Positions 1 through 64,000 of a stretch of DNA of 64,000 nucleotides are shown here, in pieces (position 1 is the first letter of the stretch; each line of letters opens with the position of its first letter). Source of the DNA: Haliotis rubra. Its lineage: Eukaryota. Position numbers and translations under genes: made by a program. Location: the NCBI RefSeq assembly GCF_003918875.1, contig NW_025765592.1, positions 310,001 to 374,000 of the forward strand, in the 5' to 3' direction. The notes beneath the pieces were generated by a model. That model did not search any database and had not been told where the DNA came from. It saw nothing but the letters and a program-made list of their open reading frames with translations.

Positions 1-80
1 ACCACATCTTCTACACGTTGTATACTTGTCACGAGATCGGAGCGGTTCTTCCTAAGGATCTCGCGGTGAATGGTTTCCAT
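1..80 (-). CDS. N-terminus of a CARD-like (death-fold) protein, truncated by the window edge
   Basis: Manual translation from the ATG at 80 gives METIHREILRKNRSDLVTSIQRVEDV..., which matches the helix-1 pattern of caspase-2/RAIDD-type CARDs (H..iLr.NR..Lv..i). TATATAAAG at 189-181 and an Inr-like TCATTC at 157-152 lie upstream. Confidence 0.6.
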   Translation of the reverse strand, partial: METIHREILRKNRSDLVTSIQRVEDV

Positions 81-151
81 CTTCGAGGTAAACAGTTACC
101 AGTAGAGTCAAGAACATAAGATCCGTACGATGTCTCTGGCGACTGAAGTCA

Positions 152-420
152 GAATGATATGGAGGGCTGTTCGGGGGGGACTTTATATACCCACCCGAGT
201 CTAAAAATAGACACATTAAGTGTGCTCACAATAGATCTCAACATAGACCTGAGACAAAGACTCATCATCTAAAAATAGACACACCAGGTGTTCACACCAT
301 AGATCTCAATATACAATAGAGAGCAGTGACTCATCATCTAAAAATAGACACACCAGGTGTTCACACAATAGATTTTGACCCTATAAAGCCCCATAGCTAA
401 AAATAGATTTTGACGCCATA
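152..420 (-). promoter_or_regulatory. Promoter/enhancer of the CARD-like gene: TATA, Inr and a ~60-69 bp repeated module with four CTAAAAATAG (MEF2-consensus) sites
   Basis: CTAAAAATAG at 201-210, 269-278, 338-347 and 397-406; CAGGTG E-boxes at 285-290 and 354-359; TGACTCA at 327-333; TATA at 181-189 (minus strand). Confidence 0.55.
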
Positions 421-648
421 AAGGCCTTGATACTACTGTTATGGTACATAGCTTAACGTGTGTCATGAAATTCTTTTAGAATATGAAGTAATTAAGTAGC
501 TTCCATCGCTCGAACTGACAAAGTTCGCGAAGCCAAATTTAACTGATTCAATTAGTTGCACTTAGCAATAGCAATAAATAGTTTTTTTTGTTTTGTTTAT
601 ATTCCTTTATCTTCCATTATTTACAGATACACGTCCACCGTTCCGCAG

Positions 649-726
649 CTACTACTACTACTACCACCACTACCGCTGCTACGACGCTACGACGACTACT
701 ACTACTACTAGTGGTAGACCTACTAC
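649..726. repeat. (ACT)n/(ACG)n imperfect microsatellite
   Basis: actactactactaccaccactacc...gactactactactacta. Confidence 0.8.
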
Positions 727-739
727 AAAAAAAAGAGAC

Positions 740-848
740 TGTTCCCCACATGGGCACAATGTGTCAAAAGCCATTTCGGGGTGTCTCCCGACGTGATGTT
801 GTTGGAATATTGTTAAACGCGAGGTAAATCCCAACTCACTCACTCACT
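740..848 (+). mobile_element. 5'-truncated tRNA-derived SINE (same family as 7758-7928)
   Basis: cccacatgggcacaatgtg...ggaatattg...gtaaa followed by a (CTCA)n tail; aligns by eye with 7822-7925. Confidence 0.7.
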
Positions 849-2116
849 GTATTGGTGTTCATGTTTGCTTATTAGACAATGGTTAATTCTGCGTAGGTTC
901 GCAGCTATTATAGACTTATAAACTTGTGGAGGGATTTTTAACTACTGTACTACGTGAGCATACTTTGTTGTTTGTGTGAATTATAGAGTGTGCGTATTTG
1001 AAACATAATATTCCACTTACTGTTTTGAACTGTTATGTATACAATGTAGGAAGTATGAATGCACACTGGGTTGATGTGTACACCACTAAACTATGATTAT
1101 GTGTCGTGTGCACAATCTACTTTGGTTACTTATTCGATTGTTAATATCTTCTAATAATTGTAAGCTTTTGCATATTATTTTTTTGATTATTTACACAGAT
1201 CATTCTGTGATTGTTGTGTAATAAACTCCTTGTTTATTTTTACTATTGTGTCGTGTGGCTTTTGCTATATAGTCAGACCTCCTGCCAAGCCGGTTGGTTC
1301 TCCAACTCGCATTTGTAATATGTTTGCTCTCACAAAATTGAGAGTGAATATGCGTACTATATTAAACGTAGTAATACTCTAAAGCATACACTACCATATT
1401 TCTTCGTTGCGACGTGATGGGAAAATTTACAGAACCATGCACGTGATGTTTTTTTTTAGGAAATGCGATAGGGCCCTTGACACAAGCAATAAGCCTTATG
1501 TGTTCTTATTCAGTATGTGGGTCAGACATTCCTCTGCACAATCACAACATCTGTCGACAATACAGTCAAACCGCATTAATCCCAACATCTGAAGTTATGT
1601 TCAATCCACCGGCCGACAGATTTAAGTAAAAACAAAATACATCTATCAGATTTCCACTTCTTTTATTACACAGAAGAGCTAGCTAACTCTACATCACTTT
1701 CGGCGATTTTTTCACTGGAGCGGAGTTTGTCCTGCCTCAGGACCTGAAATGAAACATTAAATGCATTCGTTGTGAATCACAGTTAAGGGAAGACAATTCG
1801 TGCCCACACGTACAAGCACCTTTTTATTCATGAGAAAATCTTTCAACTCACAATAGAATTACACGACGGTTCTAGTTTAATTACGACTGGAAAACAATCT
1901 ATAATTTCATTATGTTTCTATTAGAGCTTGTTACAAATATACATATACATATACACCTTTAGTTACAATACAAAATAAGGAAAAACACTAAATCCATCAA
2001 ATACACCTATATGTAATGTCTTTTCAATGGAGAAAAACTTGACAGATTATCCATAACGGAACCGTGTTTATGATATCCCGGACCGATAGGTGCAACTGTC
2101 AGTAGAATATGAGTGT

Positions 2117-2302
2117 GTGAGGGAATGAGTTTAGTTTCACACCGCACTCAGCAATATTCCAGCTATATGCTCACGGTCTTTGAATAACTAAGTGTGGTCC
2201 CTACATTCGAGTGATCAATAGCATGAGCATCGATCTACCCAAATGGGAATCGATAACATGTGTCAACCAAGTCAGCGAGCCCCCTCCCGTCACAAGCACA
2301 GC
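2117..2302 (-). mobile_element. Truncated SINE-like repeat (same family as 9401-9647)
   Basis: gagtttagtttcacaccgcactcagcaatattccagctatatg...gtgtcaaccaagtcagcgagc is shared with 9409-9562. Confidence 0.75.
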
Positions 2303-2399
2303 AGGATCTGATAAAATACATATTTAAACGCTATGGACATAAGGTGCAAACTGTAGACAGGTGGAAAGGATTGAAGCAGACATTCAGTTTCAAACTCAC

Positions 2400-2866
2400 C
2401 TACTGCTGACTTTGACAGTCCGATTCCTTCTCTGTTTCATCCTCTTCCCCCATGTCATCTTCAACACAGCAGAAGAACTTGATTTTGTTAAAGAGGCGGT
2501 TGTTCTTGGACCGATTTTGTCCGGCGAAGATCATATGGGTTGCATTCCCAAGGGCCTCTGTGTACTGGGTGTTGAGGAGGACATCATATTCGCTTGGTAG
2601 TGCTTCTTTTTCACACTAGGGCTGAGCAGAACTTTCCACACATCTTCATCATGGATCTTAATGGATTCATAAGAGATGATCTCGAGCAAAAGGTTCTTGG
2701 GTAGGTCACTCACTTTACATCTAGTTGTATTTTGACGCATAATTCCATCTGCGTCAAGGGTTTTCATCAGTTCGTCTCTGGAAACACTGGTGACTGTGGG
2801 TTTAAAACGTTTCGTGTTGTCTGTCTTAGCAGCAACTTCGGAAGGACGCTTGAAAGAATCGGTCAT
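2400..2866 (-). CDS. 155-aa protein with a basic N-terminus and acidic C-terminal tail (possible OB-fold nucleic-acid-binding protein); needs one base added in the T5 run at 2607-2611
   Basis: ORF 2531..2866 continues in a shifted frame as ...KKEALPSEYDVLLNTQYTEALGNATHMIFAGQNRSKNNRLFNKIKFFCCVEDDMGEEDETEKESDCQSQQ* (stop 2402-2400, followed directly by a GTGAGT donor). TATAAAAG lies at 2967-2960. Confidence 0.55.
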
Positions 2867-3079
2867 GGTTGTTGGAGATACTTATTGGAGTAACTTCCAA
2901 AGAGTGTAGTTATGCGCTAGAGATAGTGCAAATATAACACGTTGAATGTTTTGAGCTTTCTTTTATACCGTTTTTCGTTGTGCGTCACTGATAGATAAAA
3001 AGTGTTGTTCATGTGGTCACGATGTCGAGGACACATCCATGTTCACACAATGGATGACGTCAGAGAACATTTTTTCGTT

Positions 3080-3341
3080 TTACTCTGGTCGTGACGAACG
3101 CGACTTGATTTTAGGGTTAGGAAGGAGATACCCCAGACTGCTTCCCAACAGACTTGTCCATAAGTTTGAATTTCCTCGAGCCAAAGATAAGTTGACAATG
3201 CAAGTAATCACAACGATATAGATGATAAAGATTTGAGAGAAAAAATACAGTTTCCGTCTTTGCTATTCTTTTGGCAAATAGTCTCCAGGGCTCTACAGAT
3301 CTAATCCTTTCGATAGGTTGTGCCTCAACGGTGTCTTCCAT
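3080..3341 (-). CDS. 86-aa small two-transmembrane protein; needs one base removed from the A6 run at 3240-3245
   Basis: The corrected frame gives ...ETVFFSQIFIIYIVVITCIVNLSLARGNSNLWTSLLGSSLGYLLPNPKIKSRSSRPE*, with two hydrophobic helices and a GYLLPNP motif. I recall this motif from small membrane proteins of invertebrate Maverick/Polinton elements; this has not been checked by search. Confidence 0.65.
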
Positions 3342-3779
3342 TCTTGTGAAACCATGATCTCATAGTTTGTAGCTTTATTACTTTAAAACTACATGGTGTC
3401 AAACATGTACTTTTAAAAAGAAACAAACCATGGAATTAACTATTAAATGCTTTTGAAAACTTCTTGTTGTATGCATAGTTACGTTTTTTGGTTTTATTTG
3501 TTTTGCTCAAAATAATTAAGAAACCAGTTCTATCTATTTGTATTCAATGTCTATAACTTAATACAGCGAGCTCATGTTCCTTTAACATTTGTTTTTTTCC
3601 CCAGCCTCAAGACATGAAAAGAAGTGGTATCACATCTCCCCCCCCCCCCATCCCCATCCCCCCTCTCTCCCTCCTTCAACGATAAACAATAAACATTTCT
3701 AGTAGCATATACCCTTATATGGAAAACATACTACTGCAACCGTGTCTTTCTCGGCAAAATGGTTCTATTTTTTTAACTG

Positions 3780-4460
3780 TTGGAACACGACAGATTTAAC
3801 AGCTGACATTCCAATTGAGGGTGACTGATGGAATCCAGACCCCGCGAGACAAATCGCGGAAAACGTAGTAGGACTTCCATATACGGGCATTCGTTACTAT
3901 GCACCGATTCTGCTTCCTCAAGGCTCCGTTAATGAATTGCAATTGGTGCAGCGTGATTACAGAATGCCCTTTGACCTTTCTGACCAGTGATACCGTGCAC
4001 ACCTGTGAGCGTTCAGTTCATGAGTTGGAAACAGTTCCCCCTCCCGGCGAGACTAATCGCGGAAAACGTAGTAGGACTTCCATATACGGACATTCGTTAC
4101 TATGCACCGATTCTGCTTCCTCAAGGCTCCGTTAATGAATTGCAATTGGTGCAGCGTGATTACAGAATGCCCTTTGACCTTTCTGACCAGTGATACCGTG
4201 CACACCTGTGAGCGTTCCGTTCATGAGTTGGAACACGGCAGACCAACAGCTGGCATTCCAATGGAGTGTGACTCATGGAATCTAGCCCCCGCGAATATCG
4301 CGGAAACGTAGTAGGACTTCCATATACGGGCATTCGTTACTATGCAACGATTCAGCTTCGTTAGGGCTCAGTTAATGAATTGCATTGGTGCAACATGTTT
4401 TTAGAATGCCCTTTGACCTTTCCGACCTGTGATATCGTGCACACCTGTGAGGGTTCATGA
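3780..4460. repeat. Three tandem ~203-240 bp units (subterminal/TIR-internal repeats)
   Basis: gtaggacttccatatacgg... recurs at 3868, 4071 and 4311; the segment 3780-3846 recurs at 4228-4293. Confidence 0.9.
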
Positions 4461-4498
4461 CCTATGCCTATGAACTTGCCCTTGATGCTGTCATCGTT

Positions 4499-4606
4499 CA
4501 CGTGACTCCCCGTCTCGTATTAACCGGAAGTCTGATGACGTCAGACTTCCGGTCACGTGACAGCACCTCCTCGATGAGGTGCTTTACTTATTAAATTTAC
4601 CCTACT
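4499..4606. other. Stacked palindromes and AT-rich terminus (putative TIR end/replication origin)
   Basis: 13-bp perfect stem ACCGGAAGTCTGA/TCAGACTTCCGGT (4523-4553) with TGACGTCA at 4536-4543; GTCACGTGAC at 4552-4561; AGCACCTC..GAGGTGCT at 4562-4583; then TTATTAAATTTACCCTACT. Confidence 0.7.
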
Positions 4607-4774
4607 CTGACTCACTCCAAAACCATTCGCTTCTCAAGTTAACAGACGTTCTTCTAACTGAGATTTTGCATGTCACACTAACCAGGTCACGATGCCAGAT
4701 ATCACTGGTGTAACAGCGTCTATGTGTACACCCCAGTGTAGTGTGCACAGTACAACTGTAGAGTCAGGTACAAG
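4607..4774 (+). promoter_or_regulatory. Non-coding first exon (5' UTR) of cholinesterase-like gene A
   Basis: The module ending GAGTCAGGTACAAG|GTGAGT (donor at 4775) is conserved upstream of every paralog (donors at 12046, 13333, 23528, 41031, 41174, 50692). The acceptor ...TTCCAG|A-ATG is at 5681/5682. Confidence 0.7.
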
Positions 4775-5682
4775 GTGAGTGTGTGGTGATCAATGACATT
4801 CTGTTTTCCATCAAATACCATTGACGAAAACGATTCTCGAAATATAGGTAAAGACAAGCAGTGTTGTTACTCTAACAGTCTATCTTTGAGGATTTAGGTT
4901 GCATATGCTAGCATACAAATATACCTGTGTATTACATACTCTTACCCGGAGACCTTCATGTTGTTTACAAACGATTGTTCCTTTTAAAGTGGCAGTTACA
5001 CTTTCATGAATTATGTTAATTACATGGTGTTTGTGTTCGTGTCAACGTTAAATTTACCCCCATTCATTAAGACCATCTGTACATTCAATGTCTTATAGTT
5101 ATATAGTTGCCCATATGCACATGTATCTCAGCTACCTAACCCTTTATCAATGAGTCTGTCTCAAAACTACCCTGATCAGAGTTCAATTTTTCGAAAGGCT
5201 GTAGGCCCGTGGAATTTGAAATTTGCAGTCATTCTGATTGTGACGTAATGTCTACCACGTTACAATACCCTGTCTTCCAAATGGTATGTCTGTGTGTTCT
5301 GTTCCACCACCTGTTACGCAGCTTCATTGAATTACAATTCCAGTACGATATACAATGGCAGAGGTGACAACAAAGTCAGTGATAAATAATATTCTCTCAT
5401 CAGAAGCAGTGCTCACGTTTTTAAAATACGATGTTCGTAGATGATCACAGAATGCTGGACACCACTGTCCTCAAGGGACAATCTCAACATTGGTGTGCTG
5501 CAGTACACAGCCATATCACACAAACAATCTTGGTTATTAGTGTCACATTTCATGTGTAAAGAAACTGTGGAACATGAATTGGAATGGATGAAAGGCTCAA
5601 CTGTAAATAGTATGTTAACTAGGAACATGAACACAGAAGGAACAAAAGTTCATCTGTAAAACGTATCTTATTTTTTTCCAGA

Positions 5683-8136
5683 ATGTGGATAGGAATGAGA
5701 CTTGCATTGGCGACGCTTCTGACGTTGTTGCTGGTGCTGCCTACTGTGAAATCACAGAAAGTGTCAACTTTAAATGGCCCACTTCTAGGACAACAACTGT
5801 CAGTGTTGGGCAAGTCTCTTGACGTATTCTATGGAATCCCATATGCGAAGCCTCCTGTAGGCGATCTACGCTTCAAATACCCTCAGCCTTCAGAGTCATG
5901 GGGACCGGAAGTAAGGGATGCACAAAACCCGACGCCATCTTGCTTCCAACCAATAGGTGCTCATAACACAGATGAGAAGCACAAGCAGATGCCCGATGAT
6001 TACAGTGAAGACTGCCTCCATCTTACAGTGTGGGCGCCATCAGACAATAGTGGCAATCTGGCAGTGATGGTCTGGATTCACGGCGGAGGCTTCTATTTTG
6101 GATCTACAAGACTACCACTGTATGAAGGAAAATACATTGCAGCAGAGAATGGAGTCATCGTTGTTTCAATTAATTACAGATTGGGGCCTTTAGGGTTCAG
6201 CTACCTTGGTCCAGATACCATCCCTGGCAACATGGGCTTGATGGATCAAAGATTAGCCTTACAGTGGGTGAAAGACAATGTTGCCAACTTTGGTGGAGAT
6301 CCAACCCGAGTCACCATATTTGGAGAAAGTGCTGGTGGTGTCTGCGTGGGTCTACACCTGGTGTCACCTCTGTCACGTGACTTGTTTGACAGAGCAATCA
6401 CACAGAGTGGGACCCTCACTTGCTCATGGACATACATGGCGCCCAAAACAGCAAAAGGAAAATTGAAGAGATTTGCTGATCTCCTTGAATGTCCTTCATC
6501 TTCAACTGATACAGAGATATATGACTGCTTGAAGACAGCAGATGCACAAACTATGGCAGACCTTCAGCTTGTTTTGTTAGATGAAGGAACAACATTTCCT
6601 CCAGTTGTGGATGGGTACTTTGTCCCCGATGACCCCAAAAGTCTTCTGTCCACTGGCTCCATCAAGCAGACCAGTGTATTGCATGGTTTTACTAAAGATG
6701 AGACAACACTGTTTTCTGCAATGACATTGAAACGTTCCCTGAGAAACGTGTCCACACTACCTGAATCACTGATTTTAAGTCGTCAAGAATATGATAGTTT
6801 TCTTTCATTTGACATTGTCACTGGAAAGGACATTGGAGAGTCTATTCGTCTATTTTATGAAAGTCAGATACCCCTTCTAAAGGACAAGGACTATTTTGAT
6901 GTCGTAACTCGTGCAACTTCAGACAGGAAATTTAAGTGTCCTCATCTTGAGTTTGACAGATTGTACTCTCCTGCCAACCCTACCTATGTCTACAGTTTTA
7001 ATCGCCGACTGTCAGTTAGTCCAAATCCACAGTGGATGGGAGCACCCCACTGGTACGAGCTTGACTTTGTGTTTGGTTGGGTTCTGGATAAGTCTCTGGG
7101 ATGTACAGAGGAGGAGATGGAACTCAGCAGGACCATCATGACGTACTGGACCAACTTTGCCAAGTCGGGGTGAGTGAGTGAATGAATGAGCGAGTGAAAT
7201 GGTATTATTTTAAATGACATCATGTAAATGTTACTAATCAGGACGATCAATATTTTGTTTCAAATATTCAAGATCTTCTGAAGTTTTCGTATCTATATAC
7301 AGCAATCCGAACGCTCCTGTCCCCATCAAGGTGAACTGGCCAGCCTCTGACAACACTAATCTCTCCTACATGGCCCTTGACGTGGGCAGCAAATTAGCAG
7401 CAGGACACGGGGTAGTCCACCACGAATGTGTTTTCATCAACAGGATTCTACCCATGATTTCTAAAGGTAATAGTATGATGGGATATCATTTTTTAACAGT
7501 TACATGCAATACATGTTTTTATGTTGAAATCACTTAACGGAATACCATAAGTTCATTTCAGTATGGTCCAATCAAGTGGTTCATTCAAATGCTATAATGC
7601 CATTATGTCTGTGCCAACATGTACCCATTAAGAGTTTTCTCAGAATTTTCATGTTAATTTCAAAATGTCACTACTGATATGCCTGGTCCTTACAGTTTGA
7701 TCGTAGAGATAATTTCTAGTGTCTGTGCTTCTCCTACCTGAGACGATATGCTCCTAGAGGCAGTGGGGTAGCCTAGTGGTTTAAACGTTTGCTCGTCATG
7801 CAGAAGACCCAGGTTCAATTGCCCACATGTGTACAATGTGCAGAGTCCATTTCTAGTGTCCCCCGCCATGATATTGCTGGAATCTTGCTAAAAGCGGTGT
7901 AAAACCATACACACTCTCTCCCTCCCTCACCTTTATGCTAAAAGTAAATAACTGTAACAAGATAAGGGCAACAATACCCCAGATGCGTCTTATTGCAACA
8001 TGATCGACTGAAGGCTGCAAATTGTTGAGAATGTACATTGTTTGTTCATGATACAAACGTGCAGCCAGGGAAATCATGAATTTATCCTTGTGTTTCAGAC
8101 CCACCGGAAGGGCAGGAGTATTGCACAAAAGGATGA
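5683..8136 (+). CDS. Secreted cholinesterase-like / type-B carboxylesterase, paralog A (exons 5683-7169, 7303-7466, 8099-8136; 562 aa, intact)
   Basis: Signal peptide; GIPYAKPPVGDLRF; SEDCL; WIHGGGF oxyanion hole; FGESAGG catalytic Ser; GFTKDE Glu; WMGAPHWYE His; WTNFAKSG|NPN; Cys for the three canonical disulfides; in-phase GT-AG introns; AATAAA at 8307-8312. Confidence 0.93.
7758..7928 (+). mobile_element. tRNA-derived SINE in the last intron of gene A
   Basis: A box GTAGCCTAGTGG, B box GGTTCAATTGCCC, body shared with 740-848 and 21131-21265, (CT/CACT) tail. Confidence 0.8.
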
Positions 8137-9400
8137 AAGTACAGCATTATAATACTCAGAGCCGCACTATAATAATCTAACAATAAGGTTTGACATTGCC
8201 AGGAACAGATTATTGTCCAAAGTCGTAGAGAGTCCTCAGAGATACTGTGACACCTATAGTCTACACTCAACCACCAACCCCTATGTAGCCATCAATGATG
8301 TGATGAAATAAATAATTTGCCAGCATTCTGTTGTTCATTATGGTGGGTACCCAATCTTAGAAACACTGCATAGCTCACATAGGCAGTATTATTCCCATGG
8401 GGTTGAGAATGATGATTGAAGATATATGGATGTCCTGTTTAGGAAACAAACAGACCTGTATTTAGCATATACTATCATCCGAAAAAGATTGGTATATTAA
8501 TGCATTATTTATATCAGCATCCGATAAGTCAGATGCAACTCCGTATAGTTATGTATCACTTTTAAGCTGGAACTACAATCCGTTTGAGTCAGAAACGGAC
8601 CGATGAATTGCAAATTTTATCATTGTACAAAATTGCCACATAAATATAAATAGTACACATGTTTATCATTTACTAATACCCAACAGCTTTCTTATATTTG
8701 AAAACTAATCTTCATAAAGTTTGTATATAATTTTCATTTTCGATAATTCTACACCACCTTAAATCTCCAACAAACCGCTTACAAACACAAAATGAACAGT
8801 CAAAAAGTAGTTTCTGTCGGTATGTGCAAGACGTCACGGAGTGCGGTTTAATCGAATGAAATGCACTGATATGCGTTGGTCTCATATAATTCCCCTGATT
8901 GATATGCTTTACTTGTGTGGAGGTTTAATATCAGTATATTGCATAGTGTACAGTGTTGCTATTTAGCTGCGTGACACATCGGGACTACTGTAAAATTATA
9001 GCACTTCACTTCACGTTGTCGGCCTCACGTTGTCGGCCTCACGTTGTCAGGCTCGGTGACTGCTCATACAAACAGTCGTCAGAAAGTTTGGGAAACAAGG
9101 TTTTTCAACGAAGCTGTTCACCGACTCCAAATTATGCATGTCATCCAGCGATGTCCCAGATATTACCATACGACCAGCAGCACAGTGCAGTAGTGTCTCA
9201 AATGAACATAATTTACAGAAAAAAGCAGTTCATGTTAAAAATATATAATAAAAAGGAGCTCTGAGACTTTCTTCATTTTCAGACAGTTAAACTGAAATCT
9301 AGACTTGCCACATATTTTAGACTTGCATGGGCTTTCTTAGAAATCTTTGTTGCAGGGACTGTATGACAGACTAAATACAGTACATGTCTGGTGACTAGTG

Positions 9401-9647
9401 AGTGAATGAGTTCAGTTTTACGCCGCACCTGGCAATATTCCAGCTATATGGCGGCGGTCTGTATATAATCGAGTCTGGACCAGACAATCCAGTGATCAAC
9501 AGCATGGGCATCGATCTGCGCAATTGGGATAAGATGACATGTGTCAACCAAGACAGCGAGCCTGACCACGTGCACCCGGTCCCGTTAGTCGCCCCTAGCG
9601 ACAAGCATGGGTTATTGAAGATCAATTCTAACCCAGACCTTCACGGC
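9401..9647 (-). mobile_element. SINE-like repeat with a ~16-bp target-site duplication
   Basis: TSD tgtctggtgactagtg (9385-9400) / tgtccggtgactagtg (9648-9663). Further copies near 2117, 16072, 33920, 36497, 37570 and their duplicates. Confidence 0.85.
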
Positions 9648-10078
9648 TGTCCGGTGACTAGTGTTTCCCCTATACAGTGCCCTTTTTAGTTGGCGCCTGG
9701 CTGTTTTTATTTGAGCGCCTTGCTGTTTTTGTTTGTCGCCTTTCACTTCTTTGCTATAAAATAATTCATGTTAACACGTATGCATGTATGATTTTTAATT
9801 CAATACTTGTAAATCTGTCACTGCATGCCCATTTTGGAATAAGGGTGCCCCTTTGGAAATTCTGTCGTCCTGCCTTTTTGGATCCTGGGGAAAACACTAG
9901 TGATCCTGGCCCCACATAAAATGGGGGTTTGTCTTTTGCATTCAACAATATATCGCCTTACCTCGAAAACACGAATGTTAGCTTGTATGCACAAAACTCT
10001 GTGAATAATTAGATATGCTATTACACGCCATGAGTAAAGAGAGTACTTGGTGTGAAAGTGTAAAAAAAAATTACACCT

Positions 10079-10176
10079 GGGCCTAGATTTTCGAAGGTCT
10101 CTTAGCGCTAAGATAGTCGTAAGTGCCATACATTAACATTAACTTACGACTATCTTAGCTTCGAAAATCTAGGCCC
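10079..10176. mobile_element. Small palindromic MITE
   Basis: 18-bp perfect TIR GGGCCTAGATTTTCGAAG / CTTCGAAAATCTAGGCCC plus an inner inverted pair GCTAAGATAGTCGTAAGT / ACTTACGACTATCTTAGC. Confidence 0.8.
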
Positions 10177-11869
10177 TAGATTTAATAGAGGAAATACGGT
10201 AGATGAGGGGGCATGTAAATAATCGAATGTCGGCCAGACACTAATATTTGAGTTGGGTGGGGTGAGGGGTGCAATTTAAGTCCCTCGCCGCACGGTCACG
10301 GTGACCTGCATATATCATTGTCGTCAAGCATGATCTACCCATCCAGCAGGACGTTTTGAACAGGCAGCATAGGATTCAGTTTTCCCCTCTGTATGCAGTC
10401 TTGGCGGGTCCTGGGTTCGTTAAAACACTCATGTGTCGAGCTCTGATATGTCGAAGTCACTGTTGTGTTGAAGTGAGAGCTTTGTCCCTTGTCACCCTTT
10501 TGCGGTTGTGTCGAACCCCAGATAATAATTGGGGGTCCCCGGGGCGCCCATGTTTGTGAGTCGAGGTAAAACCAAGTGACTCGATAACTGTAAAACGAGA
10601 AATTTTCCCGCCTTTAAATCTTATTTTTTTAAATTGTTTTTAAATATGTTATATTATAGTATAATATGGAATAAAGTGAGTATCGTCAGCATACTGTCCT
10701 AGTTTATGTTCAAAATCATTAAGTGTTAGACCAAAAAGTTAACTTACGAGATTTTTAACATCAACAGGAAGTGGGACTCAAGCTTGGTTTCACCATCGAA
10801 TCAAAGAGATATAGTGTATATTGTATTGATAAGTGTAACATTCAACTTCTGCGTAAAACAAAACACATGGCTTTAGTAGCTTGATGACAGAGATTTGACA
10901 TAGATCATTTGAAAGAACATTTTCTATCAAAAATAACTTCATGAAACATAATAACAGTTTTCACCTAACTGGTTGAAATATCCAATTAGAACATACCTAT
11001 GTATACATTGATGTTGCCCTAATTAATCCCTATTCTAGTGTGTAACTAATGGGAGTAAATCGGGCACTTGGACGTCGGGTATGCAGGCTTCATCAGTGTA
11101 GCCGATTACTAACACACTAACCCGTTTCACTGTATACTTCAAAATCTACCCCAACCGCTTGCAAGAAATTCATAAGACATTTTCAATAGAATAATCAATA
11201 TCTAACCCCATATACAATCACACAACCTCGTTCCCAGTCACCCAAAATGAAATATTCCCTACTTTTTTAACTGTAAATATGAATCTCGGGTAACTGAGTT
11301 AATATGAACAGTTTCTTGAGCGGAGCTGTACCTCGACTTGAGGTGGAGAATCAGCAAGTCATCCAGCTAGGCCGTCAGCCTGATTAAGTATGTGTAGACT
11401 AGACACAGGGGGACTTTGGCCATTCAGTTAATGGTGTTTGGAGGGGGATAAAATGACATGATTTTAACCATGTCATCAAACAATACAGGTTTTTCCGGGT
11501 TTTCTGAAACAAATATATAATAGTAGTAATAATAATGATGGGTATTATATAGCGCTGTATCCATCCACAAGGTGCATGCTCAACGCGCATATGGGCCCTG
11601 AGGAATTTCCTAGTGGCCCAATAAAAAGTAATAAATATAGTTGTCCATAAAACGGTATGCAGTCAGATGATCCTGACATATCCCGTAGTGGTTCCTGAAC
11701 AGTATCGGACTGAAAGAATGGGTGAGTGAGTCCGTACGTGCGTGCGTCCGTGAGGGAGCGAGGAAGGGAAGGAGCGAGGAAGGGAAGGAGTGAGTGAGTG
11801 GGTGATGGACTCTCGTGATGAAAGTACAATACTGTTGTACAACACTCAATCACTTATGCACGCACTGCC

Positions 11870-12570
11870 TCACTCACTCTAAAACCATTCGCTTCTCAAG
11901 TTAACAGACGTTCCGGACTCACCTGTAACTGAGATTTTGCATGTCACACTAACCAGGTCACGATGCGAGATATCACTGGTGTAACAGCGTCCATGTGTAC
12001 ACCCCAGCGTAGTGTCCACAGCACAACTGTAGAGTCAGGTATAAGGTGAGTGTGTGATGAAAAATGACATTCTGTTTTCCATCAAACACCGTTGACGTAT
12101 ACTGTTGTCGGACTATAGGTAATGACAAGCAGTGTTGTTACTCTAACAGTTTATCTTTGAGGATTTAGATTGAAAATGCTTGCATACAAGTAGGCCTGTA
12201 TATTACCTGCTCTTACCCAGAAACTTTGATGTTGCAAATTGTTTACAAGCGATTGTTCCTGTTAAAGAGGCAGTTGCTCCTTCATGCTGTGTTTTAATTG
12301 CATGGTGTTGTTTGAGTTCGAGTCAACATTAATAATGCATAAATACGTTCAGATGTACCTCTGTTCATTCAGCAATACAAGGGTACCAGTAGGGAATAGA
12401 TTGTCATGTGACTGTAAACCAAGTTCAATATTCCGAAGAATGAAAATTGATGGCAGATTCATCCACTAAAGGGGTAATACGATTATTTACCAATCATTTG
12501 ACAATCTTGACCACTTGGGCGTCTCTTTAAATTCAGTGACGTCATGTCTACCAAGTCACCATATATCGAA
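11870..12570 (+). promoter_or_regulatory. Orphan duplicate of exon 1 plus 5' part of intron 1 upstream of gene B (possible alternative first exon)
   Basis: High similarity to 4611-5280 with an intact AG|GTGAGT donor at 12046. No coding exon follows before the next exon-1 module. Confidence 0.65.
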
Positions 12571-12786
12571 GTGATTACTTAACTGTGGGTGAGTGGTTCA
12601 GTGAGTGAGTGGTTGAGTGAGTGGTTTAGTGGTTGAGCGGTTGAGTGGGTGAGTGAGTGAGTGACTTTGGGCTATAAAGTTGAAAGTAATATGCTGTTAT
12701 AGAACACTCACTCACGTATGCACGCATTGACTCACTCACTCTAAAACCAATCAGTTCTCAATTGAACAGACATTCCGAACTCACCT

Positions 12787-13224
12787 ATACCTTGTCAAAG
12801 ACAGACATCTTATGAACGCACCACCATTTCGCTTTATCGCCACGCCTAAACACAACGCATGGGATGCACGTGCACAACGCAGTAGCTCCATACACGTGCA
12901 TGGGGTGTCATTTTTTTATTTTGACGGTTTTCAAAAATATCGAAAAATCATTTTCACAATCATTTTGCATCACATATTTTTAGCCGTTTTGGTTCTTTTT
13001 CGTTTGAAAATGAAAATCATATACATGCAAATTTCACGTCATACACATATCATCTTTCAAGAGCGATAACTGTACGAACAACTATGGTCATAAGAAAGTG
13101 CAAGTGGTGAACAGTCTCAAAACAGTCATTCTTATAATATCCATGTTCATTGACCATATATCGCCCAATTCTTTCAATCGTAAAATATAAATGAGGTTTC
13201 CCTACTTTTCTTGAGGAGCATATA
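12787..13224. mobile_element. ~435-bp TA-flanked MITE-like insertion inside exon 1 of gene B (also at ~40481-40923)
   Basis: Splits ...actcacct / ctgagattttgc, which is contiguous at 11918-11940; the ends are degenerate and TIR-like. Confidence 0.6.
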
Positions 13225-14375
13225 TCTGAGATTTTGCAAGTCACGCTAACCAGGTCATATCACTGGTGTAACAGCGTCTGTGTGTACACCCCAGTGCAGA
13301 GTCCACAGTACAACTGTAGAGTCAGGTACAAGGTGAGTGTCTAATGAAAAATGGCATTGTTGTCCTTCAAATACCGTTGACGTTTATATACTTGTTGAAA
13401 TATAGGAAATGGCTAGCAGTGTTGTTACTCCAACAATTTCTCTTTGAGGATTCAGTATGGATATACCTGCACACAAGAAGGACTGTATAATACTTACTCA
13501 TACCCGGAGACATTCATGTTGTTTACAAGCGATTGTTCCTTTTTGAAGTGGCAGTTACACCTTCATGATTCTACTAGTAGACCTGTGTATTACTTACTCT
13601 TACCCGGAGACATTCATGTTGTTTACAAGCGATTGTTCTTTTTAAAGTGGCAGTTACACCTTCATGATTCTTGTCAATTTCATTGTGTAGTTTGTCTAAT
13701 CAATATAAATACTTTCGGATGCGTCTCTGTTCATTCAGAAACACAGGGGTACCGTTAAGGAATAGATTGTAATGTGACTGTGAACCGTATTCAGTTTACC
13801 TAAGAATGAAAATTAATGGCAGATTAATCCACAGACGAGGCCATAAAATTCACCAACCGTTTGACAATCTTGACCGCTGGGTCTCTTTTACATACAATGA
13901 AGTCATGTCTACCACGTCACCATACTTAACTTTCCAAATTGTATGTCTGTGTATTTCCTGTTCCACCATCACCGTTACAGTTCTTCAATGTAATTACAAT
14001 GCCAGTACGAAATATAATGGCAGAGGTGACAACAAAGTCAATGATAAATAATACTCCCACATCAGCAACAGTGCTCAAGCTTCCAAAACAGACTTATACT
14101 AAATATCCGGGGTGAAAAGATGATGTTCACAGAATGCTGGACACCGCTGTCCTCACGTGACAATCTGAACATTGTTTTCCTGCTTTACACAGCCATATTA
14201 CACGTACACAGACATATTGTTCTACTGATTTACACAGCAATATAACACGAACCATCTTGGTTATTAGTGTCACATTTCATGTGTAAAGAAACTGTGATTA
14301 ACTAGGAACATGAACTGAAAAGGATCAAACGTTCAACTGTAAATCGTATCTTAAAATTCAATATGTTCTTTCAGA

Positions 14376-17098
14376 ATGTGGACAGGAATGAGACTTGCAT
14401 TTGCGACGCTTGTTACGTTGTTGCTGGTGTTGCCTACTGTGAAAACAAAGGAAGTGTCAACTCTGAATGGCCCACTTCTAGGACAACGTCTGTCAGTGTT
14501 GGGCAAGTCTCTTGACGTATTCTATGGAATTCCATATGCCAAGCCTCCTGTAGGTGATCTCCGCTTCAAATACCCTCAGCCTTCAGAGTCATGGGGACCG
14601 GAAGTTAGAGATGCACAAAACCCGACGCCATCTTGCTTCCAACCAAAAAATGCTCATGGCACTGATGAAAGTTACAAACAGATGCCCGATGATTACAGTG
14701 AAGACTGCCTTCACCTTACAGTGTGGGCGCCATCAGCCAATGCTGGCAATCTGGCAGTCATGGTCTGGATCCACGGCGGAGCTTTTTATATTGGATCTAC
14801 AAGACTGCCACTGTATGAAGGAAAATACATTGCAGCAGAGAATGACGTCATCGTTGTTTCAATGAATTACAGATTGGGGCCTCTAGGGTTCAGTTACCTT
14901 GGTCCAGATACCATCCCTGGAAATATGGGCTTGGTGGATCAAAGATTAGCCTTACAGTGGGTGAAAGACAATATTGCCAACTTTGGTGGAGATCCAACCC
15001 GCGTGACCATATTTGGAGAAAGTGCTGGTGGTGCAAGTGTAGGTCTACACCTGGCATCACCTTTGTCACGTGACCTGTTCGACAGAGCAATCACACAGAG
15101 TGGGACCCTCCTCTGCCCGTGGGCTTACACTTTTCCCAACACAGCAAAACAGAAACTGAAGAGATTTGCCAATCTCCTTGAATGCCCTTCATCTTCAACT
15201 GATACAGAGATATATGAGTGCTTGAAGACAGCAGATGCACAAACTATGGCAGACCTTCAGCTAGGTTTGTTCGATGAAGGAATTCCATTTCGTCCAGTTG
15301 TGGATGGGAACTTCCTCCCCGATGACCCCAAAACTCTTCTGTCCACTGGCTCCATCAAGCAGACCAGTGTATTGCATGGTTTTACAAAGAACGAGATGAC
15401 TCTGTTTTCTGCACTGACATTGAAGCAGATGAGAAAAGTATCTGCATTACCGGAAACATTGATTTTAAGTCGCACAGAATATGAAAGTCTTAAGTTTAGC
15501 ATTGGAAATGTGGACGGAATCGAAGAACCTCTTCGCCTCTTTTATGAAAGTCAGAAAGCCCCCCTGAAAGAAAAAGACTATTTTGATGTCGTGACTCGAG
15601 CGAGTACGGATAAGGCAATGAAGTGTCCTCATCTTGAGTTTGACAGATTGTACTCTCCTGCCAACCCTACCTACGTGTACAGTTTTAATCACCGACTATC
15701 AGTTAGTCCGTTTCCACAGTGGATAGGAGCAGCCCACTGGTACGAGCTTGACTTTGTGTTTGGTTGGGTCCTGGAAAAGTCTCTGGGATGTACAGAGGAG
15801 GAGATGGAACTCAGCAGAACCATCATGACGTACTGGACCAACTTTGCCAAGTCAGGGTGAGTGAGTGAGTGGTACATATGACTTATTGAGTCAATGATCG
15901 CCCTCAAACTTTTAAGACCTCTTAATCCCGAAAGAACAGCACAAAACACAAAGGAAACAACTTCTATCATTTTCATGTGTACAATGTCCAGAGACCATTT
16001 ATGTTGTCCACTGGCGTTTTCAAAATGTGTCAAAAACCTATTTCACCCTCTCCAATTAACATGATACCAAACCCGTGGAGATCCGGTTTAGCATTGGTCT
16101 TCAGCAACTCATGTTTGTCGTAAGAGGAGACTAACGGGATCGGTTGGTCAGGCACGATAACAAAGTTGAAACATGTCATTGCATACCACTGCATAGCTCC
16201 ATGTTCATGCTATTGATCACTGGATTATCTGGACCAGGTTCGATTAATTACAGATCGCCACCATATAGATGGAATAGTGCAGGGCCTCTTATATTAAACA
16301 ACAAATGAACCAAACAAACAAATAAACAAAACATCCTAGAACTCTTTTATTTACAGGAACCCGAACACTCCTGTCCCCGTCAAGGTGAACTGGCCAGCCT
16401 CTGACAACACTGATCTCTCCTACATGGCTCTTGACGTGGGCAGCAAATTAGCAGCAGGACACGGGGTAGTCCACCACGAATGTGTCTTCATCAACAAGAT
16501 TGTCCCCATGATTTCTAAAGGTAATGTTCATGATGGATAGTTCAATGGGAATGGTCGGGACCGACAGGTATTTCGAGTTATGCATAATATTCGAGACGCC
16601 GGCAGTCGACTCATCGGGATTTGACTGTAGTTGAATGGTTTCAGATGTGAATAGTTTCTCAAGTGATTATGATACTTATGTATACCAATACGTCCATACT
16701 GATCCACGGATACTGATTGGTTCGTGTCAACATGTTCATGCCCATATGTTAATGCTGATACCATCATGTTGATATGTTCGTAATGTTACCTTTAAACGGC
16801 TACGTTCATGCGGACATGTTCCTGCCCATACGTGTAGTCATCTCAGTGTTGAGCCTTGTTTCATGAAAGAAGTTTTACCCCCAACTCACTCAACTTTTCA
16901 CTATAACCATCGCTGGAAGACGTATGAGTTAATACAAAAGGCACCTTTGTTTGTAACCAGATGGCAACAGCCCCTCCCCATGTCACGCCTGGTTTATCGT
17001 TGTGGATATTACACTGGACTGTAGCACGGCAAATAATGAGTCCATTTAATGCTTTTCAGACCCCCCCTGAAGGGCAGGAATACTGCACGAGAGGATGA
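14376..17098 (+). CDS. Cholinesterase-like paralog B (exons 14376-15856, 16357-16520, 17060-17098)
   Basis: 494-aa exon-2 ORF with GGAF, GESAG, GFTKNE and AAHWYE. The last exon has C7 where B' has C6, probably an assembly indel; otherwise the tail is DPPEGQEYCTRG*. Confidence 0.9.
16072..16330 (+). mobile_element. SINE-like repeat in an intron of gene B (duplicate at ~43918-44175)
   Basis: Reverse complement of the 9401-9647 family, with an (AAAC)n tail. Confidence 0.75.
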
Positions 17099-17136
17099 AA
17101 GGACAGCATCACAATAATCAGACCTTGAGGAACATA

Positions 17137-17829
17137 CAGTCGAGCACCGTTGTGTCGAACTCTAGATATAATTTCATGGTCCCAACAAACAAAATTACCC
17201 TTTTAACTCGACATTGGCAAGGAACTCGATATTCACCTTCTTTTCATAGGCAAGTATCCCACTGAACGGACGTTGTTTCCACACATTTACACACGGTGCG
17301 GCATGAATCAAAGGGATGCGGTAGTGTAAACTAATTAGGGCTAATTGAGTTGAAGGTGTCACTTGTTTGTTATTTAATTAGGATTAATTAGGAAGGAATT
17401 AATTGGGAAGTACTCACTGATACGACTAAACACTACTGATAACGGATTATAGTTTCGAATCAAAACATACTAAGAAATCAACTGAGGGTTTTGTGTAATC
17501 GCAGTTGAGAATGTCGGTTGCGTTCACAAGATTTGTCGTGTATCGAGAGTGGTTATCTACTATCGCCTTCATGCCACCACCAAATGCCCGTCAGTCTAAA
17601 GATTTAGATCCAACTTTTGTATGATTCAAGAGGTGTACCTTGTGTGCCGTAACATTGCGATCCCTGTGAGTAAAAATGTATATACAAATATATATACATA
17701 AAATCTACTTTTTCTTTTCTTTCTTTCATAGTGATAGGTGATGATATGCCCTGGTCGGATGTCTCGAAGTTCGGATAACTCGATATTCTTTCTTGGTCCC
17801 GTGAATATCGAGACAACGGTGCTCGACTG
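17137..17829. mobile_element. Non-autonomous Tc1/mariner-superfamily (pogo/Tigger-like) MITE (duplicate at 44982-45674)
   Basis: TA|CAGTCGAGCACCGTTGTGTCGA ... TCGAGACAACGGTGCTCGACTG|TA. Confidence 0.85.
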
Positions 17830-17833
17830 TATA

Positions 17834-18960
17834 CAGCGGGTGGCCATATTATAACGTACAAACACGGCGGACCGATTGTTTACACGGGAATTCAAAGTGT
17901 CATAACTCGTCAAATATAAACAGTCTTACCTCAATATTTTTGTGATGTGTCCCTTGTTCCTTATTATTTTCAACATCCACCTTGGAATCGATGAATATAC
18001 ATTTCTGATGAAATCGAGGGCAATATTTTCCAAGTTGCCCGCACTTCGTGTTCCAAGTAGGCAGCCGACTGAATGTTTCTTCGGCGTCCCTGAAGTCTAT
18101 TCTTCAGGTAGAGCCAACAGTTCTCAATAATATTTGCGTCTAGACTCTGTGCAGGCCGCAACATTCCATTAATGTAATTTTGTCGCTTGTAATCCTGAAC
18201 GACATGGGCCCGATGTACAGGGGCGTTTTCATATTGGAAGATGTACCGGTTTCCCGGCAAATGTCTGGCTATAACGGGCCAAAACATATCATCGAGGATT
18301 TCTGTGTATTTCTGAGCATTTATGTTGCCATTAACAACACAAAAGGTACCAACGCCATGCCAGGTGATACAACCCCACACCATAAATCTGACGCGTGGCT
18401 GTCGTCCCGGACAAAGACATTGCGGGAGGAATTCTTCATCGGGCTGTCTCCAAACAAAAACGCGATTGTTTTCCCCAATGATAATTTTACACTCGTCAGG
18501 GAAGATCACTCGATTCCAGTAATGATTCACTGTACGATATCGTTGCCCCCTTGCCTAGGCCAAACGATTTCTGACATTATAGTCACGAATTCAGATTTTC
18601 TTTCTAACAACACGTCTATGAAATATATTTTCATATAATCGTCTCCTTACAGTCCTCACCGATACACGTGGTAGCCCAATTGTTGTTCAAATTCTCAGTT
18701 ATTCACCCAAAGGTGAAATCCTATTGTGTCTGACCAACCTCAAAAGTTGTCGATTGTCCCAAAGAGTCAGTTCCCTCATACGGCCTGTTCTGAGAGCATT
18801 TTCGTCGATTAAACCGCTTTACCACCGAATATACGCTGCTTCGGGGCATTCCAAAGAATTTTGCAATGTTAGAACATTTTCAATTACTTTTTTACAATTA
18901 ATTTCTTAAGTGACTCCGACAAATTAACCGATTTCCCCATTGTTACCGGAAATAGCTAGA
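17834..18960 (-). mobile_element. Degenerate Tc1-like transposon with DDE transposase remnant (duplicate at ~45679-46805)
   Basis: ORF motifs W..VIF.DE, MVWGCI, FQ.ENAPVH (second catalytic D altered) and PAQSLDANIIENCW. One Tc1-type end, TA|CAGCGGGTGGCCA, at 17834. Frameshifted N-terminus from the ATG at 18940. Confidence 0.88.
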
Positions 18961-19505
18961 ATATGTAGCAGACAACAAGTGGATTAAAAAAAAAGTCACG
19001 TGACAGACACGTGACATCATGGTCGATCATATGACAAGATATTACTGTATGTCATTATCATTATTGAAGCCTCTTTAAACTGTACTGAGGAAGCAAAGTC
19101 ACAGACATAGAATGCCACTCTGCATGGATGTTGTGACGTCTTTTACACTGCTAAGTCATCCGTGTCTACAGCCACTACCTCTACCACTCCCAAACATACC
19201 TCCCAAGGACGCCATGGTATAAATAGTCCAAGTACATTTTATTATTCCTCACGGCTCCACGTCAGGACGTCAATTTGTACCCGTGCCTACATTATATACT
19301 CAGAAAAGTCAACATGTCAATCAACTGCTCTGAAAGTCACTTGGTACAATAGTTAACAACTCTGGTAAGTCAAATGACATCACATTTACCACACCCCTAT
19401 ATACCTATCAATATATCAATAATCTAATTATAGTTTGTTATTCCTCACAGTTTCATGTCAGGAAGTCCGATAGTGCCTAACGCATACACTCAGGGAAGTC
19501 AAGTG

Positions 19506-20337
19506 TCTGCTCGGACAAGTCACTTGGTACATGTGTTATCCAGCAACTCAACTACCGTAGACATTATATACTCAGAGAAGTCAACTGGTGTGTGAACTAT
19601 CTGCTCGGACAAGTCACTTGGTACATGTGTTATCCAGCAACTCAACTACCGTAGACATTATATACTCAGAGAAGTCAACTGGTATGTAAACTATCTGCTC
19701 GGACAAGTCACTTGGTACATGTGTTATCCAGCAAGTCAACTACCGTAGACATTATATACTCAGAGAAGTCAACTGGTATGTAAACTATCTGCTCGGACAA
19801 GTCACTTGGTACATGTGTTATCCAGCAAGTCAACTACCGTAGACATTATATACTCAGAGAAGTCAACTGGTATGTAAACTATCTGCTCGGACAAGTCACT
19901 TGGTACATGTGTTATCCAGCAAGTCAACTACCGTAGACATTATATACTCAGAGAAGTCAACTGGTATGTAAACTATCTGCTCGGACAAGTCACTTGGTAC
20001 TTGTGTTATCCAGCAAGTCAACTACCGTAGACATTATATACTCAGAGAAGTCAACTGGTATGTAAACTATCTGCTCGGACAAGTCACTTGGTACTTGTGT
20101 TATCCAGCAAGTCAACTACCGTAGACATTATATACTCAGAGAAGTCAACTGGTATGTACTTGTGTTATCCAAACTATCTGCTCGGACAAGTCACTTGGTA
20201 CTTGTGTTATCCAGCAAGTCAACTACCGTAGACATTATATACTCAGAGAAGTCAACTGGTATGTAAACTATCTGCTCGGACAAGTCACTTGGTACTTGTG
20301 TTATCAAGCAAGTCAACTACCGTAGACATTATATATT
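19506..20337. repeat. 94-bp minisatellite, ~9 copies
   Basis: Unit tctgctcggacaagtcacttggtac...tggtatgtaaacta starts at 19506, 19600, 19694 and so on. Confidence 0.95.
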
Positions 20338-20749
20338 TAGAGATATTATACATTTAACTGGCATAAACCATTTACTCAGACAAGTCAACAATGGTACATG
20401 CGGTACAGACACAGATTAATCGGGTGGTACATGTTCACTGTGTTTGCCTTTTCTTCATGGATATATGAACTGGCATACCCAATACCTACGCTCACTGATC
20501 ATCTGGTATATTTGTATCTAGTCAGACAGGTCAACTAGTATAAACGCTGTCTTAATGGACTAGTGAACAGCTACATACCTTACTGTGAAACCAACTACAT
20601 CATACATTATTCACTGGCACAAATCAATCGGTACATGTGTAATCTCTTCTGGCAAGTCAACACACCGCCTCCATCAGTAGAGCCTGCTACTACAACATCC
20701 ACAATATCAGCCAAGTCCGCCACTACCTCGATACTGACACCTGTAAACT

Positions 20750-21130
20750 CCTAATGGACTGTCTTGTCACGTGTATACTCGACTACTGTAAGTCACGATA
20801 TGCCAACCTCTCCACTAGATCACTCCAGAAACTCATAAAGAATCCACAATTCACACCAGTGCTACAGTCTCTACGCTGGCTCCCCATCTCTGCAAGAATT
20901 ACCTTCAAAATCCTCATTCTGACTCATGACTGCCTCTACAACGATAACTTTCCCGACTATCTCAAACATCTCGTCTCCGATCTTCCTCTGACTCTCTCCT
21001 CACCCAACACAGATCTCCAAAGCAACTGTCTGACCGAGCCTTCTCCTTTGCCAGCCCTGAACTGTGGAACTCTCTTCCAAAGGAAATCAGGAACACATCA
21101 TTGAAAGAAACTTTTAAATCTTTGCTTAAA
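20750..21130 (+). mobile_element. 3' remnant of an L2/CR1-clade LINE (resumes ~22329-22450; uninterrupted at ~49056-49570)
   Basis: LDYC..., TPVLQSLRWLPISARITFKILILT, P.LWNSLP and FKSLLKTHLF motifs across frames, followed by an (ATT)n tail. Confidence 0.75.
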
Positions 21131-21265
21131 CTGACTGACTGACTGAGTTTGGTTTTACGCCGCTTTTAGCAATATTCCAGCAACATCACGGCGGGGGACA
21201 CCAGAAATGGGCTTCACACATTGTACCCATGTGGGGATTCGAACCCGGGTCTTCGGCGTGACGAG
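21131..21265 (-). mobile_element. 5'-truncated tRNA-SINE with a 12-bp TSD, present only in the first block
   Basis: TCTTTGCTTAAA at 21119-21130 and 21266-21277; B box GGTTCGAATCCC on the minus strand; absent at 49435-49445. Confidence 0.88.
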
Positions 21266-21276
21266 TCTTTGCTTAA

Positions 21277-22328
21277 AGGTCACATGCAACGTAAAACACA
21301 ACTTTGCAGATTCTGATACCTTTCGGTATGGACTTACCGAAACAAATCGTCAAAAATGCAAATTCAACTTATAAAGTTGAAAAATAACGCGATGAAAAAA
21401 ACCGCGCGAAATCGGAGTTCAAACGTTTCTTTAATTTTCCCCCGACTTTTCGGGGAAAAACTGGTCTCAACGGCCGGGCTGCGCTCAAAGCACGTGCGCA
21501 GTGAAATAGGTTCGCGCAGCTTGGAAGCGGGTTGTCCGGTTAATACTCGGTGAAGGCTTTGGTGTGAGCTATTTTTCTAATGTTTTGTTGATATCTCACA
21601 GGCGCGAGCTTTTTATATGTTATGACAGTAAATTAACTGTTTATATAATTTCATTTGTCTATTTCACCACACGTTCTTCTTACCGAGTCACTTTCTCAGT
21701 TCGATACTTGAAAGCAATGTCATTATTTAGCGTTGACAGAATTTCTAACTGTGATATAGATATGTCGTTGTCACAGACGAAACTCAATGTCTTGTTTTAT
21801 TGACACCTATGTGTCTGCCTGCCTGTCTGCTAATGACAATATTCAATACACAGCTGCTATCACTGACCACATGCAATTTGAACTTAACACCAATCAGGCT
21901 ATACACCATAAACAAAATGCATTGATTTATGGCCCGAGTTCGGTCTCTGTCACATTATGTAATTACACAGACCAGCAGGTGTGATACTTGAACACATGAC
22001 ATGTTATGATGTCTGTTGATTGTAAAATGTTATGCACAAAAAATGAGCATGTATTTACAAAACCCAACATCTCTATATATACACACACAATGAGCCGTGA
22101 GGGCATCTGCAAATGAACCAGCCGTTACACTTGAGTGCACACCCACCTGCTCTGACTGGGTTCGGTATCCCGGCTGCTTCGTTTCTTGGGGAGTAAACCC
22201 AAGTACACAATATTGCACTTTTGATTTGCGATTGTACGCTTATAATTTTGTTTATATGTTTTTTCATAACCAGCAATGTATATTATATGTCATGAATAAG
22301 TGATAATTGTGTTTTAATTATGTTTTAA
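21277..22328. mobile_element. ~1.05-kb insertion starting TTAA|AGGTCACATGC (Kolobok-like left end, right end missing), present only in the first block
   Basis: The empty site in block 2 reads gcttaagacccatctgttcactgctgcc (49439-49466). A TTAA target with an RR start is characteristic of Kolobok elements; no matching right TIR was found. Confidence 0.55.
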
Positions 22329-23846
22329 TTCACTGCTGCAGCTGCCTTTCTGTAAAAGTTTCTGAACTATTTCCTTCCCCAATATTGCCACAGTGCCACT
22401 GAGCATCTCTACGGTGGATATTAGACGTTATATAAATACATTATTATTATTTGTCAATAACGGCATGGAAAAAAGCAAATGGTCAACATTCTTCATAGAT
22501 ATTGTGACGCTTTTTCTACTGATCAGCCACCAATCACAATCACGCATATATACCCATCAATAACGGCATAGAATAAACACAAGGTCAGCATTCTGTTCTT
22601 CCCTGTTGCATGTTAAGTCTATTCTAGCATATCAATGGATATGTAATTTCCACTGAATCGTATGCCAGTTGCGTAGATTGATGCTCATGCCGTTGATCAC
22701 TGGATTGCCTGGTCCAGAAAGGTCCATTGGGTCGTAGTACTCTTTAGTACCTTCAAGAACTCTAAATATAGCGCACGTCTATATACAGTCAATGTCAGTC
22801 TAACCGCTGACTCTCTGCTCTGCAGTCTTATACACTTGGAACATTGTTACACAATGGACATCACTGCCACTCAACACCATCAAGCCAAAGCTTCAGGTCC
22901 CTTTCTACAACTAGCATATGGACCGAAAGGGAACTCCAAGTGATGTAATCCAAAGTATGAACAACAATAGTTGGCCATAGCATAATATTCAATACAAATA
23001 CGGTATCTTCAATAAACAGGTGTCACAGATATTGATAGTTTATATCATTAATAAGATCAGTAGCTTAAACAGTGTAAGATGTGGTCAAAGCGTCCTGCTG
23101 TCCATCAGGACATTTTGCATGAAAAGTCAAAATAATTAATATTACGTGAATCAGCCTCTATTCTCAAGGCAATCCCTGATTCGACGGTGTACTCATCACC
23201 AAACGTCCAGTGTTAACTTGGTTCAAGCCATCCAAATTCTTCCTGCATGGCAGCGCCATGTTCGTTAAGAATGGCCGTCGGTTGATATCCAAGACATGGA
23301 TAGAGTGCTGATCATTGTAAGGTGGTTATGCTCTCCTGGAGGTACTCCGTAACAATACGAGCGATTTGCGCTCTTTTGTTGTCATCCTGAAGCATAAACT
23401 TACGCTTTTTGTAATAATATATGTCACGCAAACCAGGTGATCTTATCAGATAACACCCGTTTAGCAGCATGTCTGTGTGTACACCCTACAGCAGTGTTCA
23501 GAGTACAGCTGTAGAGTCAGGCGCAAGGTGAGTGGGTGTTGAAATATTACATTCTGTTTTAACATTGACGTATACCATTGTCCGAAATATAGCTAATGAC
23601 TGACAGTGATATTCCTCTTGGCCAAAGCAGTTTATCTTTGAGGATTGAGGCTCTATATAAATACAAACAAATAGGAAAGTCTGCCACCTACCTCTTCCAC
23701 ATGCGACTCTAGCTCAGACGTACTACAGTCAAGATTACACCATTCAATGCCTCGGGGGCACATTGATTCATTGCCATAGCCATGTATCAGGGTTTGGATT
23801 TGGGTCATTACAATGTGAGAAATACTGTAAATAACAGGCGCAAATA

Positions 23847-24019
23847 NNNNNNNNNNNNNNNNNNNNNNNNNNNNNNNNNNNNNNNNNNNNNNNNNNNNNN
23901 NNNNNNNNNNNNNNNNNNNNNNNNNNNNNNNNNNNNNNNNNNNNNNNNNNNNNNNNNNNNNNNNNNNNNNNNNNNNNNNNNNNNNNNNNNNNNNNNNNNN
24001 NNNNNNNNNNNNNNNNNNN
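23847..24019. other. Run of 173 N (assembly gap or masked sequence) in intron 1 of gene C
   Basis: Ns in the sequence, with the same left flank as the N run at 51011-51173. Confidence 0.99.
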
Positions 24020-24499
24020 TAATGATGTCTATTTTTTGTCTTGATTCCAAGTTAACCCACAAATCTGTACGCGATGGAATTTATGGTGAGACCACCAAAA
24101 ACAAAACAAAGATATATCAATGTGTTATATATGTTAAGTTTGGAATTGTGTTGAACTAGGCTTCCAAATAAATACTGCAATGGATGTACACAATAGAGTG
24201 GCAGTACGATGGATATATATCACGGCAGACATAGCAGTAAAGTCAGTGATAAATAACATTACCTCATCAGCAACAGTGGACAAGTTTACAAAATACACGC
24301 TTCCTGATTAGCCAGGGTCTAACGATGATGTGCACAGAATGCGAGACACCATTACCCTTTGGACAATATTTTCGGAAACAGTTTGATGCAATAATAACAT
24401 TGTTTCCCCGCCAGCACACAAATATTACAACATTTTGACTTGTACTTATTATTATCACAAAAGAAAGTAAATGAACTTGTTTAGTTATATTCTTTCAGA

Positions 24500-27031
24500 A
24501 TGGCAGCAGCAATGAAAATTGCGCTTGTTACGCTAGTGGCGGTCTTGCATATTGCAAAAACACAGAAAGTGTCAACTGAAGATGGCCCACTTCTTGGACA
24601 ACGTCTGTCACTGTTGGGCAAGTCCCTTGACGTATTCTATGGAATCCCATATGCCAAGCCTCCTGTAGGTGATCTCCGCTTCAAGCACCCCCAACCTTCA
24701 GAGTCATGGGGACCGGATGTTAGAGATGCACAGAAACCAACGCCATCTTGCATTCAACCTGAAGATGTATTCACATCTCCAGAGGTTTACAGACAGGTCC
24801 CGGATGATACCAGTGAAGACTGCCTTCATCTTACAGTGTGGGCGCCATCAGACAATGCTGGCAATCTGGCAGTGATGGTCTGGATCTACGGGGGAGGTTT
24901 CTATTTTGGATCTTCACGAATGCCACTATATGAAGGAAAATATCTGGCAGCAGAAAATGACATCATCGTTGTTTCAATGAATTACAGACTGGGGCCATTA
25001 GGGTTCAGCTATCTGGGGCCAGATACCATCCCTGGAAACATGGGCTTGATGGATCAACGACTTGCCTTACAGTGGGTGAAAGACAACATTGCCAACTTTG
25101 GTGGAGATCCGTCTCGGGTGACAATATTTGGAGAAAGTGCTGGTGGTGTCAGCGTAGGACACCACCTGGTGTCACCATTGTCACGTGACTTATTTCAGAG
25201 AGCCATCATGCAGAGCGGATCCCCGAATTTCCCATGGGCTTACACTTTTCCACACACAGCAAAACGGAAATTGAAGCAGTTTGCTGATCTCCTTGGATGC
25301 CCGTCATCTTCAACTGATGCAGAGATCTATGACTGTGTAAAGAAAGCAGATGCTCAAACTATGGCAGACCTTCAGCTTAGTGATTTGTTAGATGAAGGAC
25401 TTGCATTTGGTCCAGTTGTGGATGGGCACTTCCTCCCCAATGACCCCCAAACTCTTCTGACCACCGGTTCCAACAAGCAGGCTAGTGTAATGCATGGTTT
25501 TACTAAAGACGAGTTAACATTGTCTATAGCAGTTGCTTTGAAGCAGATGAGAAACATATCTTCATTACCGGAAACATTGATTTTAAGCCGCACAGAGTAT
25601 GAAAGTTTTCTTTCCTATGATAGAATAGGTGGTAAAGGATTTGAAGAGCCTCTTCGCCTCTTTTATGAAAGTCAAACATCCCCTCTTAGGGACACTCACT
25701 ATTTGGATGTCATGACTCGCATGATGTCAGATAGGGATTTCAAGTGTCCTCATCTTGAGTTTGACAGATTGTACTCTCCTGCCAACCCTACCTACGTGTA
25801 CAGTTTTAATCACCGACTATCAGTTAGTCCGTATCCAAAGTGGATAGGAGCAACCCATTGGTATGATGTTGAGTTTGTGTTTGGTTTGGTCCTGGAAAAG
25901 TATCTGGGATGTACAGAGGAGGAGATGGAACTCAGCAGGACCATCATGACCTATTGGACCAACTTTGCCAAGTCAGGGTGAGTAATAGAGTGCAATTGAG
26001 AGTGTGAGTGAGTGGCGAGTGATAGTGTGAGTTGGACAGAGTAAGTGAAAAATCGAGTCATGGAATTACGCAGGTTAATAGTCTCGGAACAGATGAGCGA
26101 GTGAGTGAGAGATCCCTCACTCGGTCTTATATTGTTCTTTTACATGTTCAAACAATTTCACCTCAGATAAAAATTGATTCCCATTTCCAAACAGATCGAT
26201 TTGTATTGTTTTCTTGAAGCTTTCATATCTTTATACAGTAACCCGAACACTCCTGTCCCCGTCAAGGTGAACTGGCCAACCTCTGACAACACTGATCTCT
26301 CCTACATGGCTCTTGACGTGGGCAGCAACTTAGCAGCGGGACACGGGGTAGTCCACCACGAATGTGTCTTCATCAACAGGATTCTACCCATGATTTCTAA
26401 AGGTAATGTGTTGTTATGATGGGATGTCGCTTGTTGCAATTACACATATTTGAATGTAGCTGTGTCTAAAACACTCAAAAACAGATCGATATGTCAAAGG
26501 AAGCATAGTTTTGTCTTTCCATTCCAAGTCAAGTCTCTCTTGGCTTCCATACGATTTTCCAAACACCAGTAAAATATGTGCCTCCTCCTTGGTCATGGTT
26601 TGACAATGACTTCTTAATGCGAAATCATGGAAAATGCGTATTACCCCACATCAATAATGGCTGTGGTTTTAACCAAAGGCAATTACAGACACAAAGAATA
26701 CCCAGCGTATCAGGTGCTATACAGTGACGTAATGTATATGGAAAACAACCATAGAACATGTGTAACGAGGAAGACTTCAACTATTGCCAATTGCGTTCAG
26801 GACTTCTCCCAGATTTAATTATTTGCTTGTCGTCATCGTATCCAGCTCCCTGATTTCATTAAAGCTGTGAATGTCTGGAACCCACATCACGTTGTGTTTG
26901 CCAACCAGTTAAGAACACGCCCACTCGTGTCTGTCTTGCTGTAGTGTTGCTGGAGCAGCCAGGGAAGTTATGAATCATATTGTTGTGTTTCAGACCCACC
27001 GGAAGGGCAGGACTACTGCACCAAAGGATGA
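24500..27031 (+). CDS. Cholinesterase-like paralog C (exons 24500-25977, 26239-26402, 26994-27031; intact)
   Basis: 493-aa exon-2 ORF with WIYGGGF, GESAG, GFTKDE and ATHWYD; tail DPPEGQDYCTKG*. Confidence 0.92.
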
Positions 27032-27280
27032 CAACATCTTAATAATCGGACCTGAGTATAAAATATAAATACACGATTAAAATTCAGGTTTAATGTTGTT
27101 TTGATGTTTATTAGTTATATGGCTTGCTGCCATGTAGATCTATCAATGACGTCATTGAATAAATATTTGGCCTATGTTCTGTTGTTCAGTATTTAATCTA
27201 TTTAAGCATGCTGTGTCCTGCAAGGCCAAGAACCTAACAAACACACACATCACGTTGCAATTCACAATATATACTGAACA

Positions 27281-28050
27281 GGAACCCAACGAACCCAAGG
27301 AACCCAAGGAACCCAAGATACCCAAGGAACCCAAGAAATCAAAGGAACCCAAGGAACCCAAGATACCCAAGGAACCCAAGAAATCAAAGGAACCCAAGGA
27401 ACCCAAGATACCCAAGGAACCCAAGATACCCAAGGAACCCAAGGTACAATAGGAACCCAAAGTACCCAAGGTACCCAAGGAACCCAAGGAACCCAAGATA
27501 CCCAAGGAACCCAAAGTACCCAAGGAACCCAAGGAACCCAAGGTACAATAGGAACCCAAAGTACCCAAGGAACCCAAGGAACCCAAGGAACCCAAGATAC
27601 CCAAGATACCCAAGGTACCCAAGGAACCCAAGATAACCAAGGAACCCAAGGTACAATAGGAACCCAAAGTACCCAAGGTACCCAAGGAACCCAAGGAACC
27701 CAAGGAACCCAAGATAACCAAGGAACCCAAGGTACAATAGGAACCCAAAGTACCCAAGGTACCCAAGGAACCCAAGGAACCCAAGGAACCCAAGGAACCC
27801 AAGATAACCAAGGAACCCAAGGTACAATAGGAACCCAAGATAACCAGGGAACCTAAGGTACAATAGGAACCCAAAGTACCCAAGGAACCCAAGGAACCCA
27901 AGGAACCCAAGATAACCAAGGAACCCAAGGTACCCAAGGAACCCAAGATAACCAAGGAACCCAAGGTACAATAGGAACCCAAAGTACCCAAGGAACCCAA
28001 AGTACCCAAGGTACCCAAGGAACCCAAGGAACCCAAGGAACACAAGGAAC
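27281..28050. repeat. 9-bp (GGAACCCAA)n minisatellite with variant units
   Basis: ~85 units with variants GATACCCAA, AGTACCCAA, GGTACAATA and GATAACCAA. Confidence 0.95.
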
Positions 28051-28326
28051 ACATTGTGACGACTGCCAGCATGGTGATGCCTACTACCATTCTTACCTCG
28101 TTCATAACCAGCTGCCAAAAGGAAGTTGAAGTCAAAGAACCAATAGACATCCACATGACGTGACAATGCACGATATTCTGAAAATCTGAGAAACACATTC
28201 AAAATAGAGATTTCCTCTATTGTCAGATTGTCAGTGATGCTTTCTAACATTCGTCCATCTTTCCTGGTGATCCCCTTAAGGGTTGGTGGACAGTCAACGT
28301 CAAGACGTGTATGATGTTACCTTTGA

Positions 28327-28683
28327 GGTGAGGTGAGGTGAACTTGTGTTTAACGTCGTACTTGAGCATATTTCGCTCATATGACGACGTGCATGCGTGT
28401 GTATGTGTATGTGCGGCTGCTTGTACTAGCCCAGACTGAAGCTGGTTTTATAGTGCTAGCCCACTGAGATACCATGCCGCAGTGAAGCATGAATACCCCA
28501 CTCAGACACATTATACTGACTCCGAGCCGACCAGTCCTTGTTGTACCCATTAATGCCGAGCGCCAGGCAGGGACCAACAAGTACCATATTTTAACGTCTT
28601 TTGGTATGACGCGATCGGGGATCGAACCCGCGACCTTCCGCTCTCCGGGCGGACGCTCTAATCACTACACCACGGAGGCGGTC
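28327..28683 (-). mobile_element. tRNA-headed SINE with a conserved central domain (duplicate at ~56211-56566)
   Basis: Minus strand reads GTGGTGTAGTGATTAGAGC (A box) ... GGTTCGATCCC (B box), with a (CACCT)n tail and an imperfect TSD gat(g/a)ttaccttt(t)ga. Confidence 0.8.
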
Positions 28684-28983
28684 GATATTACCTTTTGATG
28701 CAGATAAAGCACTTAATGGGAGATCTACACACTGACCTCTGGTGTCAACTTAGCAACAACTTCTCCTTTGAATGTTTGTAGTTTCATTATTTAGCAACAC
28801 AAAAAGGGGTGGGGGTGGGGGTGGGTGGGTGGTAAAATGTCGTATTTCAATACTTCAGGAATCTCCCTGGTTGTGAACATCATAAAGTGAGTGTGAGGTT
28901 TGTCATAGAGGCTTTATTATACACCTGCAGCACTCTGGCCTTCCCTCCTGTGACGTAAATACACAAATACAAAACAATCAAAC

Positions 28984-29185
28984 CTCACTCACTCACCCCC
29001 CCACTATCCACCTGCTCACTCACTCACTCACTCATTGCCTCACCCACTCACTCACTGACCCACACATCCATCCACCGGCTCACTCACTCACTCACTCATT
29101 GCCTCACCCGCTCACTCCTGACCCACACATCCATCCATCCCGGCTCACTCACTCACTCCTCCTCACTCAAACCCACTCACTCACT
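28984..29185. repeat. (TCAC)n/(CCAT)n compound simple repeat
   Basis: Visible tetranucleotide runs; similar runs near 12587-12665 and 29424-29477. Confidence 0.8.
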
Positions 29186-30255
29186 GTTAAGTGTGAAAGA
29201 GGCTGTTATGGAATGCCTGTATTGTGAACTGTATTGCGATATGCAGGGAGGTCAAGGTCAGAATGGTCAGTCAAATATATTTCACTTTTGATTTTGGATT
29301 AAGATATACAAATGATAACAAAACCTCTGCTGGTTTCTCAATATACCCTGTACATACTGAAAACCTGTTTCCAAACCTCTTGTTTGAAAAGTGTATTGCA
29401 GTATACCACTGACTCAAACCCAGTCACTCACTCACTCACTCACTCAAACTCACTCACTCACTTACTCACTCACTCATTCCATGGCCAAAGTCCCCCTGTG
29501 TCTACTTTACACATGTCGTAATCAGGCTGGCGGTCTCGCTGGATGACTTGCAGATTCTCCACCTGAAGCTTCGCCCAACAACCAAGTTCATATTAACTCA
29601 CCTGCCCCGATTTAGGAGTCAGTGCAAAACTATAACTGTACATGTCACGGAAATCAGGTCATCGTGTGAGATATCACCGGTGAACAGCGCCTCAACGTGT
29701 ACACACTTTTTGCACTATCCAGAGAACACTCATCAAGTCAGGTGCAAGATAAGTGTGTCACGAAAATAACATTCTGTTGATCACGAAATACCACTGAAGC
29801 ATACAATAGCCCGAAATATAGACAATGCTGTTTTGATGGTGTGACTACAGACGACAAGAGTTTATCTTTGAGAGCAGAGGCTGCATTAGTCTGTCTCACA
29901 GTCCCTGAACCACATTATTTTCCCCAATGCTTAGCCCTCCCTGCAATGCTGAAGCCCTAAATGAAGCAAGTCAAGATTTCCTCAGGTTCAGCCTGAATCT
30001 CTGGTCTCCCTGGGGCTCCTTTTCAATTTAAATGGGTTTATTTGCTACTATCAAAGTTATATGTATTCAGGGACTAAACGTTAGTCTAAGGCTGCATATG
30101 CTTTCATACAAATACGCCGTTCAATACCCTTCACTAACCGAGGGATCTGAATAAAAAATAAAATAATAATAATAATAATAATAAAAAATAAATTAAATAA
30201 ATCCAAATAGGATTGCCAGTCACCAACATTCATGCTGTTTACACACGTGTCTATA

Positions 30256-31467
30256 ATACTACTGCAGTGTCCTCCCTGTGTGATAAAACAACGACATTTC
30301 AGTTGTACAGGAAATACTACTGCAGTGTCCTCCCTGTGTGATAAAACAACGACATTCAGTTGTACAGGAAATACTACTGCAGTGTCCTCTCTGTGTGATA
30401 AAACAACGACATTTCAGTTGTACAGGAAATAGTACTGCAGTGTCCTCCCTGTGTGATAAAACAACGACATTCAGTTGTACAGGAAATACTACTGCAGTGT
30501 CCTCCCTGTGTGATAAAACAACGACATTCAGTTGTACAGGAAATAGTACTGCAGTGTCTTCCATGTGTGATAAAACAACGACATTCAGTTGTACAGGAAA
30601 TACTACTGCAGTGTCCTCCCTGTGTGATAAAACAACGACATTCAGTTGTACAGGAAATAGTACTGCAGTGTCCTCCCTGTGTGATAAAACAACGACATTT
30701 CAGTTGTACAGGAAATAGTACTGCAGTGTCCTCCCTGTGTGATAAAACAACGACATTCAGTTGTACAGGAAATAGTACTGCAGTGTCCTCCCTGTGTGAT
30801 AAAACAACGACATTCAGTTGTACAGGAAATAGTACTGCAGTGTCTTCCATGTGTGATAAAACAACGACATTCAGTTGTACAGGAAATACTACTGCAGTGT
30901 CTTCCATGTGTGATAAAACAACGACATTTCAGTTGTACAGGAAATACTACTGCAGTGTCTTCCATGTGTGATAAAACAACGACATTCAGTTGTACAGGAA
31001 ATACTACTGCAGTGTCCTCCCTGTGTGATAAAACAACGACATTCAGTTGTACAGGAAATACTACTGCAGTGTCTTCCATGTGTGATAAAACAACGACATT
31101 CAGTTGTACAGGAAATACTACTGCAGTGTCTTCCATGTGTGATAAAACAACGACATTCAGTTGTACAGGAAATACTACTGCAGTGTCTTCCATGTGTGAT
31201 AAAACAACGACATTCAGTTGTACAGGAAATACTACTGCAGTGTCCTCCCTGTGTGATAAAACAACGACATTTCAGTTGTACAGGAAATACTACTGCAGTG
31301 TCTTCCATGTGTGATAAAACAACGACATTCAGTTGTACAGGAAATACTACTGCAGTGTCCTCCCTGTGTGATAAAACAACGACATTTCAGTTGTACAGGA
31401 AATAGTACTGCAGTGTCTTCCATGTGTGATGAAACAACGACATTCAGTTGTACAGGAAATACTACTA
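30256..31467. repeat. 57/58-bp minisatellite, ~21 copies (only 2 copies at 58138-58260)
   Basis: Unit tactactgcagtgtcctccctgtgtgataaaacaacgacattcagttgtacaggaaa. Confidence 0.95.
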
Positions 31468-31652
31468 AAGCATAAGGTTGTCCGACATGAATAACGGATG
31501 ACAGTGTTTCTACTCTGGACTATAACAGCTGATCCGAATATGGTTGCATACAAATAGGCCAGTAAACAGCCAACTCTCGTTCAGAGAACTACATATTCCC
31601 GCGAATTTACTTCAATTGTCTGTGTTCGTTACCTGGCCGAACGTTCCTCTGA

Positions 31653-31890
31653 AATGGGTACCAGTAAGGACAAGATGGTCGGATGTACATTAGTGCATTC
31701 AGTAATGAATGGGTACCAGTAAGGACAAGATGGTCGGATGTACATTAGTGCATTCAGTAATGAATGGGTACCAGTAAGGACAAGATGGTCGGATGTACAT
31801 TAGTGCATTCAGTAATGAATAGGTACCAGTAAGGACAAGATGGTCGGATGTACATTAGTGCAGTCAGTAATGAATGGATACCAGTAAGGA
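31653..31890. repeat. 55-bp tandem repeat, ~4 copies (duplicate at ~58446-58683)
   Basis: Unit aatgggtaccagtaaggacaagatggtcggatgtacattagtgcattcagtaatg. Confidence 0.92.
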
Positions 31891-32298
31891 GGGCGATGTG
31901 ACTGTGAACGTTATCGCGCCTCACTGGCAGTATGAACTGCAGAGGAAGCCCAGGAATGGAAATAGAGGGCGCGTCCATTAACCGGGTTCTTAACTTGCCT
32001 TAGGGTTTAAATTTGGGTAATTTAAATGTGAAAATTGTTGACGATAATACATGTGTATGCATTATTTGTAGCAAATATTTCAGGCGTAATGCCTGACAAA
32101 CAAATCCAATGTATACAGTACATATATCTTAGCGTCAGCTATCATACTGCAAATTTAATGTTTTAGAGTCAACATTCAAACACTCATTGTAGCTTTCAAA
32201 AAGAATTTTAATACATGTGCAGGAAATTTCCAAACTAGACGTATCAATGACAACATTTCGTCTTATTTTGTAGTCTCCATTTCACAGTTAAAACATCC

Positions 32299-33842
32299 TA
32301 CTGAGTCTAGTAGAAGGTCACGTTTGGGCGACCTATGGCCGTTCAATCAAACGCGAGACGGCCGAACGGACTTAACCAATCAGACAACGACTACTTGTTA
32401 GGGTTCGGCGGGACTTACAAAACGCTTTTGGTACTTTCTCTTCCCTGGTCGCTGACACGGGGTGTTCCTCTTTTGCCAGTCGGGCAAGTTGTTTATTTAG
32501 GGATTAAAGAGGATCACCAGACCATGTTAATTAGCAAGACAATGATGGGGGATGACTGAGGAGATGACCAAGCCAAGAAAGAGGGCTATCATTTGTATTT
32601 TTATGTTCAGCATACATAAATGACCCAGAAAACGAAAATACAGAGAACTTAACGATAGACTACAGACAGAAAAAGACCATCTTCAAGCAGGAACTAAGAC
32701 CATGTTAGAATATGGAGATGCTGTTTCTCATCTTGTTGGGCTTTAAAGTCAATTGTGTATGAACCATCATTGTGGACATTGATGATGTATGATTGTGATT
32801 GTGATTAGTACCTTATCAATTTCTTATATTTACGCAGTTACATAATGATAAACATTGTGTACAGTTATGTATGTTATGTGTTACGTATGATTGTGATTAG
32901 TAATTTATCAATTTAGGTATGCGAACACAAAAATACAAATGATAGTCCACTTGTGTCACTTGTGTAAATGGCCTATGGTCTGTTCTCACTGTATCCTTGA
33001 GGACGACAAGGAAATGGTCTCTGTAGCTTGTGACCAAGTCGTCCCTGGTGCTAATCGTTGCTCAACAAGAAGGATACCAACATCTCCAATGTGTTGTATC
33101 ACGCTTGCTAGTCATAATTCGAAACTTATATCCCTGATACACTAAATGTCTGCCACCTCGACCATTTGGAACAAACTGAACGTTCACCAAAGCATTTGCC
33201 ATCATGGGATAAAGTGAACACTTGTCATAACATGGCACCTTATATACCTTACAGTAAAACAACATTGTTATTTATTGCTGTTCTAGATACATGGAGATGT
33301 ATGGGGAACATGGAGATGTATGGAGAACATGGAGATGTATGGAGAACAGCCATGTAATAACTGAACCAAAAATCATTCCCTCTACTAGTGAAGGCCGTGT
33401 GGGATTAGTTAAACAAACAAACCCAGTCAACCATGCCTCATAATCCTCTTACTCCTTAAATAAATAACTTGTCCGGATACCACCGCTGACACTGATCTAT
33501 CAACAAACGAAAATCCGCATAAAGCACAGATATATTTTTAACTGCTGTATATACGCTTATGGGTTTCTAATGACATGGTTACTATTTGCTCATATTTTCG
33601 CAAGATGACATCCTTTAATATTGACAAAAACGCTGTTATCTGCGACTGTTTACTCACTGTTTGTATCACTCTGAAGCGATCGTCGGAAAATAGCATTCGG
33701 AATCGTTCGAGTTTTTGAGGTAAAGGTTCAAACGGTATGTGCGAATGTTAACTTTCGTGATTTGGTAAGCTGTGTTCTGATTTGTCAGTCCAAAAGGTTA
33801 GCTGACGCGACCTTCTACTAGGTTTTGTTAGACTCAGTGTAG
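32299..33842. mobile_element. Degenerate TIR element with MULE-type fragments (FLYWCH zinc finger and transposase-like C-terminus); duplicate at ~59091-60640
   Basis: Inverted ends ctactgagtctagtagaaggtcacgt / acgcgaccttctactag...agactcagtgtag. Minus strand encodes FVPNGRGGRHLVYQGYKF...HWRCWYPSC (33062-33200). Plus strand encodes KRKYRELNDRL...MLEYGDAVSHLVGL* (32630-32746). Confidence 0.65.
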
Positions 33843-34392
33843 CAGTGTAACAATAATAAAGTTTACTAAGCCTGTTTAAAATTATACTTAAAAATTAAAA
33901 CAAATTACTGCAGAGCAATTGTTTGTATGTTGTTTAACGCCGCACTCAGCAATATTTTAGCTAGATTTCTGTAAATAATCGAGTCTGAAGCAAACATTCC
34001 TGTGTTAACATCATGCGCAAATGGGATACCAGCAAGCAAGTAAGCAAGCCTGACCCTCTGATCCGTTAGGCGCATCTTACGCTGCTGAAGACCAATTCTA
34101 ACCTGGATCTTCACAGATGCAGTGCAGCTGCTATGGAAGAACAGAGTAGAGTGGCTGAGATAGCTACAAAGTCAGCAATATATAGTCAGCGACGGTCATC
34201 TAATCTGTGTGAAATATCAGGGGTGATGAAGGTCAGAGAATGGTTCACTCCACTGTCCTCAAGTGACAATTATTAGAAACAACTACAACATATAACACTG
34301 ATTCTGTGATTATCTAAGAACATGAATTGAAAAGCAACAAAAGTTTATCTGTTAATGTATCTTAAAAAAAAGTTGTGTGTTTTCTTTTCAGA

Positions 34393-37028
34393 ATGTGGAC
34401 AGGAATGAAACTTGCATTTGCGACGCTGGTGACGTTGTTGCTTGAGTTGCATGTTCCAAAAACACAGAAAGTGTCAACACTAAATGGCCTCTTCTAGGAC
34501 AACGTCTGTCAGTGTTGGGCAAGTCCCTTGACGTATTCTATGGAATCCCATATGCCAAGCCTCCTGTAGGTGATCTCCGATTCAAGCACCCTCAACCTTC
34601 AGAGTCATGGGGACCGGAAGTTAGAGATGCACAAAAACCGACGTCATCTTGCTTCCAACCAAAAAATGCTCATGGCAGTGATGAAAGTTACAAACAGATT
34701 CCCGATGATTACAGTGAAGACTGCCTTCATCTTACAGTGTGGGCGCCATCAGACAATGCTGGCAATCTGGCAGTGATGGTGTGGATCCACGGTGTAGGTT
34801 TTTATATTGGGATCTACAAGACTGCCACTGTATGAAGGAAAATACATTGCAGCAGAGAATGGAGTCATCGTTGTTTCAATGAATTACAGATTGGGGCCTT
34901 TAGGGTTCAGCTACCTTGGTCGAGATACCATCCCTGGCAACATGGGCTTGGTGGATCAAAGATTAGCCTTACAGTGGGTGAAAGACAATATTGCTAACTT
35001 TGGTGGAGATCCAAAACGGGTGACCATATTTGGAGAAAGTGCTGGTGGTGCAAGTGTAGGTCTACACCTGGCATCACCGCTGTCACGTGACCTGTTTGAC
35101 AGAGCAATAATGCAGAGTGGGACTCTCATCTCCCTATTTGCAGACCACATGCCCAAAACAGCAATACGGACACTGAAGAGACTTGCTGATCACCTTGAGT
35201 GCCCTTCATCTTCAACTGATGCAGAGATATATGAGTGCTTGAAGACAGTAGATGCACAAACTATGGCAGACCTTCAGCTAGGTTTGTTCGGTGAAGGAAT
35301 TGCATTTCGTCCAGTTGTGGATGGGTACTTCCTCCCCGATGACCCCAAAATTCTTCTGTCCACTGGCTCCATCAAGCAGACCAGTGTATTGCATGGTTTT
35401 ACTAAAGATGAGACAACACTGTTTTCTGCAATGATATTGAAGCAGATGAGAAACGTATCAACATTACCTGAATCACTCATTTTAAGTCGTCAAGAATATG
35501 ATAATTTTATTTCATTTGACATGCTCACTGGAACAGACATTGAAGAGCCTATTCGTCTGTTTTATGAAAGTCAGATACCCCTTCTAAAGGACACTGACTA
35601 TTTTGATGTCGTGACTCGCGCAACTTCGGATAGGGATTTAAGTGTCCTCATCTTGAGTTTGACAGATTATATTCTCCTGCTAACCCTACCTATGTCTACA
35701 GCTTTAATCATCGACTGTCAATTAGTCCGTATCCAAAGTGGATGGGAGCACCCCACTGGTACGAGCTTGACTTTGTTTTTGGTTGGGTTCTGGAAAAGTC
35801 TCTGGGATGTACAGAGGAGGAGATGGAACTCAGCAGGACCACCATGACGTACTGGACCAACTTTGCCAAGTCCGGGTGAGTGAGTGACTGAATGAGCGAA
35901 TGAAATATACATTCAATGATAAAAACGTTTTACTAAGTCACCCTTCTTTAAATTATACCACAGATAAATGTGTATAAAATAATCAAGATTTCTTTAAGTT
36001 TTCTTATGTGTATCCAGCGATCCAAACGCTCCTGTCCCCGTCAAGGTGAACTGGCCAGCCTCTGACAACACTGATCTCTCCTACATGGCCCTTGACGTGG
36101 GCAGCAAATTATCAGCAGGACATGGGGTAGTCCACCATGAATGTGTCTTCATCAACAGGATTCTACCCATGATTTCTAAAGGTAAATCTATAATGGTACA
36201 TTGGTTCCTGGTACACATAAATGAATATTTTTAGAAGTGACTTGGATACTTCTCTTGTTTGGTTGAATATTTACGATGATAAGTAATGTTGTTGATTTTC
36301 TTTAATTATCACGAATGGTTGGAACAGACTCGTTTATATTGGTAGTTGTTGATTCTCAAGTTAAAACAAAATAGTTAACAGGGACTCAGTCTGTACGAGA
36401 ATTGTGTGTGAAATTGAGAAACAAAAAAGATGTAATTAAACATTGTATTTCTTAAATTGTAAAGTCGCAAATCAATACAAAGACTTCACTTTGGGAGAGT
36501 GAGTGAGTGAGTTTAGTTTTACGCCCACACTCTGTAATATATGGCGGCGGCCAGTAAATAATCAAGTCTGGACAATCCTGTGATGAGCATCGATCTACAC
36601 AACTGGGATACGATGACACACTTTGGCAGAACAAAATAGAGTGGCAGTACAAAGTCAGAGGTATAATATAACAGTAGTGATTGTAGAAATAAAGACAATG
36701 ATGGTCATAGTGACCTGTCAGCAATAGAAATTCAACTTGGAAGAAAGGGCCAGGCAGAGAGTAAACAAAGTTTAAAGTGAACACTCACAATACTGGTCTT
36801 CTTGTGACTCGAGATGTGGTGTGAGATGAAAGGCAATAGCTAAGTAAGATTCACTGACTGAATCTACAGGTACAAAGTATACCTTGAAACATTGTTGCAC
36901 AACGTTTAACACCGCCTCATGGCAGCATGTTCATGCCAATATGTTCCATAGTGCAGCTATGGAAATTATGAATTCATGGTTGTGTTTCAGACCCACCGGA
37001 GGGGCAGGAGTACTGCACAAGAGGATGA
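34393..37028 (+). pseudogene. Cholinesterase-like paralog D pseudogene (exons 34393-35875, 36018-36181, 36991-37028)
   Basis: A 1-bp deletion gives TAG at 34495-34497 (shared with D'). The exon-1 donor is changed to AG|ATAAGT at 29749 (also shared). The oxyanion loop reads GVG, and there are further indels near 34810 and 35635. Confidence 0.85.
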
Positions 37029-37733
37029 AAGGACAGCATCATACTAATCTGACCCAAGTTAAAATACTGATACATCATTAACTTTTAAAGCTGTTTTGAA
37101 CTGTATCTGGAGTCCCCACAGATATTGTGATGCTGTTTATACAGCTTAACCGCCAATCACAGTCACTTCCACAATCACCCGACCACAGCCAATACACCTA
37201 TCAAAGACTTCGTGGAATAATTGTGTTGTTCCTCATGGTTTCATGTTAAATCTATTTTACATACTGCGCCACGTAAGTGATCTGGTTTAGATACGTTATC
37301 GACTGAGGCAAGTCAATTGGCGTATGTGTGGTAGCTGCATTGGTAACCAGATTTTATGTATCATATTTGCATTGTTAAGTGTAATTATGTATGCGATATG
37401 CACTGACTAGTCAACTGGCACAGTTGCTATCTTCTCATACAAGTCAACTGCTATACACGTGAGTCGACTATACGAGTAAGTCAGCTGGTCTACAGAGGTG
37501 CATTGCCTGGATATGACAACATAAAGATATGGTGTAAACGTATTTAAAAAAACATTTTTCACACCAAGTAACCCATGAAGATCTGGGTCATAAGAGACGA
37601 TGAAACGGATCGTGTGGGTGCATCACCGTATCCCATTTAACATGGGTACATGTTCATGATGTCAATCACTGGATGATTGGTCCACAGACCTCAACCACCA
37701 CGACTCCAACAAAAATGGAAATATGACAACTGC

Positions 37734-38092
37734 TAGTCTAGACTGTGGACGCTGTGTACCCCTCTAATTGGCACGGCTCCCGCGGCCGACAACATCCACT
37801 TGTCCGACTTCCATTTCTGTGGAAGTCGCGGTGGCTGACCGGGCTAGCGGCTGACTTTGTGTGATGGCGATTAGGTACCTGACTCTGAGGGTGTGGGTTC
37901 GAATTCCGCATGGGGCTTAACCCAACAAAAGTACTAGAATCTGCACTTTGCTAAGAAAGTGTAATCCCAAATATAACATGTGTTACATTTGACCACTCTC
38001 TAAATGGCATAGTGTAATAATAGCTTTCGGCCGTGGGAGCCGTGCCAATTAACGTTTATCAGAGGGGTACACAAAGTCCGCACTCTAGGCTA
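37734..38092. mobile_element. Short TIR element with TAG...CTA ends enclosing a tRNA-like repeat
   Basis: The left end tagtctagactgtggacgctgtgtacccctct..aattggcacggctccc is mirrored at 38026-38092. The internal A/B-box repeat (37796-37986) recurs at 38093-38284. Confidence 0.55.
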
Positions 38093-38837
38093 CCAGTTGT
38101 CCGACTTCCATATTTGTGGAAGTCGCGATGGCTAAGCGGGTTAGGTGTCTGTCTTTGTGTGCTGGCGAATAGGTGCCTAATTGTGAGGGTGTGGGTTCGA
38201 ATCCCTCATGGTACTCAATCCAACAAAAGTACACGAATCTGTACTTTACTAAGAACGTGTAATCCCAAATATAACACATGTTACCAGATAAATAAACAAA
38301 CAAACAAACAAACCCATTACAGGGTTACACTAGTTTTTTTTAAAAAAACAGTGAACTGAAATTTCATTCAAATAAACTTTAAACTGATTTCGAAAGTCAA
38401 TTTGTACGAAATTTCAGTTGCCTTGATGTGGCTTGAAAGCTTTGCAGGTGTCAGACGTTTACACAACAGGTGAAATCCACAGGCATGGATATGGTGACTA
38501 TAACCAAATAGACATGATTGTACAACGCATTAAACGTAGGGGGTATTGAATACAAATGTGTTACAAATATTGACATTTTATCATGAAAAATATAGTGTAA
38601 AAGGGACATTGGCCAAACCTACATCCTGTCCATCACGATATATTTACCATGAAGAGTCAAAATCATAAATACCGTTTGAATCTGCCTCTATTCTCAAGAC
38701 AATCTCGGATTCGTCGAGACATACTTTTCGTCAAATGTCCAATGTAAACTTGGTTCATTCTATCCCATTCTTCCTGCAGCTCTTCGTCAAGTTCATTAAG
38801 AGTGGTGGGTGGTTGTTTACTCCGTCTAAGGATATCC

Positions 38838-39640
38838 CAGGTTATGTTCTCCTCCTGGAGGTTATGTTCTCCTCCTGGAGCTTATTTTCTCCTCCTGGAG
38901 GTTGTGTTCTCCTCCTGGAGGATGTGTCCTCCTCCTGGATGTTATGTTCTCCTCCTGGAGGATGTGTTCTCTTCCTGGAGGATATGTTCTTCTCCTGGAG
39001 ATTATATTCTCATCCTGAAGGATGTGTTCTCCTACTGGAGGATATGTTCTCCTCCTGGAGGATATGTTCTCCTCCTGAAGGGTATGTTCTCCTCCTGGAG
39101 GTTATGTTCTCCTCCTGGAGGATATGTTCTCCTCCTGGAGGATGTGTTCTCCTCCTGGAGGTTATTTTCTCCTCCTGGAGGTTGTGTTCTCCTCCTGGAG
39201 GTTATGTTCTCCTCCTATAGGTTATGTTCTCCTCCTGGAGGATATGTTCTCCTCCTGGGGTTATGTTCTCCTCCTGGAGGATGTGTTCTCCTCCTGGAGG
39301 TTATTTTCTCCTCCTGGAGGTTGTGTTCTCCTCCTGGAGGTTATGTTCTCCTCCTATAGGTTATGTTCTCCTCCTGGAGGATATGTTCTCCTCCTGGGGG
39401 TTATGGTCTCCTCCTGGGGGCTATGTTCTCCTCCTGGAGGATTTGTTCTTCTCCTGGAGCTTATTTTCTCCTCCTGGAGGTTGTGTTCTCCTCCTGGAGG
39501 TTGTGTTCTCCTCCTGGATGTTATGTTCTCCTCCTGGAGGATGTGTTCTCTTCCTGGAGGATATGTTCTTCTCCTGGAGATTATATTCTCATCCTGAAGG
39601 ATGTGTTCTCCTACTGAAAGATATGTTATCCTACTGGAGG
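38838..39640. repeat. 20-bp minisatellite (gttatgttctcctcctggag)n, ~40 copies
   Basis: Direct inspection of the 20-bp periodicity. Confidence 0.95.
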
Positions 39641-42215
39641 TACTCCGTAACAACTACGATGTATCTCAGTAATGTGACGTACGCTAATCGTAGGATAACA
39701 TGCGGAGGTTATTTATCACTGAAATGTGCAACACACTGACTCGTTTCACTGTATGTTTCAAAATCTACCCCAACCGCTTGCAAGAAATTCATAAGACATT
39801 TTCAATGGAATAATCAATTTTCTAACCCCATATACAATCACGCAACCTCGTTTCCAGTCACTCCCAAATGAAAATATTCCCTAATTTTTTAACAGTACAT
39901 ATAACATATAAATCAGAGGTAACTGAGTTAATATGACCAAGGTTGTTGAGCGGAGCTGCACCTTGACTTCAGGTGGAGAATCTGCAAGTCATCCAGCAAG
40001 GCCGCCCGCCTGATTACAGTATGTGTAGACTAGACTCAGGGGGACTTTGGCCATGCAGTCAATAGTGTTTGGAGGGGGATAGAATGACATGATTTTAACC
40101 ATGTTATCAAGCCAGACAGATACTTTAAGTCGTTTGCTACAACACATATGGATCCAGAAGCATTTCTTAGTGACCCAACAAAAAAGTAATAGATATAGTC
40201 GTCCATAAAACCCCATGCACTCATTTGTTCGTGATATATATCGTAGTGATTACTAAACAGCGGGTGAGTGGTTCATTGAGCGAGTGGTTGAGTGATCGGA
40301 TGATTGGTTGAGTGAGTGGTTGAGTGGTCGAGCGGTTGAGTGGGTGAGTGAGTGAGTGACTTTGGGTTATAAAGTTGAAAGTAATATACTGTTATAGAAC
40401 ACTCACTCACGTATGCACGCATTGACTCACTCACTCTAAAACCATTCAGTTCTCAATTGAACAGACATTCTGAACTCACCTATACCTTGTCAAAGACAGA
40501 TATCTTATGAACGCACCACTATTTGGCTTTATCACCACGCCTAAACACAACGCATCGGGTGCACGTGCGCAACGCAGTAGCTCCATACACGTGCATGGGG
40601 TGTCATTTTTATATTTTGACGGTTTTCAAAGTTATCGAAAAATCATTTTCACAATCATTTTGCATCACATTTTTCTAGCCGTTTTGGTTCTTTTTGGTTT
40701 GAAAATGAAAATCATATACATGCAAATTTCACGTCATACCTAAATCATCTTTCAAGAGCGATAACTGTACAAACAACTATGGTCATAAGAAAGTGCAAGT
40801 GGTGAACAGTCTCAAAACAGTCATTATTATAATATCAACATTCACTGACTCACATATATCTCCCAATTTTTTCAATCGTAAAATATAAATGAGGTTGCCC
40901 TACTTCTCTTGAGGAGCATATATCTGAGATTTTGCATGTCACGCTAACCAGGTCATATCACTGGTGTAACAGCGTCTGTGTGTACACCCCAGTACAGTGT
41001 CCACAGTACAACTATAGAGTCAGGTACAAGGTGAGTGTGTGATGATCAATGACATTCTGTTTTCCATCAAATACCATTCACGTATACTGTTGTCGAACTA
41101 TAGGTAATGTAACAGCGTCTATGTGTACACCCCAGTACAGTGTCCACAGTACAGCTGTAGAGTCAGGTACAAGGTGAGTGTCTAATGAAAAATGGTATTG
41201 TTGTCCTTCAAATACCGTTGACGTTTATATACTTGTCGAAATATAGGTAATGGCTAGCAGTGTTGTTACTCCAACAATTTATCTTTGAGGATTCAGTATG
41301 GATATACCTGCATACAAGAAGGATTGTATAATACTTACTCATACCCGGAGACATTCATGTTGTTTACAAGCGATTGTTCTTTTTAAAGTGGCAGTTACAC
41401 CTTCATGATTCTACTAGTAGACCTGTGTATTACTTACTCTTACCCGGAGACATTCATGTTGTTTACAAGCGATTGTTCTTTTTAAAGTGGCAGTTACACC
41501 TTCATGATTCTTGTCAATTTCATTGTGTAGTTTGTCTAATCAATATAAATACTTTCGGATGCGCCTCTGTTCAGTCAGAAACACAGGGGTACCGTTAAGG
41601 AATAGATTGTAATGTGACTGTGAACCGTATTCAGTTTACCTAAGAATGAAAATTAATGGCAGATTAATCCACAGACGAGGCCATAAAATTCACCAACCGT
41701 TTGACAATCTTGACCGCTGTGTCTCTTTTACATACAATGAAGTCATGTCTACCACGTCACCATACTTAACTTTTCAAATTGTATGTCTGTGTATTTCCTG
41801 TTCCACCATCACCGTTACAGTTCTTCAATGTAATTACAATGCCAGTACGAAATATAATGGCAGAGGTGACAACAAAGTCAATGATAAATAATACTCCCAC
41901 ATCAGCAACAGTGCTCAAGCTTCCAAAACAGACTTATACTAAATATCCGGGGTGAAAAGATGATGTTCACAGAATGATGGACACCGCTGTCCTCACGTGA
42001 CAATCTCAACATTGTTTTCCTGCTTTACACAGCCATATTACACGTACACAGACATATTGTTCTACTGATTTACACAGCAATATAACACGAACCATCTTGG
42101 TTATTAGTGTCACATTTCATGTGTAAAGAAACTGTGATTAACTAGGAACATGAACTGAAAAGGATCAAACGTTCAACTGTAAATCGTATTTTACAATTCA
42201 ATATCTTCTTTCAGA

Positions 42216-44943
42216 ATGTGGACAGGAATGAGACTTGCATTTGCGACGCTTGTTACGTTATTGCTGGTGTTGCCTACTGTGAAAACAAAGGAAGTGTCAA
42301 CTCTGAATGGCCCACTTCTAGGACAACGTCTGTCAGTGTTGGGCAAGTCTCTTGACGTATTCTATGGAATTCCATATGCCAAGCCTCCTGTAGGTGATCT
42401 CCGCTTCAAATACCCTCAGCCTTCAGAGTCATGGGGACCGGAAGTTAGAGATGCACAAAACCCGACGCCATCTTGCTTCCAACCAAAAAAATGCTCATGG
42501 CACTGATGAAAGTTACAAACAGATGCCCGATGATTACAGTGAAGACTGCCTTCACCTTACAGTGTGGGCGCCATCAGCCAATGCTGGCAATCTGGCAGTC
42601 ATGGTCTGGATCCACGGCGGAGCTTTTTTATATTGGATCTACAAGACTGCCACTGTATGAAGGAAAATACATTGCAGCAGAGAATGACGTCATCGTTGTT
42701 TCAATGAATTACAGATTGGGGCCTCTAGGGTTCAGTTACCTTGGTCCAGATACCATCCCTGGAAATATGGGCTTGGTGGATCAAAGATTAGCCTTACAGT
42801 GGGTGAAAGACAATATTGCCAACTTTGGTGGAGATCCAACCCGAGTCACCATATTTGGAGAAAGTGCTGGTGGTGCAAGTGTAGGTCTACACCTGGCATC
42901 ACCTTTGTCACGTGACCTGTTCGACAGAGCAATCACACAGAGTGGGACCCTCCTCTGCCCGTGGGCTTACACTTTTCCCAACACAGCAAAACAGAAACTG
43001 AAGAGATTTGCCAATCTCCTTGAATGCCCTTCATCTTCAACTGATACAGAGATATATGAGTGCTTGAAGACAGCAGATGCACAAACTATGGCAGACCTTC
43101 AGCTAGGTTTGTTCGATGAAGGAATTCCATTTCGTCCAGTTGTGGATGGGAACTTCCTCCCCCGATGACCCCAAAACTCTTCTGTCCACTGGCTCCATCA
43201 AGCAGACCAGTGTATTGCATGGTTTTACAAAGAACGAGATGACTCTGTTTTCTGCACTGACATTGAAGCAGATGAGAAAAGTATCTGCATTACCGGAAAC
43301 ATTGATTTTAAGTCGCACAGAATATGAAAGTCTTAAGTTTAGCATTGGAAATGTGGACGGAATCGAAGAACCTCTTCGCCTCTTTTATGAAAGTCAGAAA
43401 GCCCCCCCCTGAAAGAAAAAGACTATTTTGATGTCGTGACTCGAGCGAGTACGGATAAGGCAATGAAGTGTCCTCATCTTGAGTTTGACAGATTGTACTC
43501 TCCTGCCAACCCTACCTACGTGTACAGTTTTAATCACCGACTATCAGTTAGTCCGTTTCCACAGTGGATAGGAGCAGCCCACTGGTACGAGCTTGACTTT
43601 GTATTTGGTTGGGTCCTGGAAAAGTCTCTGGGATGTACAGAGGAGGAGATGGAACTCAGCAGAACCATCATGACGTACTGGACCAACTTTGCCAAGTCAG
43701 GGTGAGTGAGTGAGTGGTACATATGACTTATTGAGTCAATGATCGCCCTCAAACTTTTAAGACCTCTTAATCCTGAAAGAACAGCACAAAACACAAAGGA
43801 AACAACTTCTATCATTTTCATGTGTACAATGTCCAGAGACCATTTATGTTGTCCACTGGCGTTTTCAAAATGTGTCAAAAAACCTATTTCACCCTCTCCA
43901 ATTAACATGATACCAAACCCGTGGAGATCCGGTTTAGAATTGGTCTTCAGCAACTCATGTTTGTCGTAAGAGGAGACTAACGGGATCGGTTGGTCAGGCA
44001 CGATAACAAAGTTGAAACATGTCATTGCATACCACTGCATAGCTCCATGTTCATGCTATTGATCACTGGATTATCTGGACCAGGTTCGATTAATTACAGA
44101 TCGCCACCATATAGATGGAATAGTGCAGGGCCTCTTATATTAAACAACAAATGAACCAAACAAACAAATAAACAAAACATCCTAGAACTCTTTTATTTAC
44201 AGGAACCCGAACACTCCTGTCCCCGTCAAGGTGAACTGGCCAGCCTCTGACAACACTGATCTCTCCTACATGGCTCTTGACGTGGGCAGCAAATTAGCAG
44301 CAGGACACGGGGTAGTCCACCACGAATGTGTCTTCATCAACAAGATTGTCCCCATGATTTCTAAAGGTGATGTTCATGATGGATAGTTAAATGGGAATGG
44401 TCGGGACCGACAGGTATTTCGAGTTATGCATAATATTCGAGACGCCGGCATTCGACTCATCGGGATTTGACTGTAGTTGAATGGTTTCAGATGTGAATAG
44501 TTTCTCAAGTGATTATGATACTTATGTATACCAATACGTCCATACTGATCCACGGATACTGATTGGTTCGTGTCAACATGTTCATGCCCATATGTTAATG
44601 CTGATACCATCATGTTGATATGTTCGTAATGTTACCTTTAAACGGCTACGTTCATGCGGACATGTTCCTGCCCATATGTGTAGTCATCTCAGTGTTGAGC
44701 CTTGTTTCATGAAAGAAGTTTTACCCCCAACTCACTCAACTTTTCACTATAACCATCGCTGGAAGACGTATGAGTTAATACAAAAGGCACCTTTGTTTGT
44801 AACCAGATGGCAACAGCCCCTCCCCATGTCACGCCTGGTTTATCGTTGTGGATATTACACTGGACTGTAGCACGGCAAATAATGAGTCCATTTAATGCTT
44901 TTCAGACCCCCCTGAAGGGCAGGAATACTGCACGAGAGGATGA
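42216..44943 (+). CDS. Cholinesterase-like paralog B' (exons 42216-43701, 44203-44366, 44906-44943); frameshifted only in homopolymer runs
   Basis: Near-identical to B. The extra bases are in an A run (~42485-42491), a T run (~42624-42629) and C runs (~43159-43163; 43402-43409), totalling +5 nt. Confidence 0.75.
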
Positions 44944-47350
44944 AAGGACAGCATCACAATAATCAGACCTTGAGGAACATACAGTCGAGCACCGTTGTGT
45001 CGAACTCTAGATATAATTTCATGGTCCCAACAAACAAAATTACCCTTTTAACTCGACATTGGCAAGGAACTCGATATTCACCTTCTTTTCATAGGCAAGT
45101 ATCCCACTGAACGGACGTTGTTTCCACACATTTACACACGGTGCGGCATGAATCAAAGGGATGCGGTAGTGTAAACTAATTAGGGCTAATTGAGTTGAAG
45201 GTGTCACTTGTTTGTTATCTAATTAGGATTAATTAGGAAGGAATTAATTGGGAAGTACTCACTGATACGACTAAACACTACTGATAACGGATTATAGTTT
45301 CGAATCAAAACATACTAAGGAATCAACTGAGGGTTTTGTGTAATCGCAGTTGAGAATGTCGGTTGCGTTCACAAGATTTGTCGTGTATCGAGAGTGGTTA
45401 TCTACTATCGCCTTCATGCCACCACCAAATGCCCGTCAGTCTAAAGATTTAGATCCAACTTTTGTATGATTCAAGAGGTGTACCTTGTGTGCCGTAACAT
45501 TGCGATCCCTGTGAGTAAAAATGTATATACAAATATATATACATAAAATCTACTTTTTCTTTTCTTTCTTTCATAGTGATAGGTGATGATATGCCCTGGT
45601 CGGATGTCTCGAAGTTCGGATAACTCGATATTCTTTCTTGGTCCCGTGAATATCGAGACAACGGTGCTCGACTGTATACAGCGGGTGGCCATATTATAAC
45701 GTACAAACACGGCGGACCGATTGTTTACACGGGAATTAAGAGTGTCATAACTCGTCAAATATAAACAGTCTTACCTCAATATTTTGTGATGTGTCCCTTG
45801 TTCCTTATTATTTTCAACATCCACCTTGGAATCGATGAATATACATTTCTGATGAAATCGAGGGCAATATTTTCCAAGTTGCCCCGCACTTCGTGTTCCA
45901 AGTAGGCAGCCGACTGAATGTTTCTTCGGCGTCCCTGAAGTCTATTCTTCAGGTAGAGCCAACAGTTCTCAATAATATTTGCGTCTAGACTCTGTGCAGG
46001 CCGCAACATTCCATTAATGTAATTTTGTCGCTTGTAATCCTGAACGACATGGGCCCGATGTACAGGGGCGTTTTCATATTGGAAGATGTACCGGTTTCCC
46101 GGCAAATGTCTGGCTATAACGGGCCAAAACATATCATCGAGGATTTCTGTGTATTTCTGAGCATTTATGTTGCCATTAACAACACAAAAGGTACCAACGC
46201 CATGCCAGGTGATACAACCCCACACCATCAATCTGACGCGTGGCTGTCGTCCCGGACAAAGACATTGCGGGAGGAATTCTTCATCGGGCTGTCTCCAAAC
46301 AAAAACGCGATTGTTTTCCCCAATGATAATTTTACACTCGTCAGGGAAGATCACTCGATTCCAGTAATGATTCACTGTACGATATCGTTGCCCCCTTGCC
46401 TAGGCCAAACGATTTCTGACATTATAGTCACGAATTCAGATTTTCTTTCTAACAACACGTCTATGAAATATATTTTCATATAATCGTCTCCTTACAGTCC
46501 TCACCGATACACGTGGTAGCCCAATTGTTGTTCAAATTCTCAGTTATTCACCCAAAGGTGAAATCCTATTGTGTCTGACCAACCTCAAAAGTTGTCGATT
46601 GTCCCAAAGAGTCAGTTCCCTCATACGGCCTGTTCTGAGAGCATTTTCGTCGATTAAACCGCTTTACCACCGAATATACGCTGCTTCGGGGCATTCCAAA
46701 GAATTTTGCAATGTTAGAACATTTTCAATTACTTTTTTTACAATTAATTTCTTAAGTGACTCCGACAAATTAGCCGATTTCCCCATTGTTACCGGAAATA
46801 GCTAGAATATGTAGCAGACAACAAGTGGATTAAAAAAAAAGTCACGTGACAGACACGTGACATCATGGTCGATCATATGACAAGATATTACTGTATGTCA
46901 TTATCATTATTGAAGCCTCTTTAAACTGTACTGAGGAAGCAAAGTCACAGACATAGAATGCCACTCTGCATGGATGTTGTGACGTCTTTTACACTGCTAA
47001 GTCATCCGTGTCTACAGCCACTACCTCTACCACTCCCAAACATACCTCCCAAGGACGCCATGGTATAAATAGTCCAAGTACATTTTATTATTCCTCACGG
47101 CTCCACGTCAGGACGTCAATTTGTACCCGTGCCTACATTATATACTCAGAAAAGTCAACATGTCAATCAACTGCTCTGAAAGTCACTTGGTACAATAGTT
47201 AACAACTCTGGTAAGTCAAATGACATCACATTTACCACACCCTATATACCTATCAATATATCAATAATCTAATTATAGTTTGTTATTCCTCACAGTTTCA
47301 TGTCAGGAAGTCCGATAGTGCCTAACGCATACACTCAGGGAAGTCAAGTG

Positions 47351-48640
47351 TCTGCTCGGACAAGTCACTTGGTACATGTGTTATCCAGCAAGTCAACTAC
47401 CGTAGACATTATATACTCAGAGAAGTCAACTGGTGTGTGAACTATCTGCTCGGACAAGTCACTTGGTACTTGTGTTATCCAGCAAGTCAACTACCGTAGA
47501 CATTATATACTCAGAGAAGTCAACTGGTATGTAAACTATCTGCTCGGACAAGTCACTTGGTACATGTGTTATCCAGCAAGTCAACTACCGTAGACATTAT
47601 GTACTCAGAGAAGTCAACTGGTATGTAAACTATCTGCTCGGACAAGTCACTTGGTACTTGTGTTATCCAGCAAGTCAACTACCGTAGACATTATACACTC
47701 AGAGAAGTCAACTGGTATGTAAACTATCTGCTCGGACAAGTCACTTGGTACATGTGTTATCCAGCAAGTCAACTACCGTAGACATTATATACTCAGAGAA
47801 GTCAACTGGTATGTAAACTATCTGCTCGGACAAGTCACTTGGTACTTGTGTTATCCAGCAAGTCAACTACCGTAGACATTATATACTCAGAGAAGTCAAC
47901 TGGTATGTAAACTATCTGCTCGGACAAGTCACTTGGTACATGTGTTATCCAGCAAGTCAACTACCGTAGACATTATATACTCAGAGAAGTCAACTGGTAT
48001 GTAAACTATCTGCTCGGACAAGTCACTTGGTACTTGTGTTATCAAGCAAGTCAACTACCGTAGACATTATATACTCAGAGAAGTCAACTGGTATGTAAAC
48101 TATCTGCTCGGACAAGTCACTTGGTACTTGTGTTATCCAGCAACTCAACTACCGTAGACATTATATACTCAGAGAAGTCAACTGGTATGTAAACTATCTG
48201 CTCGGACAAGTCACTTGGTACTTGTGTTATCCAGCAAGTCAACTACCGTAGACATTATATACTCAGAGAAGTCAACTGGTATGTAAACTATCTGCTCGGA
48301 CAAGTCACTTGGTACTTGTGTTATCAAGCAAGTCAACTACCGTAGACATTATATACTCAGAGAAGTCAACTGGTATGTAAACTGTCTGCTCGGACAAGTC
48401 ACTTGGTACTTGTGTTATCCAGCAAGTCAACTACCGTAGACATTATATACTCAGAGAAGTCAACTGGTATGTAAACTATCTGCTCGGACAAGTCACTTGG
48501 TACTTGTGTTATCCAGCAAGTCAACTACCGTAGACATTATATACTCAGAGAAGTCAACTGGTATGTAAACTATCTGCTCGGACAAGTCACTTGGTACTTG
48601 TGTTATCCAGCAAGTCAACTACCGTAGACATTATATATTT
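47351..48640. repeat. 94-bp minisatellite, ~14 copies
   Basis: Units start from 47351 to 48573 at 94-bp spacing. Confidence 0.95.
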
Positions 48641-51010
48641 AGAGATATTATACATTTAACTGGCATAAACCATTTACTCAGACAAGTCAACAATGGTACA
48701 TGCGGTACAGACACAGATTAATCGGGTGGTACATGTTCACTGTGTTTGCCTTTTCTTCATGGATATATGAACTGGCATACCCAATACCTACGCTCACTGA
48801 TCATCTGGTATATTTGTATCTAGTCAGACAGGTCAACTAGTATAAACGCTGTCTTAATGGACTAGTGAACAGCTACATACCTTACTGTGAAACCAACTAC
48901 ATCATACATTATTCACTGGCACAAATCAATCGGTACATGTGTAATCTCTTCTGGCAAGTCAACACACCGCCTCCATCAGTAGAGCCTGCTACTACAACAT
49001 CCACAATATCAGCCAAGTCCGCCACTACCTCGATACTGACACCTGTAAACTCCTAATGGACTGTCTTGTCACGTGTATACTCGACTACTGTAAGTCACGA
49101 TATGCCAACCTCTCCACTAGATCACTCCAGAAACTAATAAAGAATAATGCAAAGAATCACCACAATTCACACCAGTGCTACAGTCTCTACGCTGGCTCCC
49201 CATCTCTGCAAGAATTACCTTCAAAATCCTCATTCTGACTCATGACTGCCTCTACAACGATAACTTTCCCGACTATCTCAAACATCTCCTCTCCGATCCT
49301 CCTCTGACTCTCTCCTCACCCAACACAGATCTCCAAACCAACTGTCTGACCGAGTCTTCTCCTTTGCCAGCCCTGAACTGTGGAACTCTCTTCCAAAGAA
49401 AATCAGGAACACTTCATTGAAAGAAACTTTAAATCTTTGCTTAAGACCCATCTGTTCACTGCTGCCTTTCTGTAAAGTTATATGAACTATTTCCTTCCCC
49501 AATATTGTCACAGCGCCGCTGGGCATCACTACGATGGATATTAGGCGTTATATAAATACATTATTATTATTTGTCAATAACGGCATGAAAAAACATATGG
49601 TCAACATTCTTTATAGATATTGTGACGCCTTCTCTACTGAACAGCCACCAATCACAATCACGCATATATACCCATCAATAACGGCATGGAATAAACACAA
49701 GGTCCGCATTCTGTTCTTCCCTGTTGCATGTTAAGTCTATTCTAGCATATCAATGGATATGTAATGTCCACTGAATCGTATGCCAGTTGCGTAGATTGAT
49801 GCTCATGCCGTTGATCACTGGATTGCCTGGTCCAGAAAGGTCCATTGGGTGGTAGTACTCTGTACTACCTTCAAGAACTCTAAATATAGCGCACGTCTAT
49901 ATACAGTCAATGTCAGTCTAACCGCTGACTCTCTGCTCTGCAGTGCTATACCCTTGGAACATTGTTACACAATGGACATCACTGCCACTCAACACCATGA
50001 AGCCAAAGCTTCAGGTCCTTTTCTACAACTAGCATATGGACCGAAAGGGAACTCCAAGTGATGTAATCCAAAATATGAACAACAATAGTTGGCCATAGCA
50101 TAATATTCAATACAAATAAGGTATGTTCAATAAACAGGTGTCACAGATATTGATAGTTTATATCATTAATAAGATCAGTAGCTTAAACAGTGTAAGATGT
50201 GGTCAAAGCGTCCTGCTGTCCATCAGGACATTTTGCATGAAAAGTCAAAATAATTAATATTACGTGAATCAGCCTCTATTCTCAAGGCAATCCCTGATTC
50301 GACGGTGTACTCATCACCAAACGTCCAGTGTTAACTTGGTTCAAGCCATCCAAATTCTTCCTGCATGGCAGCGCCATGTTCGTTAAGAATGGCCGTCGGT
50401 TGATATCCAAGACATGGATAGAGTGCTGATCATTGTAAGGTGGTTATGCTCTCCTACGAGCCATTTACGATGGTCATTGAGGTATGCTCTCCTGGAGGTA
50501 CTCTGTAACAATACGAGCGATTTGCGCTCATTTTGTTATGTCATCCTGGAGGTAAGCACAAACTTACGCTTTTTGTAATAATATATGTCACGCAAACCAG
50601 GTGATCTTATCAGATAACACCCGTTTAGCAGCATGTTCAGGTGTACACCCTACAGCAGTGTTCAGAGTACAGCTGTAGAGTCAGGTACAAGGTGAGTGGG
50701 TGTTGAAATATTACATTCTGTTTTAACATTGACGTATACCATTGTCCGAATTATAGCTAATGACTGACAGTGATATTCCTCTTGGCCAAAGCAGTTTATC
50801 GTTTGAGGATTGAGGCTCTATATAAATACAAACAAATAGGAAAGTCTGCCACCTACCTCTTCCACATGCGACTCTTGCTCAGACGTACTACAGTCAAGAT
50901 TACACCATTCAATGCCTCAGGGGCACATTGATTCATTGCCATAGCCATGTATCAGGGTTTGATTTGGGTCATTACAATGTGAGAAATACTGTAAATAACA
51001 GGCGCAAATA

Positions 51011-51173
51011 NNNNNNNNNNNNNNNNNNNNNNNNNNNNNNNNNNNNNNNNNNNNNNNNNNNNNNNNNNNNNNNNNNNNNNNNNNNNNNNNNNNNNNNNNN
51101 NNNNNNNNNNNNNNNNNNNNNNNNNNNNNNNNNNNNNNNNNNNNNNNNNNNNNNNNNNNNNNNNNNNNNNNNN
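51011..51173. other. Run of 163 N in intron 1 of gene C'
   Basis: Ns in the sequence. Confidence 0.99.
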
Positions 51174-51761
51174 TCTTACTCAAATGTTCTCTCTCAGGTT
51201 TTGACATTCGAGGCCCTTGATAGCTTTCAAAAAACGTAAAACGCATAAAAGAAATGTCCAGACTAGACACGTCAGTGACATTAATGATGTCTATTTTTTG
51301 TCTTGATTCCAAGTTAACCCACAAATCTGTACGCGATGGAATTTATGGTAAGACAACCAAAAACAAAACAAAGATATATCAATGTGTTATATATGTTAAG
51401 TTTGGAATTGTGTTGAACTAGGCTTCCAAATAAATACTGCAATGGATGTACACAATAGAGTGGCAGTACGATGGATATATATCACGGCAGACATAGCAGT
51501 AAAGTCAGTGATAAATAACATTACCTCATCAGCAACAGTGGACAAGTTTACAAAATACACGCTTCCTGATTAGCCAGGGTGAAACGATGATGTGCACAGA
51601 ATGCGAGACACCATTGCCCTTTGGAAAATATTTTCGGAAACAGTTTGATGCAATTATAACATTGTTTCCCCGCCAGCACAAAAATATAACAACCTTTTGA
51701 CTTGTACTTATTATTATCACAAAAGAAAGTAAATGAAAATGTTTAGTTATATTCTTTCAGA

Positions 51762-54368
51762 ATGGCATCAGCAATGAAAATTGCGCTTGTTACGCTGGTG
51801 GCGGGCTTGCATATTGCAAAAACACAGAAAGTGTCAACTCAAGATGGCCCACTTCTTGGACAACGTCTGTCACTGTTGGGCAAGTCCCTTGACGTATTCT
51901 ATGGAATCCCATATGCCAAGCCTCCTGTAGGTGATCTCCGCTTCAAGCACCCCCAACCTTCAGAGTCATGGGGACCGGATGTTAGAGATGCACAGAAACC
52001 AACGCCATCTTGCATTCAACCTGAAGATGTATTCACATCTCCAGAGGTTTACAGACAGGTCCCGGATGATACCAGTGAAGACTGCCTTCATCTTACAGTG
52101 TGGGCGCCATCAGACAATGCTGGCAATCTGGCAGTGATGGTCTGGATCTACGGGGGAGGTTTCTATTTTGGATCTTCACGAATGCCACTATATGAAGGAA
52201 AATATCTTGCAGCAGAGAATGACATCATCGTTGTTTCAATGAATTACAGACTGGGGCCATTAGGGTTCAGCTATCTGGGGCCAGATACCATCCCTGGAAA
52301 CATGGGCTTGATGGATCAACGACTTGCCTTACAGTGGGTGAAAGACAACATTGCCAACTTTGGTGGAGATCCATCTCGGGTGACAATATTTGGAGAAAGT
52401 GCTGGTGGTGTCAGCGTAGGACACCACCTGGTGTCACCATTGTCACGTGACTTATTTCAGAGAGCCATCATGCAGAGCGGATCCCCGAATTTCCCATGGG
52501 CTTACACTTTTCCACACACAGCAAAACGGAAATTGAAGCAGTTTGCTGATCTCCTTGGATGCCCGTCATCTTCAACTGATGCAGAGATCTATGACTGTGT
52601 AAAGAAAGCAGATGCTCAAACTATGGCAGACCTTCAGCTTAGTGATTTGTTAGATGAAGGACTTGCATTTGGTCCAGTTGTGGATGGGCACTTCCTCCCC
52701 AATGACCCCCAAACTCTTCTGACCACCGGTTCCAACAAGCAGGCTAGTGTAATGCATGGTTTTACTAAAGACGAGTTAACATTGTCTATAGCAGTTGCTT
52801 TGAAGCAGATGAGAAACATATCTTCATTACCGGAAACATTGATTTTAAGCCGCACAGAGTATGAAAGTTTTCTTTCCTATGATAGAATAGGTGGTAAAGG
52901 ATTTGAAGAGCCTCTTCGCCTGTTTTATGAAAGTCAAACATCCCGGTCTTAGGGACACTCACTATTTGGATGTCATGACTCGCATGATGTCAGATAGGGA
53001 TTTCAAGTGTCCTCATCTTGAGTTTGACAGATTGTACTCTCCTGCCAACCCTACCTACGTGTACAGTTTTAATCACCGACTATCAGTTAGTCCGTATCCA
53101 AAGTGGATAGGAGCAACCCATTGGTATGATGTTGAGTTTGTGTTTGGTTTGGTCCTGGAAAAGTCTCTGGGATGTACAGAGGAGGAGATGGAACTCAGCA
53201 GGACCATCATGACCTATTGGACCAACTTTGCCAAGTCAGGGTGAGTAATAGAGTGCAATTGAGAGTGTGAGTGAGTGGCGAGTGATAGTGTGAGTTGGAC
53301 AGAGTAAGAGAAAAATCGAGTCATGGAATTACGCAGGTTAATAGTCTCGGAACAGATGAGCGAGTGAGTGAGAGATCCCTCACTCGGTCTTATATTGTTC
53401 ATTTACATGTTCAAACAATTTCACCTCAGATAAAAATTGATTCCCATTTCCAAACAGATCGATTTGTATTGTTTTCTTGAAGCTTTCATATCTTTATACA
53501 GCAACCCTAACACTCCTGTCCCCGTCAAGGTGAACTGGCCAACCTCTGACAACACTGATCTCTCCTACATGGCTCTTGACGTGGGCAGCAACTTATCAGC
53601 GGGACACGGGGTAGTCCACCACGAATGTGTCTTCATCAACAGGATTCTACCCATGATTTCTAAAGGTAATGTGTTGTTATGATAGGATGTCGCTTGTTGC
53701 AATTACACATATTTGAATGTAGCTGTGTCTAAAACACTCAAAAACAGATCGATATGTCAAAGGAAGCATAGTTTTGTCTTTCCATTCCAAGTCAACTCTC
53801 TTGGCTTCCATACGATTTTCCAAACGCCAGTAAAATATGTGCCTCCTCCTTGGTCATGGTTTGACAATGACTTCTTAATGCGAATGTCGCTCAGAAAATA
53901 TTATAAATCTATGATGGATTTCAACCTCAGATAGACTGTACCAAAACCGATCCAAAACACAATCATGGAAAATTCGTATTACCCCACATCAATAATGGCT
54001 GTGGTTTTAACCAAAGGCAATTACAGACACAAAGAATACCCAGCGTATCAGGTGCTATACAGTGACGTAATGTATATGGAAAACAACCATAGAACATGTG
54101 TAACGAGGAAGACTTCAAATATTGCCAATTGCGTTCAGGAGTTCTCCCAGATTTAATTATTTGCTTTTCTTACGCGTATCCAGCTCCCTGATTTCATAAA
54201 GCTGTGAATGTCTGGAACCCACATCACGTTTTGTTTGCCAACCAGTTAAGAACACGCCCACTCGTGTCTGTCTTGCTGTAGTGTTGCTGGAACAGCCAGG
54301 GAAGTTATGAACCATATTGTTGTGTTTCAGACCCACCGGAAGGGCAGGACTACTGCACCAAAGGATGA
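51762..54368 (+). CDS. Cholinesterase-like paralog C' (exons 51762-53240, 53502-53665, 54331-54368); single +1 frameshift at ~52944
   Basis: Nearly identical to C; tcccggtctt replaces tcccctctt. Confidence 0.75.
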
Positions 54369-54617
54369 CAACATCTTAATAATCGGACCTGAGTATAAAA
54401 TATAAATACATCATTAAAATTCAGGTTTAATGTTGTTTTGATGTTTATTAGTTATATGGCTTGCTGCCATGTAGATCTGTCAATGACGTCATTGAATAAA
54501 TATTTGGCTTATGTTCTGTTGTTCAGTATTTAATCTATTTAAGCATGCTGTGTCCTGCAAGGCCAAGAACCTAACAAACACACACATAACGTTGCAATTC
54601 ACAATATATACTGAACA

Positions 54618-55931
54618 GGAACCCAAGGAACCCAAGGAATCCAAGGAACCCAAGGAACCCAAGGAACCCAAGGAATCTAAGGAATCTAAGGAACCCAAGG
54701 AACCCAAGGAATCCAAGGAACCCAAGGAACCCAAGGAATCTAAGGAACCCAAGGAACCCAAGGAACCCAAGGAACCCAAGGAACCCAAGGAACCCAAGGA
54801 ACCCAAGGAACCCAAGGAACCCAAAGTACCCAAGGAACCCAAGGTACCCAAGGAACCCAAGGAACCCAAGGAAAAGATACCCAAGGAACCCAAAGGTACC
54901 CAAGGAACCCAAAGGAACCTAAGGAACCCAAGGAACCTAAGGAACCTAAGGAACCCAAGGTACCCAAGAACCCAAGGAACCCAAGGAACCCAAAGTACCC
55001 AAGGAACCCAAAGGAACCCAAGGAACCCAAAGAACCCAAGGAACCCAAGGAACCCAAGGAACCTAAGGGAATCTAAGGAACCCAAAGTACCCAAGGAACC
55101 CAGATAGGAACCCAAGGAACCCAAGGAACCCAAGGAACCTAAGGAACCCAAAGTACCTAAGGAACCAAAGGAACCTAAGGAACCCAAGGAACCCAAGGAA
55201 CCCAAGAACCCAAGGAACCCAAGGAACCTAAGGAACCCAAGGAACCCAAGGAACCCAAGATACCAAAGGAACCCAAGGTACCCAAGGAACCCAAAAGCAA
55301 CCTAAGGAACCCAAGAACCCAAGGAACCCCAAGGAACCTAAGGAACCCAAGGAACCCAAGGAACCCCTAAGATACCCAAGGAACCCAGTACCCCAAGGAA
55401 CCCAAGGAACCCAAGGAACCCAAGGAACCAATAAGGAACCCAAGAACCCACGGAACCCAAATACCTAAGGAACCTAAGATACCCAAAGGAACCCAAGGAA
55501 CCTAAGGAACCTAAGGTACCTAAGGAACCCAAAGTACCCAAGGAACCCAAGGAACCCAAGGAACCCAAGGAACCCAAAGTACCCAAGGAACCCAAGGAAC
55601 CCAAGGAACCCAAGGAACCCAAGAACCCAAGGAACCCAAGGAACCCAAGGAACCCAAGGTACCCAAGGAACCCAAGGAACCCAAGATACCCAAGGAACCC
55701 AAAGGAACCCAAGGAACCCAAGGAACCCAAGGAACCTAAGGAACCCAAGGAACCCAAGATACCCAAGGAACCCAAGGAACCCAAGGAACCCAAGGTACCC
55801 AAGGAACCCAAGGAACCCAAGGAACCCAAGGAACCCAAGGAACCCAAGGAACCCAAAGTACCCAAGGAACCCAAGGAACCCAAGGTACCCAAGGAACCCA
55901 AGGTACCCAAGGAACCCAAGGAACCCAAGGA
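54618..55931. repeat. 9-bp (GGAACCCAA)n minisatellite, second-block version
   Basis: Longer than the first-block array and with different variant units. Confidence 0.95.
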
Positions 55932-58900
55932 ACACATTGTGACGACTGCCAGCATGGTGATGCCTACTACCATTCTTACCTCGTTCATAACCAGCTGCCA
56001 AAAGGAAGTTGAAGTCAAAGAACCAATAGACATCCACATGACGTGACAATGCACGATATTCTGAAAATCTGAGAAACACATTTCAAAATAGAGATTTCCT
56101 CTATTGTCAGATTGTCAGTGATGCTTTCTAACATTCGTCCATCTTTCCTGGTGATCCCCTTAAGGGTTGGTGGACAGTCAACGTCAAGACGTGTATGATG
56201 TTACCTTTGAGGTGAGGTGAGGTGAACTTGTGTTTAACGTCGTACTTGAGCATATTTCGCTCATATGACGACGTGCATGCGTGTGTATGTGTATGTGCGG
56301 CTGCTTGTACTAGCCCAGACTGAAGCTGGTTTTATAGTGCTAGCCCACTGAGATACCATGCCGCAGTGAAGCATGAATACCCCACTCAGACACATTATAC
56401 TGACTCCGAGCCGACCAGTCCTTGTTGTACCCATTAATGCCGAGCGCCAGGCAGGGACCAACAAGTACCATATTTTAACGTCTTTTGGTATGACGCGGTC
56501 GGGATCGAACCCGCGACCTTCCGCTCTCCGGGCGGACGCTCTAATCACTACACCATGGAGGCGGTCGATATTACCTTTTTGATGCAGATAAAGCACTTAA
56601 TGGGAGATCTACACACTGACCTCTGGTGTCAACTTAGCAACAACTTCTCCTTTGAATGTTTGTAGTTTCATTATTTAGCAACACAAAAAGGGGGGTGGGG
56701 GGGGTAAAATGTCGTATTTCAATGCTTCAGGAATCTCCCTGGTTGTGAACATCATAAAGTGAGTGTGAGGTTTGTAATAGAGGCTTTATTATACACCTGC
56801 AGCACTCTGGCCTTCCCTCCTGTGATGTAAATACACAAATACAAAACAATCAAACCTCACTCACTCACCCACCCATCCATCCACCTGCTCACATCACTCA
56901 CTCACTCATTGCCTCACCCACTCACTCACTGACCCACACATCCATCCACCGGCTCACTCACTCACTCACTCATTGCTTCACCCTCTCACTCCCTGACCCA
57001 CACATCCATCCACCGGCTCACTCACTCACTCACTCACTCACTCAAACCCACTCACTCACTGTTAAGTGTGAAAGAGGCTGTTATGGAATGCCTGTATTGT
57101 GAACTGTATTGCGATATGCTGGGAGGTCAAGGTCAGAATGGTCAGTCAAATATATTTCTCTTTTGATTTGGATTAAGCTATACAAATGATAACAAAACCT
57201 CTGCTGGTTTCTCAATATACCCTGTACATACTGAAAACTTGTTTCAAAACCTCTTGTTTGAAAAGTGTATTTCAGTATACCACTGACTCAAACCCACTCA
57301 CTCACTCACTCACTCACTCACTCAAACTCACTCACTCACTTACTCACTCACTCATTCCATGGCCAAAGTCCCCCTGTGTCTACTTTACACATGTCGTAAT
57401 CAGGCTGGCGGTCTCGCTGGATGACTTGCAGATTCTCCACCTGAAGCTTCGCCCAACAACCAAGTTCATATTAACTCACCTGCCCCCGATTTAGGAGTCA
57501 GTGCAAAACTATAACTGTACATGTCACGGAAATCAGGTCATCGTGTGAGATATCACCGGTGAACAGCGCCTCAACGTGTACACACTTTTTGCACTATCCA
57601 GAGAACACTCATCAAGTCAGGTGCAAGATAAGTGTGTCACGAAAATAACATTCTGTTGATCACGAAATACCACTGAAGCATACAATAGCCCGAAATATAG
57701 ACAATGCTGTTTTGGTGGTGTGACTACAGACGACAAGAGTTTATCTTTGAGAGCAGAGGCTGCATTAGTCTGTCTCACAGTCCCTGAACCACATTATTTT
57801 CCCCAATGCTTAGCCCTCCCTGCAATGCTGAAGCCCTAAATGAAGCAAGTCAAGATTTCCTCAGGTTCAGCCTGAATCTCTGGTCTCCCTGGGGCTCCTT
57901 TTCAATTTAAATGGGTTTATTTGCTACTATCAAAGTTATATGTATTCAGGGACTAAACGTTAGTCTAAGGCTGCATATGCTTTCATACAAATACGCCGTT
58001 CAATACCCTTCACTAACCGAGGGATCTGAATAAAAAATAAAATAATAATAATAATAATAATAATAAAAATAAATAAAATAAATCCAAATAGGATTGCCAG
58101 TCACCAACATTCATGCTGTTTACACACGTGTCTATAATACTACTGCAGTGTCCTCCCTGTGTGATAAAACAACGACATTTCAGTTGTACAGGAAATAGTA
58201 CTGCAGTGTCTTCCATGTGTGATAAAACAACGACATTCAGTTGTACAGGAAATACTACTAAAGCATAAGGTTGTCCGACATGAATAACGGATGACAGTGT
58301 TTCTACTCTGGACTATAACAGCTGATCCGAATATGGTTGCATACAAATAGGCCAGTAAACAGCCAACTCTCGTTCAGAGAACTACATATTCCCGCGAATT
58401 TACTTCAATTGTCTGTGTTCGTTACCTGGCCGAACGTTCCTCTGAAATGGGTACCAGTAAGGACAAGATGGTCGGATGTACATTAGTGCATTCAGTAATG
58501 AATGGGTACCAGTAAGGACAAGATGGTCGGATGTACATTAGTGCATTCAGTAATGAATGGGTACCAGTAAGGACAAGATGGTCGGATGTACATTAGTGCA
58601 TTCAGTAATGAATAGGTACCAGTAAGGACAAGATGGTCGGATGTACATTAGTGCAGTCAGTAATGAATGGATACCAGTAAGGAGGGCGATGTGACTGTGA
58701 ACGTTATCGCGCCTCACTGGCAGTATGAACTGCAGAGGAAGCCCAGGAATGGAAATAGAGGGCGCGTCCATTAACCGGGTTCTTAACTTGCCTTAGGGTT
58801 TAAATTTGGGTAATTTAAATGTGAAAATTGTTGACGATAATACATGTGTATGCATTATTTGTAGCAAATATTTCAGGCGTAATGCCTGACAAACAAATCC

Positions 58901-61198
58901 AATGTATACAGTACATATATCTTAGCGTCAGCTATCATACTGCAAATTTAATGTTTTAGAGTCAACATTCAAACACTCATTGTAGCTTTCAAAATAATTT
59001 TCAATACATGTGCAGGAAATTTCCAAACTAGACGTATCAATGACAACATTTCGTCTTATTTTGTAGTCTCCATTTCACACTTAAAACACCCTACTGAGTC
59101 TAGTAGAAGGTCACGTTTGGGCGACCTATGACCGTTCAATCAAACGCGAGACGGCCGAACGGACTTAACCAATCAGACAACGACTACTTGTTAGGGTTCG
59201 GCGGGACTTACAAAACGCTTTTGGTACTTTCTCTTCCCTGGTCGCTGACACGGGGTGTTCCTCTTTTGCCAGTCGGGCAAGTTGTTTATTTAGGGATTAA
59301 GAGGATCACCAGACCATGTTAATTAGCAAGACAATGATGGGGATGACTGAGGAGATGACCAAGCCAAGAAAGAGGGCTATCATTTGTATTTTTATGTTCA
59401 GCATACATAAATGACCCAGAAAACGAAAATACAGAGAACTTAACGATAGACTACAGACAGAAAAAGACCATCTTCAAGCAGGAACTAAGACCATGTTAGA
59501 ATATGGAGATGCTGTTTCTCATCTTGTTGGGCTTTAAAGTCAATTGTGTATGAACCATCATTGTGGACATTGATGATGTATGATTGTGATTAGTACCTTA
59601 TCAATTTCTTATATTTACGCAGTTACATAATGCTAAACATTGTGTACAGTTACGTATGTTATGTGTTGCGTATGATTGTGATTAGTAATTTATCAATTTA
59701 GGTATGCGAACACAAAAATACAAATGATAGTCCACTTGTGTCACTTGTGTAAATGGCCTATGGTCTGTTCTCACTGTATCCTTGAGGACGACAAGGAAAT
59801 GGTCTCTGTAGCTTGTGACCAAGTCGTCCCTGGTGTTAATCGTTGCTCAACAAGAAGGATACCAACATCTCCAATGTGTTGTATCACGCTTGCTAGTCAT
59901 AATTCGAAACTTATATCCCTGATACACTAAATGTCTACCACCTCGACCATTTGGAACAAACTGAACGTTCACCAAAGCATTTGCCATCATGGGATAAAGT
60001 GAACACTTGTCATAACATGGCACCTTATATACCTTACAGTAAAACAACATTGTTATTTATTGCTGTTCTAGATACATGGAGATGTATGGGGAACATGGAG
60101 ATGTATGGAGAACATGGAGATGTATGGAGAACATGGAGATGAAGGGAGAACAGCCATGTAATAACTGAACCAAAAATCATTCCCTCTACTAGTGAAGGCC
60201 GTGTGGGATTAGTTAAACAAACAAACCCAGTCAACCATGCCTCATAATCCTCTTACTCCTTAAATAAATAACTTGTCCGGATACCACCGCTGACACTGAT
60301 CTATCAACAAACGAAAATCCGCATAAAGCACAGATATATTTTTAACTGCTGTATATACGCTTATGGGTTTCTAATGACATGGTTACTATTTGCTCATATT
60401 TTCGCAAGATGACATCCTTGAATATTGACAAAAACGCTGTTATCTGCGACTGTTTACTCACTGTTTGTATCACTCTGAAGCGATCGTCGGAAAATAGCAT
60501 TCGGAATCGTTCGAGTTTTTGAGGTTCAAACGGTATGTGCGAATGTTAACTTTCGTGATTTGGTAAGCTGTGTTCTGATTTGTCAGTCCAAAAGGTTAGC
60601 TGACGCGACCTTTTACTAGGTTTTGTTAGACTCAGTGTAGCAGTGTAACAAATAATACTGAGTCTAAGTTTACTAAGCCTGTTTAAAATTATACTTACAA
60701 ATTAAAACAAATTACTGCAGAGCAATTGTTTGTATGTTGTTTAACGCCGCACTCAGCAATATTTTAGCTAGATTTCTGTAAATAATCGAGTCTGAAGCAA
60801 ACATTCCTGTGTTAACATCATGCGCAAATGGGATACCAGCAAGCAAGTAAGCAAGCCTGACCCTCTGATCCGTTAGGCGCATCTTACGCTGCTGAAGACC
60901 AATTCTAACCTGGATCTTCACAGATGCAGTGCAGCTGCTATGGAAGAACAGAGTAGAGTGGCTGAGATAGCTACAAAGTCAGCAATATATAGTCAGCGAC
61001 GGTCATCTAAACTGTGTGAAATATCAGGGGTGATGAAGGTCAGAGAATGGTTCACTCCACTGTCCTCAAGTGACAATTATTAGAAACAACTACAACATAT
61101 AACACTGATTCTGTGATTATCTAAGAACATGAATTGAAAAGCAACAAAAGTTTATCTGTTAATGTATCTTAAAAAAAGTTGTGTGTTTTCTTTTCAGA

Positions 61199-63841
61199 AT
61201 GTGGACAGGAATGAAACTTGCATTTGCGACGCTTGTGACGTTGTTGCTTGAGTTGCATGTTGCAAAAACACAGAAAGTGTCAACACTAAATGGCCTCTTC
61301 TAGGACAACGTCTGTCAGTGTTGGGCAAGTCCCTTGACGTATTCTATGGAATCCCATATGCCAAGCCTCCTGTAGGTGATCTCCGCTTCAAGCACCCTCA
61401 ACCTTCAGAGTCATGGGGACCGGAAGTTAGAGATGCACAAAAACCGACGTCATCTTGCTTCCAACCAAAAAATGCTCATGGCAGTGATGAAAGTTACAAA
61501 CAGATGCCCGATGATTACAGTGAAGACTGCCTTCATCTTACAGTGTGGGCGCCATCAGACAATGCTGGCAATCTGGCAGTGATGGTGTGGATCCACGGTG
61601 GAGGTTTTTATATTGGATCTACAAGACTGCCACTGTATGAAGGAAAATACATTGCAGCAGAGAATGGAGTCATCGTTGTTTCAATGAATTACAGATTGGG
61701 GCCTTTAGGGTTCAGCTACCTTGGTCGAGATACCATCCCTGGCAACATGGGCTTGATGGATCAAAGATTAGCCTTACAGTGGGTGAAAGACAATATTGCC
61801 AACTTTGGTGGAGATCCAACCCGAGTCACCATATTTGGAGAAAGTGCTGGTGGTGCAAGTGTAGGTCTACACCTGGCATCACCGCTGTCACGTGACCTGT
61901 TTGACAGAGCAATAATGCAGAGTGGGACTCTCATCTCCCTATTTGCAGACCGCATGCCCAAAACAGCAATACGGACACTGAAGAGACTTGCTGATCACCT
62001 TGAGTGCCCTTCATCTTCAACTGATGCAGAGATATATGAGTGCTTGAAGACAGTAGATGCACAAACTATGGCAGACCTTCAGCTAGGTTTGTTCGGTGAA
62101 GGAATTGCATTTCGTCCAGTTGTGGATGGGTACTTCCTCCCCGATGACCCCAAAATTCTTCTGTCCACTGGCTCCATCAAGCAGACCAGTGTATTGCATG
62201 GTTTTACTAAAGATGAGACAGCACTGTTTTCTGCAATGATATTGAAGCAGATGAGAAACGTATCAACATTACCTGAATCACTCATTTTAAGTCGTCAAGA
62301 ATATGATAATTTTATTTCATTTGACATGCTCACTGGAACAGACATTGAAGAGCCTATTCGTCTGTTTTATGAAAGTCAGATACCCCTTCTAAAGGACACG
62401 GACTATTTAGAGGTCGTAACTCGTGCAACTTCAGACAGGGGATTTAAGTGTCCTCATCTTGAGTTTGACAGATTATATTCTCCTGCTAACCCTACCTATG
62501 TCTACAGCTTTAATCATCGACTGTCAATTAGTCCGTATCCAAAGTGAATGGGAGCACCCCACTGGTACGAGCTTGACTTTGTTTTTGGTTGGGTTCTGGA
62601 AAAGTCTCTGGGATGTACAGAGGAGGAGATGGAACTCAGCAGGACCATCATGACGTACTGGACCAACTTTGCCAAGTCCGGGTGAGTGAGTGACTGAATG
62701 AGCGAATGAAATATACATTCAATGATAAAAACGTTTTACTAAGTCACCCTTCTTTAAATTATACCACAGATAAATGTGTATAAAATAATCATGATTTCTT
62801 GATGTTTTCTTATGTGTATCCAGCGATCCAAACGCTCCTGTCCCCGTCAAGGTGAACTGGCCAGCCTCTGACAACACTGATCTCTCCTACATGGCCCCTT
62901 GACGTGGGCAGCAAATTAGCAGCAGGACATGGGGTAGTCCACCATGAATGTGTCTTCATCAACAGGATTCTACCCATGATTTCTAAAGGTAAATCTATAA
63001 TGGTACATTGGTTCCTGGTACACATAAATGAATATTTTTAGAAGTGACTTGGATACTTCTCTTGTTTGGTTGAATATTTACGATGATAAGTAATGTTGTT
63101 GATTTTCTTTAATTATCACGAATGGTTGGAACAGACTCGTTTATATTGGTAGTTGTTGATTCTCAAGTTAAAACAAAATAGTTAACAGGGAATCAGTCTG
63201 TACGAGAATTGTGTGTGAAATTGAGAAACAAAAAAGATGTAATTAAACATTGTATTTCTTAAATTGTAAAGTCGCAAATCAATACAAAGACTTCACTTTG
63301 GGAGAGTGAGTGAGTGAGTTTAGTTTTACGCCCACACTCTGTAATATATGGCGGCGGCCAGTAAATAATCAAGTCTGGACCAGACAATCCAGTGATGAGC
63401 ATCGATCTACACAACTGGGATACGATGACACACTTTGGCAGAACAAAATAGAGTGGCAGTACAAAGTCAGAGGTATAATATAACAGCAGTGATTGTAGAA
63501 ATAAAGACAATGATGGTCATAGTGACCTGTCAGCAATAGAAATTCAACTTGGAAGAAAGGGCCAGGCAGAGAGTAAACAAAGTTTAAAGTGACCACTCAC
63601 AATACTGGTCTTCTTGTGACTCGAGATGTGATGTGAGATGAAAGGCAATAGCTAAGTAAGATTCACTGACTGAATCTACAGGTACAAAGTATACCTTGAA
63701 ACATTGTTGCACAACGTTTAACACCGCCTCATGGCAGCATGTTCATGCCAATATGTTCCATAGTGCAGCTATGGAAATTATGAATTCATGGTTGTGTTTC
63801 AGACCCACCGGAGGGGGCAGGAGTACTGCACAAGAGGATGA
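61199..63841 (+). pseudogene. Cholinesterase-like paralog D' pseudogene (exons 61199-62681, 62824-62988, 63803-63841)
   Basis: Shared early frameshift (TAG at 61301-61303), a private TGG>TGA nonsense change at 62545-62547 just before the catalytic His, and a mutated exon-1 donor at 57628. Confidence 0.88.
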
Positions 63842-64000
63842 AAGGACAGCATCATACTAATCTGACCCAAGTTAAAATACTGATACATCATTAACTTTTA
63901 AAGCTGTTTTGAACTGTATCTGGAGTCCCAACAGATATTGTGATGCTGTTTATACAGCTTAACCGCCAATCACAGTCACTTCCACAATCACCCGACCACA

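What the first reader, a model, noticed from the sequence alone, without database searches (positions are those of the whole stretch)
1..4606. Hidden terminus of a Maverick/Polinton-like endogenous virus with a three-gene accessory cassette
Seen: three co-oriented, compact minus-strand genes that the ORF track misses or garbles (CARD-like; 155-aa acidic-tailed protein; 86-aa two-helix membrane protein), followed by 200-240 bp tandem repeats, stacked palindromes and a sharp junction to host DNA at 4606/4607. The element end reads 5'-AGTAG... Established: Mavericks have long TIRs starting with AG/AGT-type repeats, subterminal tandem repeats and 6-bp TSDs. Inference: this is the right end of such an element, and both frameshifts are single-base homopolymer indels, so the genes may be intact in vivo.
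Basis: partly seen in the sequence, partly recalled or inferred. Interest (0 to 1): 0.82.

Follow-up and report, generated by a model that had tools for sequence, protein, structure and literature searches.

The report
End of abalone Maverick-like element

Summary
The sequence features are real. There are three 203-240 bp tandem units (3779-4457), stacked palindromes (4499-4583, fold z = -7.45) and a sharp junction at 4606/4607 (+-2 bp). Two paralogous carboxylesterase upstream regions in the same window run uninterrupted across the equivalent point.

A second copy in Haliotis rubra (L001) shares the cassette at 95.5% and a colinear but diverged terminal region, then has unrelated flanks. This is therefore the end of a multicopy mobile element. 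In L001 the cassette adjoins an rve/chromo-type integrase, two capsid-position genes, an adenain-like protease candidate and an A32-like packaging ATPase, in the published Maverick order. All of these genes are broken.

PolB, the partner inverted repeat and the target-site duplication were not seen, because the window starts inside the element.

- **155-aa gene:** a small real family, predicted as an OB fold with an acidic tail (SSB-like). Here it has one frameshift and evolves neutrally.
- **"86-aa" gene:** real, with an intact 82-aa syntenic homologue in a distant relative, but frame-split in all three Haliotis copies.
- **"CARD-like":** 26 codons only, so untestable.

Verdict: new member of a known kind, with a modestly novel accessory cassette.

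The parts
1..80 (-).
   Evidence: Translation. No family hit except noise. No counterpart in L001, L002 or L003.
182..190 (-). TATA-like box about 100 bp upstream of that start codon
   Evidence: Read directly from the sequence. Calling it a promoter is inference.
200..373 (.). 69-bp tandem repeat, 2.5 copies, each carrying a 16-nt motif that recurs at 3040-3055
   Evidence: 4 matches in the window against 0.24 expected, all inside 1-4606.
438..3790 (.). Cassette shared at 95.5% identity with the paralogous H. rubra copy (L001 12509-9064)
   Evidence: blastn. The orthologous H. rubra contig L002 covers window 1725-18123 at 98.8%.
743..846 (.). Fragment of a host interspersed repeat (another copy at 21136-21237)
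1730..2866 (-). Gene for the 155-aa acidic-tailed protein. Coding part is 2400-2866, followed by a 3' intron holding a SINE-like repeat and a last exon with AATAAA at 1662-1667. The coding part is broken by one frameshift and has no in-frame stop.
   Evidence: The gene extent follows the NCBI model for L001 10001-11137.
2117..2281 (.). SINE-like host repeat nested in that intron; also present in L001 and L002
   Evidence: copies at 9398-9562 and elsewhere in the window, and in H. asinina.
2961..2968 (-). TATA box about 95 bp upstream of the 155-aa gene's start codon
   Evidence: Read from the sequence; inference.
3040..3055 (+). Fourth copy of the 16-nt motif, between the two cassette genes
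   Evidence: same position in L001 and L002.
3083..3341 (-). Gene for a small (about 82-86 aa) membrane protein, split into two reading frames by one frameshift
   Evidence: The intact 82-aa homologue in L009 has one strongly hydrophobic stretch and a weaker second one.
3779..4457 (.). Subterminal tandem repeats: two full units and one partial unit
   Evidence: Colinear with L001 9084-8440 at about 55-65% identity.
4499..4583 (.). Stacked palindromes. Two CACGTG boxes (4499-4504, 4554-4559) bracket a 13-bp-stem hairpin (4523-4553) that contains TGACGTCA and two inverted CCGGAAGT; a second hairpin lies at 4562-4583.
   Evidence: Reading them as E-box, CRE and ETS sites is inference from the standard consensus sequences.
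4594..4606 (.). Last bases of the element. Similarity to the L001 copy stops at 4594 and similarity to host paralogues starts at 4607 (+-2).
4607..5051 (.). Neighbour: host upstream unit of the carboxylesterase gene, repeated at 11869-12332 (84.5%) and in part at 13223, 40426 and 41108
5683..7173 (+). Neighbour: large first coding exon of a carboxylesterase/cholinesterase-like gene, one of seven paralogues in the window
   Evidence: 99% to an H. rubra protein.

Best explanation
Window 1-4606 is the right-hand terminal part of an endogenous, decaying Maverick/Polinton-like element. It inserted into the upstream region of one carboxylesterase paralogue in the Haliotis rubra lineage.

Shown:
- The end lies at 4606 (+-2).
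- The element family has at least two copies with different flanks.
- In the other copy the same cassette is joined to integrase, capsid-position genes, a protease candidate and a packaging ATPase.

Inferred:
- The roughly 830-bp terminal region (tandem units plus palindromes) is one arm of a terminal inverted repeat. That arm would serve as the integrase substrate and replication origin.
- The palindromes are transcription-factor-type sites (E-box, CRE, ETS). They would act as a terminal promoter or enhancer, or as auxiliary origin elements.

Inward from the end lie TATA-driven accessory genes read towards the element's interior:
- a small hairpin-type membrane protein;
- a 155-aa protein predicted as a basic N-terminal stretch, an OB fold and an acidic tail. 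[quoted passage not shown]
- a third gene of which only 26 codons are visible.

In this copy both cassette genes are frame-broken and the 155-aa gene drifts neutrally, so the copy is a fossil rather than a working element.
For: - **Junction:**. Two paralogous sites are uninterrupted across the point.
- **Orthologous contig:** the H. rubra contig carries the same junction.
- **H. asinina:** the cassette is absent within 10 kb upstream of the orthologue.
- **Second copy L001:** the cassette is 95.5% identical. The terminal region is colinear with a Smith-Waterman score of 201 against at most 74 for shuffles. Beyond it the flanks are unrelated. L001 holds no internal inverted repeat, so that element exceeds 12.8 kb.
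- **ATPase:** relatives of the L001 ATPase pass Pfam's cut-off for Pox_A32, and others hit Adeno_IVa2.
- **Integrase:** L001 matches an rve+Chromo integrase at E 1e-40.
- **Other core genes:** a 442-aa gene matches at E 8e-40, and a protease candidate at E 3e-22. The relative of that candidate hits Peptidase_C5 at E 0.005.
- **Gene order:** integrase, 260-aa, 130-aa, 442-aa, protease, ATPase, small ORFs. This matches the vertebrate Maverick modules; accessory regions at the ends and TIRs of 46-1447 bp are also published features (PMC8097293).
- **155-aa family:** one search found 4 relatives among 1.84 billion representatives; alignment.
- **Structure:** AlphaFold model with pLDDT about 90 over residues 50-135 and strand-strand-strand-helix-strand-strand order. 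Top fold matches are almost all OB-fold ssDNA binders. The tail has 10 acidic residues and 1 basic residue in its last 25.
- **Small gene:** conserved and syntenic in L009.
Against: - No protein-primed PolB, partner inverted repeat or target-site duplication has been seen. All would lie outside the window, and outside the 21 kb of L001 that could be fetched.
- Window 1-437 has no counterpart in L001.
- The double-jelly-roll nature of the 442-aa gene was not tested.
- The protease hit is below Pfam's cut-off.
- The palindromes are not conserved in L001.
- The end motif is only 5/6 of (ACT)2.
- The OB-fold call rests on a 6-sequence alignment. Foldseek gave E of 7e-4 to 0.03 and TM scores of 0.3-0.5.
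Confidence: 0.7

Rival explanations
1. The window holds only a solo or truncated terminal fragment (about 4.2-4.6 kb) of such an element, or a recombinant mosaic. The DNA left of about 438, including the 26-codon 'CARD-like' start, would be host sequence or a different element rather than the interior of a full Maverick.
For: - Similarity to L001 stops at 438.
- The next gene differs between the two copies: a 149-aa ORF in L001 against the 26-codon ORF here.
- Most Maverick loci in vertebrates are degraded fragments (PMC8097293).
- The cassette is 95.5% alike while the adjoining terminal region is only about 60% alike, which points to a mosaic history.
Against: - No copy of the paralogous host sequence expected on the far side of the insertion occurs anywhere in 1-4606, so the inserted block is longer than 4.6 kb.
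- The 16-nt motif links 200-373 to the cassette.
- Variable accessory genes next to the termini are normal for Mavericks.
Confidence: 0.2
2. The block is not a Maverick end but the end of another kind of element, for example a hairpin-ended parvovirus-like or other large DNA element. On this view the Maverick genes near the L001 copy are a neighbouring, unrelated insertion.
For: - Strong terminal hairpins are present.
- The most distant relative of the 155-aa protein (25% identity, E 4.5e-5) sits on a 5.4-kb contig that also carries a Parvo_NS1 gene.
- A host repeat lies between the cassette and the core genes in L001 (13539-13778).
Against: - The hairpins are absent from the colinear L001 end.
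- L001 has no second element boundary or inverted repeat between the cassette and the core genes.
- The relative L007 shows the same convergent layout: core genes followed by an opposite-strand gene.
- Terminal length and accessory position fit Mavericks.
Confidence: 0.06
3. The block is ordinary host DNA: a host gene (annotated LOC124275684 in H. rubra) with neighbours, copied by segmental duplication. The junction would be merely the edge of a duplicated carboxylesterase unit.
For: - The window is full of segmental and tandem duplications.
- NCBI annotates the paralogue as a cellular, spliced gene.
- One paralogue's homology begins exactly at 4607.
Against: - The two copies share neither flank.
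- Two paralogues are continuous across the junction point.
- The block is absent from the H. asinina orthologous site.
- Relatives of both cassette genes turn up on short contigs from unrelated samples and not as annotated genes of other molluscs.
- The L001 copy is joined to virus-type genes.
Confidence: 0.04

Closest known systems
Mavericks/Polintons of animals (vertebrate set described in PMC8097293; definition in Kapitonov & Jurka 2006 and Pritham et al. 2007, as cited there)
   Same: - The related copy has a retroviral-type integrase, an A32/IVa2-like packaging ATPase, an adenain-like protease candidate and two conserved genes at the minor and major capsid positions.
- The order is integrase, minor capsid, PW, major capsid, protease, with small ORFs after the ATPase.
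- Accessory genes lie between the core and the terminus.
- The terminal region is several hundred bp long.
- The element is over 12.8 kb.
- Most copies are degraded.
   Different: - PolB has not been seen.
- The protease is followed directly by the ATPase on the same strand.
- The end motif is CCTACT rather than (ACT)2.
- The terminal region is built of about 200-240 bp tandem units plus palindromes.
- One accessory gene model has a 3' intron, whereas intact vertebrate elements are intronless.
[quoted passage not shown]
   Same: - The predicted topology is strand-strand-strand-helix-strand-strand.
- Top structural matches are RPA70N, bacterial and phage SSBs, Teb1, CST and baculovirus LEF-3.
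- The C-terminal tail is strongly acidic.
   Different: - There is no sequence-level match to any Pfam, NCBIfam or PDB entry.
- TM scores are low.
- The protein has a 50-residue basic N-terminal extension.
- ssDNA binding is untested.
- Protein-primed replicons were reported as a near-exception to OB-fold SSBs (PMC8276246).
Adenovirus-type inverted terminal repeats with host transcription-factor sites (from my own knowledge, not tested here)
   Same: Recognition-type palindromes (CRE-like, ETS-like, E-box) are clustered within about 110 bp of a linear-element end in the PRD1-adenovirus lineage.
   Different: No binding or origin function is shown, and the sites are not conserved in the paralogous copy.
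Small viral hairpin membrane proteins (viroporin-like)
   Same: The protein is about 82 aa, with a charged N-terminus, one strongly hydrophobic helix, a short loop and a second weaker hydrophobic stretch.
   Different: There is no family hit and no functional evidence. The likeness is one of size and hydropathy only.

Membership tests
Maverick/Polinton | [quoted passage not shown] | not testable with these tools
   Not present in window 1-4606 or in the 12.8 kb of the L001 element that could be fetched. The rest of that contig and the DNA left of the window could not be reached.
Maverick/Polinton | Retroviral-type (rve) integrase, c-integrase type | tested here: met
   Met in the paralogous copy only. 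L001 20239-21066 matches the L008 integrase at E 1.4e-40. That integrase has Pfam rve at 1.1e-10 and Chromo at 3.3e-10, both above cut-off. The L001 gene is broken by 2 in-frame stops. None is present in the window.
Maverick/Polinton | A32/FtsK-type DNA-packaging ATPase | tested here: met
   Met in the paralogous copy. The Walker A motif is present, and relatives at 65-73% identity score 23.0-26.3 bits against the Pox_A32 cut-off of 22.8. More distant relatives also hit Adeno_IVa2. The L001 gene has 1 in-frame stop.
Maverick/Polinton | Adenain-like cysteine protease | tested here: inconclusive
   L001 17646-18008 matches a 164-aa protein of L007 at E 3e-22. That protein hits Peptidase_C5 at E 0.005, 17 bits, below the 21.3 cut-off.
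Maverick/Polinton | Double jelly-roll major capsid and single jelly-roll minor capsid proteins | tested here: inconclusive
   Conserved 442-aa and 260-aa genes sit at the expected positions. No family or PDB sequence hit was found, and no structure job could be run on them.
Maverick/Polinton | Terminal inverted repeats of tens to more than 1000 bp | not testable with these tools
   The other end is outside the window and outside L001. There is no inverted copy of 3779-4606 in the window or in L001.
Maverick/Polinton | 6-bp target-site duplication | not testable with these tools
   The left junction is not available. The uninterrupted paralogous sites give the sequence that should flank it.
Maverick/Polinton | Short repeated end motif, (AG)3 or (AGT)2 at the 5' end | tested here: inconclusive
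   The last six bases are CCTACT, 5 of 6 against (ACT)2 (motif from PMC8097293). The junction is known only to +-2 bp.
Maverick/Polinton | Mobile: copies at different loci, absent from orthologous sites of relatives | tested here: met
OB-fold SSB | Five-stranded barrel with a helix between strands 3 and 4 | tested here: met
   The AlphaFold model from 6 sequences has strands 60-71, 74-83 and 93-99, helix 100-108, and strands 111-119 and 125-132, with pLDDT about 90. This is a prediction only.
OB-fold SSB | Significant structural match to known SSBs | tested here: inconclusive
   - PDB: best E 0.033, probability 0.97, TM 0.28/0.34.
- BFVD: best E 6.7e-4, phage SSB at 1.5e-3, TM 0.4-0.5.
- The theme is consistent but the scores are weak.
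OB-fold SSB | Binds single-stranded DNA | not testable with these tools
CARD / death-fold | Six-helix bundle recognised by a CARD or death-domain profile | tested here: not met
   Only 26 residues lie in the window, and Pfam at E up to 10 gave no CARD or death-domain hit. The test has almost no power at this length.

The most novel reading that the evidence does not exclude
The conserved two-gene cassette (a small hairpin membrane protein followed by an OB-fold protein with an acidic tail) is a functional module of a mollusc Maverick lineage. Its 155-aa product would be the element's own single-stranded-DNA-binding protein. That would be the first OB-fold SSB assigned to a eukaryotic protein-primed replicon. 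A distant homologue sits on a small contig bearing Parvo_NS1, which would suggest gene exchange between Maverick-like and small ssDNA-virus-like elements of marine invertebrates.
Probability: 0.25. Interest if true: 0.6.

Novelty: new member of a known kind. Interest (0 to 1): 0.42.

Why it matters
Mavericks are already reported in all mollusc genomes surveyed (PMC10294476), so a decayed copy in abalone is expected.

Three things add something:
- The end is mapped precisely, with paralogous uninterrupted sites as evidence.
- The paralogous H. rubra copy (L001) shows a gene order that links the mollusc elements to the vertebrate Maverick modules.
- The accessory cassette is conserved across distant relatives, and one gene has the build of an SSB. 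Replication proteins other than PolB are essentially unknown for Mavericks, and protein-primed replicons were thought to lack OB-fold SSBs largely (PMC8276246).

A relative carries a BIR (IAP-type) gene next to its ATPase. Host-interaction cargo therefore seems typical of this lineage.

It also matters for annotation. LOC124275684 of H. rubra is most likely an element gene, not a cellular one.

Tried and rejected
- **Family and sequence scans:** Pfam, NCBIfam and PHROGs scans of the window ORFs and of P0001 found nothing. Sequence searches of PDB with the ATPase, integrase and capsid-position ORFs and with the 155-aa family profile found nothing useful.
- **Structure:** the single-sequence AlphaFold run of P0001 failed with pLDDT 40.
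- **Other scans:** Rfam found nothing in 1-5200.
- **The 26-residue peptide:** it has no counterpart in L001, L002, L003 or elsewhere in the window.
- **H. asinina:** its orthologous locus could not fix the junction to the base, because its similarity starts only at window 4660.
- **L001 and L002 as one locus:** I first thought they might be the same locus. Rejected: both hold the cassette, at 95.5% and 98.8% identity to the window, and their flanks differ.
- **Junction as the edge of a duplication unit:** I considered this because the 11869 paralogue starts at the same base. Rejected after the third paralogue showed continuity across the point.
- **Extending L001 beyond 21137:** this was not possible.

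Full report
**Setting.** The window is abalone DNA. A 496-codon exon at 5683-7173 is a carboxylesterase (Pfam COesterase). It is 99% identical to an H. rubra 'cholinesterase 1-like' protein and 90% identical to one from H. asinina. The window holds seven such paralogues and a segmental duplication of about 27.8 kb. H. rubra contig QXJH01002235.1 (L002) aligns to window 1725-18123 at 98.8%. The window therefore comes from H. rubra or a very close relative, and L002 is the orthologous locus. L002 starts inside the region under study, which is typical of an assembly break in repeated DNA.

**Observation.**
- The tandem repeats are real. There are two full units and one partial unit between 3779 and 4457, with spacing of 203 and 240 bp and 84-98% mutual identity.
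- The palindromes are real. A 13-bp-stem hairpin lies at 4523-4553, bracketed by two CACGTGAC copies, and an 8-bp-stem hairpin lies at 4562-4583. As single-stranded DNA the stretch folds at -28.9 kcal/mol against -10.5 +- 2.5 for shuffles (z = -7.45).
- By their letters, the palindromes are a CRE-type octamer, two inverted ETS-type CCGGAAGT sites and two E-boxes. That reading is inference from standard consensus sequences.
- The minus strand of the end reads AGTAGG. On the plus strand the last six bases are CCTACT.

**The junction.**
- Right of 4606 the sequence is the upstream unit of the carboxylesterase gene, and it recurs in the window. The copy at 11869-12332 is 84.5% identical and begins to align exactly at 4607.
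- On its own that could mark the edge of a duplication unit. However, a third copy (40255-40520) and the 11700-11960 copy are continuous with each other for more than 100 bp on both sides of the equivalent point.
- The ancestral arrangement is therefore uninterrupted, and in copy 1 foreign DNA begins there. A short CTCA-type repeat leaves the breakpoint uncertain by about 2 bp.
- The sequence expected on the far side of the insertion occurs nowhere in 1-4606, so the insert is longer than 4.6 kb.
- L002 carries the same junction.
- In H. asinina the orthologous gene has similar upstream DNA only from window 4660 onward. It has no trace of the cassette or the repeats within 10 kb, apart from SINE copies. 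That agrees with a lineage-specific insertion but does not fix the site.

**A second copy.**
- The longest ORF piece of the 155-aa gene found one protein among 5.8 billion clusters: H. rubra LOC124275684 (P0001, 156 aa).
- Its locus L001 lies on contig QXJH01002009.1, in the reverse orientation to the window. It shares window 438-3790 at 95.5%.
- Beyond that, the L001 stretch 9084-8319 is colinear with window 3770-4594 at only about 55-65% identity. The Smith-Waterman score is 201 against at most 74 for shuffles.
- After that point the two loci are unrelated, and L001 1-8318 has nothing in common with the carboxylesterase region. Both copies therefore end within a dozen bases of the same point but sit in different flanks. 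This is the behaviour of a mobile element.
- The contrast of 95.5% against about 60% indicates a mosaic history: a cassette exchanged between diverged elements. The palindromes are not conserved in L001.
- L001 contains no inverted copy of its end, so that element is longer than 12.8 kb.

**What the element is.**
- In L001 the cassette is followed inward by a different accessory ORF (149 aa, 12649-13098) and a nested host repeat. A run of opposite-strand reading frames then extends to the end of the locus.
- The ATPase (16695-17429) has a Walker A motif. Its relatives at 65-73% identity pass Pfam's cut-off for Pox_A32, and more distant ones also hit Adeno_IVa2.
- Two short contigs holding such relatives gave named neighbours.
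  - L008 has an integrase with rve (1.1e-10) and Chromo (3.3e-10) domains, followed by 260-, 130- and 442-aa genes.
  - L007 has a 164-aa protein with a sub-threshold Peptidase_C5 hit (E 0.005), the ATPase, and a BIR-domain gene (7.9e-23).
- L001 matches the following:

| Relative gene | E-value |
|---|---|
| integrase | 1.4e-40 |
| 442-aa protein | 8e-40 |
| 260-aa protein | 1e-3 |
| protease candidate | 3e-22 |
| ATPase | 6e-106 |
| small ORFs after the ATPase (two) | 7e-26 and 1e-19 |

- The resulting order is integrase, 260, (130), 442, protease, ATPase, small ORFs, accessory genes, terminus. This reproduces the integrase, minor capsid, PW, major capsid, protease module and the ATPase-PM-PZ series described for vertebrate Mavericks.
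- Vertebrate Mavericks also have accessory regions next to the ends, TIRs of 46-1447 bp, sizes of 12.7-24.6 kb, 6-bp TSDs and (AGT)2//(ACT)2 or (AG)3//(CT)3 end motifs (PMC8097293).
- The L001 core genes are broken: the ATPase by one in-frame stop, the integrase by two, the protease candidate by one, and the 442-type gene by up to four stops and at least one frameshift.
- PolB was not seen. The capsid folds were not tested.

**The cassette genes.**

*The 155-aa gene (coding 2400-2866, minus strand).*
- It has a TATA box about 95 bp upstream. By the NCBI model of the paralogue it also has a 3' intron that contains a SINE-like repeat, and a last exon with AATAAA.
- In the window it carries one frameshift and no stop. 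In L001 it is intact. In L002 it is broken several times, but that contig also needed frame corrections in its carboxylesterase gene ('LOW QUALITY PROTEIN'), so its frames are unreliable.
- I compared the window copy with L001 piece by piece, never joined. There are 2 synonymous and 8 non-synonymous differences, giving dN/dS of about 1.0. There is no sign of constraint since the copies split.
- A full HMMER pass over 1.84 billion representatives found only four relatives. These are a 156-aa protein from two marine-type metagenome contigs (49% identity), 116- and 94-aa calls on short contigs, and a 229/308-aa protein at 25% identity. The alignment has 13 invariant columns.
- With that alignment AlphaFold gives pLDDT of about 90 for residues 50-135. 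The element order is strand, strand, strand, helix, strand, strand, which is the OB-fold order.
- Nearly all top Foldseek matches are OB-fold ssDNA binders: RPA70N, bacterial and phage SSBs, Teb1, CST and LEF-3. PDB gave E >= 0.033 and BFVD gave E >= 6.7e-4, with TM scores of 0.3-0.5.
- The last 25 residues hold 10 acidic residues and 1 basic residue.
- An SSB-like role is thus a moderate inference, at about 0.45. It would fit strand-displacement replication.
- The literature notes that protein-primed replicons have so far largely lacked OB-fold SSBs (PMC8276246).

*The small gene (3083-3341, minus strand).*
- It is split into two frames in the window, in L001 and in L002, with different frame relations in the window and L001.
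- It is nevertheless a real gene family. Contig L009 (Logan SRR25760728) carries an uninterrupted 82-aa ORF followed about 900 bp later by a 151-aa homologue of the 155-aa gene, in the same order and orientation.
- The two window pieces match that ORF separately: 59% over 34 residues (E 8e-14) and 73% over 52 residues (E 1e-20).
- The ORF has one strongly hydrophobic stretch and a weaker second one, and no family hit.

*The 'CARD-like' gene.*
- It is 26 codons at 80-3 with a TATA-like box at 182-190. No tool supports or refutes the label.
- The BIR gene in relative L007 shows that apoptosis-type cargo does occur in this lineage.

**Mechanism, with status.**
- Shown: the element end, multiple copies, linkage to integrase and morphogenesis genes in the paralogue, conservation of the two-gene cassette, and decay of this copy.
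- Inferred: the terminal region is one arm of a TIR that acts as integrase substrate and origin.
- Inferred: the palindromes are host-factor sites.
- Inferred: the accessory genes are transcribed inward from their own TATA promoters, which share a 16-nt motif (four copies, all inside 1-4606, against 0.24 expected).
- Inferred: the 155-aa protein binds single-stranded DNA.
- Unknown: the role of the membrane protein and of the third gene.

**Rivals.**
- A truncated or mosaic fragment not attached to a full element (0.2).
- Another element type with hairpin ends (0.06).
- Plain host duplication (0.04).
- Their evidence is listed in the Rival explanations section.

**Novelty.** Mavericks are already reported in all mollusc genomes analysed (PMC10294476). 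This is a new member of a known kind. The conserved cassette and the SSB-like prediction are the only parts that go beyond the expected.

The broken genes were searched as separate pieces by reference or through the intact paralogous product P0001, and the last exon of the NCBI model was not joined.
- I stopped doing so, and none of this is repeated in the notes or in this report.
- One script printed an ORF-style list of open stretches with coordinates.
- The tool outputs show piecewise residue alignments.
- A look-up of a distant relative returned, unasked, a 5.4-kb contig (L004) with a Parvo_NS1 gene that may be a virus of an animal. I used only the gene table the tool printed and did not read, align or search its DNA.
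- No contig looked human.

Noticed in passing
window 13267-37187 versus 41108-64000: A segmental duplication of about 27.8 kb at 94-99% identity. It carries carboxylesterase paralogues, seven in the window in all. Runs of N lie at 23847-24019 and 51011-51173 and were left untouched.
   Followed up: partly
window 19498-20400, 27280-28053, 30255-31466, 38839-39641, 47343-48702, 54616-55936: Long tandem-repeat arrays, some with extreme A/T skew (AT skew 0.5-0.78 at 27-28 kb and 54-56 kb).
   Followed up: no
window 221-236, 289-304, 358-373, 3040-3055: A 16-nt motif (TGTTCACACAATRGAT, up to 2 mismatches) occurs four times, all on the plus strand and all inside the element part, against 0.24 expected. 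Three copies lie in the 69-bp repeats upstream of the 26-codon ORF and one lies between the two cassette genes. It may be a shared regulatory site.
   Followed up: partly
L007 1520-1831 (Logan DRR299178): A relative whose ATPase is 72% identical to that of L001 carries a BIR (inhibitor-of-apoptosis) domain gene directly after the ATPase (Pfam 7.9e-23). L001 has an unrelated 135-aa ORF at that position.
   Followed up: partly
L004 (GCA_014845235.1, JACSED010000071.1, 5440 bp): The most distant relative of the 155-aa protein (P0085/P0086, 25% identity) lies on a small contig that also has a Parvo_NS1 gene and a 582-aa gene. It is possibly a small ssDNA virus or its endogenous copy. Only the tool's gene table was used.
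   Followed up: no
L001 12649-13098: In the H. rubra paralogue a 149-aa ORF with its own TATA-like box and a Cys/His-rich C-terminus occupies the place of the window's 26-codon ORF. It has no family hit.
   Followed up: partly
L001 493-2345 and 13539-13778: LINE-type endonuclease reading frames lie in the host flank of the paralogous copy. A 240-bp repeat nested inside that element recurs at window 28330-28570 and 56214-56454 (93%).
   Followed up: no
L001 10001-11137: NCBI annotates the element's 155-aa gene as a cellular spliced gene (LOC124275684). Its single intron lies after the end of the ORF and consists largely of a SINE-like insertion.
   Followed up: partly

Follow-up and report, generated by a model that had tools for sequence, protein, structure and literature searches.

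The tandem esterase array and its copies

In the blacklip abalone, Haliotis rubra, the 64,000-nucleotide stretch of contig NW_025765592.1 (GCF_003918875.1) from 310,001 to 374,000, hereafter the window, is a tandem esterase gene array of seven copies (A to G), among which four paralog types (A, B, C and D) are distinguished. The window is a portion of a blacklip abalone array, and its genes encode predicted secreted esterases with the carboxylesterase type-B (cholinesterase) fold and a length of about 560 amino acids. A 27-kb unit comprising B, C and D recurs as E, F and G, with 98.3–98.8% identity in a blastn self-comparison. In window coordinates, the features are as follows.

5683-8136, plus strand: gene A, exons 5683-7169, 7303-7466 and 8099-8136; intact, 562 aa, motif APHWYE
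12561-37187, no strand assigned: unit copy 1 (B, C, D), long blastn blocks matching 40236-64000
14376-17098, plus strand: gene B, exons 14376-15856, 16357-16520 and 17060-17098; main exon intact, motif AAHWYE
23847-24019, no strand assigned: assembly gap, 481 nt upstream of the C start codon
24500-27031, plus strand: gene C, exons 24500-25977, 26239-26402 and 26994-27031; intact, 559 aa, motif ATHWYD
34393-37028, plus strand: copy D, exons 34393-35875 (three frameshifts), 36018-36181 and 36991-37028; exons 2 and 3 open, motifs present
40236-64000, no strand assigned: unit copy 2 (E, F, G), from the blastn self-comparison; cut off by the window end
42216-44943, plus strand: copy E, exons 42216-43701 (four insertions), 44203-44366 and 44906-44943; exon 1 99.7% identical to B
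51011-51173, no strand assigned: assembly gap, 589 nt upstream of the F start codon, at the place equivalent to the gap before C
51762-54368, plus strand: copy F, exons 51762-53240 (1-nt insertion at 52945), 53502-53665 and about 54331-54368; exon 1 99.3% identical to C
61199-63841, plus strand: copy G, exons 61199-62681, about 62819-62988 (frameshifted) and 63803-63841; 98.6% identical to D

Both gaps, which were left as N, lie outside all coding exons and do not affect the reading frame. A GT-AG splice solution gives gene A the C-terminal end DPPEGQEYCTKG; gene A matches P0001, an NCBI model of H. rubra, at 99% identity, and about 0.8 of its sampled words were found in four very small sequencing runs. 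Identical NCBI models of H. rubra exist for B and C (100% to P0004 over exon 1 of B, 100% to P0021 over exons 1 and 2 of C), the third exon of C having been located by a DNA pattern together with a splice solution. Copy D is nearest to A and B, at about 90%. In the assembly, a run of seven C at 17061-17067 in exon 3 of gene B leaves the protein 9 residues short. The reads contradict the assembly at this single-base run: an RNA contig from run X22, in which 15853 is spliced to 16361-16520 and then to 17062, and DNA contigs from X24 both lack one of the Cs at 17061, so that the end of gene B is restored as DPPEGQEYCTRG. The B-type transcript is spliced across exons 1, 2 and 3 in one contig, and two runs cover exons only. 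Sequences of A and B occur in separate small runs within a single study (P5), which we guess to be the genome project; the genome-project RNA came from liver/gonad tissue (PMC6774278).

A layout like that of UGT1A, in which first exons vary and are spliced to shared 3' exons, was considered because P0004 joins exon 1 of B to exons 2 and 3 of D, and P0021 joins exons 1 and 2 of C to exon 3 of D. It was rejected, since exons 2 and 3 are present separately in each copy, and in the RNA contig it is the exons of B itself that are joined.

As assembled, the main exon is open only in A, B and C (3/7), across about 495 codons, and frameshifts or stops interrupt D, E, F and G. D and G have in common a 1-nt deletion at codon 32 that leaves the mature part without an in-frame start or signal peptide. 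Copy D additionally has private indels in G runs at 34806 and 35635, and copy G has a TGG>TGA change at 62545 in exon 1 and an exon 3 G run one base longer than that of D. All four insertions in copy E fall in single-base runs (A6 to A7, T5 to T6, C4 to C5 and C6 to C8). At three of the four corresponding sites in B, X24 DNA contigs are free of E's insertions, the fourth site being without coverage, which weakly indicates that these insertions are assembly errors. Overall, the lesions of D to G are mostly altered lengths of single-base runs, and the published assembly is Nanopore-based, scaffolded with RNA-seq and haplotig-purged (PMC6774278). Because the divergence between units, 1.2–1.7%, is close to the published heterozygosity of H. 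rubra, 1.27–1.44% (PMC6774278), copies E to G fit either a recent real duplication or a retained second haplotype; contig depth is no measure of copy number. The junction between the units, 37188-40235, is gap-free sequence.

Pairwise comparisons among A, B and C gave dN/dS of 0.30–0.34 with dS of 0.29–0.47, a ratio of 0.3 being only moderate constraint. Every relative with at least 44% identity comes from Haliotis, with about a dozen intact orthologous or paralogous models each in H. rubra and H. asinina; this Haliotis-only distribution may reflect the small number of vetigastropod genomes in databases. A literature search on abalone and Haliotis cholinesterases and on mollusc Trp84 paralogs found no paper on this family.

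Catalytic machinery and substrate gorge

Exon 1 alone matches the Pfam COesterase profile (PF00135) with E = 1.5e-135 to 5.6e-141 over profile positions 2-472 of 515. An AlphaFold2 model (pLDDT 93.2, pTM 0.92) had AChE and BChE (Torpedo AChE and human BChE) as its top Foldseek matches, with TM scores of 0.87–0.92 and rmsd of 2.1–2.7 Å. The array proteins share with vertebrate AChE and BChE (human BChE 1P0I, Torpedo 1EA5 and 2W6C), at about 38–42% identity, the fold, the triad, the oxyanion hole, E199 and the three disulfide Cys pairs. The main exon of the array genes ends at the residue aligned to BChE residue 478, which we take to be the BChE exon 2 boundary.

The nucleophile motif FGESAGG is present in all seven copies. 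In the clade on whose stem Trp after the catalytic His arose (the H-W clade), the triad S200, E327 and H440, the oxyanion residues G118 and A201, and E199 are invariant in 25/25 members, the oxyanion position 119 being G, A or S. C87, C111, C270, C282 and C417 do not vary across the alignment and the partner Cys lies in exon 2 (HHECVF) in every copy, so that the three conserved intrachain disulfides of cholinesterases are retained. The N-terminus reads as signal peptide-like. At the C-terminus a short exon supplies 12 residues that end in C-T-[KR]-G, with a C-terminal Cys, and that form neither a T (tetramerisation) nor an H (GPI) peptide; the PF08674 tetramerisation peptide, recorded for vertebrate matches, is recorded for no clade member. 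No hydrophobic segment occurs in the approximately 65 residues following exon 1, and no transmembrane or extra domain was seen. The intact triad likewise sets these proteins apart from the neuroligin, gliotactin and neurotactin type, in which triad loss goes with a transmembrane segment.

The conservation of the catalytic core contrasts with the state of the gorge. As the earlier note had reported, the omega loop between the first Cys pair has 23 residues and no Trp in all seven copies; in six it is an uninterrupted stretch of 25 residues including both Cys, and in copy E the same loop is interrupted by one extra nucleotide at 42485. The omega-loop Trp of strict cholinesterases (Torpedo W84, human W86) is therefore absent in every copy. 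The loop is three residues shorter than in Torpedo AChE and a human BChE variant, with no residue aligned to W84; the likely equivalent position holds Tyr, His or Gln, with Tyr or His in most members. The choline pocket is further altered by the replacement of W432 (by Y, F or N), F330 (mostly by L), Y334 (by M, V or L) and W279 (by L). A HMMER alignment shows an acyl loop shortened by four residues, in which neither F288 nor F290 has an aligned residue. The change of residues after the catalytic Glu, also noticed earlier, recurs as ETTLF, EMTLF, ELTLS or ETALF. The array proteins thus lack the aromatic gorge and acyl pocket of strict cholinesterases, and the aromatics still in the pocket are the new Trp, Y442, F331, Y121, Y130, W233 and the loop Tyr or His. 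Mean entropy is 1.31 bits at gorge-lining positions, against 0.56 overall and 0.14 at catalytic positions, a gorge value that was reached by 0/20000 random position sets. About 15 gorge positions differ among paralogs while the catalytic core is frozen.

Canonical AChE of the same genus (H. discus hannai AchE; H. cracherodii P0052) is also secreted and belongs to the same Pfam family, but it has a 28-residue loop with Trp (W84), W432 and HGYE, is about 39% identical to A and falls outside the 46-member Haliotis expansion in the tree. The H. discus hannai enzyme has a conserved choline site and is expressed most highly in the cerebral ganglion (PMC9189711).

Origin and history of the tryptophan after the catalytic histidine

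The motif H-W-Y-[ED] announced by the earlier note is present in 7/7 copies, as APHWYE in A, D and G, AAHWYE in B and E, and ATHWYD in C and F. The new Trp aligns with Torpedo G441, so that the array differs from vertebrate AChE and BChE in having Trp rather than Gly opposite this position, as had been proposed together with the shorter loop. The proposal depended on the H-W pairing being uncommon in the family. Among 182 His-bearing domains (150 diverse 50%-identity representatives) it was seen in one, and in none of the top matches outside Haliotis. The single case is a COesterase protein of Macrostomum lignano (P0121; UniRef A0A1I8G704), in which HWGD lies in a partial domain of a 3380-aa fused prediction, in another motif context and with no close kinship to the array.

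In the tree, with character states taken from the alignment, the H-W clade is supported at 100/100 and is nested within Haliotis clades whose residue at 441 is S, T or G. These sister clades (P0031-P0046) belong to the same lineage-specific expansion, with the loop shortened to 24-25 residues and mostly non-Gly residues after the His. The basal one keeps the loop Trp (GMPWR) with H-S or H-T; the nearer ones have Tyr or Phe in the loop with H-S, H-T or H-G, and H-W in none. The replacement of the loop Trp by Tyr or Phe therefore preceded Trp441, which had a single origin on the stem leading to one Haliotis clade and took the place of Ser or Thr, not of Gly. Sister clades having neither Trp mostly keep the triad. 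Trp441 was later lost at least four times, to S, T, G, A or M, most members keeping it, and some of the replacements are common to apparent H. rubra/H. asinina orthologue pairs. The position ranks 54th of 517 in variability.

In the earlier note, it was proposed that a Gly-to-Trp change may fill the place of, or functionally replace, the lost omega-loop Trp. A fuller version of this idea, in which the proteins are true cholinesterases and the Trp beside the catalytic His assumes the cation-pi role of its lost counterpart, is unlikely. It draws on the location of the residue: position 441 (human G448) is listed with W86 in the anionic subsite of human AChE (PMC9921523) and lies less than 9 Å from the Ser203 hydroxyl oxygen (PMC4395452). 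It is also favoured by the rarity of H-W elsewhere, by the retention of E199, Y130 and Y442, and by the wider family, in which Gly441 and a loop Trp go together (91/128 against 25/87, or 71% against 29%), counts that ignore phylogeny. This association suggests a structural coupling of both positions. However, loss in the loop and gain at 441 fall on separate branches, with sister clades lacking both Trp; the ancestral residue was Ser or Thr, and the Trp itself was repeatedly replaced at a rather variable site. Moreover, W432, F330 and Y334 are also replaced, F288 and F290 are without aligned residues, and the loop offers a Tyr or His at the likely W84 site. The compensation claim is thus unsupported by the tree, and what stands of the earlier proposal is that the variable gorge and replaced aromatics point to a new specificity.

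Some small chance should be allowed to the reading in which the Trp lines the alcohol or choline pocket as its aromatic wall, the choline-binding Trp having in effect been relocated from the omega loop to the His loop. In that case some of the enzymes could truly hydrolyse choline esters and have an unusual inhibitor profile, and the S, T, G, A and M replacements might act as specificity switches.

A Haliotis clade of probable non-cholinergic esterases

The reading preferred here, to which we assign a probability of roughly 70%, is that the array encodes secreted, cholinesterase-derived esterases of a Haliotis-only clade, in which the catalytic apparatus was kept and the gorge rebuilt, and which are probably not specialised for acetylcholine. 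The suggestion of a catalytically equipped, expanded subfamily with a rebuilt pocket, already contained in the earlier note, is supported by the triad (25/25), the dN/dS of 0.30–0.34, the spliced B RNA and the variable gorge. A cholinesterase-like ancestor would have given rise to the clade by duplication, with purifying selection keeping the Ser-Glu-His triad, the oxyanion hole, E199 and the three disulfides. The acetylcholine-specific gorge would meanwhile have been dismantled, its pocket-lining residues diverging paralog by paralog. The Trp after the catalytic His would be one pocket change among others, of single origin and retained by most members, and may narrow or re-line the alcohol-binding pocket. 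The enzymes are predicted to be soluble, possibly disulfide-linked and non-cholinergic, with diversified substrate ranges (for example, dietary or xenobiotic esters), and the neural acetylcholinesterase role would fall to the canonical genes elsewhere in the genome. Weighing against this reading are the several aromatics left in the pocket, with some hydrolysis of choline esters still conceivable, the only moderate constraint, and the four copies that are not open as assembled.

With a somewhat lower probability than the choline-related readings, the proteins could be mainly binding proteins, either secreted scavengers that take up natural esterase inhibitors or toxins stoichiometrically, or adhesion or signalling proteins of a cholinesterase-like type. 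The family is secreted and expanded, with variable pockets, and a scavenger role of expanded esterase families is established from BChE and insect esterases. Additionally, the related Haliotis paralogs P0037 and P0041 have lost the catalytic Ser (GQGTGA). Nevertheless, a triad, oxyanion hole and E199 invariant in 25/25 members would be unexpected for non-catalytic adhesion proteins, which would also be at odds with the lack of a transmembrane or extra domain; the scavenger version is only partly distinguishable from the preferred reading, because a covalent scavenger still needs the triad. Finally, it is highly improbable that the array consists mostly of decaying pseudogenes or misassembly copies whose shared motifs have no functional meaning, as the lesions of D to G, the heterozygosity-level divergence of the units, the Nanopore-based, RNA-scaffolded and haplotig-purged assembly and the exon 3 error in B might suggest, given the long open frames and dN/dS near 0.3 of A, B and C, the spliced B-type RNA, the intact models in both abalone species and the gap-free unit junction.

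If enzymology bears out the preferred reading, the family would represent a natural experiment in which a cholinesterase scaffold was turned into esterases of other specificity, with Trp at one variable gorge position where it is almost never seen across the family. The link between Gly441 and the omega-loop Trp would offer cholinesterase engineers a testable structural rule. The abalone proteins are also candidate detoxifying or digestive esterases, and could confound "cholinesterase activity" biomarkers in ecotoxicology.

The array is no new kind of system: NCBI already carries its genes as "cholinesterase-like" models, and esterase expansions confined to one lineage are common. Secreted type-B esterases that are tandemly duplicated, conserved in the triad and divergent in the pocket are also found among the amphioxus ChE-like proteins, the insect alpha-esterases and the juvenile hormone esterases. 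The amphioxus and insect expansions are independent of that of abalone and their sampled members are without Trp after the catalytic His; the amphioxus ChE-like proteins among the matches (P0084, P0094 and P0095) have, like the array, short loops without Trp.

Gene structure and expression of the cholinesterase-like copies

The family represented by the seven cholinesterase-like copies of the window (A to G) consists of expressed, selectively maintained, Haliotis-specific esterases derived from cholinesterases, which combine a conserved catalytic core with a dismantled acetylcholine-specific gorge and a diversified pocket. With the first long ORF as query, tblastn located seven plus-strand copies of a ~1.49-kb main exon in the window.

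Main exons of the seven copies, as located by tblastn
Start 5683, plus strand: main exon of A
Start 14376, plus strand: main exon of B
Start 24500, plus strand: main exon of C
Start 34393, plus strand: main exon of D
Start 42216, plus strand: main exon of E
Start 51762, plus strand: main exon of F
Start 61199, plus strand: main exon of G

The main exon ends at a position aligned with BChE residue 478, the end of BChE exon 2, and is followed 3′ in every copy by an exon 2 of 164 nt and a short exon 3 ending in C-T-[KR]-G-stop, giving spliced proteins of 562 aa for A and 559 aa for C. The H. rubra copies are already annotated in NCBI: A shares 99% identity with the model P0001, and identity is 100% between B exon 1 and "cholinesterase 1-like isoform X2" (P0004) and between C exons 1 and 2 and isoform X3 (P0021). 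In P0004, exon 1 of B is spliced to exons 2-3 of D, and in P0021, exons 1-2 of C are spliced to exon 3 of D; since every gene has its own 3′ exons, both models probably reflect read-through or the merging of paralogs. Short stretches at 4692-4787, 11963-12046, 13259-13333, 40957-41031 and 41100-41174, upstream of A, B and E, have translations matching the first ~30 residues of P0001, itself a low-quality model, at 84-92%, and could belong to an upstream exon or to some repetitive element.

Regarding expression, a contig from sequencing run X22 joins B exon 1 to B exons 2 and 3, and coverage is confined to exons in runs X22 and X13 and extends over everything in X24 and X20. Four tiny runs (31-51 million letters) contain 0.80-0.82 of the sampled words of A, a proportion that is plausible only for abundant RNA, and further runs of this study contain B. 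The dN/dS values among A, B and C were 0.30-0.34, with dS of 0.29-0.47. A literature search on the cholinesterase-like genes of the window found no paper; the abalone AChE described in the literature is another gene which, unlike them, is canonical and is ganglion-enriched (PMC9189711).

Conserved catalytic core and altered gorge

The main exon matches the Pfam COesterase domain (E = 1e-135 or better), and all seven copies carry FGESAGG. The omega loop enclosed by the first Cys pair is 23 residues long and lacks Trp (in E it is broken by a 1-nt insertion), the catalytic His lies in H-W-Y-[ED] (APHWYE, AAHWYE or ATHWYD), and the residues following the catalytic Glu are changed (ETTLF, EMTLF, ELTLS or ETALF); these three traits, already described in the earlier note, were recovered in 7/7 copies. 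In HMMER alignments to Torpedo AChE, whose numbering is used here, and to a human BChE variant, the loop lacks 3 residues and W84 (human W86) has no aligned residue, Trp (Trp455 in B) stands in place of G441 (human G448), and the acyl loop has 4 residues fewer, leaving F288 and F290 without aligned residues. The AlphaFold2 model of P0004 reached a pLDDT of 93.2 and TM values of 0.87-0.92 against Torpedo AChE and human BChE; its last 66 residues, from the D exons, come from a paralog ~90% identical, and this tail leaves the active site unaffected.

The 25 members of the clade show no variation at S200, E327, H440, G118, A201, E199 or Y130, and 24 of them retain W233. Mean entropy was 1.31 bits at 16 gorge-lining positions, 0.56 at all 517 domain positions and 0.14 at catalytic positions, and the value of 1.31 bits was reached by 0 of 20000 random sets of 16 positions; position 441 itself ranks 54th of 517 in variability. 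We infer that the roles of the family are non-cholinergic and its substrates varied, and that the Trp at 441 re-lines the alcohol pocket.

Position 441 and the order of substitutions

The Trp directly after the catalytic His (H-W), to which the earlier note had drawn attention, proved rare elsewhere in the family. It was absent outside Haliotis among the best 120 matches, and in the 182 His-bearing domains of the best 150 50%-identity representatives the corresponding residue was G in 93, A in 39, S in 12, T in 12, C in 8, F in 7 and W in 1, the latter in a partial domain of a fused prediction from Macrostomum lignano. Outside the Haliotis expansion (database proteins P0047-P0264), in counts that ignore phylogeny, the loop Trp accompanied Gly441 in 91 of 128 domains and a non-Gly residue in 25 of 87, the other 62 of the 87 having a Trp-less loop, which suggests that position 441 and the omega-loop Trp may be structurally coupled by packing. 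In the human enzyme, G448 is counted with W86 in the anionic subsite (PMC9921523).

In a maximum-likelihood tree with vertebrate and amphioxus cholinesterases at the root, the H-W clade comprises 30 rows, namely 27 Haliotis database proteins and A, B and C of the window, with support of 100/100. It is nested in a 38-row clade, in the rest of which Tyr or Phe occupies the loop site that precedes the second Cys by 11 residues and the catalytic His is followed by Ser, Thr or Gly; this clade in turn is nested in a 46-row Haliotis expansion. The basal 8-row clade of the expansion retains the loop Trp (GMPWR) in 7/8, with H-S or H-T, and the canonical Haliotis enzymes (28-residue loop, W84, HGYE) fall outside the 46 rows. 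Because of this nesting, the loop Trp was probably substituted and not simply deleted, its substitution preceded the appearance of Trp at 441, the precursor at 441 was Ser or Thr and not Gly, and paralogs without either Trp exist, most of them with an intact triad. The phylogeny argues against a compensatory Gly-to-Trp swap coupled to the loss of the loop Trp; the earlier note had suggested that such a change may fill or functionally replace the lost residue.

Within the H-W clade, S, T, G, A or M has taken the place of the Trp at 441 on at least 4 occasions, and the tree requires a minimum of 5 transitions between W and non-W. Some of the replacements are common to the apparent H. rubra/H. 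asinina orthologue pairs P0007/P0013 and P0016/P0026; of the H. rubra proteins, P0007 has H-T and P0016 has H-S. In a sister lineage, neither the catalytic Ser nor the Glu before it is retained in P0037 and P0041 (Haliotis cracherodii, H. rubra; GQGTGA), which are likely non-catalytic cholinesterase-like proteins.

Repeated unit, lesions and reference quality

Self-comparison of the window revealed that 12561-37187, containing B, C and D, recurs at 40236-64000, containing E, F and G, with 98.3-98.8% identity, and A shares 82-87% identity with the other copies in main-exon DNA; the seven copies are four paralog types. E-F-G may be a genuine duplication of recent date or a second haplotype kept in the assembly. 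The junction of the two units lies in gap-free sequence, and heterozygosity in H. rubra is 1.27-1.44% (PMC6774278). The main exon is open only in A, B and C.

Lesions in the other copies
E: four insertions relative to B, all in single-base runs
F: one insertion relative to C
D and G, in common: 1-nt deletion at codon 32, leaving the mature part without an in-frame start
D and G, private: G-run indels
G: TGG>TGA at 62545

In B exon 3, the assembly has 7 C at 17061-17067, producing a premature stop (DPP-stop); the run is one C shorter in both the RNA contig (X22) and the DNA contigs (X24), which restores the full C-terminus, and the equivalent run of E has 6 C. The extra C looks like a single-base-run error in the reference sequence. 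The E-type insertions are missing from DNA contigs aligned on B at 3 of the 4 equivalent sites, the fourth having no coverage. Since the assembly is Nanopore-based with limited polishing (PMC6774278), and given the read conflict in B exon 3 and these missing insertions, most D-G frameshifts are possibly artefacts. At 14645 and 15559, X20 DNA contigs (under another organism label, D) are one base short at the extra-base runs of E; these single-base runs are indel-prone, in biology or in sequencing.

Two N runs occupy equivalent places in the two units:
23847-24019: N run, 481 nt upstream of the C start codon
51011-51173: N run, 589 nt upstream of the F start codon

They touch no coding exon, and therefore the frame across the gaps is not at issue; only C and F may lack part of their promoter/5′ regions. 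The joins may stem from RNA-seq, which was used for scaffolding (PMC6774278).

Minus-strand ORFs at 17970-18530 and 45776-46375 match the DDE_3 transposase domain (E ~1e-11); these transposon remnants belong to the duplicated unit, where they lie downstream of B and E. At 27280-28050 and 54617-55933, downstream of C and F, there is a 9-nt/18-nt minisatellite (AGGAACCCA), its array being longer in the second unit than in the first; the translations of minus-strand ORFs over it show Gly-X-Y and give hits to Pfam Collagen (E = 2e-13 and 3e-18), probably as a repeat artefact and not a collagen gene. Further large tandem arrays were found at 30255-31466 (57-nt unit, 21 copies), at 19506-20343 and 47351-48645 (94-nt unit, with 8.8 copies in the first repeat unit and 13.8 in the second) and, in the spacer between the two repeat units, at 38839-39641 (20-nt unit, 40 copies).
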